Assembly: GCA_977017645.1 (NCBI GenBank)
Contig: OZ360257.1
Coordinates: 14,508,001-14,572,000, forward strand
Length of the DNA stretch: 64,000 nt
Direction of reading: 5' to 3'
Source: Torpedo marmorata
Taxonomy: Eukaryota
Part shown: in pieces, positions 1 to 64,000 of the stretch
How positions within the stretch are numbered: position 1 is the stretch's first letter
Layout of the letters: each line of letters starts with the position of its first letter
Position numbers and translations under genes: made by a program
The notes under the pieces: model-generated
The model's database searches: none
Told to the model about the DNA's origin: nothing
Seen by the model: only the letters and a program-made list of their open reading frames with translations

Positions 1-395
1 TTATTTCTTATCTGAAATACTTGGTCTGATTTTTGTGTGGATTTTAAAATAATTACATTTCCCAATTAAAAGCAAAATGGTTAAAATATTTTTCAAGATG
101 CCAAAGCTGAATTTAAAAAATACCAATGAACAGTCAAATCATCGCAAATGTTTGCGTTTGTTCGCTCTTTCAGGAATTTGTATGTAAACGTCCTCATTGT
201 AATAACGGGGACGTGAAAGTATAATGTTGTTTGGAATGATTCATGCCTCTGATCAACCTCAGCAATTATGACTCGACTTCACCTATTTCCTGAAATGATA
301 ATCTGTGACGAATGAGTATCATCATGTGTTCATGTGTCACCAGAGGTTAACTTTATTTATAAGTGAAGCGTTATTGTGAAGTCCAGCAAACTTAA

Positions 396-2640
396 AAGAA
401 GCGACGAGTAATTATAGAGATCGAAAAAATACTATCCTATTCTTGAACAGTTGGTGAACCTGGTAATCCATCTAACATAAGCTAAAACAATTTATTAGTC
501 GAATTTTAATACATAGCTCTTCCACCGGCGCAATGCTCTTGTCAATTGAATAGACGCGTTGATTTTTCTGAGGTAAGTGTGCAACTTTAACGAAACAACT
601 CGCAAATATTCGAGTTGTTTTTCCAATTTTAACTTATCACAATGCGGCGAAATAACGTTTAGTGAATGATTGTAAATAGTTGAACTTGTAGCTTTGCTTG
701 TGGATAAATACTTTTAATGGACGGTGCGCAGCCAAGCCAGCCACTCGGAAAGAATCCCCACAGGCCGATCCAAAATACGGAAGTATGAGTGCTATCTTGC
801 TTCATAACAAAGCGATTTTACACCGCTCACGATAAATGTAAGGCCCAGCCTGGTGGCTTTTGTTTCCTCAACTTACCAACAGCTTTAAGGACTTGTTACA
901 GCAGGAGCAGAGCAGCCTGATTGCTCATATTGCAAACAGCAGGTTCATGGAGCTTCCCACTGCTCCACGCAGCTGCAGAGCGCGATAGAAATTAGGCTGC
1001 AATACCAACCCTGGATCCAAACTTATCCACACTTTTCAGAGGATTTGATCATGTCTCATCGTCTGATTGTAACTTCCATCGTGTCTTCTATGGAGGAAGA
1101 GCTTCCAAAGAATGACCTCAGATAAACGCCAACAAGAACAGCGTTTGAAAAGCTATTGGTAAAATTCCGAGAGCCAGAATGAATTTGCCCTTGGAGAGAA
1201 GGATATTGATTAGGGATAGTGCAAATCAATAAAAACTGTACACAGCGTATACATGTAAACAAATAAAGAAATGTAAACAGATAACGACTTTAAACAAACT
1301 GACTGTGCAATACAGAGAGAATAACAAATAAAATAAAATTATGAAGTGCACAAGTAAGAGTCCTTAAATGAGTCCCTGATTCAGTTTGTTGTTGTGGAGT
1401 CTGATGGTGAAGGGGTAGCAGTTGTTCCTGAACCTCGTGGTGCGAGTCCTGTGGCTTGTCTCTTGTGTCTTGTGGGGGAGATTGTGGAAGGTTAAGGTCG
1501 ACACTTTCCCTCAGGAACATGCATCATGTTCAGCTGAGCGTGATCAAGCTTTGGCCCCTGACGTCAGGAGAGATGAATCTGATCTCGGCTCCCATACAAC
1601 ATCAGCACAATAAAAGTGAAGGCGCACAAGTCTAAGTTGAGCGAACGCTCGAAGACCAATCGCGCTAACGACACTCTCTTAATACTACCAGATAAACGTG
1701 GTTCAATTATTATATAATTGCAGCAAATCAAGAAATGAACAATGATCAGAGAACATTATTAATCTAAATCTCCGTGTTTTGCAGCTAATTTACTGCCAAT
1801 CTTCATCTGCTCCGTGGAAATTGCGGCCTCTCTAAATGCGTCCCCCCGCATTTGCTGGGAATGGCAGAAGCTGACTCAATGGTTGTTACATTTGATCTGA
1901 TTTTTAACGAGATTATTGATGGATATTTTACACATTCATTCTTCAATCGGACACCTGATTTCAGAGTTATTCTCACTATGCTGTTTATTTCCATTGACTG
2001 TTCCGTGTGGGTAACTGTGGCTTTCACGAGCGATCGATTTGTTTCTATTTGTCACCAAATGCTACGAGCAAAATATTGCATTCAAAACATTGTGACTGCA
2101 GCGATAGCGATGGTGATTTATTCAAGCTGTGGAGTAAACATCCCGTACCATCTTTTTACGAACCTCACGAAGTAACTGATAATGTTGAAGGTTATTGTTC
2201 TGTAAAATCAAGCTTCTTCACGTTACCCATTCGGGCAGATTTTCTCTGGCTGGGAACTGTCTTGACCCCAATTGCAACTAATATATTGATCTCGCTTCTA
2301 AATTCCCTGACCATGAGGCACGTGATACTTGCTCACCGAGTGACGAGCGTATTCCGAGGAAGAAACAGGAACGGGAATCTCACTGACCGAGAGACGACGA
2401 AACGCAGGAAATAGATGAATCTGTTGCTCGTCATTTCCCGCACTGTTATTCTCTTGTGGATGGTTCAGGAGTTCATTTATTCATCATCCCAATTGTACGA
2501 TGACAAACCGGCGGAACAGCGTTTTCCAGTCCACGCTGCAGAACAGTGCAAATCAGGCTTTAGATATCACAGATATACTAACAAAACGTTACTTGAATAC
2601 ACTGCATGAGTGCATATGTTAAAATAAATATTCGTAATAA
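396..2640 (+). pseudogene. Type B GPR139-like GPCR pseudogene, copy 1
   Basis: Degenerate exon 1 at ~396-462 (VIIEIEK..YPIL, donor gtaat). Acceptor ttttgcag at 1784, then frameshifted ANLL..RGNCGLSKC, GMAEADSMVV, DCSVWVTVAFTSDRFVSIC, LLNSLTMRH and LLLVIS..ILLWM. Confidence 0.8.
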
Positions 2641-2654
2641 ATAGTAGAGTCACG

Positions 2655-3135
2655 GACATTTGTTTTATCAGTCATTCAGCATTCTCACTGCCCGTGGGAA
2701 GAAACTTTTTCTCAGCGTGGTGTTTCTGGCTCTGATACTCCTGTATCTTTGTTCCCGACGGGAGTAACTGGCAGATGCTGCGTGCGGGGTGAGAAGGGCC
2801 TGCCTTATTTCGCGAGCCCTCTGTAAACAAAGAACCCGGTAAATTCTATCGATGGGATGTGGAGTGGGTGGGGAGAGTTTGGAGGGCACACCAGTGATCT
2901 TCTCAGCCGTTTTTATGGTCATTTTTATTGACCTCCAATCCGATGCTCCTCAGCGACAGTGATGCAGCCGGTCAGGTCGCTTTCAATAGAGTTCATGCAG
3001 AAAGGTGACAGACTGATTGCCCGTAACCTTGCCCGCCTCCGTCTTCTAAGGAACTGCAGTTGGTGGTCGACGTTCCTGACAATTGAGGAGATGTTATGTG
3101 TCCAAAATAGATGACTTAAAAATTGGACACCGAGG
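2655..3135 (-). mobile_element. Antisense Rex/Babar-like LINE 3' fragment (repeated in most units; similar fragments at ~6990-7400)
   Basis: Minus strand IESDLTGCITV...RYRSIRARNTTLRKSFFPRAVRMLN. Confidence 0.7.
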
Positions 3136-4259
3136 AACGTGATATATTCGGGGGAACATGAGGGGAGCTTATTGGCTAGTTGTGAGAGAGTGGTCGAGCT
3201 GCCTGATAACGTGGTGAATGAGCTCAATTTTGATTTAAAGAAAGATTTGGATAGGTACATTGATGGAAGGGGGTATGGAGGGATGTCGTCCGGGTGCATA
3301 TCAATGGATCTATGCAGAATTGTGCTTCGGCTCGAATTAGATGGGCGGATGATCTCGTTTCTCTCCTGTTGTATTCTTTGGTTAATAAATTAAGGGATGT
3401 GGGAAAGTTAAATAGACCGCAATGTAGATCCGCTATGTTGTTTTAAATTCACATTAATTTATATGATTTTATATTCTTATTTACAAATTACAAAAAGGAC
3501 TGGCCAGCGGATCTGCAAATTATTTATCCACTATCGTAGCTGATATATTTCTGCACGTCTTTGCCTCACTTAAGACTTGCAGAACAGAAATGTTAACTGA
3601 CCATTTCTCTCGACAGATGCTTCCTTACTCGCTGGGAACATAAGCGCATCAGAGCACATTGCAGGCCCTTCAGCCTACGATGTTCTACTGAACTTTGTAG
3701 ATGTACTCCACGGCAATCTAATTTTTCCCCAACGCACACCCACTAACCTCTTATGAGACCTTCCAGTTACTCGATATTAAAGTAAGATTTCAGAATCTGC
3801 AATTCTTGTTTTTCTCGTTTCTTATATTTTAATTAGTCACACGAATCTCCTCCATCTCCCTCCTCCTTATCTCCATCCCAGGATGGGGCCTCTCAGCGCA
3901 CCATCACCGCCTTGTCCCGTTGGATTGTGTTGGTGTGGCCGCATTCAATAGAACTGTGCAAACCTCGGCAGTTACTTTTCTGACCCTTGGCTCAACTTCG
4001 CTTAACGTTCTGGTCTCTGTGGCAGTTGTTGAAGCCACGGGAAATGTTCACCTGAACCTGAATGCGACAGACCTTGGGTTGATCATGGATGGCAACTGGA
4101 AAATTAGATTCGCGGGTCTAAAATGCATCGGACTCTCATATGAACGCGAAGAGAAGCGACGATGTCAGTGCAGACGCAGTGACGTGTGACCAAATCCCCT
4201 CAGAGTCGAGGATAAATCGAAGCAAAGGGAGATGTATAAACGCGACACTCCAGTGCCAC

Positions 4260-4432
4260 AGTTCAAGGTCACGTGTGGCAGCGAGCTCGCACCTGAACCT
4301 TGTTTATTGCGATCCCTCGGGTCATTTACTGTGGGCCGAGCTAACTCAGTTCATAAATTTAGAATGAACTGGTACTGTCTGTTAAATCAAGTATGTGGAG
4401 ATGTTATGTAATTTAATGTCCCAGTGGAAACG
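4260..4432 (+). promoter_or_regulatory. Candidate proximal promoter block of type A genes
   Basis: TCAAGGTCACGTG, GCGAGCTCGC, CACCTG and TGTTTA, then TAATTTAATG-TCCCAGTGGAAA, 100-270 bp upstream of the ATG. Similar blocks precede all five copies. Confidence 0.35.
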
Positions 4433-4529
4433 GCTGTCCTATAAATTAGGCTTCACTGTGAATCTCTTCGTTCTGGCACCTGGACCTGTGCTGCATAGAA
4501 AACGTTCCTATCCTCAAACGGTGCCACGA

Positions 4530-4581
4530 ATGGACGCCACGGAGATCTTCTATCCCATTATTGCTATTGTCGGCATTCCTG
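4530..4581 (+). CDS. GPR139-like class A GPCR, type A copy 1, coding exon 1 (MDATEIFYPIIAIVGIP)
   Basis: ATG at 4530; 52 nt (17 codons plus 1 nt) ending at the donor G|gtaagt (4582). Joins in frame to exon 2 at 7491 to give ...GIPANLLSIVVLSRG, a TM1 with the conserved Asn. Confidence 0.85.
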
Positions 4582-4789
4582 GTAAGTGATTTTGCTGCGA
4601 TCTCCGCCGTTTGGTTCCTGGTTGTCAGTATTCCGGAGGAGTATCCCCTCTTTACCGCGTGTAGTAATTACAGCAGATTGATCCCCGTTTCACTTACATG
4701 TTTCACTTAATTATTTCATGATTTGCTGTCTCTGTCGCCATCTGGCACAGGGCGGTTCTGACAGGGACAGAGAGAGAGAATGTTGGTCA

Positions 4790-6070
4790 GACGTCTCCCT
4801 GTCAGGATGTAAAGAATCATTGGATCCGATGTTGTTGAAGATAGGGCATGTCCAGTCATTGGAAAATAAAGCAGACGACCTCAGGGCCAGAGTGCTTCAG
4901 CAGAGGCCGGTGCGGCAAATCTTAATGGTTTACTGCCCAGAGTCCGTGCTAACAGAGAACATATCAAATGCCGCATCCGACCAGATGTTTCATCATTCAC
5001 AGACTGGTTAGGGACCTGGATTCTGGCAAGGGGATTGGGCACAGTGTACGATTTTCAGTTAATATCGGCTGGTTCACGGACGGTGGTGTAATGTCGACCA
5101 CATGTCGAACATTGGCTAGTCCTCATGCACCCCTGGGCGTCTTTTAGACCATTGTTCTTCTCGGTTTACTTCTACGAATGCGTGACTCGGTAGGACAAAG
5201 TCTAAAATAACTACAAATGCGCTGACAATGCAACATTAGTGTGTCGTATCGAAAGGGGTAATGAGTCAGCATACAGGATGCAGATTTAAAGTCACACACA
5301 AAGTCACCAAAACACAGGAGCTGATTGTGGAATACAAGAATATAAAAGCAGATCAGAGGTGGAGAGATTTCACCAATTTCAAATCATGGGAGTCACAAAC
5401 TTGAAGGAACTTTTCTGGACCTTACGTACTTATTTCATCGTGAAGAAAGTACTTCAACTCCTCCACATACTCAGGAGTTTGCCGAGGTTTACAGTCAGAT
5501 TTGGTAAACTTCGGCAGATGTGCAGCGTAAATTGTTCGGACCGGCTGCATTACGGCTGGCAATGGGGATACCAATATCTATAAGTGAAAATGCCCTGCAA
5601 AGGTTACTTTACACAGAACAGTTCATCATAGCAAACCTCTCCCCATTATCGAGAAAATCTACATGGAACGCTGCTTTATGAGAACAGCAGCAATCATCAA
5701 GCATTTACCCCACCCACACCACTCTGCTCTCGATGCTGCCATCAGGAAAGAGGTGTAGGTGCCACAATACTGGTACTACCATTATCAAGAACAGTGGGTA
5801 TCCCTCCTTCATCAGACTGCTAAACAGACTCAATCAGGGACTCTTTTAAGGACTCTTACTTTGCACAATATTAACGACAATATTTATGTTTTTCTATATT
5901 TACACTTTCAGTTTGTTTACATTTATTTCTTTATTTACGTCTCTCTTTTGTGTGCATATATTTTCCTTGAGAACATTTTGCACAATCTATTAGTACAAAT
6001 TCTGCCTTGTCCACAGGAAAAAATAAAATCATCGCATGGTTGCATTTGATGTCATGTATGTACGCTGAAA
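4790..6070 (+). mobile_element. Internally deleted Rex/Babar-like LINE in the type A intron (homologues at ~22230-23570, 38570-39885; variant at 52600-53250)
   Basis: VQSLENKADDLRAR (endonuclease start) followed by RT C-terminal remnants (DESAYR, TKTQELI, LPSGKR) and a 3' tail. Confidence 0.7.
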
Positions 6071-7490
6071 CTTGAAGGACATGACACTCACCAGCTGCTC
6101 TCCTTTTGGTGGGACAATTAATGCAAATGGTTTGTGGTCGGAGCTAACTTTCAGTTTGGATATTCCACAGATTGGTGGTGTCGGATGTTGAATATGCAGT
6201 CGATAAATCCCGTTCCTTCGCACATCGTACTCCATCTATTAAACATATAACGCAGAACATTATAACACCTCCACGATGTTGTTCTGACCTCTATAAACCT
6301 CATCCACAACATCCAGGTTTCTCCACCTCACACCTATGACGATCTATTTTACTAACGACCATGTACCTATATCAGTGTGTTTTAAAAGTCGATGCCTTAC
6401 CCGCCTCCACCACCAAACCATGCAATAAATTCCAGGCGCCCACCTTTTTGGAGTAAAACAAAAACGTATCTCCGACATCTCCCCTACACGCTCCTCCCCT
6501 CAACTGAATCAGATGTCATCTGCTTTTCCCAATGGAAAGGTTTTGGCTTTCCAACCCATCCAGACTCCTTATAATCTTGTATACCCCTATTAATTCACCT
6601 CTTCCCCTTTGTCGCTCAGAGAAAGCCATACCCCTGTCATCTTACCTTCATACGAGAAGTTCTCCAATCCAGGTATCACCTTTCAAACCCTCTCCAGAGC
6701 ATCTTCATCCTTCCTATAATGAGGCGACCGGAACTGAAAGTAACCTGTTGAACTGTTTATCGTCACGTGGTGGGATAAAATTGAAAAAGGTATTGTTTTG
6801 CTTGCTATCCAGGCAAATCAACCCATATAAATTACAGCAGGCAGTGCAAGGATAACAAATAGTACTGGTGATACTGTTACCATAAAAGTATAGCATGTCG
6901 TGTTAAAGACAATGGTGCTGTTAAGCAGATCACGGTATTACATTTTACTCATGAGAAGTCCATTCACGAGCTGGACTAAGTGCCCTTGAATCTAGCGTCG
7001 TGTGATTGCCAACTTGTTCTTCTTCTGCTCGACGGGAGGGAGAAGGAGAATCTGTTATGGGGTGGAATGGATATGTTAACATTATCTACACACGAGGCGG
7101 TGAGAGGTATGGACGGAGTCGATGGACGGGATGTTGGCTTGTTTTAAAACCCTGACATGCGTTCATTATTCTCCGTAGTTTGTTAAGACCCTGAGCAGAG
7201 CATTTTCCAACACAATCAGTGAATCACGCGCACTGGATGCTTACTATTCTGCATCTGCATACAAGATTCAGGTTCAATGGTGCCATGCGGAATTTCCTCA
7301 GCATCTGAGGCAGTGGAGGCGTTGCTGCGCTTTCCGTTCCGTACCACCAAGAGTAATGTCAGCAAATGCATAGATTACAGGAGCATGCCAATGACCCGGT
7401 TAGGTTATTCCTATGATTCCATTGTTAAAATCTCGTTAAAGCTGTTGGCCTGTTTTTCTGGTAGTTTACTGGTATTCCATCTTGTTACAG

Positions 7491-8395
7491 CTAACCTGCT
7501 CTCCATTGTAGTCCTGTCCCGGGGAACGTGCGGCCTCTCCAAAGGAGTGATTCGTTACATGGTAACCATGGCAGTTGCAGACACAATGGTCTGTGTGTTT
7601 AACGTTACTTTGGGAAACGTCTTCCGCTATTATTTTCCACGTTCCTTCCTGTCACGCACCTCCACTTGTCGTCTGATTACCATCATACAGAAAGCCAGCG
7701 TACAATTCTCTGTCTCGGTCACGGTATCATTTACAATCGACCGCTTCATTGCGATTTGTTGCCAGAAATTGAAAACAAAATATTGTACCAAAAGGAACGC
7801 CACGGTAATTCTAACGACGGTGTGTGTGCTTAGCTTTTTGATGCATATTCCAGCTTATTTCCAGTATGAACGCCAATACGTTGTGGGTGATGTCCAGTGG
7901 GGCTGCAGCACTATAACACAATATGTTTCTTCACCAGCATGGCAGACTTACAGATGGTTGTCCAATCTCTTGGTATCATATGTGCCGCTGCCGCTTATGT
8001 TGCTGTTAAATTCACTCACCGCCCGAAACATTTTACAGGTCAGCAGAGCTCGGAGGGCTTTGAAGCGCCGTGTGGACGGTGAGGTCCGTGATCCCGAGAT
8101 GACGAGCCGAAGAACGTCCATTATTTTGCTCTTCGCCATCTCTGGGACGTTCATAGCGTTGTGGACACCAGTTACGATAATTGACGTTTGTTTCCATCTC
8201 ACTGCAAATTTTGCAGTCGACGCCCCGACTTCAATCTATCTGGCCATTAGAATCGCACTTCTGCTAATGTATTTGAGTTCCTGTACAAACACTTGTGTTT
8301 ATGCATTGACACAGAGGAGATTCCGAAAGGAAGTGGCGAAGGTGTTAAAATATCCATTTATTGTCCTTGTTCGGTTTTTTAACCCAATTAAGTAG
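7491..8395 (+). CDS. GPR139-like class A GPCR, type A copy 1, exon 2 (spliced protein ~318 aa)
   Basis: Acceptor cttgttacag|CT at 7490/7491. Open frame with MAVAD (TM2), Cys at the top of TM3, DRF, WGC in ECL2, WTP (TM6), NTCVY (NPxxY variant) and a helix 8 FRKEV. The ANLL..LSRG.CGLSK pattern is typical of GPR139-like receptors. Confidence 0.9.
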
Positions 8396-8419
8396 CCACG
8401 ATGAATCAGAGTTCATGGA

Positions 8420-9015
8420 ACTGTTCCTCAGTTCGTTTCCAATTTCGACTCTTGACGTTTCTGAATCATCCGCGGTTTGGTAAGCCCCGTAAAACAATGC
8501 ACACCTCACACACCGTTCTCACACCAACATGTCTGTACATTGCCTCATGTGCTGCCCAAAAGGAGGCCATCTGCAAATTGGAGGAACACCACCTTATTTC
8601 CTGTCTTGGCTGTCTCAAGCAGACTTCATCAATATCGAATTGGAATTTCGGTTAACAACACCTCCCTGTGTCCATCTTCTTCCCTATCCCTCTGTCTCCT
8701 ATCCTACAGCCCCCTTGCCTTCGTTCTCCTATCACAGAGCTAGCACACACCTTTCACTTGTCAGCTTGTTTATCTTCTACTTTCCCACCTGTATAAATCT
8801 TACCTATTACCTGTTAGCCTGTGCTCCCCCACTTTCTCATCCTTTCCGCCGCTGCTCCCATCCCCCCACATCTTTTTAGATAGGCGCCTGCCTGTTTTTC
8901 TGCCTTAATCCCTATGAAGATCCCAGGCCTGAATGTTCGTTATCCTTTACTTTCTATTGATGCTGCGTGCCCTGTTGGGTTTCTCCATTAGCACAGCATC
9001 TGACGACTTTCTTTT
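8420..9015 (+). mobile_element. Old Penelope-like 3' fragment just downstream of type A copy 1 (homologues at ~25940-26500, 35000-35560, 42260-42860, 55120-55700)
   Basis: CKLEEHHLI.CLG remnant of the GIY-YIG C-terminus, a pyrimidine-rich tract, a degenerate hammerhead (cctatgaag..ccaggcctgaatgtt) and the gatgctgc..cctg.tg.gtttctcca tail. Confidence 0.75.
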
Positions 9016-9057
9016 TTAACTCTTATTTCTAATTCTTATCCTGAAGCTTTTCATAAG

Positions 9058-9235
9058 CAAGGTTAGCGGAGCGTTTATTGCAACATTTTCACAGCGCCAG
9101 AGACGCGGGTTCGAATCCAGCGCCGTCAGTAAGGTGTTTGTATATATTCCCAGTGTCCGGGTGGGTTTCTCCGGGTACTCCGGATTCCTCCCACTCTTCA
9201 AAAAGTACGAGTTCTGGGTTAATTGGGTTATTTGG
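9058..9235 (+). mobile_element. tRNA-derived SINE with V-domain (copies at ~26540-26720, 42897-43075, 55743-55920)
   Basis: A-box-like ggttagc..agcg, B-box GGTTCGAATCC, and the V-SINE core gtgggtttctccgggtactccggattcctcccac. Confidence 0.75.
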
Positions 9236-9864
9236 GGGGGGGGAGTAACTGTGCGAAACTGGGAATGGATTTGGACTTCTCTAACCTTTAACGTAAGACA
9301 TCTGTTTCGAGTAAGTGGAGGAAATATTAGGAGAAGTTAGAGATAACGTATTTTACGCAGAGTGTGGTGGGTGGCTTAATTGCATTGCCCGGAGTGGTGG
9401 AAGAGGTTTGTACAATAGAAACATGCAAATAACTCTGATTTAGGGATATGAATGGAAGGAAAGTGGAGAGTTATGGGTGTGAATTATGGAAGGATGAGAT
9501 GGTTGAGGATTAGGTTTATACCGGTCGGCGCACCATCGTGGCCCGAAGGAAATATACTGTACCACTATGTTCTGTGTTCTAAAATTGTCATGGCTTAAAT
9601 TAAAGAACACGGTGATCGACTCGTAAATTCAGAATATTTTTTTTCATGACCGTAAATACAAATGTAACTGTGTAAACATTCAACGAAATGTTCAACGAAC
9701 CATGAATCAAAATATGTCCAGTTTAATAATTATATCAAAATCTACTTAAGGTTTATTGTCACATATAAAGTGCAAAGATGATATGATCGTTTTTTTTGCA
9801 ACATACCTGTAGACATTTCATACATAGTTCAACATGAGAGACACAGAAAAAAATCAGAGTTACA

Positions 9865-10040
9865 GAGAAGAAGAGAGGAAGAGTGTAGTAAGAGCAATAG
9901 CGAGTGAGAGCGAGAGAGGGAGAGGTAGAGGTAGTACTAGAGGTATATCTGGAGGGAACGGGACAGAAAGGGGGAGAGGGAGGGCAAGAGAGAGAGAGGG
10001 AGAGGGGGAGAGAGAGAGAGAGTGAGAGAGAGAGAGAAGT
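9865..10040 (+). repeat. GA-rich purine tract / (GA)n microsatellite (also ~27430-27612, 36290-36468, 56635-56940)
   Basis: Directly visible; length varies between units. Confidence 0.9.
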
Positions 10041-11057
10041 TGCTACGAACAAAGGCAACATAATTTTACCATTTGGAACTAATACACAAAATGAAGGGAA
10101 TTCTCAGCAGGTCAGGCGTCAGCTGTGTCAGAATCTTTAATTAAATTCTGTTTAAGAGCAGAATCGAACTTCATGGGTTCAAACATTTGAAAATTGTTTT
10201 CCTTTTCAATTTTTAAAAAAGACAGTACCCCAAACGTAGGTCTGAGTGCTGAAACAATACGACCGAACTAGGGGATACTTTAGCAGAGTCTCTGCAAGAA
10301 TGACCAGATTATTATAGTTCAGGGAGACTGATGAACCCATCGTGTCGATTGTGCCGCAAATCACCCGCTTTTTCCCCAAGCAGCATATTTTATGGCTCTG
10401 CAACTTTTCACGCAGTTATTTTCAAAATGAGATGTAATATTCTTTTTTCACCGCTCTGGGTCAAGTTCAGATTTTCAAGGTGCGTCTTTCCGAAAGCAGG
10501 GTTCATAATGATGAAAATACTATGTGCAGCAGTGTTTCCTGGCTATGCAAAACAAATCACATATATAGGTGCACACGTCGATTGTCTTGGAACAGCGCGA
10601 TGAATCCCTACAAAATACTGCAAACAATTTGTTTGCGATTTTGAAAATCACAATTACAGTTTGTTATTTATTATCTGAATTATTTGATCTGATTTTTGTG
10701 TGGATTTTAAAACAATTACATTTCCCACCAAAACGCAAAATGTTAAAATATTTTTCAAGTTGCCATCTCTGAATTTAAATAACACTAAGGAACAGCCAAG
10801 TCATCGTAAATGCATGCGTTTGTTCACTCTTTCAGGGATTTGTATGTAAACTTCCTCACTGTAATAACGTCGACGTGTAAATATTTTGTTGTTTGGAATG
10901 ATTCATGCCCCTGATCAACCTCAGCAATTATGACTCGACTTCATCTATTTGCTGAAATGAAAATCTATGACGAATGAGTATTATCATGTGTTCATGTGTC
11001 ACCAGAGGTTTACTTTATTTATAAGTGAGGCATTATTGTGATGTCCAGTAAACTTAA

Positions 11058-13790
11058 ACGAAGCGACTAGTAATTATACAGATTGAAAATATACTATCCT
11101 GTACTTGAAGAGTTTGTGGACCTGGGAAGCCATTTAACAACAGCTAAAACGGATTTGTACACTAATTTTAATGCACAGATTCTCCAACCGGCGCAATGCT
11201 CTTGTCAATTGGATAGACGCGTTGGCTTTGCTGAAGTAAGTGTGCAACTTTAAAGAAACAACTCCCAAGTGTTGGAGTTGTATTTCCATTTTTAACTTAT
11301 CACAATGCGGTGACATAAAGTTTAGTGAATTTATGGAAATAGTTGATCTTGTAGCTTTGCATGTGGATAAATAATTTTAATGGGCGGTGCGCAGCCAAAC
11401 CGGACACTCAGAAAGAATCCCCGCAGGCCGATCCAATATACGGAAGTATGGGTGCAATCCTGCTTCATAACAAAGCGATTTTGCACCGCTCACAAAAAAT
11501 GTAAGGTCCAGACTGGTGGCCTTTGTTTCCTCGACGTACCTACAGCTAAATGACTTGTTAGAGCAGGAGCGGAGCAACTTGATTGATCATATTGCAAACA
11601 GCAGCTACATAGACCTTCCCACTGCTCCACGCAGCTGCAGAGCGCGATAATAACCAGGCTGAAATACCATCCCAGGATCCAACATTATCCACAATTTTCA
11701 GAGGATTTGAGCATGTCTCATCGTCTGATTTTAACTACAATCGTGTCTACTATGCAGGAATAGCTTCCAAAGAAAGACTTTATAGAAACGCCAACAAGAA
11801 CAGCGTTTGGAGAGCTATGCGAAAAATTCCTAGGGCCTGGATGAATTTGCATTTGGAGAGAAGGATATTGATTAGGGATCGTTAGCATAACTTTGGTGAT
11901 GGCAGAGCATATCCAACGGATTTGGGGTGTCTTTCGAGGTGCGGCTGAAGGTGTCGATGAGTGTAGTGCAGGTGACGAATGTGACAAGAATTTCTGCACA
12001 CCCTTGACAAGTTTCTACATAATGCACTGGATCAAAACGACCACAGTTCATGGGATCTCAGGCAATTCGCAAGTTTGATTTCAATTTTGGCCTGGTAATA
12101 GAAGGTAATTGTTTATGATTGAACATAGAAAATAGAACAGTGTCGTGCTCACGGAATAACCTACACTACCAAGGGCCTAGAATTTCCCTCCGATGTAAAG
12201 CTAAATTTTTCTCAGTTCTATGTACATATCTAATCGTCTCTTAAACGATCCTCTTGTATCACTCCCAACACCGTTGCCGGCCGCACATTCCATTCACCCA
12301 CACCTCCACTCTCTGAGTGAAGAACGTACCTCTAACATCCCACTTGTACGTACTGCTAAGCCCCTTTCAACCTCATCCCCTACGCCGCCCCCCAGATGGA
12401 CGTTTGTCTTTGCGACTGGAAGCGTATCTTCCATCGGGAGAAAATGTCAAACTATAGGATGAACTATGCGGGTTNNNNNNNNNNNNNNNNNNNNNNNNNN
12501 NNNNNNNNNNNNNNNNNNNNNNNNNNNNNNNNNNNNNNNNNNNNNNNNNNNNNNNNNNNNNNNNNNNNNNNNNNNNNNNNNNNNNNNNNNNNNNNNNNNN
12601 NNNNNNNNNNNNNNNNNNNNNNNNNNNNNNNNNNNNNNNNNNNNNNNNNNNNNNNNNNNNNNNNNNNNNNNNNNNNNNNNNNNNNNNNNNNNNNNNNNNN
12701 NNNNNNNNNNNNNNNNNNNNNNNNNNNNNNNNNNNNNNNNNNNNNNNNNNNNNNNNNNNNNNNNNNNNNNNNNNNNNNNNNNNNNNNNNNNNNNNNNNNN
12801 NNNNNNNNNNNNNNNNNNTTTAAATTTCAGATTCCAGGTTTATTGTCAGAATGCATACACGACATCACATACAACCCTGTGATACTTTATTCCTGCGTGC
12901 GCGGCAGAATTACCACTAAACGGTAGTGCAAAACAAAATAACTGTACACCGCATGTGCATTTAAACAAATAAAAATCTTGAAACAGACAACGAATGTGAA
13001 CAAACTGACTGCGCAATACAGAGAGAATAAAAAAGAAAAGTAAAATCAATAAAGTGCACAAGTAACAGTCCTCAAAAGAGTCCCTGATTGAGTTTGTTGT
13101 TGAGGAGTCTAATGCTGGAGGGGTAGCAGCTGTTTATTTCCATTGACTGTTCCGTGTGGATAACTGTGGCTTTCACGGTTGATCGATTTGTTTCTATTTG
13201 TCACTACATGCGCCGAGCAAAATATTGCATTGAAACGAATGTGACTGTGGCGATAGCGATGGTGTTTTATTCAAGCTGTGGAGAAATCATCCCATACTAT
13301 ATTATTTACGAACCTCGCGAAGTCACTGATAACGTTGAAGGGTCGTGTTCTGTAAAATCAAGCTTCTCCACGTCACCCATTCGGGCAGCCTTTCTCTGAC
13401 TGGAAACGGTCTTGACCCCAATTGCTCCTCATGTATTAATCTTGCTTCTAAATTCCCTGACCATGAGATACATTATACTTGCTCACCGAGTGAAGAGAGA
13501 ATTCCGAGGAAGTAAAAGGAACGGGAATCGCACTGAACCAGAGACGAGGAAACACAGGAAATCGGTAAATCTGCTGCTCGTTATTACCCGCAATTTGATT
13601 CTCTTGTGGATGGTTCAGGAGTTTATTTATTCATCATCCCATTGTACCATGACAAACCGACGGAACAGCGTTCTCCAGTCCACTGTGCAGAACAGTGCAA
13701 GTCAGGCTTTAGACATCACACACATACAGACAAATCGTTACATGTATACACTGCATGTGTACATGTTTTAAAATAAATATTCGTAATAAA
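11058..13790 (+). pseudogene. Type B GPCR pseudogene, copy 2 (5' part of exon 2 deleted)
   Basis: Exon 1 remnant at 11058-11124 with a mutated donor. Exon 2 resumes at ~13129 (SVWITVAFTVDRFVSICH...) and carries stops and frameshifts. Confidence 0.78.
12475..12818. other. Assembly gap
   Basis: Run of N. Confidence 0.99.
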
Positions 13791-13796
13791 TAGTAC

Positions 13797-13983
13797 TGTA
13801 GCCGCGTGCTACTGGAAAGAAGACACACACGCGTAGTGTAGTCAGGTTAAGCTCTGAGTTTCTATTAGGTCCCAGGCCCGACTTTTATATTTACACTGTT
13901 CCCGCCGTGTCCTCCTTTTGCAGACTTCACAACATGCATAACAAAAGCGGGTTTCCCGCGCTCGGGTACTTTCCTGCATAACA
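13797..13983 (-). repeat. 3' LTR of the Gypsy element
   Basis: Minus strand TGTT...TACA directly after the PPT; contains a TATA-like TATAAAA. Confidence 0.75.
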
Positions 13984-14569
13984 ATACCCTTCTTCCCCCC
14001 GCGCTGTCCCTGTCTGTTGGCAGCGCAGCAAGGCCAGCTCCATTTTGGGGTCGCTGGCCTTTCAGCTGCCCTTGCCGTTCACCCGCCGGTTCGCTTGTTG
14101 GGGCAAGTGCCGCTGCGCGGGTTGCTGGCCTTTGGTCGCGCTCGCCGCCCGGAGCGCCGGCTCGATCGCCGCGGTGGCGGGCCGCCCACAAGACCCACCC
14201 CCACCCCCACCCACCCCTCCAGAACCGGCGGTATTGTCCTCGTTATTGTCCTTGGTGTCTCTGCAGCCTTCGGTGGCCTGCCTCTTCGGCGTGGTGCTGG
14301 TGTCTCGACCGGGCGCGACGGGTCCAGATGTGCCGGCTTCAGCCTGTCTGTGGTGAAGAACTCCGTCTTGACTCCGACCTCCAGCTCAAACGTGGCCCCG
14401 TTGTTGCGGGTTTCTCGGAACGGACCCTCGTATGGTCTCTGAAGCGATGGACGATGTGGACCCCTGCGAATGAAAACATACTCACAGTCCTGCAGGTCTC
14501 TGGGTATGTTGGTCCTCGCGTGTCCGCGCCTGGAAGGTGGAATCGAGGACAGGTTGCCGACTCTTTCCC

Positions 14570-16782
14570 TTAGCCTGCCGAGGAACGCTGCAGAGTCGTC
14601 CTGCTGCCCGCCTGGGGATGGTACGAATTCTCCCGAGACCACCCCAGTGGAGCTCCGTAGATGAGTTCGGCCGAAGAGGTGTTGAGGTCCTCTTTGGGTG
14701 CCGTGAAGATGCTCAACAGCGCCCATGGTAGCTCGCTTACCCAGTTGGGACCTTGGAGTCTGGTCATGAGCGCGGTCTTGAGGTGCCTGTGGAAGCGCTC
14801 CACCAATCCATTGGACTGTGGATGGTAAGCTGTTGTGTGATGCAACTGGGCACCCCACAGGCTGGCGAGGTCGGACCACAGACTGGAGGTGAACTGGGCC
14901 CCTCTGTCGGATGTGATGTGGGATGGTAACCCGATCCGTGCCACCCAAGTCGAGATGAGGGCCCTGGGGAACGAGGTGTTGGACGTGTCTGCCAGCGGGA
15001 CTGCTTCTGGCCACCTGGTGAAGCGGTCGAACATGGTGAACAGATAGCAGAAAATCTGGGATACCGGCAAGGGTCCTACTATGTCCACGTGGATGTGGTC
15101 GAACCTTCGTTCTGCGAGCTCGAAGTGCTGAGGTGGGGTCTTGGTGTGCTGCTGTACCTTGTTTGTTTGGCATTGCGTGCACGCCTTCGCCCACCCGCTG
15201 ACCTGTTTCCGCAATCCATGCCACTTATATTTGCTGGCCACCAGCCGGACCGTGGTCCTGATGGATGGGAGAGCCAGTCCATGGATGGAGCCGAAAACCT
15301 GTCGTCTCCAAGCCGCCGGAACGATGGGTCTGACCTGACCGGTGGCCACGTCGCACAGGATGGTGGTGTTACCTGTGCCAACCGGGATGTCCTGGAGCTG
15401 CAGTCCCGATATGGCAGTCCTGTACTGGGGCATCTCTTCGTCTTTCTGCTGTGCCTCCGCCAGTGACATGAAGTCCTCTCCCTTTGATAGCGCGTGGATA
15501 CTTTGCCTGGACAGTGCGTCGGCCACCACGTTGTTCTTACCGGAGACGTGCCTTACATCTGTGGTGTACTCCGAGATGTAAGACAGGTGTCGTTGCTGGC
15601 GGGCTGACCAGGGGTCCGAGATCTTAGCCAAGGCGAAAGTCAGGGGCTTGTGATCTGTGAAAGCAGTGAAGGACCTGCCCTCTAGGAAGTACCTGAAGTG
15701 GCAGATGGCTAAGTACAGCGCCAGTAGCTCTCTGTCGAAAGCGCTGTACTTCAGTTCTGGAGGCCGCAGATGTTTGCTGAAGAAAGCCAGCGGCCGCAAA
15801 CGTCCTTCGATCTGCTGCTCCAGAACTCCGCCGATCGCCATTCCTGAGGCATCCACTGTCAGGGCCGTTGGAGCGTCAGACCTGGGAGGTGCCAGGAGAG
15901 TGGTGTCCGCCAGGGCTTCCTTGGCCTTCACGACGGCCTCCGCTGACTCCTCGTCCCAGGTGATGTCCTTCACCTTGCCTGCCATCCGGGCGAACAAGGG
16001 CCGCATGATCTGGGCAGCTGAGGGGATGAACCTGTGATAGAAATTGATCATCCCCACGAACTCCTGTAGTCCCTTGGTCGTGTTGGGTCTGGGGAATCTC
16101 CGGATGTCCTCCACTTTACTGGGTAGCGGTGTGGCTCCTTCCCTCGTTATCCTGTGGCCCAGGAAGTCGATGGCCTGCAATCCGAACTGACATTTGGCTG
16201 GGTTGATCGTCAGGCCGAACTTGTTCAGTCCAGTGTAGAGGTTGCGGAGGTGCGTCATATGCTCCTGTTGTTTCCTGCTCGCCACCAGGATGTCGTCAAG
16301 GTACACGAAGGTGCCATCCAGGTCTCGGCCCACCGCGTCCATGCGTCGCTGGAAGGTCTGTGCGGCGTTCATTTTCGCGAACGGCATCCGGAGGAATTCG
16401 AAGAGGCCAAACGTGGTGATGGTGGCGGTCTTGGGGATATCCTCGGGGTGTACCGGGATATGATGATATCCCCGGGCGAGGTGCACCTTGGAGAAGATCC
16501 TTGCCCCATGCAAGTTTGCCGCAAAGTCATGGATGTGCGGCATGGGGTACTGATGCGGTGTCGTGACCTCGTTGAGCCGGCGGTAGTCGCCGCATGGTCT
16601 CCAGCCCCCAGTTGCTTTGGGTACCATGTGCAGGGGAGAAACCCATGGGCTGTCCGACCGCCGTGCGATGCCGAGCTCCTCCCGCTTCCTGAATTCCTCC
16701 TTCACCAGCTTGAGCTTCTCCGGAGGAAGGCGTCTTGCCCTTGCGTGGAGCGGCGGGCCCTGGGTCAGGATGTGGTGCTGTA
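14570..16782 (-). CDS. pol: Gypsy pol fragment (reverse transcriptase - RNase H - integrase)
   Basis: WRPCGDYRRLN, FEFLRMPF and YLDD (RT); TVDAS...DRELLA...TDHKPL (RNase H); C..CQ zinc finger, HVDIVGPL, SDRGAQF and NGLVERFHR (DDE integrase). Confidence 0.9.
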
Positions 16783-16925
16783 ACGACCTCAGCAATTATG
16801 ATTCGACTTAATATATTTGCTGCAATGAAAATCTGTGACGAATGAGTATCATCATGTGTTCATGTGTCATCAGAGGTTTACTTTATTTATAAGTGAGGCA
16901 TTATTGTGAAGTCCAGTAAACTTAA

Positions 16926-19900
16926 ACGAAGCGACCAGTAATTTTACAGATTGAAAAAATACTATCCTATTCTTCAACAGTTGGTGGACATGGTAACATA
17001 ACGTAAGCTAAAACGGTTTTTTACTCGAATTTTAATACATAGCTCTTCCACCGGCGCAAAGCTCTTGTCAATTGAATAGACGCGTTGGTTTTGCTGAGTA
17101 ACATTAAAGAAACAACTCGCAAGTGTTGGAGTTGTATTTCCATTTTTAACTTATCAAAATGCGGTGACATAAAGTTTAGTGAATTTATGGAAATAGTTGA
17201 TCTTGCTGTTTTGCATGTGGATAAATAGTTTTTATGGGCGGTACGCAGCCAAACCGGACACTCAGAAAGAATCCCCGCAGGCAGATCCAATATACGGAAG
17301 TATGGGTGTAATGCTGCTTCATAACAAAGCGATTTTACACCGCTCATGATAACTTGAAGGCCCAGCCAGGTGGCCTTTGTTTCGTCGACTTACCTACAGC
17401 TAAAGGACACGTTAAAGCAGGAGTGGAGTAGCCTGATTCCTCATATTGCAAACAGCAGGTACATGGAGCTTCCCACTGCTCCACGCAGCTGCAGAGCACG
17501 ATATAAACTAGGCTGCAATACCATCCCAGGATCCAAAATTATCCACAATTTTCAGACGCTTTGAGCATGTCTCATCGTCTGATTTTAACTTCCACAGTGC
17601 CTACTATGCAGGAAGACCTTCTAAAGAAAAAAATCATATCAACGCCAACAAGAACACCGTCTGGAAATCTATTGGAAAATTTCCGAGGGCCAGGATGAAT
17701 ATCCACTTGGAGAGAAGGATATTGATTGGGCATAGTTAGCATAACTTTATTGATGGAAGAGCCTATCTAACCGATTTGGGGTTTCTTTCGAGGAGCGGCT
17801 AAAGGTGTCAATGAGAGTAGTGCAGGTGACAAAGTAGACAAGAATTTCTGCACACCCTTTACAATTTCTACATAATGCACTTGTTCAAAACGACCACAGT
17901 TCTTGTGATCTCAGGCAATTCGCAAGTTTGATTTCAATATTGGCCTGGTAATAGAAGGTAATTGTTTATGATGGAACATAGAAAATAGAACAGTGTAACC
18001 TACACTACCAAGTGCCAAGAATTTCCCTCCTGTGTAACGCTCAATTTTTTTTCTGTTCTATGTACGTATCTAATCGTCACTTAAAATATCATCTTGTACC
18101 TCTCCTAACACTGTTGCCGGCCGCACATTCCATGCACCCACCCCTCCAATCTCTGAGTGAAGAACGTACCTCTAACATCCCACTTGTACGTACTGTTAAG
18201 CACCTTTCAACCTCATACCCACGGCACCTCCCTGATGGATGGTTCTCTTTGCGATTAGAAGCATATCTTCCATCGGGAGAAAAGGTCAAACTATAGGATG
18301 AAATCTGCGGGTTCATNNNNNNNNNNNNNNNNNNNNNNNNNNNNNNNNNNNNNNNNNNNNNNNNNNNNNNNNNNNNNNNNNNNNNNNNNNNNNNNNNNNN
18401 NNNNNNNNNNNNNNNNNNNNNNNNNNNNNNNNNNNNNNNNNNNNNNNNNNNNNNNNNNNNNNNNNNNNNNNNNNNNNNNNNNNNNNNNNNNNNNNNNNNN
18501 NNNNNNNNNNNNNNNNNNNNNNNNNNNNNNNNNNNNNNNNNNNNNNNNNNNNNNNNNNNNNNNNNNNNNNNNNNNNNAGTTTTCAGAAATATTGTCAGAG
18601 TGCATACATGACATCACATACAACCCTGTGATACATTTTTCCTGCGGGCGCGGCAGAATTACCACTAATTGGTAGTGCAGAAGAAAATAACTGTACACAG
18701 CATATGCATTAAAACAAATAAAGAAGTTGAAACAGAAAACGAATGTGAACAAACTGACTGTGCAATACAGAGAGAATAAAAAAGAAAAGTAAAATCAATA
18801 AAGTGCACAAGAAAGAGTCCTTAAATGAGTCTCTGATTGAGTTTGTTGTTGAGGAGTCTGATGGTGGAGGGGTAGCAGCTGTTCCTTAACCTGGTGGTGC
18901 GAGTCTTGTGGCTTGTGTCTTGTAACTTGTGGGTGGAGATTGTGCAAGTTTAAGATCGACACTTTTCCTCAGGACCATGCATCATGTTCAGCTGAGCGTG
19001 ATCAAGCTTTGGCCCCTGATGTCAGGAGAGATGGATCTGATCTCGGCTCCCATACAACATCAGCACAATAAAAGTAAAGGCGCACAAGTCTCAGCTGAGC
19101 GAACGCTCGAAGTCCAATCGCGCTAACACCACTATCTTAATACTACAAGACACACGTGGTTCAATAATTATATAATTGCAGCAAATAAAGAAATTTCTGT
19201 TGTTCTGTGCCTCAGATCAGAGAACATTATTAATCTTAATCTCCGTGTTCTGCAGCTAATTTGCTGCCAATCTTCATTCTGCTCCCTGGAAATTGTGGCC
19301 TCTCTAAATGCATCCCCCGGTATTTGCTGCGAACGGCAGTAGCTGACTGAATGGTTGTTACATTTGATCTGATTTTGTGCGAGATTATTGATGGATATTT
19401 TACACACTCGTTCTTCAATCCGACACCTGTTTGTAGAGTTATTCTGACCATGCTGTTTATTTCCATTGACTGTTCCGTGTGGATAACTGTTCCTTTCACG
19501 GTCGATCGATTTGTTTCTATTTGTCACTAAATGCAACGAGCAAAATATTGCATTGAAAACTGTAGCGATAGTGATGGTATTTTACTCAATCTGTGGAGAA
19601 AACATCCCATACTATTTAATTTACGAACTTCGCGAAGTGTCCTGTTCTGTAAAATGAAGCTTATTCACGTCACCCATTCGGGCAGCTTTTCTCTGCTGGA
19701 AACAGTCTTGACCCCATTTGCTCCTAATGTATTGATTTACTTCTAAGTTCCCTGACCATGAGACACATTATACTTGCTGACCGAGTGACGAGCGAATTCC
19801 GAGGAAGTAACAGGAACGGGAATCGCACTCACCCAGAGACGACGAAACACAGGAAATCGAAAAATCTGCTGCTCGTCATATCTCGCAACTTGATCCTCTT

Positions 19901-20090
19901 GTGGATGGTTCAGGAGTTCGTTTGTTCGTCATCCGATTGTACCTTGACAAACCGACGGAACAGCGTTCTCCAGTCCACGCTGCAGAACAGTGCAAATCAG
20001 GCTTTAGACATCACACACATACTGACAAATCGTTACATGCATACACTGCAAATGCACATATATTAAAATAAATATTCGTAATAAATAGTA
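16926..20090 (+). pseudogene. Type B GPCR pseudogene, copy 3
   Basis: Exon 1 remnant at 16926-16992; acceptor tgcag at 19255; exon 2 homologous to copy 1 with several stops (e.g. GAC TGA, CAC TAA). Confidence 0.8.
18317..18577. other. Assembly gap
   Basis: Run of N. Confidence 0.99.
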
Positions 20091-21972
20091 GAGTCACGGA
20101 GAGTTGTTTTAGCAGTCATTCAGCATTCTCACTGCCCGTGGCAAGAAGCTGTTTCTCAGCGTGGTGGTTCTGGCTCTGATACTCCTGCATCTTTGTTCCC
20201 GGCGGGAGTAACTGGAAGATGCTGCGTGCGGGCTGAGAAGGGCTTCACTTATGTCGCGAGCCCTCAGTAAACAAAGGACCCGGTAATTCTATCGATGGGA
20301 TGTGGAGGGCTGGGGAGAGGTTGGAGGGCGACACCGGCAAATTCCCTGCCGCTTTTCTGGTCCTTTGGTTTGACCACCTATCCGATGCTCCACATCAACT
20401 GTGATGCATCCGGTCAGGACGCTCTCGATAGAGTTCCTGCAGACAGCTGACAGAATGATGGCCCGTACCCTTGTCCGTCTCAGTCTTCGCATGTAGTGCA
20501 GTCGCTGTTGGACCTTCCTGACAATTGAGGAGATGTTATGTGTCCAAAATAGATGACTTCATAAGTGGAATCCGAGGAACGTGATATATTCAGTGGAGCA
20601 TCAGGGGGACTTCTTGACGAGTGGTGAGAGGGTGGTCGAGAAACCAGCTAAAGTGGTGAATGAGAGCTATATTTTGATATTAAAGAAAGATTTGGATAGG
20701 TACATGGATTGGAGAGGTATGGAGGGATGTAGCCCTGGTGCATGTCAGTGGATCTATGCAGAATTTTACTTCGGCACGAATTAGATGGGCGGAAGATCCC
20801 GTTTCTCTCCTGTTATATTCTTTGGTTAAGAAATTAAGGGATGTGGGAAAGTTAAATGGAGAGCAATGTAGATCAGCTATGTTGTTTTAAATTTACATCG
20901 ATTTATATGTTTTTATATTCTATATTTACAAATTACAAACAGGACTGGCCACCGGATCTGCAAATTATTTATCCAAAATCGTAGCTGATATATTTTTGCG
21001 CGTCTTTGCCTCGCTAAGAGGTCCCGAACAGAAATGTTGACTGACCATTACTCTCCACAGACGCTGCCTGACTCGTTGGGAACATAGGCACATCAGAGCT
21101 CAATTCAGCACCTTCAGCCTACGATGTTGTACAGAAATATGTAAATGTACTCCACAGCAATCTAATTTTCCTCAACTCACACCCACAACCCTCTTATGAG
21201 ACCTTCCAGTTACTAGATATTAAAGAAGGATTCCAGCATCTGCAGTTCTTGTGATTCTATTTACTTATATTTTAATTAGTCACACGAATCTCCTTCATCT
21301 CCCTCCTCCTTATCTCCATCCCAGGATGGGGGCTCTCATCGCACCATCACCGCCTTGTCCCGTTGGTTTTTGTTGGTGTGGCGCATTCAATCGAAATGTG
21401 TAAACCTCGCCAGTAACTTTCCTGACCCTTGGTTCAGTTTCGCTTAACGTTCTGTTCTCTGTGGCAGTCGTTGAAATCAAGGGAGAATTTCACCTGAACC
21501 TGAACACGACAGATCTTGGGTTGATCGTGGATGGCACTTTGAAAATTAGATTCGCAAGTCTAAAAATGCAACTGACTATGATAGGAAAGCTAATTGAAGC
21601 GACGACGTCAGTGCAGACGCATTGAAGTGTGACCAAATCTCCTCAGAGACGAGGATAAATCGAAGCAAAGGGAGATGTATAAACGCGACACTCCGGTGCC
21701 ACGGTTCAAGGTCACGTGTGGCAGCGAGCTCGCACCTGAACCTTGTTTATTGCGATCCCTCGGGTCATTTACTGTGGGCCGAGCTAACGCAGTCCATAAA
21801 TTTAGAATGAACTGGTACTGTCTGTTAAATCAAGTATGTGGAGATGTTATGTAAGTTAATGTCCCAGTGGAAACGGCTGTCCTATAAATTGGGCTTCACA
21901 GTGAATCTATTCGTTCTGGCACCTGGACCTCTGCTGTATACAAAACGTTCGTATCCTCAACCGGTGCCACGA

Positions 21973-22024
21973 ATGGACGCCACGGAGATATTCTATCCCA
22001 TTCTTGCAATTGTTGGCATTCCTG
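21973..22024 (+). CDS. GPR139-like GPCR type A copy 2, exon 1
   Basis: ATG at 21973, MDATEIFYPILAIVGIP, donor gtaagt at 22025. Confidence 0.85.
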
Positions 22025-25010
22025 GTAAGTGATTTTGCTGCGGTCTCCTCCGTTTGGTTCCTTATTGTCCGTATTCCGGAGGAGTTTCACCTCCTTACCG
22101 CGTGCAGTAATCACTGCAGATTGATACATGTTTCACTTACATTGAAGGAACTGTTGCATGATTTCCTGCCTCTACCGCCATCTGAAACAGAGCGGTTCTG
22201 ACTGGGACAGATAGAGAGAGAAAGTTGGTCAGCCGTCGCCCTGTCAGGATGTGAAGAATTATTGGACCTGAAGTTGTTGAAGAGAGTGAATGTACAGTCA
22301 TTGGAAAATAACACTGACTACCTACGTCAAGGGTGCCTCAGCAGAGACAGGTGAAGCAAATCTCAATGGTTTACTGTCAAGAATCCGGGCTAACAGAGAA
22401 CATGTCAGACGCCGCGTTCCGACCAGAGGTTGTCAGCATTCACAGACTGGACAGGGACCTGGATTCCGGCAAAGGCATTGGGCACAGTGTGTGATTTTCA
22501 GTTAATATCATCTGGTTCACGGATGTTGGGGTAATGTCGACCACATGTCGAACATTGTCTAGTCGTCCTGCACCCCTGGGCTTCTTTTAGACCATTGCTC
22601 TACTCGCTTTACATCTACGAATGCGTGACTCCACAGGTCATAAACTAAATTAAGCACAAATGTGCTGACAATACAACATTAGTGTGTCGTATCGAAAGGG
22701 GTGATGAGTTAGCATTCAGGATGGAGATTGAAAAAATGGCTGAATGGTGTATCGATAACTACCTCTCACTCAATATCACCAAAACCCAGGAGCTGATTTC
22801 AGAATATAAGAAGGGAAAACCAGCTGTGTACTATCATTTGGATATCAGAGGTGGAGAGAATTCTCATATTTCAAATCATGGGAGTCACAAACTCGAAGGA
22901 TATTTTTTGGACAAAACATACTTATGTCATCGTGAAGAAAGTATTTCACCGCCTCCACATACTAAGGAATTTGCCAAGGTTTACAGTCAGAGTTGGTGAA
23001 CTTCGGCAGATGTGTAGTGTAAATTGTTCGGACCGGTTGCATTACGGCTGGCAATGAGGATACCAATATATAAAAGCGAAAAAGTCCTGCAAAGGTTACT
23101 TTGCACAGAACAGTTCATCAGAGCAAACCTCTCCCCATCATCGAGAAAATCTACGTGGAACGCTGCTGTCCGAGAACAGCAGTAATCATCAAGAATCTCC
23201 CCCACCCACACCACTCTGCTCTCGATGCTGCCATCAGGAAAGAGGTGTAGGTGCGACAATACTCGTACTACCATGATCAAAAACATTGGGTATCCCTCCC
23301 CATCAGACAGCTGAACAGACTCAATCAGAAACTCTTTCAAGGACTCTTACTTTGCTCATTATTAATGACAATATTTTTTAATGTATTTACACATTCAGTT
23401 TGTTTACATTTATTTCTTTCTTTACCTGTCTCTCTTTTGTGTCCAGATAGTTTCCTTGAGAACAGTTTACACCATAGATCGGTGGAACGTCTTTCTTGTC
23501 CAAAGGAAAAAAACATAATCGCAGGGTTGCATTTGATGTCATGTATGTACACTGACAATATACTTGAAACTTGAAGGAGATGACACTCACCAGCTGCTCT
23601 CCTTTTGGTGGGACAATTCATACAAATGGTTTGTGGTCGGAGCCAACTTTCAGTTCGGATGTTCCACGAATTCGTGGTACCAGATGTTGAATATGCAGTC
23701 GAACAATCCCGTTATCCTTCGCACATCGTAACTCCATCTATTAAACATATAGCATAGAACATTACAGCAGCTCCGCGATGTTGTTCTGACCTCTATAAAC
23801 CTCATACACAACATCAGTTTTCCCCACCTCACACCCATGACTATTTATTTCTCTAACACCCGTGTACCTATCTAAGTGTGTTTTAAATGTCGCTGCCTTG
23901 CCCATCTCCACCACCAAACCATGCAATACATTCCAGGCGCTCACAATTTCTGAGTAAAACCAAAAACGTATCTCCGACATTTCCCCTAAACTCGCCTCCC
24001 CTCACCGGAATCAGATGTCATCTGGTTGCCCCAAGCGAAAGGTGTTGGCAGTCCAACCCATCCAGACACCTCATAATGTTATACCTCGATTAATTCACCT
24101 CTTACACCTTGTCGCTCAGAGAAAGCTTTAGCCCTGTCAACTTACCTTCACATGACAAGTTCTCCAATCCAGACATCACCTTTTCACCCTCTTCAGAGCA
24201 TATTCATCCTTCCTATAATGTGGCGACCGGAACTGAAAGCAACTATTGAATCGTGTATCGTCACGTGTTCGGAGAAAAGTGAAAAAGGGATTGTTCTGCT
24301 TGCTATCCAGGCAAATCAACCCATAACAATTACAGCAGGCAGTGCAAGGATAACAATTAGTAGAAGTGATACTGTTACAATAACAGTATAGCATGTCGTG
24401 TTAAAGACAATGGTGCTGTTAAGCAGTGCAAGGTATTACATTTTACTCATGAGACGTAGATTCAAGTGCCTGACAGCAGGAAGCTAAGCGCCCTTGAATC
24501 TAGGTGGGTGTGTTTGCAAAACTCGTGCTTCTTCCCCTCGACGGGAGGGAGAAGGAGAAACTGTTATGGGGGTGGAATTGAGATTTTAACATGTGGACGG
24601 ATTATCTATTCCGGAGGGGGTGGGAGGTTTGGACGGAGTCGATGGACGGGATGTTGCCTTGCTTGACAACCATGAGTTGCGTTCATTACTCTCCGTAGTT
24701 TCTTGAGACCCTGTGCAGAGCATTTTCCAACACAATCAGTGAATCACGCACACTGGATGCTTCCAATTCTGCATCTGCACACAAGAGTCAGGTTCAATGG
24801 GGCCATGCCGAATTTCCTCAGCCTCTGAGGCAGTGTAGGCGTTGCTGCGCTTTCCGTTCCGTACCACCAGTGTAATGTCAGCACATGCATCACTTACAGG
24901 AGCATGCCAATGAACCGGTGAGGATATTTCCAATGATTCCATTATTATAATCACGTTAAAGCCGTTGGCCTGATTTTCTGGTAGTTTACTGGTTTTCCGT
25001 CTTGTTACAG

Positions 25011-25912
25011 CTAACCTGCTCTCCATTGTGGTCCTGTCCCGGGGAATGTGCGGCCTCTCCAAAGGAGTGACTCGTTACATGGTAACCATGGCAGTTGCAG
25101 ACACAATGGTCTGTGTGTTTAACGTTATGTTGGGAAACGTCTTCCGCTATCATTTACCGCGTTCCATCCTGGCACACACCTCCACTTGCCGTCTGGCAGC
25201 CGTCATAGAGAGAACCAGCGTACAATTCTCTGTCTCGTCCACGGTATCATTCACAATCGACCGCTTCATTGCCATTTGTTGCCAGAAATTGAAAACAAAA
25301 TATTGTACCAAAAGGAACGCCGCGGTGATTCTAACGACGGTGTGTGTGCTTAGTTTTTTGATGCACATTCCAGCTTATTTCCAGTATGAACTCCAGTACG
25401 TTGTGGGTGATGTCCAATGGGGCTGCCGTACTATAACACAATATATTTCTTCACCAGCATGGCAGACTTACAGATGGTTGTCCAATATCTCGGTATCATA
25501 TGTGCCACTGCCGCTGATGTTGCTGTTGAATTCTCTCACCGCCAGACACATTTTACAGGTCAGCAGAGCTCGGAAGGCTTTGAAGCGCCGTGTGGACGGT
25601 GAGGTCCGTGATCCCGAGATGACGAGCCGGAGGACGTCCATTATCTTGCTTTTCGCCATCTCTGGGTCCTTCATAGCGTTGTGGACACCGGTTACGATAA
25701 TTGGCCTTTTTTCACAATTCACCGCACAGTTTGCGATCGACGCCCGGAAATCACTGTACCTGGCAATTAGAATCTCGATTCTGCTGATGTATTTGAGTTC
25801 CTGTGCAAACACTTGTGTTTATGCATTGACACAGAGGAGATTCCGGGAGGAAGTGAGGAAGTTGTTAAAATATCCATTTATTGTCCTAGTTCGGTTTTTT
25901 CAAACCAATTAA
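25011..25912 (+). CDS. GPR139-like GPCR type A copy 2, exon 2 (~317 aa spliced)
   Basis: Acceptor ttacag at 25010; intact 7TM frame (ORF 25028-25912) with DRF, WTP and NTCVY. Confidence 0.9.
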
Positions 25913-27810
25913 GCAGCCACGATGAATCAGAGTTCATGGCACTGTTCCTCAGTTCGTTTCCAATTTCGACTCTTGACGTTTCTGAAGCTTCCCCAGTTTG
26001 GTCAGCCCTGTAATACAAAGCACACCACACACACGATTCCCACACCAACATCTCTGTACGTGGCCTCATGTGCTGCCAAATAGAGGCCATCTGCAAATTG
26101 GAGGAACAACATTTTATATTCCGTCCTGGATGTCTCAAGCAGAATTCATCAATATCGAATTCGAATTTCAGTTATCAACACCTCCCTGTGTCTACCTCCT
26201 TCTATATCCCTCTGTTTCTTATACTCCAGGTCCATTTCACTGGTCAGCTTGTTTATCTTTTACCTTTCCACCTGTATAAATGTTACCGCTTACCCATTTA
26301 GCCTGTGCTCCCCCACCTTCTCATCCCTCACTCTTCACCTCCCGTTCCCCAATATTTTTAGAAAGGCGCCTGCCTGTTTTTCTGCCTTGTTCCCTGTGAA
26401 GAGCCCAGGCCTGAATGTTGGTTATCCTTTACTTTCTGTTGCTGCTGCGTGACCTGCTGAGCTTCTCCATCAGCCCAGCATCTGACGACTTTCTTGATTA
26501 ACGCTTATTTCTATTTCTTACCCTGAAGCTTTCATAAGCAAGGTTAGCGTAGCGGTTATTGCAACACTATCACAGCGCCAGAGACTCGGGTTCGAATCCA
26601 GCGCCGTCAGTTAGGAGGTTGTATGTTCTCCCCGTGCCTGCGTGGGATCCTTCGGGTGTTCCAGCTTCCTCCCACCCTTCAAAACGTACGAGTGCTGTAA
26701 GTTAATTGGGCTATTGGAGAAAACTGCGAACATTATATTGGTTTGGGTCTCTTCTGACGTTTCACGTTCAGGAATCTGTTTCGAGTGAGTGGAGGATCGT
26801 TTGGGAGATGTCAGAGATAGAATTTTACACAGAGAGTGGTGGGTGTCTCCAATGCATGGCCGAGAGTGGTGGCAGAGGTTTGCACAATAGAAACATGCTA
26901 ATGACTCTGATTTAGGCATCAGGGTGTGAAAAGTAGAGAGTTACTGGTGTAAAGTATGGAAGGTTTGGATGGTTGAGGAGTAGGTTTATATCGATCGGCG
27001 CAACTTCGTAGACCGAAGGAAATACACTGTGCCCCTTTGTTCTGTGTTATAAAATAGTCCCGTCTTAAATTAACGAACAAGGTGGTCGACACGGAAAGTC
27101 AGAATAAATTTTCTTTTCATGACCGTGAGCATAAATAAATATCAGATCATTTAGAAAAAGTGAAGGCGCTGCAAAAGATTTGTTATTTGCCTAATGGCGA
27201 CTACTGGATGGCCGGCCAGTGTAAATGTGTAAACAATTCAACGTCATGTTCAACGACGCATGAATCAAACGTTGCCAGTTTAATAATTAGATCAAAATCT
27301 ACTTCAGGTTTATTGTCACATATACAAGGATGATATGATCAAGGTTTTATTTGCAACATTCCAGTAGCCATATGATATATAGTTCAACAAGTGAGACACA
27401 ATAAAAAAATCAGAGTTACAGAGAAGAATAGAGGGAGAGTGTAGTGAAGAACATAGGGAGCGAGAGAGAGGGAGAGAGAGCGAGAGAGGGAGACGGAGAG
27501 GTAGAAGTAGATTTAGATCTGGGGGGAACGGATGAGGAAGGGTGGAGATAGAGGGAGAGAGAGAGAGATGGAGAGAGAGATTAACAGAGAGAGAGACAGA
27601 GATAGAGAGAGAAGTTGCTATGGACAAAAGCAGCATAATTTTACCATCTTCGGTCCCATCCACAAAGTGCAGGGAATTCTCAGCCGGTTTGGCGTCAGCT
27701 GTGTCAGAATCTTTAATTAAATTCTGTTGAAGAGCAGAATCGTACTTCATTGGTTCAAGCATTTGCAAATTATTTTCTTTTTCAATTCTTGAAAAAGACA
27801 GTACCCCAAA

Positions 27811-28412
27811 TGAAGTAACACTTCACTTGTACATCCAGAGAACTTATTTACTGCATCCGGTGCTCCCTTTGTGGCCTTCTCTACATTGGAGAGACCGGTC
27901 GTACATTGGTCGCTTCGCTGAGCACCTCCTCTCCGTCCGCAACAACAGTGACCTCCCAGTAGCCAGCCATTTCAATTCAAGTCACACTCCCACACTCACA
28001 TGTCTGTCCAAGCCTTATGTACAATCACTCCCAGACTACCCGCAAATTTGAGGAACAACATCTTATTTTCCGTCTGGGCACTCTCCAGCCAGATAGCATT
28101 AACATTGACTTTTCTGCTTTCCACTATACCTGCTCGCCTTATACTTCCCCTCCCCCTTACCTGTGCTTCCAGTTTTTCCACGCACCCAGCCATCCCTCCT
28201 CCCCTATTTGCTGCTGTCCCGTCCCTCCTTTCTCCACCTATCATCTCCTTTCTTTGCCACCCCCTTCCCCTCCCCTCACTCTTTTGTTCAGACGCCTGCC
28301 GGCATTTTCTCATACTTCGATGAAGGGCTCAAGCCCGAAACGTCGGTTATGTATTTCTACCTTTGCTGCATAAAATTGACCTGCTGAGCTTCTCCAGCAT
28401 TTGTGTTTTTTT
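27811..28412 (+). mobile_element. Penelope-like element 3' fragment (GIY-YIG end plus terminal region)
   Basis: HFTCTSRELIYCIRCSLCGLLYIGETG...FAEHL. Flanked by the direct repeat CCCCAAA (27804-27810 and 28413-28419); the empty site is visible at ~10228. Confidence 0.85.
28311..28351 (+). ncRNA. Minimal type I hammerhead ribozyme motif of a PLE (variant core)
   Basis: CATACTT-CGATGA-A-GGGCT CA AGCCC-GAAAC-GTC-GGTTATG: core CUGAUGA variant, stem II, GAAA and a GUC site, at the position expected for PLE hammerheads. Confidence 0.6.
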
Positions 28413-29237
28413 CCCCAAAAGCTGGTCAGAGTGGTGAAACAATACGGCCGAACTAGGAGATAATTTTGCGGAGTCTCTGCAAGAATGAGCAAATTATTGT
28501 AGTTCCGGGAGACCGGAATCGTGTCGATTCTGCCGCAAAAGACCCGCCTTTTCCCCAAGCAGCATATTTTATGGCTCAGAAGCTATTCACGCAGTTATTT
28601 TCAAAATGAGGTGTAATATTCGTTTTTCACCCCTCTGAGTCAAATTCAGATTTTCAAGGTGCGGCTTTCCGAAAGCAGGGTTCATAATGCTGAAAATTAT
28701 TATGTGCAGCAGTTTTTCCTGGATATGCAGAACAAATAACACATATATAGGTGCACTCGTCGATCGTTTGGGACCAGCGCAACATACTCAACGAAATACT
28801 GTAAACGATTTCTTGGAGATTTTGCAAACAAATTACAGTTTGTTATTTCTTATCGGAAATACTTGGTCTGATTTTTGTGTGGATTTAAAAATAATTACAT
28901 CTCCCAATTAAACGCAAAATGGTTAAAATATTTTTCAAGATGGCAAATCTGAATTTAAATAACACCAATGTACATTCAAATCACCGCAAACGCTTGCGTT
29001 TGTTCGCTCTTTCAGGAATTTGTATGTAAACGTCCTCATTGTAATAACGTCGACGTGCAAATATAATGTTGTTTGGAATGATTCATGCCCCTGATCAACC
29101 TCAGCAATTATGACTCGGCTTCACCTATTTCCTGAAATGAAAATCTGTGACGAATGAGTATCATCATGTGTTCATGTGTCACCAGAGGTTTACTTTATTT
29201 ATAAGTGAAGCGTTATTGTGAGGTCCAGTAAACTTAA

Positions 29238-31490
29238 ACGAAGCGACCAGTAATTGTACAGATCGAAAAAATACTATCCTATTCTTGAACAGTTAGTGAA
29301 CCTGGTAATCCATCTAAAATAAGCTAAAACAATTTATTACTCGAATCTTAATACATAGATCTTCCACCGGTGCAATGCTCTTGTCAATTGAATAGAGGCG
29401 TTGATTTTTTTCTGAGGTAAGTGTGCAACTTTAAAGAAACAACTCGCAAATATTCGAGTTGCTTTTCCAATTTTAACTTAACAAAATGCGGTGAAATAAA
29501 GTTTAGTGAATGAATGGAAATAGTTGATCTTGTAGCTTTGCATGTGGATAAATACTTTTAATGGGCGGTGCGCAGTCAAGCCAGCCACTCGGAAAGAATC
29601 CTCGCTGGCCGATGCAAAATACGGAAGTATGAGTGCTTTCCTGCTTCATAACAAAGCGATTTTACACCGCTCACGATAAATGTAATGCCCAGCCTGGTGG
29701 CTTTTGTTTCCTCAACTTACCTACAGCTTTAAGGACTTGTTGCAGCAGGAGCGGAGCAGCCTGATTGCTCCTATTGAAAACAGCAGGTTCATGGAGCTTC
29801 CCACTGCTCCACGCAGCTGCAGAGCGCGATAGAAATTAGGCTGCAATACCAACCCTGGATCTAAACTTATCCACAATTTTCAAAGGATTTGATCATGTCT
29901 CATCGTCTGATTGTAACTTCCATCGTGTCTACTATGGAGGAAGAGCTTCAAAAGAAAGACCTTCGATCAGCGGCAACAAGAACAGCGTTTGGAAAGCTAT
30001 TGGTAAAATTCCGAGGGCCAGAATGAATTTGCACTTGGATAGAAAGATATTGATTAGGGATAGTGCAAATCAATAAAAACTGTACACAGCGTATACATTT
30101 AAACAAATAAAGAAATGTAAACAGATAACGAGTTTAAGCAAACTGACTGTGCAATACAGAGAGAATAAAAAATAAAATAAAATGATGAAGTGCACAAGTA
30201 AGAGTCCTTAAATGAGTCCCTGATTCAGTTTGTTGTTGTGGAGTCTGATGGTGAAGGGGTAGCAGTTGTTCCTGAACCTCGTGGTGCGAGTCTTGTGGCT
30301 TGTCTCTTGTGTCTTGTGGGGAGATTGTGGAAGATTAAGGTCGACACATTGCCTCAGGACCATGCATCATGTTCAGCTCAGCGTGATCAAGGTTTGGCCC
30401 CATGACGTCAGGAGAGGTGGATCTGATCTCGGCTCCCATACAACATCAGCACAATAAAAGTGAAGGCGCACAGGTCTAAGTTGAGCAAGCGCTCGAAGTC
30501 CAATCGCGCTAACACCACTATCTTAATACTACCAGACACACGTGGTTCAATAATTATATAATTGCAGCAAATAAAGAAATTTCTGTTGTTCTGTGCCTCA
30601 GATCAGAGAACATTGTTGATCTTAATCTCCGTGTTCTGCAGCTAATGTGCTGCCAATCTTCATTCTGCTCCGTGGAAATTGTGGCCTCTCTAAATGCATC
30701 CCCCGGAATTTGCTGCGAACGGCAGCAGCTGACTGAATGGTTGTTACATTTGATCTGATTTTGTGCGAGATTATTGATGGATATTTTACACACTCGTTCT
30801 TCAAGCCGACACCTGTTTGTAGAGTTATTCTGACCATGCTGTTTATTTCCATTGACTGTTCCGTGTGGCTAACTGTTCCTTTCACGGTCGATCGATTTGT
30901 TTCTATTTGTCACTAAATGCAACGAGCAAAATATTGCATTGAAAACTGTAGCGACAGTGATGGTATTTTATTCAATCTGTGGAGAAAACATCCCATACTA
31001 TTTAATTTACGAACTTCGCGAAATAACTGATCACGTTGAAGTGTCCTGTTCTGTAAAATGAAGCTTATTCACGTCACCCATTCGGGCAGCTTTTCTCTGC
31101 TGGAAACAGTCTTGACCCCATTTTCTCCTAATGTATTGATCTTACTTCTACATTCCCTGACCATGAGGAACATTATACTTGCTGACCGAGTGACGAGCGA
31201 ATTCCGAGGAAGTAACAGGAACGGGAATCGCACTCACCCAGAGATGACGAAACACAGGAAATCGAAAAATCTGCTGCTCGTCATATCTCGCAACATGATC
31301 CTCTTGTGGATGGTTCAGGAGTTCGTTTGTTCGTCATCTGATTGTACCTTGACAAACCGACGGAACAGCGTTCTCCAGTCCACGCTGCAGAACAGTGCAA
31401 ATCAGGCTTTAGACATCACACACATACAGACAAATCGTTACATGCATACACTGCAAATGCACATATATTAAAATAAATATTCGTAATAAA
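29238..31490 (+). pseudogene. Type B GPCR pseudogene, copy 4
   Basis: Exon 1 remnant at 29238-29304; acceptor at 30641; exon 2 nearly identical to copy 3, with the same stops. Confidence 0.8.
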
Positions 31491-33377
31491 TAGTAGAGTC
31501 ACTGAGAGTTGTTTAGTCAGTCATTCAGCATTCCCACTGCCCGTGGGAAGAAGCTGTTTCTCAGCGTTGTGTTTCTGGCTCTGATACTCCTGCATCTTTG
31601 TTCCCGGCAGGAATAACTGGAAGATGCTGCGTGCGGGGTGAGAAGGGCTTCACTTATTTCGCGAGCCCTCAGTCATAAAAGGACCCGGTATTTCTATCGA
31701 TGGGATGTGGAGGGCTGGCGAGAGGTTGGAGGGCGACACCGGCAAATTCCCTGCCGCTTTTCTGGTCCTTTGGTTTGACCTCCAATCCGATGCCCCACAT
31801 CAACTGTGATGCAGCCGGTTAGGACGCTCTCGATAGAGTTCCTGCAGAAAGCTGACAGAATGATGGCCCGTACCCTTGCCCGTCTCAGTCTTCGCATGTA
31901 GTGCAGTCGCTGTTGGACCTTCCTGACTATTGAGGAGATGTTATGTGTCCAAAATAGATGACTTCATAAGTGGAATCCGAGGAACGTGATATATTCAGTG
32001 GAACATCAGGGGGACTTCTTGGCGAGTGGTGAGAGTGTTGTCGAGCAACCAGCTAAAGTGGTGAATGAGAGCTACATTTTGATATTAAAGAAAGATTTGT
32101 AAAGGTACATGGATTGGAGAGGTATGGAGGGATGTAGCCCTGGTGCATGTCAGTGGATCTATGCAGAATTGCACTTCGGCACGAATTAGATGGGCGGAGG
32201 ATCCCGTTTCTCTCCTGTTATATTCTTTGGTTAAGAAATAAAGGGATGTGGGAAATTTAAATGGAGCGCAATGTAGATCAGCTATGTTGTTTTAAATTTA
32301 CATCGATTTAGATGTTTTTATATTCTATATTTACAAATTACAAACAGGACTAGCCACCGGATCTGCAAATTATTTATCCAAAATCGTAGCTGATATATTT
32401 CTGCGCGTCTTTGCCTCGCTAAGAGGTCCCGAACAGAAATGTTGACTGACCATTTCTCTCCACAGATGCTGCCTGACTCGTTGGGAACATAGGCACATCA
32501 TAGCTCAATTCAGCACCTTCAGCCTACGATGTTGTACAGAAATATGTTACTGTACTCCACAGCAATCTAATTTTCCTCAACTTACACCCACAACCCTCTT
32601 ATCAGACCTTCCAGTTACTAGATATTAAAGAAGGATTCCAGCATCTGCAGTTCTTGTGATTCTAGTTACTTATATTTTAATATGTCACACGAATCTCCTT
32701 CATCTCCCTCCTCCTTATCTCCATCCCAGGATGGGGGCTCTCATCGCACCATCACCGCCTTGTCCCGTTGGTTTTTGTTGGTGTGGCGCATTCAATGGAA
32801 ATCTGTAAACATCGCCAGTAACTTTCCTGACCCTTGGTTCAGTTTCGCTTAACGTTCTGTTCTCTGTGGCAGTCGTTGAAATCATGGGAGAATTTCACCT
32901 GAAACTGAATGCGACACATCTTGGGTTGATCATGGATGGGACCTGTAAAATTAGATTCGCAAGTCTAAAAATGCAACTGACTATGATAGAAACGCTAATT
33001 GAAGCGACGACGTCAGTGCAGACGCATTGAAGTGTGACCAAATCTCCTCAGAGACGAGGATATATCGAAGCAAATGGAGATGTATAAACGCGACACTCCG
33101 GTGCCACGATTCAAGGTCACGTGTGGCAGGGAGCTCGCACCTGAACCTTGTTTATTGCGATCCCTCGGGTCAATTACTGTGGGCGGAGCTAATTCAGTCC
33201 ATAAATTTAGAATGAACTGGTACTGTCTGTTAAATCAAGTATGTGGAGATGTTATGTAATTTAATGTCCCAGTGGAAACGGCTGTCCTATAAATTGGGCT
33301 TCACAGTGAATCTCTTCGCTCTGGCACCTGGACCTGTGCTGCATAGAAAACGTTCCTATCCTCAAACGGTACCACGA

Positions 33378-33429
33378 ATGGACGCCACGGAGATCTTCTA
33401 TCCCATTCTTGCAATTGTCGGCATTCCTG
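33378..33429 (+). CDS. GPR139-like GPCR type A copy 3, exon 1
   Basis: ATG at 33378, MDATEIFYPILAIVGIP, donor gtaagt at 33430. Confidence 0.85.
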
Positions 33430-34073
33430 GTAAGTGATTTTGCTGCGATCTCCGCCGTTTGGTTCCTGGTTGTCCGTATTCCGGAGGAGTATCCCCTCTT
33501 TACATTTTACTCATGAGACGTCGATTCAAGAGCCTGACAGCAGGAAGCTAAGCGCCCTTGAATCTAGAGGGTGTGTTAGCAAAACTCGTGTTTCTTCCGC
33601 TCGACGGGAGGGAGAAGGAGTAACTGTTATGGGGGTGGAATGAATATTTTAACATATAGACGGATTATCTATTCCGGAGGCGGTGGGAGGTTTGGACGGA
33701 GTCGATGGACGGGATGTTGCCTTGCGTGACAACCACGAATTGCGTTCATTACTCTCCGTAGTTTCTTGAGACCCCGTGCTGAGCATTTTCCAACACAAGC
33801 AGTGAATCACGCGCACTGGATGCTTCCAATTCTGCATCTGCACAAAAGAGTCAGGTTCAATGGGGCCATGCCGAATTTCCTCAGCCTCTGAGGCAGTGGA
33901 GGCGTTGTTGCGCTTTCCGTTCCGTACCACCAGTGTAATGTCAGCAAATGCATCGTTTACAGGAGCATGCCAATGACCCGGTGAGGCTGTTTCCAATGAT
34001 TTCATTTTTATAATCACGTTAAAGCCGTTGGCCTGATTTTCTGGTAGTTAACTGGTTTTCAGTCTTGTTACAG

Positions 34074-34966
34074 CTAACCTGCTCTCCATTGTAGTCCTGT
34101 CCCGGGGAATGTGCGGCCTCTCCAAAGGAGTGACTCGTTACATGGTAACCATGGCAGTTGCAGACACAATGGTCTGTGTGTTTAACGTTACTTTGGGAAA
34201 CGTCTTCCGTTATAATTTTCCGCGTTCCATCCTGGCACACACGTCCACTTGCCGTCTGGCAGCCGTCATGCAGAAAACCAGCGTGCAATTCTCTGTCTTG
34301 TCCACGGTATCATTCACAATCGACCGCTTCATTGCTATTTGTTGCCAGAAATTTAAAACTAAATATTGTACCAAAAGGAACGCCGCGGTGATTCTAACGA
34401 CGGTGTGTGTACTTAGCTTTTTGATGCACATTCCAGCTTATTTCCAGTATGAACTCCAGTACGTTGTGGGTGATGTCCAATGGGGCTGCCGTACTATAAC
34501 ACAATATATTTCTTCACCAGCATGGCAGACTTACAGATGGTTGTCCAATATCTTGGTATCATACGTGCCACTGCCGCTGATGTTGCTGTTGAATTCTCTC
34601 ACCGCCCGACACATTTTACAGGTCAGCAGAGCTCGGAGGGCTTTGAAGCGACGTGTGGACGGTGAGGTCCGTGATCCCGAGATGACGAGCCGGAGGACGT
34701 CCATTATCTTGCTTTTCGCCATCTCTGGGTCCTTCATTGCATTGTGGACACCGGTTATGATAATTGGCCTTTTTTCCCAATTCACCACAGGGTTTGCAAT
34801 CGACGACCGGAAGTCACTGTACCTGGCAATTAGAATCTCGATTCTGCTGATGTATTTGAGTTCCTGTGCAAACACTTGTGTTTATGTATGGACACAGAGG
34901 AGATTCCGGGAGGAAGTGTCGAAGTTGTTAAAATATCCATTTATTGTCCTAGTTCGGTTTTTCTAA
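34074..34966 (+). CDS. GPR139-like GPCR type A copy 3, exon 2 (~314 aa spliced)
   Basis: Acceptor ttacag at 34073; intact frame to TAA at 34966, ending 3 residues earlier than copy 2. Confidence 0.88.
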
Positions 34967-37900
34967 ACCAATTATGCAGCCACGACGAATCAGAGTTCAT
35001 GGCACTGTTCCTCAGTTCGTTTCCAATTTCGACTCTTGACGTTCCTGATTCTTCCCCAGTTTGGTAAGCACCGTAAAAAAAAGCACACCACACACACCAT
35101 TCCCACACCAACATGTCTGTACGTGGCTTCAGGTTCTGCCAAATAGAGACCATCTGCAAATTGGAGGAACAACATTTTATATTCCGTCCTGGATGTCTCA
35201 AGCAGACTTCATCAACATCGAATTCGAATTTCAGTTAACAACACCTCCCTGTGCCCACCTCCTTCTCTATCCCTCTGTTTCCTATACTCCAGGCCCATTT
35301 CACTGGTCAGCTTGTTTATCTTTTACCTTTCCACCTGTATAAATGTTACCGCTTACCCATTTAGCCTGTGCTCCCCCACGTTCTCATCCCTCACTCTTGT
35401 CCTCCCGTTCCCCAATATTTTTAGACAGGCGCCTGCCTGTTTTTCTGCCTTGTTCCCTGTGAAGAGCCCAGTCCTGAATGTAGGTTATCCTTTACTTTCT
35501 GTTGATGCTGCGTGAACTGCTGAGCTTCTCCATCAGCCCAGCATCTGACTACTTTCTTGTTTAACTCTTATTTCTATTTCTTACCCTGAAGCTGCGGAAA
35601 GTATATTGGTTTGGGTCTCTTCTGACGTTTCACGTTCAGGGATCTGTTTCGAGTGAGTGGAGGATCGTTTGGGAGATGTCAGAGATAGAATTTTACACAG
35701 AGAGTGGTGGGTGTCTCCAATGCATGGTCGAGAGTGGTGACAGAGGTTTGCACAATAGAAATATGCTAATGACTCTGATTTAGGCATCAGGGTGTGAAAA
35801 GTAGAGAGTTACTGGTGTAAAGTATGGAAGGATTTGATGGTTGAGGAGCAGGTTTACATCGATGCGCGCAACTTCGTAGACCGAAGGAAATATACTGTGT
35901 CACTTTGTTCTGTGTTATAAAATAGTCCTGTCTTAAATTAACGAACACGGTGGTCGACACAGAAATTCAGAATACATTTTCTTTTCATGACCGTGAGTTC
36001 AAATAAATATCAGATCATTTAGAAAAAGGAAAGGCGCTGCAAAAGATTTGTTATTGGCCTAATGGCGACTACTGGATGTCCGGTCAGTGTAAATGTGTAA
36101 ATAATTGAACGTAATATTCAACGACGCATGAATCAACAGTTGCCCAGAATAATAATTAGATCAAAATCTACTTCAGGTTTATACAAGGATGATATGATCG
36201 AGGTATTTTTTGCAACATACCAGTAGACATATCATATATAGTTCAACGAGTGAGACACAATAAAAAAAATCAGAGTTACATAGAAGAATAGAGGGAGTGT
36301 GTAGTGAAGGAGATAGAGAGCGATAGAGAGCGAGAGAGGGAGACGGAGAGGTAGAAGTAGAGGTAGATCTGGAGGGAACGGGTGAGGAAGGGTGGAGAGA
36401 GATGGAGAGAGAGAGAGAGATGGAGAGAGAGATAAACAGAGAGAGATACAGAGAGAGAGAGAGAGAGTGGTTGCTACGGACAAAGGCAAAATAATTTTAC
36501 TATCTTGGGACCACTACACAAAGTGCAGGGAATTCTCAACCGGACTGGCGTCAGCTGTGTCAGACTCTGCGTGCGGGGTGAGAAGGGCCTCCCTTATTTC
36601 GCGAGCCCTCTGTAAACAAAGGACCCGGTAAATTCTATCGATGGGATGTGGAGGGGTGGGGAGAGTTTGGAGGGCGACACCAGTAATCCTCTCTGCCGTT
36701 TCATGGTCCTTTGGACTGACCTCCAATCCGATGGTGCAGAGCAACTATGATGCAGCCGGTCAGGACGCTCTCGATAGAGTTCCTGCAGAACGATGACAGA
36801 ATGATGGCCCGTAACATTGCCCGCCTCAGTCTTCTAAGGAAGTGCAGTCGCTGGTGGGACTTTCTGACAATTGAGGAGATGTTATGTGTCCAATATAGAT
36901 GACTTCATAAGTGGAGTTCGAGGAACGTGATATATTCAGGGGAACATCAGGGGGACTTCTTGGCGAGTGGTGAGTGGGTGGTCGAGCTACCTGCTAAAGT
37001 GGTGAATGAGAGCTCAATTTTGATATTAAAGAAAGATTTGGATAGGTACATGGATGGGAGGAGTATGGAGGGATGTCGCCCTGGTGCATGTCAATGGATC
37101 TATGCAGAATTGTATTTCGGCACGAACTAAATGGGCAGAAGATCTTGTTTCTCTGCTTTTGTATTCTGTGGTTAAGAAATTAAGGGATGTGGGAAAGTTA
37201 AATACAGCGCAATATAGATCAGCTATGTTGTTTTAAATTTACATCCATTTATATGATTTTATATTCTTATTTACAAATTAGAATCAGGACTGGCCACCCG
37301 ATCTGCAAATTATTTATCCAAAATCGTAGCTGATATATTTCTGCGCCTCCTTGCCTCGCTAAGTGTTCCCGAACAGTAATGTTGACCGGCTATTTCTCTC
37401 CACAGATGCTGCCTGACTCGCTGGGAACATAGGCACATCAGAGCACATTGCAGGCCCTTCAGCCTCCGATGTTGTACTGAACTATGTAAATGTACTCCAC
37501 ACCAATCTCATCTTTCACCGACTCACACCCACAACCCTCTTATCAGACCTTCCAGTTACTGGATATTAAAGAAAGATTCCAGCATCTGCAGTTCTTGCGC
37601 TTCTCGTTCCTTATATTTTAATTTGTCACACGAATCTCCTTCATCCCCCTCCTCCTTATCTCCATCCCAGGATGGGGCCTCTCATCGCACCATCACCGCC
37701 TTGTCCCGTTGGTATTTTGTTGGTGTGGCGCATTCAATCGAACTGTGCAAACCTCGGCAGTTACTTTTCTGACTCTTGTTTCAGCTTCGCTTAACGTTCT
37801 GTTCTCTGTGGCAGTCGTTGAAATCAAGGGTGAATTTCACCTGAACCTGAATGCGACAGATCTTGGGTTCATTATGGATGGCACCTTGAAAATTAGATTC

Positions 37901-38318
37901 GCGGGTCTAAAATACATCGGACTCTCATAGGAACGCTAATAGAAGCGACGAAGTCAGTGCAGACGCATTGAAATGTGACCAAATCCCCTCAGAGACGAGG
38001 ATAAATCGAAGCAAAGGGAGATGGATAAACGCGACACTCCGGTGCCACGGATCAAGGTCACGTGTGGCAGCGAGCTCGCACCTGAACTTTGTTTATTGCG
38101 ATCCCTCGGGTCAATTACTGTGCGTCGAGCTAACTCAGTTCATAAATTTAGAATGAATTGGTACTGTCTGTTAAATCGAGTATGTGGAGATGTTATGTAA
38201 TTTAATGTCCCAGTGGAAACGGCTGTCCTATAAATTGGGCTTCATAGTGAATCTCTTCGTTCTGGCACGTGGACCTCTGCTGCATAGAAAACGTTCCTAT
38301 CCTCATACGATGCCAGGA

Positions 38319-41300
38319 ATGGACGCCACGGAGATCTTCTATCCCATTCTTGCAATTGTCGTCATCCCTGGTACGTGCTTTTTCTGGGATCTCCGACGTT
38401 TGGTTCCAGTTTGTCCGTATTCAGGAGGAGTATCCCATCTTTACCGCGTGTAGTAATTACTGCAGATTGGTCCACGTTTCATTTACATGGAGAGAACTGT
38501 TTCATGATTTGCTGCCTCTGCCACCATCTGCCACAGAGCGGCTCTGACTGGGACAGAAAAAGACAACGTTGGTCAGACGTCGGCCTGTCAGAATGAGAAT
38601 AATCATTGGACCTGAAGTTGTTGAATATAAGGCATGTCCTGTCGTTGGAAAATAAGACAGACGACCTCAGAGCCAGAGTGCTTCAGCAGCGACAGGTGAG
38701 ACAAATCTCAGTGGTTTACTGCCCTGAGTCAGGGCTAACAGAGAACATATCAGACGCCGCGTTCCGACCAGAGGTTATCATCATTCACAGACTGGACAGG
38801 GACCCGGATTCTGGCAGAGGCATTGGGCACAGTGTGTGGTTTTCAGTTAATATTATCTGGTTCACGGATGTTGGGGTAATGTCGACCACATGTCGAACAT
38901 TGTCTAGTCCTCCTGCACCCTGGGCGTCTTTTAGACCATTGCTCTACTCGCTTTACATCTACGAATGCGTGACTCGGTAGGACATAAACTAAATTAATCA
39001 CAAATACGCTGGCAATACAACATTAGTGTGTTGTATCGAAAGGGGAGATGAGTCAGCATACAGGATGGAGATTGAAAACATGACTGAATGGTGTATCAAC
39101 AACTACCTCTCACTCAAGGTCACCAAAACCCAAGAGCTGATTCTAGGAAATAAGAAAGGAAAAGAGGTGGAGAGATTCCACAAATTTCAAATCATGGGAG
39201 TCACAAACTCGAAGGACATTTTCTGGACACAACATACATATGTCGTCGAGAAGAAAGTACGTCAACTCCTCCACATACTCTGGAGTTTGCCGAGGTTTGC
39301 AGTCAGAGTTGGTAAACTTCGGCAGATGTGTAGCGTAAATTGTTCGGACCGGCTGCATTACGGCTGGCAATGGGGATACCAATATCTATAAGCGCAAAAG
39401 CCCTTCAAATGTTACTTTACACAGAACAGTACATCAGAAGCAAATCTCTCCCCATCATCGAGAAAATCTACATGGAACGCTGCAGTCGGAGAGCAGCAGC
39501 AATCATCAAGAATCTTCCCCAACCACACCACTCTGCTCTCGATGCTGCCATCAGGAAAGAGGTGTAGCTGCCACAATAGTGGTACTACCATGACCAAGAA
39601 CAGTGGGTATCCCTCCCCCATCAGACTGCTAAACAGACTCAATCAGAGACTCTTTCAAGGACTCTTATTTGCACATTATGAATGACAACATTTATTTTTT
39701 CAGTATTTACACATTCAGTTTGTTTACATTTCTTTCTTTGCTTTCTTTTGTGTCCAGTTATTTTCCTTGAGAACTGTTCACACAATCGATAAGTAGAAAT
39801 TCTGCCTTGTCCACAGGGAAAAAAAAAGAATCTCATGGTTGCATTTGATGTCATGTATGTACGCTGACAATATACTTGAAACTTGAAGGGGATGACACTC
39901 ACCAGCTGCTCTCCTTTTGGTGGGACAATTCATGCAAATGGTTTGTGGTCGGAGCCAACTTTCAGTTCGGATGTTCCACGGATTCGTGGTATCGGATGTT
40001 GAATATGCAGTCGACCAATCCAGTTTTCCTTCGCACATCGTAATCCATCTATTAAACATATAACACCGAACAGTACAACACCTCCACGATGTTGTGATGA
40101 CCTCTGTATACCTCATCTACAACAACCGATTTTCTCCACCTCCAACCATAACTATCTATTTTTCTAACACTCATGCACCTATCTAAGTGTGTTTTAAATA
40201 TCGCTGCCTTACCCGCCTTCACCACTAAGCCGTGCAATAAATTCCAGGGGCCCAACATTTTTGAGTAAAACAAAAACGTATCTCCGACATCTCCTCTAAA
40301 CTCTCCTCTACTCACCTAAATCAGATTTCATATGATATTTGCTATCTTTGCCCCAAGGGAAAAGTGTTGGCTGCCCAACCCATCCAGACTCCTCATAATC
40401 ATGTATACCCCTATTAATGCACCTCTTACTCTTTGTCGCTCCGAGAAAGCCCTAGCCCTGCAACCGTCCTTCACATGACGAGTTCTCCAATCCACGCATC
40501 AACTTTTCACCCTCTCCAGAGTATCTTCATCCTTCCTATAATGAGGAAACCGGAACTGAAACAACGTATTGAACTATTGATCCTCACGTGTACGGAGAAA
40601 AGTGAAAAGGTATTGTTTTGAGCGCTATCCAGTCAAATCAACCCACACAGTATACAGCAGACAGTGTAAGGGTAAAACATATGACAGGCGATAGTGTTAT
40701 AATGAAAGTACAACATGTCGTGTTAAAGTCAAAAGTGTTGTTAAGCAGTGTAAGGCATTACCTTTACTCATGAGCGGGCTATTCAAGAGCCTGTCAGCAG
40801 GAAACAAAGTTCCATTGAATCTAGTGCGGAGCGGTTTCTGAAACTCGTGCATTTTTAGTCAGACGGGAGTGAGAAGGGGATAGTGCGCTCGGGGTGGAAT
40901 TGATACTTTGACATGTAGACTGATTAATTATCTCCGATGTGGCCGGAGACACGAACGGAGTCGATGGAGGGAAGAGAGGCCTGTTTGATAATCCTCAATT
41001 GCGTTCATTACTCTCCTTAGTTTCCTGAAACCCCGTGAAGAACAGTTTCCACGGTAATCTGCGATACACAGGCACCGGACAGTTACTACTGTGCATCTGC
41101 ACACAACGGTCAGGGTCAACGGGGGCATGCCGAATTTTCTCATCTTCTGAGGAAATGGAGGCGTTGCTGCGTTTTCAGTTCAGTTGCGCCAGTGTAATGT
41201 CAGAAACGGAATCACTTACAGGATCTTAAAAATGATCAGGTGAGATTGTTGCCAAATATTCCACAGTTAAAATCACGTTAAAGCTGTTGGCCTGTTTTTC

Positions 41301-42246
41301 TGGTAGTTTCCTGGTTTTCCATCTTGTTACAGGTAACCTGCTCTCCATTGTGGTCCTGTCCCGGTGAATGTTCGGCCTCTCCAAAGGAGTGATTCGTTAC
41401 ATGGTAACCATGGCAGTTGCAGACACAATGGTCTGGGTGTTTAACGTTATGGTGGGAAACGTCCTCCTCTATCATTTTCCGGGTTCATTCCTGGCACACA
41501 CCTCCACTTGCCGTCTTACAGCCATCATGCAGTGATCCAGCGTGCAATTCTCTGTCTGGGCCACGGTGTCATTCACAATCGACCGCTTCATTGCATTTGT
41601 TGCCAAAGATTCAAAACAGAATATTGTACCAAAAGAAACGCCGCGGTGGTTCCAACGACTGTGTCTGTGCTGAGCTTTGTGATGCACATTCCAGCTTATT
41701 TCCGCTATGAGCCCCATTACGTTGTGTGTGATGTCCAATGGGGCTGCCGTACCGTACCACAATACATTAATTCACCAGTATGGCAGACTTACAGATAGAT
41801 GTCTAAACTCATGTTACTACTGGTGCCACTGCCGCTGATGTTGCTGTTGAATTCTCTCACTGCCCGACACATTGTACTGGTCAGCAGAGCTCGGAGAGCT
41901 TTGAAGCGCCGTGGGGACGGCGAGGTGAGTGATCCCGAGATGACGAACGGGAGGACGTCCATTATTTTGCTCTTCGCCACCTCTGGCACCTTCATAGCGT
42001 TTGTGGACACCGGTTACGATAATTGAACTATGTTTCCAACTCACCTCCAGTTTTGCGATCGACGCCCCGACGTCACTGTATCTGGCAATTAGAATCGCGA
42101 TCCTGCTGATGTATTTGAGTTCCTGTACAAACACTTGTGTTTATGTATTGACACAGAGGAGATTCCGGGAGGAAGTGAAGAAACTGGTGAAATATCCATT
42201 TATTGTCCTTGTTCGGTTTTTAAAACAAATTAGGCAGCCACAATGA
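38319..42246 (+). pseudogene. GPR139-like GPCR type A copy 4, pseudogene
   Basis: Exon 1 at 38319-38370 (donor gtacgt); exon 2 from 41333. In-frame TGA at 41365 and 41533, TAG near 41796, and frameshifts near 41594 and 42000. Confidence 0.9.
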
Positions 42247-43609
42247 AACAGATCATGGCTCTTTTCCTCGGTTCTTTCCAATTTCGACTTTTCATTTTCT
42301 GAATCATCCACAGTATCGTAAGCCCGTAAAACAAAGCAAACCAGACACGCCATTCCCACACCAACATGTCTATACGTGGCCTCATGTACTGCCAAATGGA
42401 GTCCATCCGCTAATTGGAAGAACAACCCCTTATATTCCGTCTTGGTAGTCTCAAACAGACTTCATCAATATCGAATTATAATTTCTGTAAACATCCCCTC
42501 CCCGTGCCCCTCTCTTTCCCTGCCCCTCTCTCCCACTCTCTCTCCAGCCCCTTCCCTTCCTTCCACTATCAGAGAACTACACACTTCCCATTCACTTTCA
42601 GCTTGTTCGTCTTCTACCCTCCCACCTGCATCAATCTAACCTCTTACCTGTTAGACTGTACTCCCCCCCTTTCTCAGCCCTCACTCCTCTCCTCCCCTCC
42701 CCTCATTTTTTTAGATAGGCGCCTGCCTGTTATTTTCTTTTCTGTCTTATTCCCAATGAAGGGCCCAGGTATGAATATTGGTTATCCTTTACTTTCTGTT
42801 GATGCTGCGTGACCTGTTGATTTTCGCCAGCAGCCCAGAATCTGAAGACGTTCTTGTTTAACTTGTCCAATTCTTACCCTGAAGGTTTTAATAAGCACGA
42901 TTAGAGTAGCGGTTAGCGCAACACCATGACAGCGCCAGCGACACGTGCTTGAGTCTGATGCTGTCAGTAACGAGTTTGTATGTTCTCCCCATGTCTGCGT
43001 GGGTTTCCTCCGAGTGCTCCGCTGTCCTCCCACACTTAAAACGTACGAGTGCTGTAGGTTAAATGGGTTAATTGGCGAAAATACTGTGGGAAACTGGGAT
43101 TATTTTGTGACTAATCTGAAGTTTAATGCAAGGCATCTGTTTCGGTTGAATCGAGGAATGTTTTGCGAGATGTCAGAGATAGATTTTTACACAGAGACTG
43201 GTGGTTGCCTTGGCTGCATTGCCGGGAATGGTGGTAGAGGCCGGTACAATATAAACATTCAAATGACTGTTGGATAGGCATGTGGATGTAAGTAAAATAG
43301 TGAGTTAAGGGAGTGTGCACCATGGATAGATCAAATGGTTGAGGAGTAGGTTTACATCGGTCCGTGCAACGTCATGGGTCGAAGAACATGTAATGTGCTC
43401 TAATGTTCAACGTTCTGAAATAGTCATGTCTTAAATTAACGAACACGGTGGTCAACTCGTAAATTCAGAAGAAATCTTACTTCAATGACCGTGAATTCAA
43501 ATTAACATCAGAAAATTTATCTGAAGAGAAGGCGAGAACAGAGCGTGTGCCTGGTGGTGTGGCTCCTTGATGAATGCTACTGCTCTCCGACGGCAGCGTT
43601 CCCCGTAGA

Positions 43610-44522
43610 AATTCAAATTCTATACTCAAGTTCACCGATGACACCACAGTGGTTGGCATGATCAGAGGGGACGATGAAACGGCCTATAGGGATGTGGTTC
43701 AGCACCTGGCCTTGTTGTGTGCCGATAACAACTTGACACTCAATACTCAGAAGACCAAGGAAATCATTGTGGACTTCAGGCGTACTGGAAGCCACACTCA
43801 CGTCCCTATTTACATCAATGGAGTTTTGGTGGAACGTTTATCGATCCTTAAATTTCTTGAGGTCCATATTTCCGAAGATCTTACCTGGTCCCTGAAGTCA
43901 TCAATTCTGATTAAAAAGGCACCAGAGCGTCATTATTTTCTGCGAAGCATGAGGAAGGTACACCTCTGTCCCAGGATATTGCTGGATTTCTATAGATGTA
44001 CCATTGAGAGCGTATTAACATATGGCATCTCGGTGTGGCATGGCACAAGACAGCAAAGCTCTCCAGCGGGTGGTAAAAACTGCCCAGCGGATTATTGGCA
44101 TGATATTGCCAACCATCGAGAACATCTATAGGGAACGGTGTCTGGGCAGGTCGAGGAACATCATTAAAGATGCATCACACCAAAATCACGGACTTTTTAC
44201 TCTTCTCCCATCGGGCAGGCGATATCGGAGCCTTCGCTCGCGTACCAGCAGGCTCAAGAAGAGCTTTTTTCATTAGGCTGTGAGCCTGATGAACATTGAA
44301 TCACAGCGCTGAGTGGTACTTCACTCATATTGTAATATACGTACCTTTTTAATAGTTTGTTTGTTGAATAGGTTAGTTGTTGTTTTTAATCGCACATGTT
44401 TTACTTGTGATGTATATAGCACTTTTTTTAAACTTCTGGTTGGATGCTAATTGTATCTCATTGGCTTGTTTTGCACTGGTATAATGACAATAAAGTGTAA
44501 TTTACCTAATCTAATCTAATCT
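43610..44522 (+). mobile_element. Rex/Babar-type LINE 3' fragment
   Basis: KFTDDTTVVG...LNTQKTKEIIVDFRR...FYRCTIESVLT...LPSGRRYRSL; 3' end GACAATAAAG plus (ATCTA)n. Nested in an older antisense LINE of the same type. Confidence 0.85.
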
Positions 44523-44899
44523 AGATGTTCTCGATAGTGGAGAGGTTTTCACATGAGATATCCTGAGCTGTGCCCAATACATTATGCAGGGTTTACACTC
44601 GGGGACATTGGCGTCCCCATACCAGACCGTGATGCATCCTGTCAGCACAATGTCCACCACACATCTGTAGAATTTGACATGGTTTCCGATGTCATAACAA
44701 ACCTCCGCAAACTCCTGCGGAGTTAGATGCGCTGACGTGCTTTCTTAACAATGCCATAAGTGCGTTGGGTCCAGGAAATATCCTCCGAGATAGTGGCTCC
44801 CACGAACACCAATTTACTCACCCTCTCCTCCTCTTATCCCCCAATGATCACTGGATCGTTCACATATTGTTTGGCCTTCCTGAAGTCAACAATCAGCTC

Positions 44900-47800
44900 G
44901 TAAATCACGAAAATCTGCAGACACCGTGGTTGAAGTAAACAACACAAATGCTGGAGAAACTTAGCAGGCCAAACAGTGTCTTTTATGTAGCAAAGGTAGA
45001 AATACATAACCGAAGTTTCGGGCTTGATCCCTTTATCAAAGTATGAGAAAATGCCAGCAGGCGCCCGAACAAAAGAGTGAGGGGGGAACGGGGTGGCAAA
45101 GGCAGGAGATGATAGGTGCAGAAAGGAGGTAGGGGTCAGCAGCAAAGAGAGGGAGGAGGGAATGCTGGGTAGGTGGAAAAAAACTGGAAGGACAGGTAAG
45201 GGGGAGGGGCAGGAAAAGGCAAGCAGGTTTAGTGGAAAGAAGAAAAGTCAATGTCAATGCCATCTGGCTGGAGAGTGCCCAGACGGAACATAAGATGTTG
45301 TTCCTCCAATTTGCGGGTAGTCTGTGTGGGATTGTACATAAGGCCATGGAAAGACATGTGAGCGTGGGAGTGTGACTCGGAATTGAAATGGCTGGCTTCT
45401 GGGAGGTCGCTGTTGTTGATGACGGAGAAGAGGTGCTCAGCGAAGCGATCTCCCAATCTACGACCGGTCTCTCCGATGTAGGAAATGCCACAAAGGGAGC
45501 ACCGGATGCAATAAATAAGTTATCTGGATGTACAAGTGAAGTCCAGCTTCACTTGAAAGTCCTGTTTGGGGCCCCGGACTGTGGTGAGTGGGGAGGTGTG
45601 GGCGCAGGTGTTGCACCTCCTGCGGGCACAGGGGAAGGTTCCGGGGGTGCGATGGGTTCGGGAGGGATGAGTGCACGAAGCACTCGGAGCAAGTGGTCCC
45701 TGCGGAAGGCCAAGAGGGGAGGAGAAGGAAAAACGTGTCTAGTGGTGGGTTCCTGCAGTAAGTGCCGGAAATTCCGGCGGATAATGTGATGGCTGCGGAG
45801 GCTGGTGGGGTGGTAGGTGAGGATGAGGGGGATTCTATGTTTGTTGCATCTAGGGGCAGAGGGGGCCAGGGCAGATGAGCAGGAAATGGAGGAGATACGG
45901 GTGAGGGCTGAGTTGATGGTGGTGGAGGGGATACCACGTTTGTGGAAGAAGGCAGACATTTCAGAAGGTCTGGACTGGAAGACCTCATCTTGGGAACAGA
46001 TGCGGTGGAGACGGAGAAATTGAGAGAAGGGGATTGAATCCTTAAAGGGGACAGGGTGTGAGGAAGTGTAGTCCAGATAGTTGTAGGAGTTGGAGGGTTT
46101 GTAGTAAACGTCTGTGGAAAGCTTGTCTCCCGAGATGGACACAGAGAGATCCAGGAAGGGGAGAGTGTTATCGGAGATGGACCAGGTGAGTTTGAGATCG
46201 TGGTGGAACATGGACGCGAAGTGGATGAAGATGTCACGCTCATCACGGGTGCATGATCAGCCCCAATGTAGTCGTCGATATACCGGAAGGAGAGATGAGG
46301 GGTCTTGCCTGTGTCGGCTTGCAGCATGGATTGCTCCACAAAGCCCACAAACAGGCTTGCATAGCTGGGACCCATGCGGGTACCCATGGCTATTCCTTTG
46401 ATTTGGAGGAAGCGGGATGAGTTAAAGGAGAAGTTATTGAAAGTGAGGACAAGTTCTGCCAGGCGAAGGAGGGTGGTGGTAGAGGGTGACTGGTCGGGTC
46501 TTTGGTCCAGGAAAAAGCGAAGTGCTTTCAGACCTTCTGTGTGGGGGATAGAGGTATAAAGGGATTGGACACCCATAGTGAAGATGATGCAGTCCGGTTC
46601 AGGGAATGTGAAGTCTATGAGAAGGTGGAGGGCATGTGAGGTTTCGCGGATGTTGGTGGCGAGGGATTGGACCAGGGGAGAAAAGATGGAGTCAAGGTAA
46701 GATGAAACTAGTTCGGCGGGGCAGGAGCAGGCAGAAACAATGGGTCTGCCCGGATGGTTGGGTTTGTGTATCTTGGGTAGAAGGTAGAAACGGGCAGTGC
46801 GGGGGTGGTGGCCGTGGAGGGGAGGTGACCGAAGGTGATGAAGTCGGAGATGGTGCTGGAGACAGTGGCTTGATGTGTAGTGATGGGGTCCTGTGGGAGG
46901 GGTCGGTAGGAGGAGGTGTCTGAGAGCTGTCGACTGGCCTCGGCAAGGTAGAGGTCAGTGCGCCAGACCACAACCGCACCGCCCTTGTCTGCGGGTTTGA
47001 TGGTGAGGTTGGGATTGTTGCGGAGAGTGTGGAGGGCAGAGCGCTCTGAGGAGGTGAGGTGGGAATACGAGAGGGGGGTGGTGAAGTTGAGACGGTTGAT
47101 GTCTCGGCGGCAGTTGGAAATAAAAAGGTCCAGAGCGGGCAGCTGGCCAGGACGAGGTGTCCAGGAAGAGGAAGAAGGCTTGAAGCGGGAGAAAGGGGGG
47201 TGCAGAGTCACGGTCATGGAAGTGAGCCCGGAGGCGGAGGCGACGGAAGTAGAGTTCGGCGATGAGGTCTTCCAGTCCAGATATTCTGATATGTCTGCCT
47301 TCTTTCTCAAACGTGGATTCCCCTCCACCACCATCAACTCAGCCCTCACCCGCATCTCCTCCATTTCCCGCTTATCTGCCCTGGCCCCCTCTGCCCCCAG
47401 ACGCAAACAACTTAGAATCCACCTCAGCCTCACCTACCACCCCACCAGCCTCCACATCCAACATATTATCCGCCGGAATTTCTGGCACTTACTACAGGAT
47501 CCCACCACCAGACACATTTTCCTTCTCCTCCCCTCTTGGCCTTCCGCAGGGACCGATCCCTCCGCGCCTCCCTCGTGCACTCATCCCTCCCCACCCATCG
47601 CACACCCGGCACCTTCCGCTGTGCCCGCAGGATGTGCAACACCTGCGCCCACACCTCCCCCGTCACCACGGTCCAGGGCCCCAAACAGGCCTTTCAAGTG
47701 AAACTACACTTCACTTGTACATCCAGAGAACTTATTTACTGCATACAGTGTTCCCTTTGTGGCGTTCTCTACATCGGAGAGACCGGTCGTAGATTGGGAG

Positions 47801-48285
47801 ATCGCTTTGCTGAGCACCTCCTCTCCGTCTGCAACAACAGCGACCTCCCAGTAGCCAAACATTTCAATTCCGAGGCACACTCCCACACTCACATGTCTGT
47901 CCATGACCTTATGTACTATCCCACCCAGGCTACCCGCAAATTGGAGGAACAACATCTTATTTTCCGTCTGGGCACTCTCCACTTGCCTTTTCCTTCCCCT
48001 CCCCCCTTACCTTTCCTTCCAGTTTTTTCCACCCACCCAGCCATCCCTCCTCCCCCTCTTTGCTGATGACCCCTCCCTCCTTTCTCCACCTATCATCTCC
48101 TGCCTTTGCCACCCCCTTCCCCCCTCACTCTTTTGTTCGGGCGCCTGCCGGCATTTTCTCATACTTTGATGAAGTGCTCAAGCCCTAACAATACTACATA
48201 AAATACTCTGTTTGACCTGCTGAGTTTCTCCAGCATTTGAGTTTTTTACTTCAACCACGGTGTCTATAGATTTTCGTGATTTGCT
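44900..48285. mobile_element. Penelope-like element (PLE; RT plus GIY-YIG), inverted-tandem insertion
   Basis: Minus-strand RT (SLYTSIP, KGIAMGTRMGPSYA, RYIDD, FLDL) and GIY-YIG. A plus-strand copy of the 3' part runs from 47261 (LIYCIQCSLCGVLYIGETGRRLGDRFAEH). Flanked by the 14-bp direct repeat TCAACAATCAGCTC (44886-44899 and 48286-48299). Confidence 0.9.
45005..45045 (-). ncRNA. Degenerate PLE hammerhead ribozyme motif
   Basis: Reverse complement CATACTTTGATAAAGGGATCAAGCCCGAAACTTCGGTTATG, homologous to 28311-28351 with core mutations. Confidence 0.5.
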
Positions 48286-50139
48286 TCAACAATCAGCTCC
48301 TTGGTTTTGGTGAAATTGCGAGCGAGGGTATCGTTGGGGCTCAAATTCAGCCAAGTTTTCAATCTCCCTTCTGTGTGCTGATTCATCGCGCCTTTTTATA
48401 CAACCCATTAACGTGATCTTATACCGTATTGTTATTTCAGGGGAGTCTCTGAAGGAATTCATACGTGATACCAAAATAAACAAGGGTTCCACAGTGATAT
48501 TGGCAAAGCGATCTTAGAACTGAGACGACTGTAAACATTGATTACATCTGCGGAACAATTTTCCTTTTCGATATTTACAGCAGCGATAACTATTGGCACA
48601 CCTCACCATTTAAACCAACCACCTTTGAATCCAGGATGAACGAATAAAAATTTGATGTGCGCAATCAGGTTAAGATTGACAACATATATGATTACGGAGC
48701 CAAGTGGAAGCAGCACAAGTTCCAAGTATTATCTTGTTAAGATATTGTTGACTCAGGAAGAGTTGTGCTGGAATGGAGAGTGCTGCTCGTCATCCCACTG
48801 TTCATACGGTTGGTAAAGAAAATTAGAAACCATTGACGGGGATTTTTCTGTTGAACAGACGTATGGGGTAATAACATAAACGATCGCCTCATCCGAGACC
48901 AACTTTATGGAGGTAATAATAAAGGGATGAAGAGCCATACCGCACAGAAACTGTGCCTTGCTTCTCGATGTGTTTGTAGAATTGTATGTGACTTCACCGC
49001 ATCCCCGAGAAGAACAATTCAGATAGCAGTCGTGATTAAAGTTTCTCACCCGAAACATCGATATTTCATTTTAACCACGAAGGCTGCTCTATCCACTGAG
49101 TTCCTCCAGCAGATTTGTGATTCAAATATCAATCACTGTCTTGTGTAAAAAATAATCTCTTCGATCTACTTGGCAACTGACCTTACACTCGCATGGTCTT
49201 GTGCTTGTTATCCTTGTCTTTGGAAATAGATTTTGAGTATCTCCCCCATCGGTGCCTCTCAACATTTTACTTACTTTTAACAGCTTCTTCATACCGGTAG
49301 ATCTATTGTGTTCCAGGGAAAATAAGCCCCTCCCTATTAAGCACCTTCCACAACTCGGCCTCCTTTCCACGCAACATCTTGGTGAATTTTCTCTGCAACA
49401 TCTCCGGTCCAATCACATCAATAGTGTGGCGACCAGAACTATAAAAAATACTTCAAGTACGGTCTGAACAGTGTTTGTGAAATTCGAAATCTTATATTTT
49501 ATGCCCCGATTATGAAGGCAACATGGCACCTGACCTCCTCTTCGCCAAACAAACTGTGTTGCTGCTTTCAGGGAACTATGAATCCAGACCCCATGTCTTC
49601 CGTGGTGCGCGCTTTGCAGTCGTCGCGATTAAAATACACCAGTCAACGCCCTGCACAAGTTTGCACCTGATGTATGTCCTGCGACATTGTCAGTCTGTGG
49701 TATGCGAATCCAATCTGATACTTGAGGGATCATGTCAAATCGTTCATTGGACATGTTAACACCTGCAATTCCATTGCATATCATGTTAATGCATAGTATG
49801 TTCGTAAATAAGCGTGTGGTGTTCCCTGTCCCGATCCTCTGAAAGGCCAGGTTAAACATGAACATATCACGTCACTTATCCTCCCATTCCCCGTCCTTCC
49901 TTCCGTTCCGTCCTGCGGTCCCTCCATACGTCCTACCTTCCCTTCGTCCTTTCCATATCTCTTGCCCGTCCCTCCCTCTGTCTCCTCGGTGCCCACGGTA
50001 TGGCTTGGTGTATCGGACAAACGTAGACAAGGCGTCCCTTTTGTGGACAACCTGCGCTTTGTCCACAACGACAATGTCGAACACGTTTCTGTAAACTCTT
50101 CTGACATTGAGGACGCATGGTTGGCAGTATTCTGTGCAG

Positions 50140-50645
50140 TGCTGGTCAACCAAATGCAGGAAAGACATCAAAAAGATTGGAAAAAGTCCAGAGAACATTT
50201 ACAAGGTTGTTGCCGTGAGCTGAGGAGCTGAGTTCCAGGGAAAGGTTAAACACATTCCGACTTTATTCCCTGGAACGTCAGAGAATAAAGGGTGGTGTGA
50301 TATAGAGAATTATGTGGGGTATAGATCGAGTAAATGCAAGCAAGATTTTTCCCACTGAATTTCGGTGAGACCCGAACAAGAGGACATAGGTTAAATGTCA
50401 AAGTTATCATATTCAGGGGGAACATCAGGAGGAACTTCTTCACGTGAGAGAGGGTGGTCGAGCTGCCAGCTGAAGTGATGAATGCAGGATGAATTTTGAC
50501 ATTGAAGAAAAATGTGGATAGGTACATGGATGGGAGGGTATGGAGGGCTATGGTGAATGAGCAGGTCAGTGGGACTATGCAGAATAATTGTTCGGCACGG
50601 ACTTGATGGGCGGAAGGTCTCGGTTCTGTGCTGTCGCATTCGATA
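50140..50645 (+). mobile_element. CR1 LINE 3' fragment (shorter homologues at ~3140-3380, 20585-20825, 31990-32230, 36930-37170; other CR1 tails at ~9290-9580 and antisense ~6230-6740)
   Basis: Remnants of the CR1 RT end and 3' UTR (RGNFFT.RVV, LDRYMDGRG). Confidence 0.7.
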
Positions 50646-50794
50646 GTTAGGAAAATAAGGGATGTGGGAAAGTTTAATGGAGCGCAATGCAGATCAGATT
50701 TATTTTCATTTTATAGAGGTTTTATATTCTTATTTACACGTTAGAAACATGACTTGCCACCGGATCTGCTAATTATTTATCAAAAATCATAGCT

Positions 50795-51344
50795 CCCAAT
50801 GGATCCTATGATATTTTTATTTGGAGATATTAAAAGAATTAGTACCAAGATGAAATTAAATATGTATCAAATAGAATTTTTGCGAATTGCTTTAGCTGTT
50901 TCTAAGAAATGTATTGCTCTTACTTGGAAATCTGATGTAGACTTAGGGTTAGAATGGTGGCATGCAGAGCTTCGTTCATGTATACCACTTGAAAAAATTA
51001 CTTACAATTTACGGAATAAATATCATTTCTTTTTGAAAACATGGAGCCCATATATAAAAACGGTTGGTTTAAGGATTTGAAGATCTCTGGATATCAGATC
51101 TGACTGGTGACCCTATTTTCCACAATAAAATTAGTTTATAGTTGTTCTTTTTTTTCAGATTGACATTCTCCTTATATCTTTTTCTTTTCTCTTTTTCTTT
51201 TCTATTTTATAGATTAGTAGGGGTGGGAGGGTTAGGGTGGGGAGGGAGGCTGGGGGGGGTAGAAAATATATCACATGTATTTTGATAATTTTGCATTTTA
51301 TACAGTGTATTGTGTGATTTAAAATTTTAAATAAAATATTTTTA
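50795..51344 (+). mobile_element. L1-clade LINE 3' fragment
   Basis: ORF2 C-terminus (AVSKKCIALTWKS...LEKITYNLR...TWSPYI), G-rich 3' UTR, AATAAA, and a 13-bp TSD AAAAATCATAGCT (50782-50794 and 51345-51357). Confidence 0.88.
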
Positions 51345-52336
51345 AAAAATCATAGCTGTTATATTTCTGCGCGCTGTGACTTCACTCGGGATTCCCAACG
51401 CGAAACGTCGACTGACCCTTTCTCTCCACGGATGCTGCCTCACTCGCTTGTAAACATCGCCACATCCGAGCAGAGTGCAGGCCCTTCAACCTACGATGTT
51501 GTGCCGCCCGCTGCAGAGTAAAAGTACGCCACGACCATCTAATTTTCCCCAACTCACACTCACAACACTCTTTGAATCCTTCCAGTTACTCCCTATTCAA
51601 CAAATATTCCAGCATCTGCAGTTCTTGTGGTTTCTCGTTTCTTATAATTTAATCATTCACACGCATCTCCTTCATCACCCTTTTCCTTATCTCTATCGCA
51701 GGATGGGGCATCTCATCGCACCATCACCGCCTTCTCCCGTTGACGTTTGTTGGTGTGGCGCATTCAATCGAAATGTTCAATTCTCGGCTGTTACTTTTCT
51801 GACCCCTGGTTCAGCTTCGCGTAACGTTCTGTTCTCTTTGGCAGCCGTTGAAATGAAAGAAAGAATTCACCTGTCCCTGAATGAGACAGACTTTGGGATG
51901 ATGATGGATCGCACCTGACAAATTAGATTCACGTGTCGAAATAATGCATCAGAATATCAGATGAACCCCAATAGAAACGACGAGCACAGGAAGTCTTATA
52001 AAAGTGGGACCACATACCCTCAAAGAAGAAGCAAATGTGAAGCAAAGGGAGATGGATGAACGCGAAACTCTGGTCCCATGGTTCTAGGTCACGTGTGGCA
52101 GCGAGTTCGCACCTGAACCTTGTTTGTTACAATAACACTTGTTCATTGCTGTGAGCGGAGCAATGTCAGTTCATTAATTTAGAATGACCTGGTTCTCTTA
52201 AATCGCGTATGTGGAAATGTTATGCAATTTAATGTCCCAGTGGAAGCGGCTGCCCTATAAATTATACTTCACGGTGAATCGCATCGATTTGGCACCTGGA
52301 CCTGTGCTGTACAGAAAACGCTCCTATCCCCAAAAG

Positions 52337-52397
52337 ATGCCACGAATACAAGCCACGGAGATCTTCTATCCAATTCTTGCAATTGTTGGCATTCCTG
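52337..52397 (+). CDS. GPR139-like GPCR type A copy 5, exon 1 (MPRIQATEIFYPILAIVGIP)
   Basis: The ATG used by other copies is ATA here; an in-frame ATG lies 3 codons upstream at 52337. Donor gtaagt at 52398. Confidence 0.75.
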
Positions 52398-54196
52398 GTA
52401 AGTGATTTTGCTGCGATCTCCGCCGTTTGGTTCCTGGTTGTCCGTATTCCGGAGTAGTATCCACTCTTTACCGCGTGTACTAATCACTGCACATTGATCC
52501 GATTTTAATTTACGCGAGAACTGTTGCATGATTTGCTGCTTCTGCCGTCACCCGACACAGAGCGGTCCTGACTGGGATCAAGAGAGAGAAAGTTGGTCAG
52601 CCGTCGCCCTGTCAGGATTTGAAGAATCATTTAACCTGAAATTGTTGAAGGTGGGCAATGTCCAGTCATTGGAAAATAAAACCGGCGACCTCAGAGCAAA
52701 GCTGTTTATCACACACTGGTGAGACAAATCTCGGTTGGTTGCTGTCCTGAGACGTGGCTCACAAAGAACACAACGGACTCTACGATCCGTCGAGATGTTT
52801 TCATCATTCACAGACTGGACGTGAACCTGGATTCTGGCAGGGTGAGAGGGCATGGTGCGCGCATTTCAGTTAATATCCGTTGGTGCATGGACGTTCGGGT
52901 TATGTCGCCGCCTGTTCCATTGCCTCATAGCAAATACCCATCTAATGAAAACCCTTCAATATACCCCGAGATTTCTCATCAGTGATTCTCTCCGGTGTCT
53001 ATCTCCTTCCCGATGACGATTACAAACAGGCACTTGCGGAGCTGCAGAGGGTGGTCAGTAAACAAGCGACGGCCCATCCCGAGTCACCTCAAATCACAGT
53101 CGGTGACTTCAACCGGGCCCCTCTGAAGAAACCCCAACAGAATTATCACTAGCACGTAACCTGCTGTACCAGAGGTACCAGCAAATTTGATCAATGCGAC
53201 GACAACATGAGGAAGACCTGTCGTTCTTTCACGACACCGCATTGTAGTGTTTGCTGTCCTCCCCATCTAAATCCCTCATCATCTTGTCTACCCCCAATAA
53301 TTCACCTCTTACCCTTCGTCGCTGCAAAGAGAAAAACCCTAGATCTGTCAGCCTTCCTTCATATGAAATGTTCTCCAATCCAGGCAACACCTTTCCACCC
53401 TCTCCAGACCACCAACATCCTATAAGCAGGCGTCCGGAACTGAACGCAACGTATTGAACTGTTTATCGTCAGCTGTACGGAGAAAAGTGAAAAGGCGTTG
53501 TTTTGCGATCTATCCAGGCAAATCAACCCACACAAAATACAGCAGACAGTTCATGGATAAACATATTACAGGTGATAGTGATACAATTAAATACAGCATA
53601 CCGAGTTAAAGACAAAAGTGCATTACCTTTACTCATGAGATGTCCATTCAAGAGACTGGCAGCAGGAAAATAAGTGCCCTTGAATCTAGTGGGGTGCGAT
53701 TTTTTTCTAAATTCGTGCTTATTCTGCCAGACGGGACTAAGAAAGAGATAGTGCGATCGAGGTGGAATTGATACTTTAACATGTGAACTGATTATTTACC
53801 CCGAGACCGGGGGAGGTAAGGACGGAGTCGATGGACGGGAGGGTGGCCTGTTTGAAAACCCTGAATTGCTTCCATTACTCTCCCAATTTCTTAAGACCCC
53901 GAGCAGAGCAGTTTCCACACCAATCTGTGATGCACCCGCACCGGACACTTTCTATTATTTTTCTGCACACAACAGTCAGTGTCAATAAGGCCAGGCCGAA
54001 TTTCCTCAGCTTATGAGGAAGTGGAGGCGTTGCTGCATTTTCCGTTCCGTTGCGCCAGTGTAATGTCAGCAACTGCATCATTTACAGGGACATACAAATT
54101 ATACGTTAGATTATTCCCAAGGAATCCGTAGTTTAAAACCCGTTAAAGCTGTTGGATTTTTTTCTGATAATTTCCTGATTTTCCATCTTGTTACAG

Positions 54197-55098
54197 CTAA
54201 CCTGCTCTCCATTGTGGTCCTGTCCCGGGGAATGTGCGGTCTGTCCAAAGGAGTGATTCGTTACATGGTCACCATGGCTGCTGCAGGCACAATGGTCTGT
54301 GTGTTTAACGTTGCGGTAGGAAACGTCTTCCGCTATCATTTTCCCGATTTATTCCTGGCACACACCTCCACTTGTCGTCTAACATCCTTTACACAGAGAT
54401 CCAGCGTGCAATTCTCTGTCTGGGCCACGGTATCATTCACAATCGACCGCTTCATTGCCATTTGTTGCCAGAAATTGAAAACCAAATATTGTACCGAAAG
54501 AAACGCCGCGGTGATTCTAACGACGGTGTGTGTGCTTAGCTTTTTGATGCACATTCCAGCTTATTTCCAGTATGAACTCCATTACGTTGTGGGTGATGTC
54601 CAATGGGGCTGCCGTACTATAACACAATATCTTTCTTCACCAGCATGGCAGACTTACAGATGGTTGTCCAATCTCGTTTTATCATTTGTGCCACTGCCGC
54701 TGATGTTGCTGTTGAATTCTCTCACCGCCCTGCACATTTTACAGGTCAGCAGAGCTCGGAGGGCTTTGAAGCGCCGTGTGGACGGTGAGGTCCGTGATCC
54801 CGAGATGACGAGCCGAAGGACGTCCATTATTTTGCTCCTCGCCATCTCTGGGACGTTCATAGCGTTGTGGACACCGGTTACGATAATTGAACTATGTTTC
54901 CAACTCACCTCAAGTTTTGCTATCGACGCCCCGATGTCACTGTACCTGGCAATTAGAATCGCGATCCTGCTGATGTATTTGAGTTCCTGTACAAACACTT
55001 TAGTTTATGCATTGACACAGAGGAGATTCCGGGAGGAAGTGACGAAGCTGTTAAAATATCCATTTATTGTCCTAGGTCGGTTTTTTAAAACCAATTAA
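54197..55098 (+). CDS. GPR139-like GPCR type A copy 5, exon 2 (~320 aa spliced)
   Basis: Acceptor ttacag at 54196; intact 7TM frame (ORF 54214-55098). TM2 reads MAAAG instead of MAVAD. Confidence 0.87.
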
Positions 55099-56721
55099 GC
55101 AGCCACGATGAATCAAAGTTCCTGGCACTGCTCCTCAGTTCGTTTCCTATTTAACTCTTGACGTTTCCGAATCTTCCCCAGTTTGGTAAGGCACACCACA
55201 CACACCATTCCCACACCAACATGTCTGTACATGGACTCATGTGTTGCCAAATGGAGGCTATCTGCTAATTGGAGGAACACCACCTTATATTCTATCTTGG
55301 CTGTCTCAAACAGACTTCATCAATATCGAATTGGAATTTCGGTTAACAACTTCTCCATGGGTCCACCTCCTTCCCTATCCCTCCGTCTCCTATCCTCCAG
55401 CCCCAACGCCTTCCATCTCCTATCAGAGAGCTACCACACCCCTTTCACTTCTCACCTTGTTTATCTTCTACCTTCCCACCTATATAAATCTTACCTCTTA
55501 CCTGTTAGCATGTGCTCCCCCACTTTCTCATCCCTCACTCCTCTCCACCCCTCCCCCCATCTTTTTAGACAGGTGCCTGCCTTTTTTTCAGCCTTATTCC
55601 CTATGAAGAGCCTGAATGTTGGTTCTCCTTTACTTTCTGTTGATGCTGCGTGACCTGTTGAGTTTCTCCACCATCCGGGCATCTGACGACTTTCTTGTTT
55701 AACTCTTATTTCTAATTCTTACCCTGAAGCTTTTTATAAGCAAGGTTAGCGTAGCGGTTATTGCAACACTATCACCGCGCCAGGGACCTGGGTTCGAATC
55801 CAGCGCCGCCAGTAAGGAGTTTGGATGTTCTCCCCGTGCCCGCGTGGGTCCCCCGGGTACTCCGGCTTCTTTCCACCCTTCAAAACGCACGAGTGCTGTA
55901 AGTTAATTGGCTTATTTGGGGGGAAACTGTGTGATAGTTGGATTTTTTCGGACTCTTCTGACCTTTCATGTAAGCCATCCGTTTCGAGTAAGTGGAGGAA
56001 AGCTTTGGGAGACGCAGAGATAGATTGTTTTACACAGAGAGCAGTGGGTGCCTCCAATGCGTTGCCGGGAGTGGTGGAAGACGTTTGTACAATAGAAACA
56101 CGCAAATGACTCTGACTTTGACTTATGGATGTACGAAAAGAGGAGAGATATGGGTGTGAAGTATGGAAGGATTAGATGGTTGAGGAGTAGGTTTATATCG
56201 GTCGGCGCAACATCGTGGCCCAAAGGAAATGTACTGTGCCGCTATGTTCTGTGTTCTAAAATAGTCATGGCTTAAATTAAATTAAAGAACACGGTGGTCG
56301 ATTTATAAATTCAGAATAAATGTTCTCTTCATGAACATGAATACAAATTAATATCAGATAATTTGGAAAAAGGGAAGGCGCTGCAAAAGCATTTTATTGC
56401 CTAAAGGCGACCACTGGATGGCTGACCACTGTAAATGTGTAAACAATTCAACGAAATGTTCAACGACACGTGAAAAAAAAGTTGCCCAGTTTAATAATTT
56501 GATCAAACTCTACTTTAGGTTTATGGTCACACATACAAAGATGATAAGATGGAGTTTTTATTTTGAAACATAGCAGTAGATATTTCATACATAGTTCAAC
56601 AGGTGAGACACAATAAAATAAATCAGAGTTACAGAGAAGAAGAGAGAGAGTGAGCGAGAGCGAGAGAGGGAGAGGTAGAGGTAGAAGCAGAGGTAGATCT
56701 GGAGGGAACGGATGAGGAAGG

Positions 56722-56753
<32 letters not shown>

Positions 56754-57959
56754 GAAGGAGTGGTAGATCTGGAGGGAACGGGAGAGAAAGGGGGAGAGAG
56801 GACGAGAGAGAGAGGGAGTGGGAGAGAGAGAGAGGGGGGGAGAGGAAGAAGGAGTTGTAGATCTAGAGGGAACGGGAGAGAAGGGGGGAGAGAGGGCGAG
56901 AGAGAGAGAGAGAGAAATAGAGAGAGAGAGAGAGAGAAGTTGCTACGAACAAAGGCAACATAATTTTACTATCTTGGGACCAATATACAAAATGTAGGGA
57001 ATTCTCAGCAGGTCTGGCGTAAGCTGTGTCAGAATCTTTAATTAAATTCAGTTCAAGAGCAGAATCGAACTACATCGATTCAAGCATTTGCAAATTATTT
57101 TCTTTTTTTCAACTTTTTAAAAAGTCTATCCCAAAACGTAGGTCTGAGTGCTGAAACAGTACGCCCGAACTAGGAGATAATTTAGCAGAGTATCTGCGAG
57201 AATGACCTAATTATTTTAATTCAGGGGGACCGATCAACCCATCGTGTCGATTCTGCCGCAAAAGACTCGTTTTTCCCCCAAGAAGCATATTTTATGGCTC
57301 TGCAACTATTCACGTAGTTATTTTGAAAATGAGATGCAATATTCTTTTTTCACCACACTGACTCAAATTCAGATTTTCAAGGTGCGGCTTTCCGAAGGCA
57401 GGGTTCATAATGCTGAAAATATTATGTGCAGCAGTGTTTCCTGGCAATGCAAAACAAATCACATATATATATTTGCACACGTCGATTGTCTGGGAACAGC
57501 GCGACGAAGCCCAATGAAATACTGTAAACAATTTGTTGGAGATTTTGAAAACCAATTACAGTTTGTTATTTATTATCTGAATTATTTGCTCTGATTTTTC
57601 TGTGGATTTTAAAACAATTACATTTCCCACCTGAACGCGAAATGGTGAAATATTTTTCAAGATGCCAACTCTGAATTTAAATAACACTTATGAACAGTCA
57701 AATCATCGCAAATGCTTGCGTTTGTTCGCTCTTTCAGGAATTTGTATGTAAACGTCCTCATTGTAATAACGACGACGTGCAAATATTTTGTTGATTGGAA
57801 TGATTCATGCCCCTGATCAACCTCAGCAATTATGACTCGACTTCGTATATTGTCTGCAATGAAAATCTGTGACGAATGAGTATCATCATGTGTTCATATG
57901 TCACCAGAGGTTTACTTTATTTATAAGTGAGGCATTACTGTGAAGTCCAGTAAACTTAA

Positions 57960-58025
57960 ACGAAGCGACCAGTAATTATACAGATGAAAATATACTATCC
58001 TATACTTGAACAGTTGGTGGACTTG
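57960..58025 (+). pseudogene. Type B GPCR pseudogene, copy 5, exon 1 remnant (any exon 2 would lie beyond the L1 insertion and the window edge)
   Basis: ACG AAG CGA CCA GTA ATT ATA CAG ATG AAA ATA TAC TAT CCT ATA CTT ... G|gtaag, i.e. (T)KRPVIIQ..IYYPIL, a GPR139-like N-terminus. Confidence 0.6.
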
Positions 58026-58328
58026 GTAAGCCATCTAACATAATCTAAAACGGTTGCTTACTCGAATTTTAATGCACAGCTTCTCCAACCGGCGCAATGC
58101 TCTTGACGCGTTGGTTTTGCTGACGTAAGTGTCCAACTTTAAGGAAACAACTCCCAAGTGTTCGAGATGTATTTCCATTTTTAACTTTTCAAAATGCGGT
58201 GACATAATGTGCAGTGAATGAATGGAAATAGTTGATCTTTGCATGTGGATAAATAATTTTAATAGGCGGTGCACAGCCAAACCAGACACTCAGAAAGAAT
58301 GCCCGCAGGCCGATCCAATATACGGAAG

Positions 58329-60150
58329 CTTTTACAGATCTGTGAAGAGAAAAAGATTTGTTAAGACAAATGTAGGTCCCTTACAGACGGAAACAGGTGA
58401 ATTGATCATGGGGATCAACGACATTGCAGACCAACTGAATAAATACTTTGGTTCTGTCTTCAGTAAGGAGGACATAAATAATATTCCGGAAATTGTAGGG
58501 GACCGAGGGTCTAACGAGATGGAGGAACTAACTGAAGGATATACATGTTAGTCGGGAAGTTGTGTTAGGTAAATTGAAGGGATTGAAGTCAGATAAATCC
58601 CCAGGGCAAGATAGTCTGCATCCCAGAGTGCTTAAGGAAGTAGCCCCAGAAATAGTGGATGCATTTGTGATAATTTTTCAAAACTATTTTGATCTGGAGT
58701 AGTTCCTGAGGATTGGAGGGTAGCAAATGTAACCCCACTTTTCAAAAAGGGAGGGAGAGAGAAAACGTGGAATTATAGACCAGTTAGCCTGACGTCAGTG
58801 GTAGGAAAAATGCTAGAGTCAGTTATTAAAGATGTGATAGCAGCACATTTGGAAAGCAGTGAAATCATCGGACAAAGTCAGCATGGATTTATGAAAGGAA
58901 AATCATGTCTGACCAATCTTATAGAATTTTAAGAGGATGTAACTAGTAGAGTAGATAAGGGAGAACCAGTGGATGTGGTATATTTGGATTTTCAAAAGGC
59001 TTTTGATAAGGTCCCACACAGGAGATAAGTGTGCACATTTAAAGCACACGGTATTGGTGGTATGGTATTGATGTGGATAGAGAATTGGTTGGCAGACAGG
59101 AAGCAGAGAGTGGGAATAAACGGGTCCTTTTCAGAATGGCGGGCAGTTACTAGCGGGATACCGCAATGCTCGGTGCTGGGACCCCAGTTATTTACAAGAT
59201 ATATTAATGATTTAGACGAGGGTCTTGAATGCCACATCTCCATGTTTGCGGATGACGCGAAGCTGGGCGGCAGTAGTAGCTGTGAGGAGGATGCTAAGAG
59301 GATGCAGGGGGACTTTGATAGGTTGGGTAAGTGTGAAAATGCATGGTAGATGCAGTATAATGTGGATAAATGTGAGGTTATCCACTTTGCTGACAAGAAC
59401 AGGAAAGCAGATTATTATCTGAGTGGTGGCCGATTAGGAAAAGGAGAGGTGCAGCGAGACGTGGGTGTCATTGTACACCAGTCTTTGAAAGTGGGCATGC
59501 AGGTCCAGCAGGCAGTGAAAAAGGCAAGGGGATTCGAGTACAGGAGCAGGGAGGTTGTGCTTCAGTTGTACAGGGCCTTGGTGAGACCACACCTGGAGTA
59601 TTGTGTACAGTTTTGGTCTCCTAATCTGAGGAAAGACATTCTTGCCATAGAGCGTGTGCAGAGAAGATTCACCAGATTGATTCCTGGGATGGCAGGACTT
59701 TCATATGAAGAAAGACTTGGCCGACTAGGCTTATACTCGGTGGAATTTCGAAGATTGAGGGGGGATCTTATTGAAACATATAAAATTCTTAAGGGATTGG
59801 ATAGGCTGGATGCAGGAAGATTGTTCCCGATGTTGGGAAAGTCTACAACCAGGGATCACAGTTTAAGGATAAGGGGGAAATCTTTTAGGACTGAGATGAG
59901 TAAGAATGTCTTCATACAGAGAGTGGTGAATCTGTGGAATTCTCTGCCACAGGAAACAGTAGAGGCCAGTTAATTGGCTATATTTAAGAGGGAGCTAGAT
60001 GTGGTCTTTGTGGCTCAGGGGATCAGGGGGTATGGTAAGAAAGCAGGTACAGAATATTGAGTTGGATGATCAGCCATGATCATACTGAATGGCGGTGCGG
60101 GATAGAAGGGCCGAATGGCCTGCTCCTGCACCTATTTTTTTGTTTCTATG
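58329..60150 (+). mobile_element. CR1-clade LINE, 5'-truncated, with stops
   Basis: [82 protein letters not shown]; 3' end gggccgaatggcctgctcctgcacct...tttctatg. Interrupts TACGGAAG|TATG, which is intact in the other units. Confidence 0.92.
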
Positions 60151-61172
60151 TGTGCTATCTTGCTTCATAACAAAGCGAATTTACACCGCTAACGATAAAT
60201 CTAAGGCCCAGCCTGGTAGCTTTTGTTTCCTCGACTTATCTACAGCTTAAGGACAGGGGCAGAGCAGCCTGATTGTTCATATTGCAAACAACAGCTAAAT
60301 GGAGCTTCCCACTGCTCCACGCAGCAACAGAGCGCAATATAAACTCGTCTGCAATACCATCCCAGGATGGTATCCACAATTATCCACAATTTCCAGAGGA
60401 GTTGAGCATGTCTCATCATCTGATTGTAACTTCCATCGTGTTTACTATGCAGGAAGAGCTTCCAAAGAAAGACTTTAGATCAACACCAACATGAACAGCG
60501 TTTGGAAAGCTATTGGAAAGGTTCCGAGGACCAGGATGAATTTGAACTTGGAGAGAAGGGTATTGATGAGTAATAGTTAGCATAACCTGGTTGATGGCAG
60601 AGCCTATCCAACCGATTTGGGCTTTCTTTCGAGGAGCGGCAAAAGGTGTCGATGAGAATAGTGCAGGTGATGAAGGTGACAAGAATTTCTTCACACCCTT
60701 GACAAGTGTATAGATAATGCAGTGGTCCAAAACGACAACAGATCTTGGGATCTCAGGCAATTCATAAGTTTGATTTCAATATTGGCCTGGTAATAGAAGG
60801 TAATTGCTGATGATGTAACAGGGAAAATAGAACAGTGTTGTGCTCACGGAATAACCTACACTACCAAGGGCCGAGAATTTCCCTCCTGTGTAACGCTCAA
60901 TTTTTCGCTCTTCTATGTACGTATCTAATCGTTTCTTAAAAAAATCCTCTTCTACCTGTCCCACCACCGTTGCCGGCCGCACATTTCATGCACCCACCCC
61001 TCCACTCTCTGTGAAGAACGTACCTCTAACATCGCCCTTGTACTTACTGCTAAGTACCTTTCAAACTCCTCCCGCTCGCCACCCCCTACATGGACGGTTG
61101 TCTTTACGACTGGAAGCGTATCTTCCATCGGGAGAAAAGGTCAAACTATAGGATGAACTCAGCGGGTTGATC

Positions 61173-61174
<2 letters not shown>

Positions 61175-61215
<41 letters not shown>

Positions 61216-61230
61216 GCGCGTGTGTGTGTG
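61175..61230 (+). repeat. (TG)n microsatellite
   Basis: Directly visible. Confidence 0.95.
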
Positions 61231-61524
61231 GGAGGGGGGGTGTGGTTTGCGGCTTGGGTTCAGATTCAGATTTCAGATTTATTGTCACAGTACATACATG
61301 TAATCACATGCAACCCTGAGAGTCTTTGTTTCCTGCGGGTGCGGCAGAATTACCACTAATTTATAGTGAACTATACACAGCATATACATGTAAACAAATA
61401 AAGAACTGTAAACAGATAACGAATGTAAAAAAACTGACTGTGCAATACGGAGAGAATAAAAAAGAAAAGAAAATCAATAAAGTGCACAAGCAAGAGTCCT
61501 TAAATGAGTCCCTGATTGAGTTTG

Positions 61525-64000
61525 CGACTTCCGGGTTGGCTACTGCATGGAGTAATAGCAGTAGTTAGGTGCTGCTGCTTTTTATTTTGAAACTTTTCCC
61601 ATTTATGCACCCTTAATTTCAACCAAAGTGTTTCATTTTGCCACTTTAATAATTAAAATTGCTGTGGACTTCGATATGGCTGCTACAAGAAGTAAAGTAA
61701 CCAAAAATGGCAAAGAAGGCAAAAAGGACGAAGATACAGCCATTTTAACTGCAGAATTCATTTCTGACCTGCTGAACAAACATACGCGGGAATTAACAGC
61801 AGCGTTTAAAGATACTCGACGAGAAATTACATCTGCACTGCAAAAGGTTCAACAGTCGATTTCAGCAATTGATGTCCCTTTGGGAGGTGTGGAGGCTAGT
61901 TTGGAGTCAGTTAACGAACGTGTTGATAATCTAGAGACTCTGTACTCTGAAGTGTCTGCCAACACCTCCAAGTTAGCTTCGAAAGTGGTTGATTTGAGGG
62001 TAGGAGCAGGTGTAAAAATATACGGATCTTGGGTTTAAAAGAAGACACTGAAACCGGCCAGCTGACTGAATTCTTTTCCGACTAACTTTTGGAGATTTTC
62101 GGAAAGGAGCTCTTTTGTACTAAGCCCGAGCTTGACAGAGCACATCGGTCCCTAGCTCCCAAAGCCAGCTTCTGGACAAAGACCGCGGTCGGTAATCCTC
62201 CGGTTCCAACATTATCAAGTTAAGGATCGTATAATTCGTGAGGCTCGTCAGAGGAGAAATCTGAGTTATCTGGGGCAACAAATTAGACTTGTTGATGATC
62301 TCTGTCCTGAAGTTATGAATATGCGGAAAGATTACAAAGAAGTTATGGCTCAGCTGTACAAGTAAGGTTTCAAGCCTGCTTTATTATATCCAGCTCGTCT
62401 GCGGATTACCAACGAGGACAGTCGTAAGGAATTTCTGCAATCGGTGGCAGAGGCACGAAGATTTTTGAATGATACTTTTTAAACTTCAAGTCTAACAACA
62501 ATATGAACTATTGTTGTTGCCTGAAGTTTATCTGTGGTTGAGAATCTTTTTGTTTTATTTTGAGCGGGTGGTTTGGCTGGGTTTTTTTTCTTTAATTCAG
62601 GGGGGTAATGTTTTTTATACATGGTTTCATTAATATTATTTAATTAACTAATGTTGACAGTATTTATCCACTTTGCTTACCCATTTATTAATAGCGTTAT
62701 AATCCAATCATTTAGTCTATTATTTGACCGTGGGAAATAGGGTTGCGTGCTTACTTTATTATTACAACTGGGAAAATAGGGTTAACATTAAATCAATGTA
62801 TACGTGTATAATTTTGTTGTTTTCTTCTCTTTTTCTAATTGAGGAGTAATGTCTTTTGCAACTGGTTTAATTAATATTACTTAATTGATTGGTGTTGACT
62901 GTATTTATCCATTTTCTTTACTCATTCATTAATAGTGCTATAATCTAGTGCAGAGGTTAATTTGACCATGGGAAATAGGGTCCCGCGTGGGAAAGTAGGG
63001 TGAGCATTAAATAAATGTACACGCGTATGGTTTATTTTATGTGTGGGTAATTTTATATCAATCATATATAGATGCTAGGTACCTGTTTCTTTTTGGAGTT
63101 TGAGTTTGAAAAATAGGAAGTGGATCTTTATATATTTTTTGTAGTTTTTTTAACTATTAATGCTATGATTTAACTTTGATTGCTTGTTATTTAGCTTTGA
63201 TGAATTTAATGCGTTGGCGTATTTCTATTCCTGCTGATAATGGGAAGGGAGAGGTGAACCTATTACGAATGTGCATATATTGTTTATTTTTCCTTTAGAC
63301 TTTTTTCACTTTGGTTGTATTCTTTTATATCTTTTATCTTTTTTTGGGGGAAAAATTATTAATAATTATACTTTTAAAATAAGGAGTTATGCTTAATATC
63401 TTCAGCCGTAGTGTAAGTGTTAAAATGCTTATATTTGAGTTTGTTGTTTTTTTTAGCAACCTTCAGTCCCGGGGAGTTTGGGAGGGAGGGAGGGAGGTGC
63501 GTGGGCACATATTTTTACAAGGTTATTTTGGCTTTAAGTTCAGTACAAGCCGTGCTTTGGCACGGATTCAAGGTAACGGCTTGGGGAGTGAAGACACACT
63601 GTGCCTGGTGATTTTCATAATACTAATGAAAACCCATGGGTTATCTTTCCAGACTTATCTCTTGGAATTTGAAGGGTTTGAACTCTCCAATTAAACGCAG
63701 AAGGGTGTTTTCGAATGTCAAGCAACTTAAAGCTGAAATTGCTTTTCTTCAAGTAACTCATATCAGAAATTGTGGTAATGCCAGACTGATGTCAAAGTGG
63801 AAAGGGCAACAATTCCATTCTTCTTCGGATGTTAAAGTTAGGGTAGTCTCTATTTTAATTCATGAGAATATTCCTTTTATTCAACATAATATTATTTTAG
63901 ATAAATATGGTCGTTGTATTATTCTTACATGTAAACTATATAATAAAATGGTAGTTTTTTGCTTATGTATATGCCCGTAACGTTGATGATCCGGAATTTT
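61525..64000 (+). mobile_element. L1-clade LINE, 5' part (ORF1, long spacer, start of ORF2 endonuclease), degenerate
   Basis: Starts GACTTCCGG. ORF1 at ~61677-62482 with a coiled coil then (frameshifted) GRSRCKNIRILGL, ELDRAHR and LLYPARLRI. ORF2 from 63636: ISWNLKGLNSPIKR...FLQVTH (APE domain). Confidence 0.9.

Follow-up and report, generated by a model that had tools for sequence, protein, structure and literature searches.

Vertebrate chemoreceptor repertoires (OR, TAAR, V1R/ORA, V2R/OlfC and T2R) are organized as tandem clusters with pseudogenes, species-level expansions and a compact coding region, and they combine a variable ligand pocket with a conserved cytoplasmic face. Expansions of FPRs and MRGPRs provide precedents for repertoires serving immune and barrier tissues. 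Cartilaginous fishes are reported to possess only 43.8 olfactory receptor genes (20-62) despite many olfactory neurons (cited section of PMC10869828) and to display a relative paucity of GPCRs (cited section of PMC8455134). In the catshark, 34 V2R genes were reported (PMC10116579, in part). The surveys of shark chemoreception covered only the four known families, as far as the cited sections of PMC11979771 and PMC10116579 go.

A further repertoire is the nematode srw family, which expanded through fast birth and death out of the FMRFamide/myosuppressin receptor group and was proposed to detect environmental peptides, a function that is speculative in the cited part of PMC2576165. This receptor group is the sister of GPR139/142, and peptides with aromatic ends are ligands of the wider clade (PMC8557429, in part); srw chemoreceptor genes arose from the same clade (PMC2576165, same part). 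Mammalian GPR139 itself is single-copy. Its activation by Trp and Phe requires F3.33, H5.43, W6.48 and N7.38 (PMC5430874, in part).

The locus described here is one tandem array of a large family of rhodopsin-type GPCRs in elasmobranchs, which we regard, with a rough probability of 0.55, as derived from a GPR139/GPR142-like gene and as working as a ligand-diversified repertoire.

Organization of the array

The window (the whole 64-kb stretch of Torpedo marmorata DNA that was analysed) contains five type A units on the + strand, each with a first exon of 52-61 nt, a GT-AG intron of phase 1 that interrupts TM1, and a second exon of about 900 nt (Table 1). Exon structure and reading frames confirmed the count of the sequence-only reading, i.e. 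four intact paralogs and one pseudogene on one strand. Pseudogene A4 is disrupted by three stops (41365, 41533, 41796), by the loss of one nucleotide near 41593 and by another frameshift near 42000. The start of A5 is an ATG three codons upstream of that used by the other A genes. Exon-2 copies displayed pairwise identities of 86-96%, and kilobase indels distinguish the units.

The five type B pseudogene copies counted previously hold for exon 1, of which five relics were recorded, but only four exon-2 relics occurred; a fifth was not recovered when 210 family proteins were compared with the window by tblastn. Weak matches at 14301, 27073, 47500 and 53643, each to a single query, were left uncounted, being attributed to repeats or introns within mispredicted proteins. 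B copies are 84-97% identical. As their lesions are common to all, the B gene probably died once and was then copied along as a passenger, and the five B pseudogenes most likely reflect a single death rather than five. With B1 and B5 falling beyond the limits first proposed, the array extends from about position 350 to at least 58030. A two-exon gene has been duplicated in tandem, often together with the dead upstream B gene, and some copies have died. Unequal crossing-over would account for the copies.

Table 1. Features of the receptor array, in window coordinates
Feature	Positions	Strand	Remarks
B1 exon-1 relic	396..462	+	no ATG; indels common with other B copies
B1 exon-2 relic	1785..2650	+	pseudogene; frameshifts, stop
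A1 proximal promoter	4413..4447	+	17-nt conserved motif and TATA box, found in 5/5 A units
A1 exon 1	4530..4581	+	N-terminus and first half of TM1
A1 exon 2	7491..8395	+	intact 318-aa class A GPCR
B2 exon-1 relic	11058..11124	+	splice donor lost too
B2 exon-2 relic	13129..13795	+	without 5' part
Gypsy-type LTR-retrotransposon	13796..16785	-	internal fragment (RT, RNase H, integrase) between B2 and B3; outside receptor genes
B3 exon-1 relic	16926..16992	+	
B3 exon-2 relic	19256..20144	+	pseudogene
A2 exon 1	21973..22024	+	
A2 exon 2	25011..25912	+	intact 317-aa GPCR
B4 exon-1 relic	29238..29304	+	
B4 exon-2 relic	30642..31549	+	pseudogene; 97% identity to B3
A3 exon 1	33378..33429	+	following intron shortened to 644 nt
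A3 exon 2	34074..34966	+	intact 314-aa GPCR
A4 exon 1	38319..38370	+	
A4 exon 2	41333..42234	+	pseudogene; three internal stops, two frameshifts
A5 exon 1	52337..52397	+	upstream in-frame ATG
A5 exon 2	54197..55098	+	open 320-aa GPCR; Gly at 2.50 vs Asp in 98% of family
B5 exon-1 relic	57960..58025	+	without exon 2 in window

Two N runs (12475-12818 and 18317-18577) lie inside the array, where uncollapsed alleles or misjoins might have generated the repeats. Such an artefact, which the sequence-only reading had named as a possible objection to itself, is unlikely in the extreme because copies differ by 3-16% (identities given above) and by kilobase indels, and because independent assemblies of other species hold several relatives per contig (six close relatives on one contig of Narcine bancroftii).

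Retroelement relics are numerous within the array; the label Gypsy in Table 1 is our assumption from the domain order. A neighbouring host gene was not recognised in the window, and an Rfam search of it gave no match. An Ebf-like promoter site, defined by what we take to be the Ebf consensus, was invariant in all five A units; since chance alone would yield about 22 occurrences of its one-mismatch pattern in 64 kb, it is a lead only.

Relationships and distribution of the family

All four intact exon-2 frames matched Pfam 7tm_1 (E 1e-19 to 4e-25; 71-89 bits for a cut-off of 30.5). Seven helices in the predicted model (pLDDT 87.5) and the core motifs N1.50, D2.50 (in three of four proteins), D-R-F, P5.50, W6.48, P6.50, N7.49 and Y7.53 likewise indicated class A membership. 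An ECL2 beta-hairpin in the model and an invariant Cys3.25 are reminiscent of peptide receptors. Among class A receptors with solved structures, GPR139 was the closest both by sequence (50.7 bits vs 43.7 for the next) and by profile (84.2 vs 62.8). It was also joint top in the fold search, which adds little because it was barely separated from opioid receptors (equal E of 1.7e-9). Atlas neighbours of the window protein were named GPR139 and FMRFamide receptor-like and carried in part Srw/Srx domains.

The family has in common with human GPR139 (PDB 7VUG, 9M42) the class A 7TM fold, alignable TM1-TM3 motifs and the absence of NPxxY in most members (present in 12/118). In contrast to GPR139, it is multicopy and displays Cys3.25 and a longer hairpin ECL2, both absent from the GPR139 alignment. 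The direct comparison was with GPR139.

That the genes could be duplicated true GPR139/GPR142 orthologs still sensing Trp and Phe is highly improbable, even though GPR139 leads the structural matches and provides the name of 104 of the best 120 database matches. Identity was about 22% in the structure alignment, with five copies in the window instead of a conserved single one, and two other vertebrate genes outscored GPR139 against the window protein (94-115 bits). At positions aligned with F3.33, H5.43, W6.48 and N7.38 the window proteins carry K/R, S, W and I/L, so that W6.48 alone is kept. On sequence grounds the window genes are non-orthologs of GPR139, as previously suspected, while the amino-acid sensing that had been proposed by analogy is not supported, three of the four activation residues being replaced.

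The nearest relatives found by sequence comparison were two GPR139-like genes, single-copy, of non-mammalian vertebrates (groups P0211 and P0230; no true GPR139 or GPR142 sequence is contained in the family trees). Both display the short N-terminus and the TM1 motif of the family. Short N-termini, noted earlier, are real but were rejected as a mark of chemoreception, single-copy genes having them too. Group P0211 (amphibians, sturgeon) occurs once per species in 20 amphibians; it has a highly conserved pocket (0.95), retains F3.33, W6.48 and N7.39, and is 28% identical to the family. Its ICL3 motif DPE[MV] (13/20) is also frequent in the family (75/118) and absent from group P0230 (0/93). Trees placed P0211 as sister of the family weakly (94/69) and the alternative was not rejected (AU p=0.40), so this candidate sister relationship is not established. 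Group P0230 (sharks, bony fishes, coelacanth, amphibians, reptiles) resembles the family in Cys3.25 and in its automatic name GPR139; it differs by a conserved pocket (0.73) and by forming a separate shark gene beside the expanded family. From its taxon range we guess that it is possibly GPR210A or B of Rinne et al. 2019 (PMC6504862, in part).

At E<=1e-10 the family comprised 485 proteins among 2301 candidates, and 90 clusters at 50% identity reached E<=1e-30. Among the best 120 of the 485, 119 were named and all of these were elasmobranch, from 18 shark and ray species, which is broader than the lineage-specific group first envisaged. In this same best 120 of 485, clusters at 90% identity numbered at least 26 in Heterodontus, 23 in Heptranchias and 23 in Pristiophorus, on 10-11 contigs where contigs were given. 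Species-level expansions (Mustelus; Pristiophorus; Narcine with the window) appeared as starred clades beside deep subfamilies common to sharks and rays. Monophyly of the window genes alone was not rejected (p=0.096), so their duplications may be older or younger than the split from Narcine. The database label GPR139 covers at least three other gene groups. Matches, trees and repertoire-like variation together bear out the earlier proposal that these receptors are clustered, turn over by birth and death and belong to the GPR139/GPR142 group.

Neither a Pfam match at E<=0.001 nor any of the 120 best matches indicated membership in OR, TAAR, V1R, V2R or T2R. The family resembles these repertoires in the features listed at the outset, but it has a separate ancestry (Pfam 7tm_1, at most sub-threshold Srx) and one coding intron in TM1; it is also like nematode srw in its fast birth and death, though it represents an independent expansion in another phylum.

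Selection, pocket variation and putative function

Intact copies are under purifying selection: dN/dS of the six intact A pairs was 0.39-0.65, or 0.36-0.60 with a second site count for which all six bootstrap intervals were below 1. Variable sites in the window proteins were concentrated on the extracellular side (41/143) relative to the cytoplasmic side (23/168, p=0.0012); the same contrast at synonymous sites gave p=0.07. Putative pocket positions, mapped by alignment, were the most variable class in 118 paralogs (identity 0.34, which is 0.61 of that at other TM sites, p=1.5e-6) and the most conserved one in the single-copy sister orthologs (0.73, n=93; 0.95, n=20), these controls being sister genes rather than orthologs inside the family. 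The contrast persisted within Heterodontus, Heptranchias and Pristiophorus singly. The extracellular half and the ligand pocket have thus diverged while the G-protein face stayed fixed, the cytoplasmic half being conserved and core signalling motifs nearly invariant across the family. A clear mosaic signal of gene conversion was not seen, 19 of 24 informative sites backing one split.

A variable pocket, a conserved cytoplasmic half and purifying selection fit a ligand-diversified receptor repertoire. Each paralog would recognise its own ligand or set of ligands and signal through a common G protein, and the family may act like TAARs, V1Rs, FPRs or nematode srw genes. More tentatively, the ligands might come from outside the body, most likely as peptides, peptide-like compounds or small molecules, and might be read by chemosensory cells of nose, taste, gut or skin. 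Against the repertoire stand the absence of dN/dS clearly above 1 in any region of the four window sequences (pN/pS 0.59 on the extracellular side, interval 0.40-0.87, 1.09 in loops and 0.62 in the pocket) and the non-significant difference between pocket and other TM sites within these four proteins (p=0.10). A catshark brain-plus-olfactory library likewise counts against it, with no GPCR among its 50 most specific genes (cited section of PMC11979771). So do the olfactory neurons of the catshark, which are reported to be microvillous almost without exception and to express V2Rs robustly (PMC10116579, in part).

The same birth-and-death and variable-pocket pattern would equally be expected if the receptors sat on leukocytes, skin or sensory nerves and responded to peptides of microbes or parasites or to signs of damage, by analogy with FPRs and MRGPRs; the mechanism would be unchanged and only cell type and purpose would differ. 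Catshark OR genes are reported to be expressed mostly outside the nose, including in spleen (PMC11979771, same section). We consider an immune or barrier role somewhat unlikely, for no immune-specific feature was found, the nearest relatives are GPR139-like rather than chemoattractant receptors, and C5a-receptor-like names, automatic labels only, occurred on 2 of the best 120 matches. Co-diversifying peptides of the animal itself (e.g. reproductive, pheromonal or neuroendocrine) would suit the peptide-receptor-like ECL2 of the predicted model and the endogenous neuropeptides bound by protostome members of the clade (PMC8557429, in part). Yet receptors with endogenous peptide ligands typically persist as stable one-to-one orthologs (PMC2576165, in part), like the two sister genes here, and the fast turnover of the family makes this alternative very unlikely.

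Copy-number drift in a repeat-rich, duplication-prone region, with mostly redundant paralogs and a pocket reflecting relaxed constraint or a ligand-independent role, deserves separate mention. Duplication involved dead B copies no less readily than live A ones, retroelement relics abound, dN/dS nowhere clearly exceeded 1, and in three of four paralog sets the pocket was no more variable than other sites of the extracellular half, a pattern that relaxed constraint would also give. Drift alone is nonetheless unlikely in view of purifying selection on intact copies, nearly invariant signalling motifs and the maintenance of the family in 18 species with deep subfamilies common to sharks and rays.

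If the repertoire reading applies to chemosensation, sharks and rays might possess a fifth family of olfactory or chemosensory receptors, independently co-opted from the GPR139/FMRFamide-receptor clade, which would equal or exceed their V2Rs in number and would have been concealed by the automatic label GPR139. This proposal is tentative, and we hold it to be doubtful. The minimum of 23-26 clusters counted in each of three shark genomes, among the best 120 of 485 matches, is of the same order as the 34 catshark V2R genes. Were the proposal true, the view that the keen smell of sharks and rays depends on no more than 20-62 receptor genes would need revision. Whether its role lies in smell, taste, gut or immunity, a large unstudied receptor system would be identified.

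No description of the expansion was found in the literature searched, subscription journals and preprint supplements lying outside its scope. Term searches did not find GPR139 in the main text of PMC11979771, PMC10869828 and PMC10116579, nor GPR in that of PMC10620051 and PMC8455134. In 24 supplements of PMC8455134, the label GPR142 was attached to one orthogroup, and among the first 30 of 226 rows of a supplement at least two low-taxon 7tm_1 orthogroups were recorded, with 157 proteins in 12 taxa and 199 in 17.

Organization of the array

The window contained genomic DNA of a vertebrate, interrupted by two short runs of N, and tblastn together with self-alignment delineated a tandem array on the + strand, in the order B1-A1-B2-retroelement-B3-A2-B4-A3-A4-A5-B5 (A, two-exon class A receptor genes; B, interspersed pseudogene relics). 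All five type A units displayed a first exon of 52-61 nt, stopping in the middle of TM1, and a second exon of ~900 nt, separated by a GT-AG, phase-1 intron of 644-2986 nt. Four of them are open (A1, 318 aa; A2, 317; A3, 314; A5, 320) and A4 is broken by three internal stops and two frameshifts; the cluster of four open genes and one pseudogene proposed in the sequence-only reading was thus confirmed by tblastn, self-alignment and exon models. Upstream of exon 1, all five A units shared a TATA box, a 17-nt motif and an invariant CACGTG E-box preceding the TAAT/Ebf-like block (see table); the Ebf-like pattern is frequent by chance alone. Exon-2 identities between copies ranged from 86 to 96% for type A and from 84 to 97% for type B, and kilobase insertions and deletions distinguished the units. 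Judging from this divergence, these indels and the presence of six relatives on one contig of the electric ray Narcine bancroftii, the array is very unlikely to be an assembly artefact.

Features of the array and mobile-element relics
Feature	Positions	Strand	Characteristics
Type A gene A2, exon 2	25011-25912	+	
Type A gene A5, exon 2	54197-55098	+	
Invariant A-unit promoter block	4413-4447, 21856, 33261, 38202, 52229		TAAT core adjoining Ebf-like site, ~20 nt 5' of TATA box
GA-rich microsatellite	9951-10037, 27458-27612, 36395-36467, 56643-56937		3' of four of five A units, at unit boundary
Gypsy-type retrotransposon internal fragment, single-copy	13796-16785	-	Open 741-codon pol frame (RT, RNase H, integrase)
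Penelope-like element relics	44900-48300, 27800-28410		Weak RT and GIY-YIG matches
LINE relics	58220-60000, 61565-64000		RT match 59029-59346

Scanning the window with 210 family proteins gave four type B exon-2 relics and no fifth, while five exon-1 relics were reached with a profile built from exon-1 peptides of 37 family members. The five type B pseudogenes announced earlier therefore stand for exon 1 but not for exon 2, and they probably represent one death rather than five. All five exon-1 relics lacked an ATG at the aligned start and carried identical indels relative to A2; in the four exon-2 relics, tblastn matches to two family protein queries stopped short of TM7. Between B copies, dN/dS was 0.49-0.84 in five pairs and 2.0 in the closest one, with five of six intervals spanning 1. 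We infer a single death of type B, after which the dead gene was carried along as a passenger whenever the unit duplicated.

The Gypsy-type fragment lies at the exact junction of units B2 and B3, and no LTR pair was found. The two Penelope-like copies at 44.9-48.3 kb are mutually inverted. Unit B5 is interrupted by both LINE relics, and its exon 2 may be situated past the window end; frames close to this end are presumably an L1-like ORF1 and an endonuclease-like frame, for which Pfam gives no backing.

Constraint on the type A genes

The six pairs of intact A genes displayed dN/dS values of 0.39-0.65, every bootstrap interval being below 1. Amino-acid changes affected 41 of 143 sites on the extracellular side versus 23 of 168 on the opposite side (p=0.0012), and pN/pS reached 0.59 outside, 0.33 inside and 1.09 in extracellular loops. 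This pattern shows function and asymmetric constraint, and is not evidence of positive selection. AlphaFold modelled exon 2 of A2 with confidence (pLDDT 87.5) and predicted an ECL2 beta-hairpin, which is typical of peptide receptors, and the TM3 and ECL2 cysteines were invariant.

Gene A5 carries Gly at position 2.50, a site occupied by Asp in 98% of family members. Its usual start codon is lost, but an in-frame ATG three codons further upstream is retained; A5 may be in decay, or its signalling may be altered. The synonymous distance between A2 and A5 (0.12) was less than half that of the adjacent intron (0.27). Gene conversion inside coding exons may be one cause of this; no clear mosaic was seen in a check of informative sites.

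The elasmobranch family and its relationship with GPR139

With the A2 protein as query, 485 of 2301 candidates matched at E<=1e-10. Among the best 120 of these 485, the 119 named proteins all came from sharks or rays (18 species, no chimaera); 104 were automatically named GPR139 and 15 bore the names of assorted other, unrelated receptors. Best matches were from Narcine bancroftii (at most 81% identity), and trees nested the window proteins within those of Narcine with full support, so that an electric ray is the most likely source of the window. Within the same best 120, there were at least 26 clusters on 10 contigs in Heterodontus, at least 23 on 11 in Heptranchias and at least 23 in Pristiophorus, counts made at 90% identity that isoforms may inflate and the restriction to 120 deflates. 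An exhaustive search yielded 90 clusters at 50% identity (E<=1e-30). A recognisable exon-1 peptide stood at the start of just 37 of the 124 database sequences inspected, so many models probably miss this small exon; such models often lack it or carry unrelated N-termini. A quick tree of 116 rows displayed old subfamilies common to sharks and rays plus younger species-level expansions, and family support was 97/91 in a careful 44-row tree, both built without true GPR139 and GPR142 and rooted on one long sequence only. The suggestion of repertoire-like, birth-and-death evolution was borne out by duplication, loss, these expansions and a diverging outer half.

Human GPR139 was the best match of solved structure, both with a single sequence (50.7 versus 43.7 bits) and with a 61-sequence profile (84.2 versus 62.8 bits). 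Yet structural alignment with A2 gave only 22% identity, GPR139 and the mu-opioid receptor ranked equally in a fold search, and two other genes outscored GPR139 against A2. One (P0211 group) occurs once per species in 20 amphibians and also in sturgeon; the other (P0230 group) is present in sharks, bony fishes, coelacanth, amphibians and reptiles, and the best 120 of its 145 matches included neither mammals nor birds. Both are conserved single-copy receptors automatically named GPR139, with no mammal among the matches listed. Two P0230-group records bear TMEM183A isoform names, suggesting that TMEM183A is a likely neighbour gene. The next matches of the P0211-group gene are in the elasmobranch family (32-33% identity), with which it shares an ICL3 motif and of which it is a weak sister (94/69, alternative placement not rejected). 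Extra subtypes beside GPR139/142 in fish and coelacanth were named GPR210A and B, sharks not being included in the accessible text (Rinne et al. 2019, PMC6504862), and both groups may correspond to them.

Trp/Phe activation of GPR139 requires F3.33, H5.43, W6.48 and N7.38 (PMC5430874). At these positions the window proteins carry K/R, S, W and I/L, so that only W6.48, itself widespread, is retained, while the amphibian P0211-group gene keeps three of the four. With three of four residues replaced, amino-acid sensing in the manner of GPR139, as put forward in the sequence-only reading, was unsupported; its view that these are not true GPR139 orthologs held, given this replacement, the 22% identity and the higher-scoring genes.

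Pocket variability and possible roles

Over 37 class A positions that we take to form the ligand pocket, mean pairwise identity among 118 elasmobranch paralogs was 0.34, which amounts to 0.61 of that at the remaining TM sites (p=1.5e-6). The single-copy groups reached 0.73 (93 proteins) and 0.95 (20 proteins), higher than at their other TM sites. The variable pocket was also encountered within each of three species taken singly (ratios of 0.70 in Heterodontus, 0.64 in Heptranchias and 0.59 in Pristiophorus). Nine close Narcine and window proteins gave a non-significant ratio of 0.90 (p=0.10), and in three of four paralog sets pocket variability did not exceed that of the remaining extracellular half.

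Observations thus comprise duplication, retention under purifying selection, loss, and an outer half diverging while the inner half is fixed. Paralogs would differ in ligand and share one G protein; more tentatively, ligands would be external and peptide-like. Protostome receptors for peptides with aromatic ends form the sister group of GPR139/142 (PMC8557429; PMC8514136; PMC12208981). From that group nematode srw genes arose by fast birth and death, with proposed detection of environmental peptides, true neuropeptide receptors having in contrast stayed one-to-one (PMC2576165). A chemosensory repertoire is our main reading (probability of about 0.55). A specifically olfactory role is doubtful: in the catshark, nearly all olfactory neurons seem to be microvillous, and V2Rs are robustly expressed (PMC10116579). 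An immune or barrier repertoire, to which an outer half diverging among many paralogs would also be suited, is unlikely. Relaxed drift is less probable still: in most sets the extracellular surroundings vary at least as much as the pocket itself, but every intact pair is under purifying selection. Least probable among these are receptors for endogenous peptides.

The elasmobranch expansion appears undescribed so far: no description was found in full-text literature searches or in shark/vertebrate genome and chemoreceptor papers (subscription journals and several supplements were beyond reach), and no shark term occurs in the accessible part of PMC12844162. Its proteins are already in databases, misnamed. 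TAAR and FPR are repertoires that grew out of a non-olfactory class A receptor. Together with srw, a further precedent for such expansion (PMC2576165), they make this a known kind of system.

Follow-up and report, generated by a model that had tools for sequence, protein, structure and literature searches.

Paralog divergence in a large tandem array of GPR139-like receptor genes of Torpedo marmorata: a fast-changing extracellular half, probably reflecting relaxed constraint together with gene conversion

GPR139 is a single conserved gene. The residues of the human receptor that contact its ligands have been described from structures (PMC8807744). Further GPR139/142-related orphans, GPR210A/B among them, add subtypes in gar, coelacanth and teleosts according to a survey of fish orphan receptors (PMC6504862) whose species include no cartilaginous fish (no occurrence of 'cartilaginous' or 'Callorhinchus') and in which no large array is reported. 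In elasmobranchs, the models that NCBI and UniRef automatically name 'probable GPR139' belong to the same family as the genes described here and are unstudied annotations; our literature searches, largely without subscription papers, found no description of an elasmobranch GPR139-like array family. For tandem receptor repertoires, lemur V1Rs present paralog differences on the ligand face, with positive selection versus drift under debate (PMC3914689).

We analyzed a window of 64,000 nucleotides from Torpedo marmorata (GCA_977017645.1, contig OZ360257.1, positions 14,508,001 to 14,572,000), which is part of a tandem array of GPR139-like receptor genes with at least 131 copies within 2.6 Mb and 77-93% identity. 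Outside the array, 123 additional matches are spread over more than 40 other contigs of the genome. The 131 copies examined are the array matches minus one partial match, plus window copy 4, which is absent from the match list. Exon 2 was intact in 120 of them, and the 11 broken copies are a lower bound because the copy search favors intact ones. As in chemosensory repertoires, this is a large tandem birth-and-death array with pseudogenes. The genes have two exons, and the short exon 1 sits 0.6-3 kb 5' of exon 2; the view of the initial annotation was limited to exon 2. The features of the window are:

4530..4581, + strand: coding part of copy 1 exon 1, covering the short N-terminus and the first half of TM1; phase-1 donor G|GTAAGT
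7491..8395, + strand: copy 1 exon 2, from the end of TM1 to the stop; intact, spliced product of 318 aa, clade G, PF00001 E=2.4e-23
7562..7612, + strand: candidate conversion tract, codons 24-40; short identical stretch in copies 1 and 3, permutation p=0.0125
7667..7720, + strand: variable segment in upper TM3 of copy 1 (3.25-3.42); corresponding segments at 25187, 34250 and 54373
7739..7870, + strand: copy 1 DRF-ICL2-TM4; near-identical across four window copies, variable family-wide
7961..7981, + strand: variable segment in upper TM5 of copy 1 (5.42-5.48); corresponding segments at 25481, 34544 and 54667
8057..8131, + strand: copy 1 ICL3 to TM6 start; identical across four window copies, loop middle drifting family-wide
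8177..8233, + strand: variable segment in TM6-ECL3 of copy 1 (6.53 to 7.30); corresponding segments at 25697, 34760 and 54883
21973..22024, + strand: copy 2 exon 1
25011..25912, + strand: copy 2 exon 2; intact, 317 aa, clade F
33378..33429, + strand: copy 3 exon 1, ahead of a shortened intron (644 bp)
34074..34966, + strand: copy 3 exon 2; intact, 314 aa, clade F
38310..38370, + strand: copy 4 exon 1
41333..42237, + strand: copy 4 exon 2, pseudogene; early stop, more stops and two frameshifts, 3' end approximate
52337..52397, + strand: copy 5 exon 1
54197..55098, + strand: copy 5 exon 2; open frame, 320 aa, clade H, conserved D2.50 changed to Gly

The array genes encode class A (rhodopsin-like) receptors, with PF00001, a DRY-like motif, Asp at 2.50, Pro at 5.50 and 6.50, NxxxY and helix 8; copy 5, without D2.50, is the exception. 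An AlphaFold2 model of exon 2 (mean pLDDT 87.6) presented the end of TM1, six full helices and helix 8, and the DRF motif, the cytoplasmic ends of TM5 and TM6 and helix 8 are conserved. Among solved structures, the best sequence match was human GPR139 (PDB 7VUG/7VUI/9M42; E=5.2e-14), which was also the top fold match (7vug; E=8.8e-10, TM 0.70, 22% identity). The array receptors share the class A fold with GPR139 and retain W6.48, but have Cys at 3.25 and in ECL2, both missing from the aligned GPR139. They are probably not GPR139 proper, because the agonist-contact residues differ: V stands in place of R6.51, mostly Q in place of E3.32, V/K/I/R in place of F3.33, S/T in place of H5.42, and I/L in place of N7.39. 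The 22% identity and the array form, with more than 130 genes against a single one, argue against orthology with GPR139.

The database relatives are mostly named 'probable G-protein coupled receptor 139', and among the 120 of 213 matches listed, all 119 named ones came from sharks, rays or skates. The closest among the matches listed were electric-ray proteins (72-77% identity), nested among the clades of the array, and atlas clusters named 'probable GPR139' scored 0.96. The array belongs to an elasmobranch GPR139-like family, nesting within the shark and ray 'probable GPR139' paralogs.

From the translations of copies 1, 2, 3 and 5, the initial annotation had proposed that paralog differences concentrate on ligand-facing segments, with ICL2-TM4 and ICL3 nearly invariant. 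All its quoted peptides for upper TM3, upper TM5 and TM6-ECL3 were exact letter for letter (12/12), and so were the three 'invariant' peptides in 11 of 12 checks, copy 3 having L>F in ICL2. Among these four copies, 61 of the 289 exon-2 positions differ: 25/44 in the variable segments vs. 1/64 in the invariant ones. The near-invariance is a property of the window copies rather than of the family, where the majority residue falls below 90% at 10/22 TM4 positions and 7/25 ICL3-TM6 positions, and ICL3 drifts with an omega of 0.6-1.2 in family-wide pair sets. Clades A-E, which do not include the four copies, repeat the contrast more weakly (dN over gene-wide dS of 0.97 [0.62-1.36] in variable vs. 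0.54 [0.37-0.73] in invariant segments).

Since these segments had been picked by eye, we also split the receptor by topology into an outer and an inner half. The extracellular concentration of differences stood (39/122 outer vs. 22/167 inner positions; Fisher p=1.4e-4), with silent-only differences even (14/83 vs. 24/145; p=1.0). Pocket positions and other outer-helix positions were not significantly different (per site p=0.13-0.25; 11/38 vs. 13/52 positions in the window copies), and therefore 'pocket' is no sharper a description than 'outer half'. The pocket set comprised 38 positions: 26 class A positions attributed to Surgand et al. 2006, and 12 added after viewing the variability table. 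Positions were assigned by generic numbering with sequence motifs as anchors, that of TM4 being uncertain by one.

Across the family (104 distinct sequences), dN/dS was 0.68 [0.61-0.82] in the outer half and 0.39 [0.33-0.45] in the inner half, a gap also present tree-free. It holds on terminal (0.70/0.48; Fisher p=0.036), shallow (0.61/0.34; p=0.0006) and deep branches (0.76/0.37; p=0.0009). Change in the extracellular half runs at roughly double the pace of that in the inward half. The outer excess does not come from a raised local mutation rate, because synonymous rates are equal (4.59 outer, 4.63 inner) and private changes in the 11 pseudogenes are even (35 outer, 35 inner; p=0.23). In a rate-aware null fit, 58% of the sites in the outer half fall into the omega=1 class, compared with 0% in the inner half. 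Moreover, the sites that vary here are also those that vary among paralogs of six other genera of sharks and rays (pooled rho 0.43; 1.26 for outer vs. 0.81 for inner sites, p=6e-5).

The initial annotation had attributed the pattern to diversifying selection, expecting dN/dS above 1 at pocket residues. We tested exon 2 with our own MG94-type codon models (nucleotide-tree branch lengths, scaled) rather than with PAML or HyPhy. Standard site models were significant (LRT 20-22 for M1a/M2a, 38-39 for M7/M8, and 24-26 for M8a/M8), but that expectation is not supported in the form proposed: all seven no-selection simulations with codon rate variation recreated the standard M8 signal (LRT 13.5-54.3, bracketing the real 23.8). 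With rate variation modeled, the real M8 LRT fell to 0-0.8, whereas an omega of 2 at 8% of sites gave 15-27 in 4/4 simulations. This rules out a pervasive class with omega at or above 2 at 8% of sites. The rate-aware LRT was 0.0 for the real data vs. 0-4.9 in simulations with no selection and rate variation. The gain from rate variation was 72.5, vs. 39-78 in such simulations and -0.3 to 1.9 under true selection without rate variation. No region tested against its own dS had a confidence interval above 1, and segment-tree M8 fits (LRT 19.2 and 8.9) sat at the scale bound and are unreliable.

A check for gene conversion, also suggested in the initial annotation, detected globally significant tracts in 15 of 5256 pairs. 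Five segment trees gained 978 lnL, vs. 330-401 in 7/7 non-recombining simulations, and two clade-A copies carry a clade-D stretch (approximately codons 207-287). In clade D, the four-fold site difference (0.060) exceeds that of the intron (0.015). A silent-site-only tract test, with 54 sites and low power, retrieved none in 3044 pairs. Altogether, the evidence for gene conversion in the array is strong. Coarse five-segment mosaicism alone does not explain the M8 signal (mosaic null LRT 0-4.6, 6/6), nor do CpG sites alone explain the rate variation, which remains after the best multiplier of about 2 in an explicit CpG term (gain of 5 lnL). The rate variation might even be a trace of selection on codons imported by conversion.

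The faster change of the outer half is likely due to relaxed constraint plus gene conversion, and not to strong positive selection. The data show purifying selection on the inner half (omega ~0.4), change close to neutral at roughly half of the outer positions, mosaic copies, the gene structure and the array size. In the predicted pocket, the conserved core positions are N2.57, Q3.32, Q3.37, W5.35, Y5.38, R/K5.39, W6.48, R7.36, and Y7.43, and the variable rim comprises 2.61, 2.65, ECL1 codon 50, 3.28, 3.29, 3.33, 4.60, 5.42, 5.46, 6.52, 6.58, 6.59, ECL3 codons 238-242, 7.32, and 7.39. Our main reading, with a probability of roughly 0.55, is a ligand-sensing repertoire whose core is under selection and whose pocket entrance is near-neutral and reshuffled by conversion. 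The copies would form a tandem array of young age, made of GPR139-like class A receptor genes with two exons, in which selection retains the signaling machinery and the deep polar core, and the predicted entrance drifts at about the neutral rate. The core may read a chemical group common to one ligand class, possibly small peptides or amino-acid derivatives in view of the relationship with GPR139 and with peptide receptors of invertebrates; the rim would tune selectivity, and a common G protein would act downstream of all copies. Diversity would then be tolerated rather than strongly driven.

A possible but tentative alternative is weak or episodic diversifying selection on the pocket entrance, where new rim residues are favored, partly imported by conversion, around a fixed core. 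Besides the standard site models, rate-aware partition LRTs, uncorrected among 10 partitions, point to pocket plus loops (4.3; omega 1.33, 51% of sites), loops (4.0) and the class A pocket list (3.25), and are 0.0 for the non-pocket outer helix, the inner half and the intracellular loops; these are weak hints of an omega of 1.3-1.5 in pocket and loops. Tree-free omega is ~1.0 over the 38 pocket positions, many of them invariant, vs. 0.53 at other outer-helix positions. The episodic signal is restricted to the outer half (LRT 22 for all sites, 20 outer, 0-2.3 inner; at most 1.3 in 3/3 nulls), but drops to 9.9 once multi-base changes are allowed, and is 3.5 when the multi-base rate is set to 2% and codons 249 and 50 are left out. 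Repeated Tyr/Leu switches at codon 249 fall on shared haplotypes; one of the two dropped codons was swapped by conversion. Along the branch leading to clade F, which holds copies 2 and 3, the outer half accumulated 13.7 replacement vs. 3.3 silent changes, with a block at 6.52-6.60, yet this ratio (omega ~1.4) comes from 17 changes only. The clade F subtype is old, because electric-ray proteins group with it and share G6.55. Against this alternative stand the collapse of the M8 signal under rate-aware models with adequate power and the lack of any region with a confidence interval above 1 against its own dS.

Two other explanations are less likely. In the first, which we consider improbable, all copies bind one ligand, the array serves dosage, and rim changes in a less constrained outer half have no effect on specificity. 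Weaker constraint on the extracellular side is common to class A receptors in general, and the conserved deep core, an omega that does not exceed 1 and the lack of a significant difference between pocket and non-pocket outer positions agree with this explanation. However, rim changes, charge swaps among them (3.33 V/K/I/R, 6.55 D/G, 5.43 K/N, 2.61 R/T/G, and 2.65 R/L/H/G), fall on GPR139 ligand-contact (PMC8807744) or class A pocket-lining positions, subtypes are old and common to another ray, and the 77-93% identity is lower than expected for a concerted dosage array. That mutation hotspots or conversion tracts alone produced the pattern, with equal constraint in both halves, is very improbable and largely refuted. 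Conversion is indeed strong, four-fold sites at CpG show roughly double the number of changes (3.8 vs. 1.7-2.0 steps), and local dS is raised in the segments picked by eye (0.22 vs. 0.14, window copies). Nevertheless, synonymous rates do not differ between halves, significant tracts span inner and outer segments alike, the pattern reappears in other genera, and replacement to silent private changes are alike in the two halves of pseudogenes (28:4 and 28:3) and unlike in intact singletons (65:28 and 72:46).

Pocket-biased divergence among tandem receptor paralogs is already familiar, and the claim of strong selection fails proper controls here. Standard M7/M8, the check proposed in the initial annotation, would by itself give a positive result that misleads, and this locus is a clean example case. 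What is noteworthy is the family, with hundreds of intact orphan receptors in elasmobranchs, a group generally credited with few odorant receptors. The split into conserved core and variable rim provides concrete residues and divergent copies for ligand screening and expression work. More speculatively, the array may be an undescribed shark and ray sensory or surveillance repertoire of the GPR139/sex-peptide-receptor lineage, where selection would favor new entrance residues and conversion would exchange short pocket cassettes between paralogs while the polar core stays fixed; the result would be address-like diversity toward one class of peptide or amino-acid ligands.

Compared to other elasmobranchs, where a 90%-clustered database displays separate small subfamily expansions, this ray carries at least 131 copies at one site. 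The array resembles V1R, OR and TAAR repertoires in tandem duplication, pseudogenes, gene conversion, paralog differences on the ligand face and a very short N-terminus. It differs in lineage, being on the peptide-receptor side of class A, and in its two-exon genes as opposed to intronless ones.

Change between these GPR139-like paralogs is concentrated on the extracellular side of the protein. The four open copies of the window (1, 2, 3 and 5) differ at 39 of 122 positions in the outer half of exon 2 vs. 22 of 167 in the inner, cytoplasmic half (p=1.4e-4), and their silent differences are even (14/83 outer, 24/145 inner). The peptides from which the initial annotation had read this pattern were exact apart from one residue in copy 3. 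Its observation was confirmed, and its interpretation, diversifying selection on the binding pocket with conserved G-protein coupling, was supported in part.

In the window, a two-exon class A GPCR gene (PF00001 match) occurs five times, always on the + strand, with a repeat unit of ~9-17 kb. A very short N-terminus and half of TM1 come from exon 1, which has a phase-1 donor at its end, and the rest of the protein comes from exon 2. Copies and other elements are as follows (window positions):

Copy 1, +: open product of 318 aa
Copy 2, +: open product of 317 aa
Copy 3, +: open product of 314 aa
Copy 4, +: pseudogene
Copy 5, +: open product of 320 aa
33430-34073: copy 3 intron, ~2.3 kb lost, both splice sites retained
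1785-2460, 13130-13770, 19250-19750 and 30640-31330, +: disrupted members of an older, second GPR139-like subfamily
14570-16795, -: 741-codon open pol frame of an LTR retroelement (RT, RNase H and integrase in Gypsy-like order), within a GC-rich insert
44900-48280, between copies 4 and 5: two inverted, decayed reverse-transcriptase element copies, ~85% identical, flanking each other

The second-subfamily remnants, 33-44% identical to copy 1 and closest among named proteins to one from Heterodontus (45-52%), are passengers of the repeat unit, where they lie 5' of the intact genes.

Searching the copy 1 protein against its own genome gave at least 131 matches (a lower bound, 131 of 8280 candidates being scored), all on contig C80 at 14.14-16.72 Mb and nearly all with ≥76% identity. 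A distant family member as query found 123 further places on >40 other contigs. We analyzed 131 loci (130 of these matches plus copy 4); exon 2 and its acceptor were intact in 120. Once identical sequences were collapsed, these left 104 different DNA sequences and 99 different proteins across 289 codons. Exon 1 was located in all 20 additional upstream regions and, within 4.5 kb, for only part of the remaining loci. Array copies form nine clades; copies 2 and 3 of the window belong to F, copy 1 to G and copy 5 to H. In clade D (L034, L037-L039, L047, L051, L060, L063 and other loci), a single exon 2 is often preceded by two copies of exon 1 with a spacing of 350 bp, which could provide alternative N-termini. 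Many identical exon pairs lie ~145 kb apart (G000:C80:16280518-16425636 vs. 16425636-16570000; e.g., L031/L032, L040/L041, L092/L093), reflecting either a segmental duplication of very recent origin or a duplication in the assembly.

Across the family, omega (dN/dS) was 0.68 (0.61-0.82) in the outer vs. 0.39 (0.33-0.45) in the inner half with equal synonymous rates, and the gap was present on terminal, shallow and deep branches. In clades A-E, to which none of the four copies belong, the contrast between segments described as variable and invariant was weaker (0.97 vs. 0.54). The invariance of ICL2-TM4 and ICL3 held for the closely related window copies and not family-wide, where the majority residue fell below 90% at 10/22 TM4 and 7/25 ICL3-TM6 positions. 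Paralog sets from six other genera shared these variable sites (pooled rho 0.43); the outer half exceeded the inner in 6/6, and pocket exceeded non-pocket positions in just 4/6. The electric-ray set is not independent because it is nested among the clades of this array, and the two sets from bamboo sharks are interleaved. No outer-half hotspot was seen in pseudogenes.

At the level of selection, standard site models were significant (M8a/M8 LRT 24-26; omega ~2 at 8% of sites), flagging rim positions at the pocket entrance, but also 2.40, 4.50 and one ICL3 codon. Letting the whole-codon rate vary among sites fitted much better and removed the signal (LRT 0.8 and 0.0). A five-segment mosaic and a CpG term both failed to reproduce this rate variation. 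Simulations without selection gave standard LRTs of 13.5-54.3 in 7/7 with rate variation and ≤1.2 in 7/7 without it, in agreement with Davydov et al. (bioRxiv 10.1101/174839), who report that such variation can lift the M8 false-positive rate above 50%. With 8% of sites selected plus rate variation, rate-aware LRTs reached 15-27 (omega=2) and 36-96 (omega=3), in 4/4 each. Thus, a pervasive class of omega 2-3 at 8% of sites is excluded, and the proposed dN/dS >1 at pocket residues is not borne out as stated by rate-aware site models.

Gene conversion, raised as a check on the pattern, was detected: a tract test was significant in 15 of 5256 pairs, including one of six window-copy pairs; restricted to silent sites, it gave no significant pair. 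Incompatibility between sites grows with distance (p=0.001), segment trees gained 978 lnL vs. 330-401 in 7/7 non-recombining simulations, and two clade-A copies contain a long clade-D stretch. Four-fold divergence is about half that of the intron between several clades (A-D, 0.105 vs. 0.205) and four times that of the intron within clade D (0.060 vs. 0.015); therefore, the exon undergoes homogenisation as well as shuffling. We infer that fine-scale conversion is the source of the codon rate variation.

With residues placed by motif-anchored generic numbering, a deep core shows almost no variation across the array (N2.57, Q3.37, V3.40, W5.35, Y5.38, R/K5.39, W6.48, R7.36, Y7.43), Q3.32 occurs in 89/99 and D6.55 in 85/99 proteins, and Cys is found at 3.25 and in ECL2. 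Rim positions are variable, with frequent charge changes. In clade H, represented by copy 5 (54280-54290, +) and the identical copy L011, conserved D2.50 is Gly in an otherwise intact frame; this substitution may affect sodium binding or activation.

We favor, at a probability of roughly 0.55, a putative receptor repertoire in which the core would be fixed and the rim tolerated and shuffled by conversion. Weak diversifying selection at the rim is a tentative alternative. In tests over ten partitions, rate-aware LRTs came to 4.3 (pocket plus loops), 4.0 (loops) and 3.25 (a list of class A pocket positions); the inner half, the intracellular loops and the outer helix outside the pocket each gave 0.0, and no partition was significant after correction. 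An episodic branch-site mixture gave an LRT of 22 over all sites, 20 for the outer half and 0-2.3 for the inner (nulls ≤1.3 in 3/3). A 2% multi-base rate lowered the signal to 9.9, and removing codons 249 (7.32) and 50 (ECL1) as well brought it down to 3.5; the three-base Tyr/Leu difference at codon 249 reverts in copies bearing another clade's haplotype. An array raising the dosage of receptors for one ligand, for which the fixed core and against which the frequent rim charge changes may be set, seems unlikely. That everything is artefact is very improbable, given that the outward bias recurs in other genera.

At copy 1 codons 91-92 (7763-7768), the ICL2 positions that a residue count matches to P34.50-L34.51 of GPR139 carry Q/H and K/Q across the family; losing the hydrophobic residue at 34.51 would point to Gi-type or atypical coupling.

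Finally, among solved structures human GPR139 is the closest relative (~22% identity), both in sequence and in fold. All 119 named proteins in the best 120 of 213 database matches come from sharks, rays and skates, the closest of these 120 being electric ray proteins (72-77%). Near matches in the atlas include an FMRFamide-receptor-like cluster, and a review relates the invertebrate receptors for sex peptide/MIP and FMRFamide to GPR139 (PMC12208981). No paper on this family turned up among literature listings and the first lines of abstracts, a term search of the catshark genome paper's main text found no mention of GPR139, and cartilaginous fish are absent from the list in the available text of a vertebrate GPCR survey (PMC6504862). 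Paralog divergence of this type is already familiar from earlier work (PMC3914689). The GPR139 agonist contacts named in the available text of PMC8807744, including R6.51, are mostly replaced in this array; judging from these residues, its receptors likely bind a ligand different from that of GPR139.
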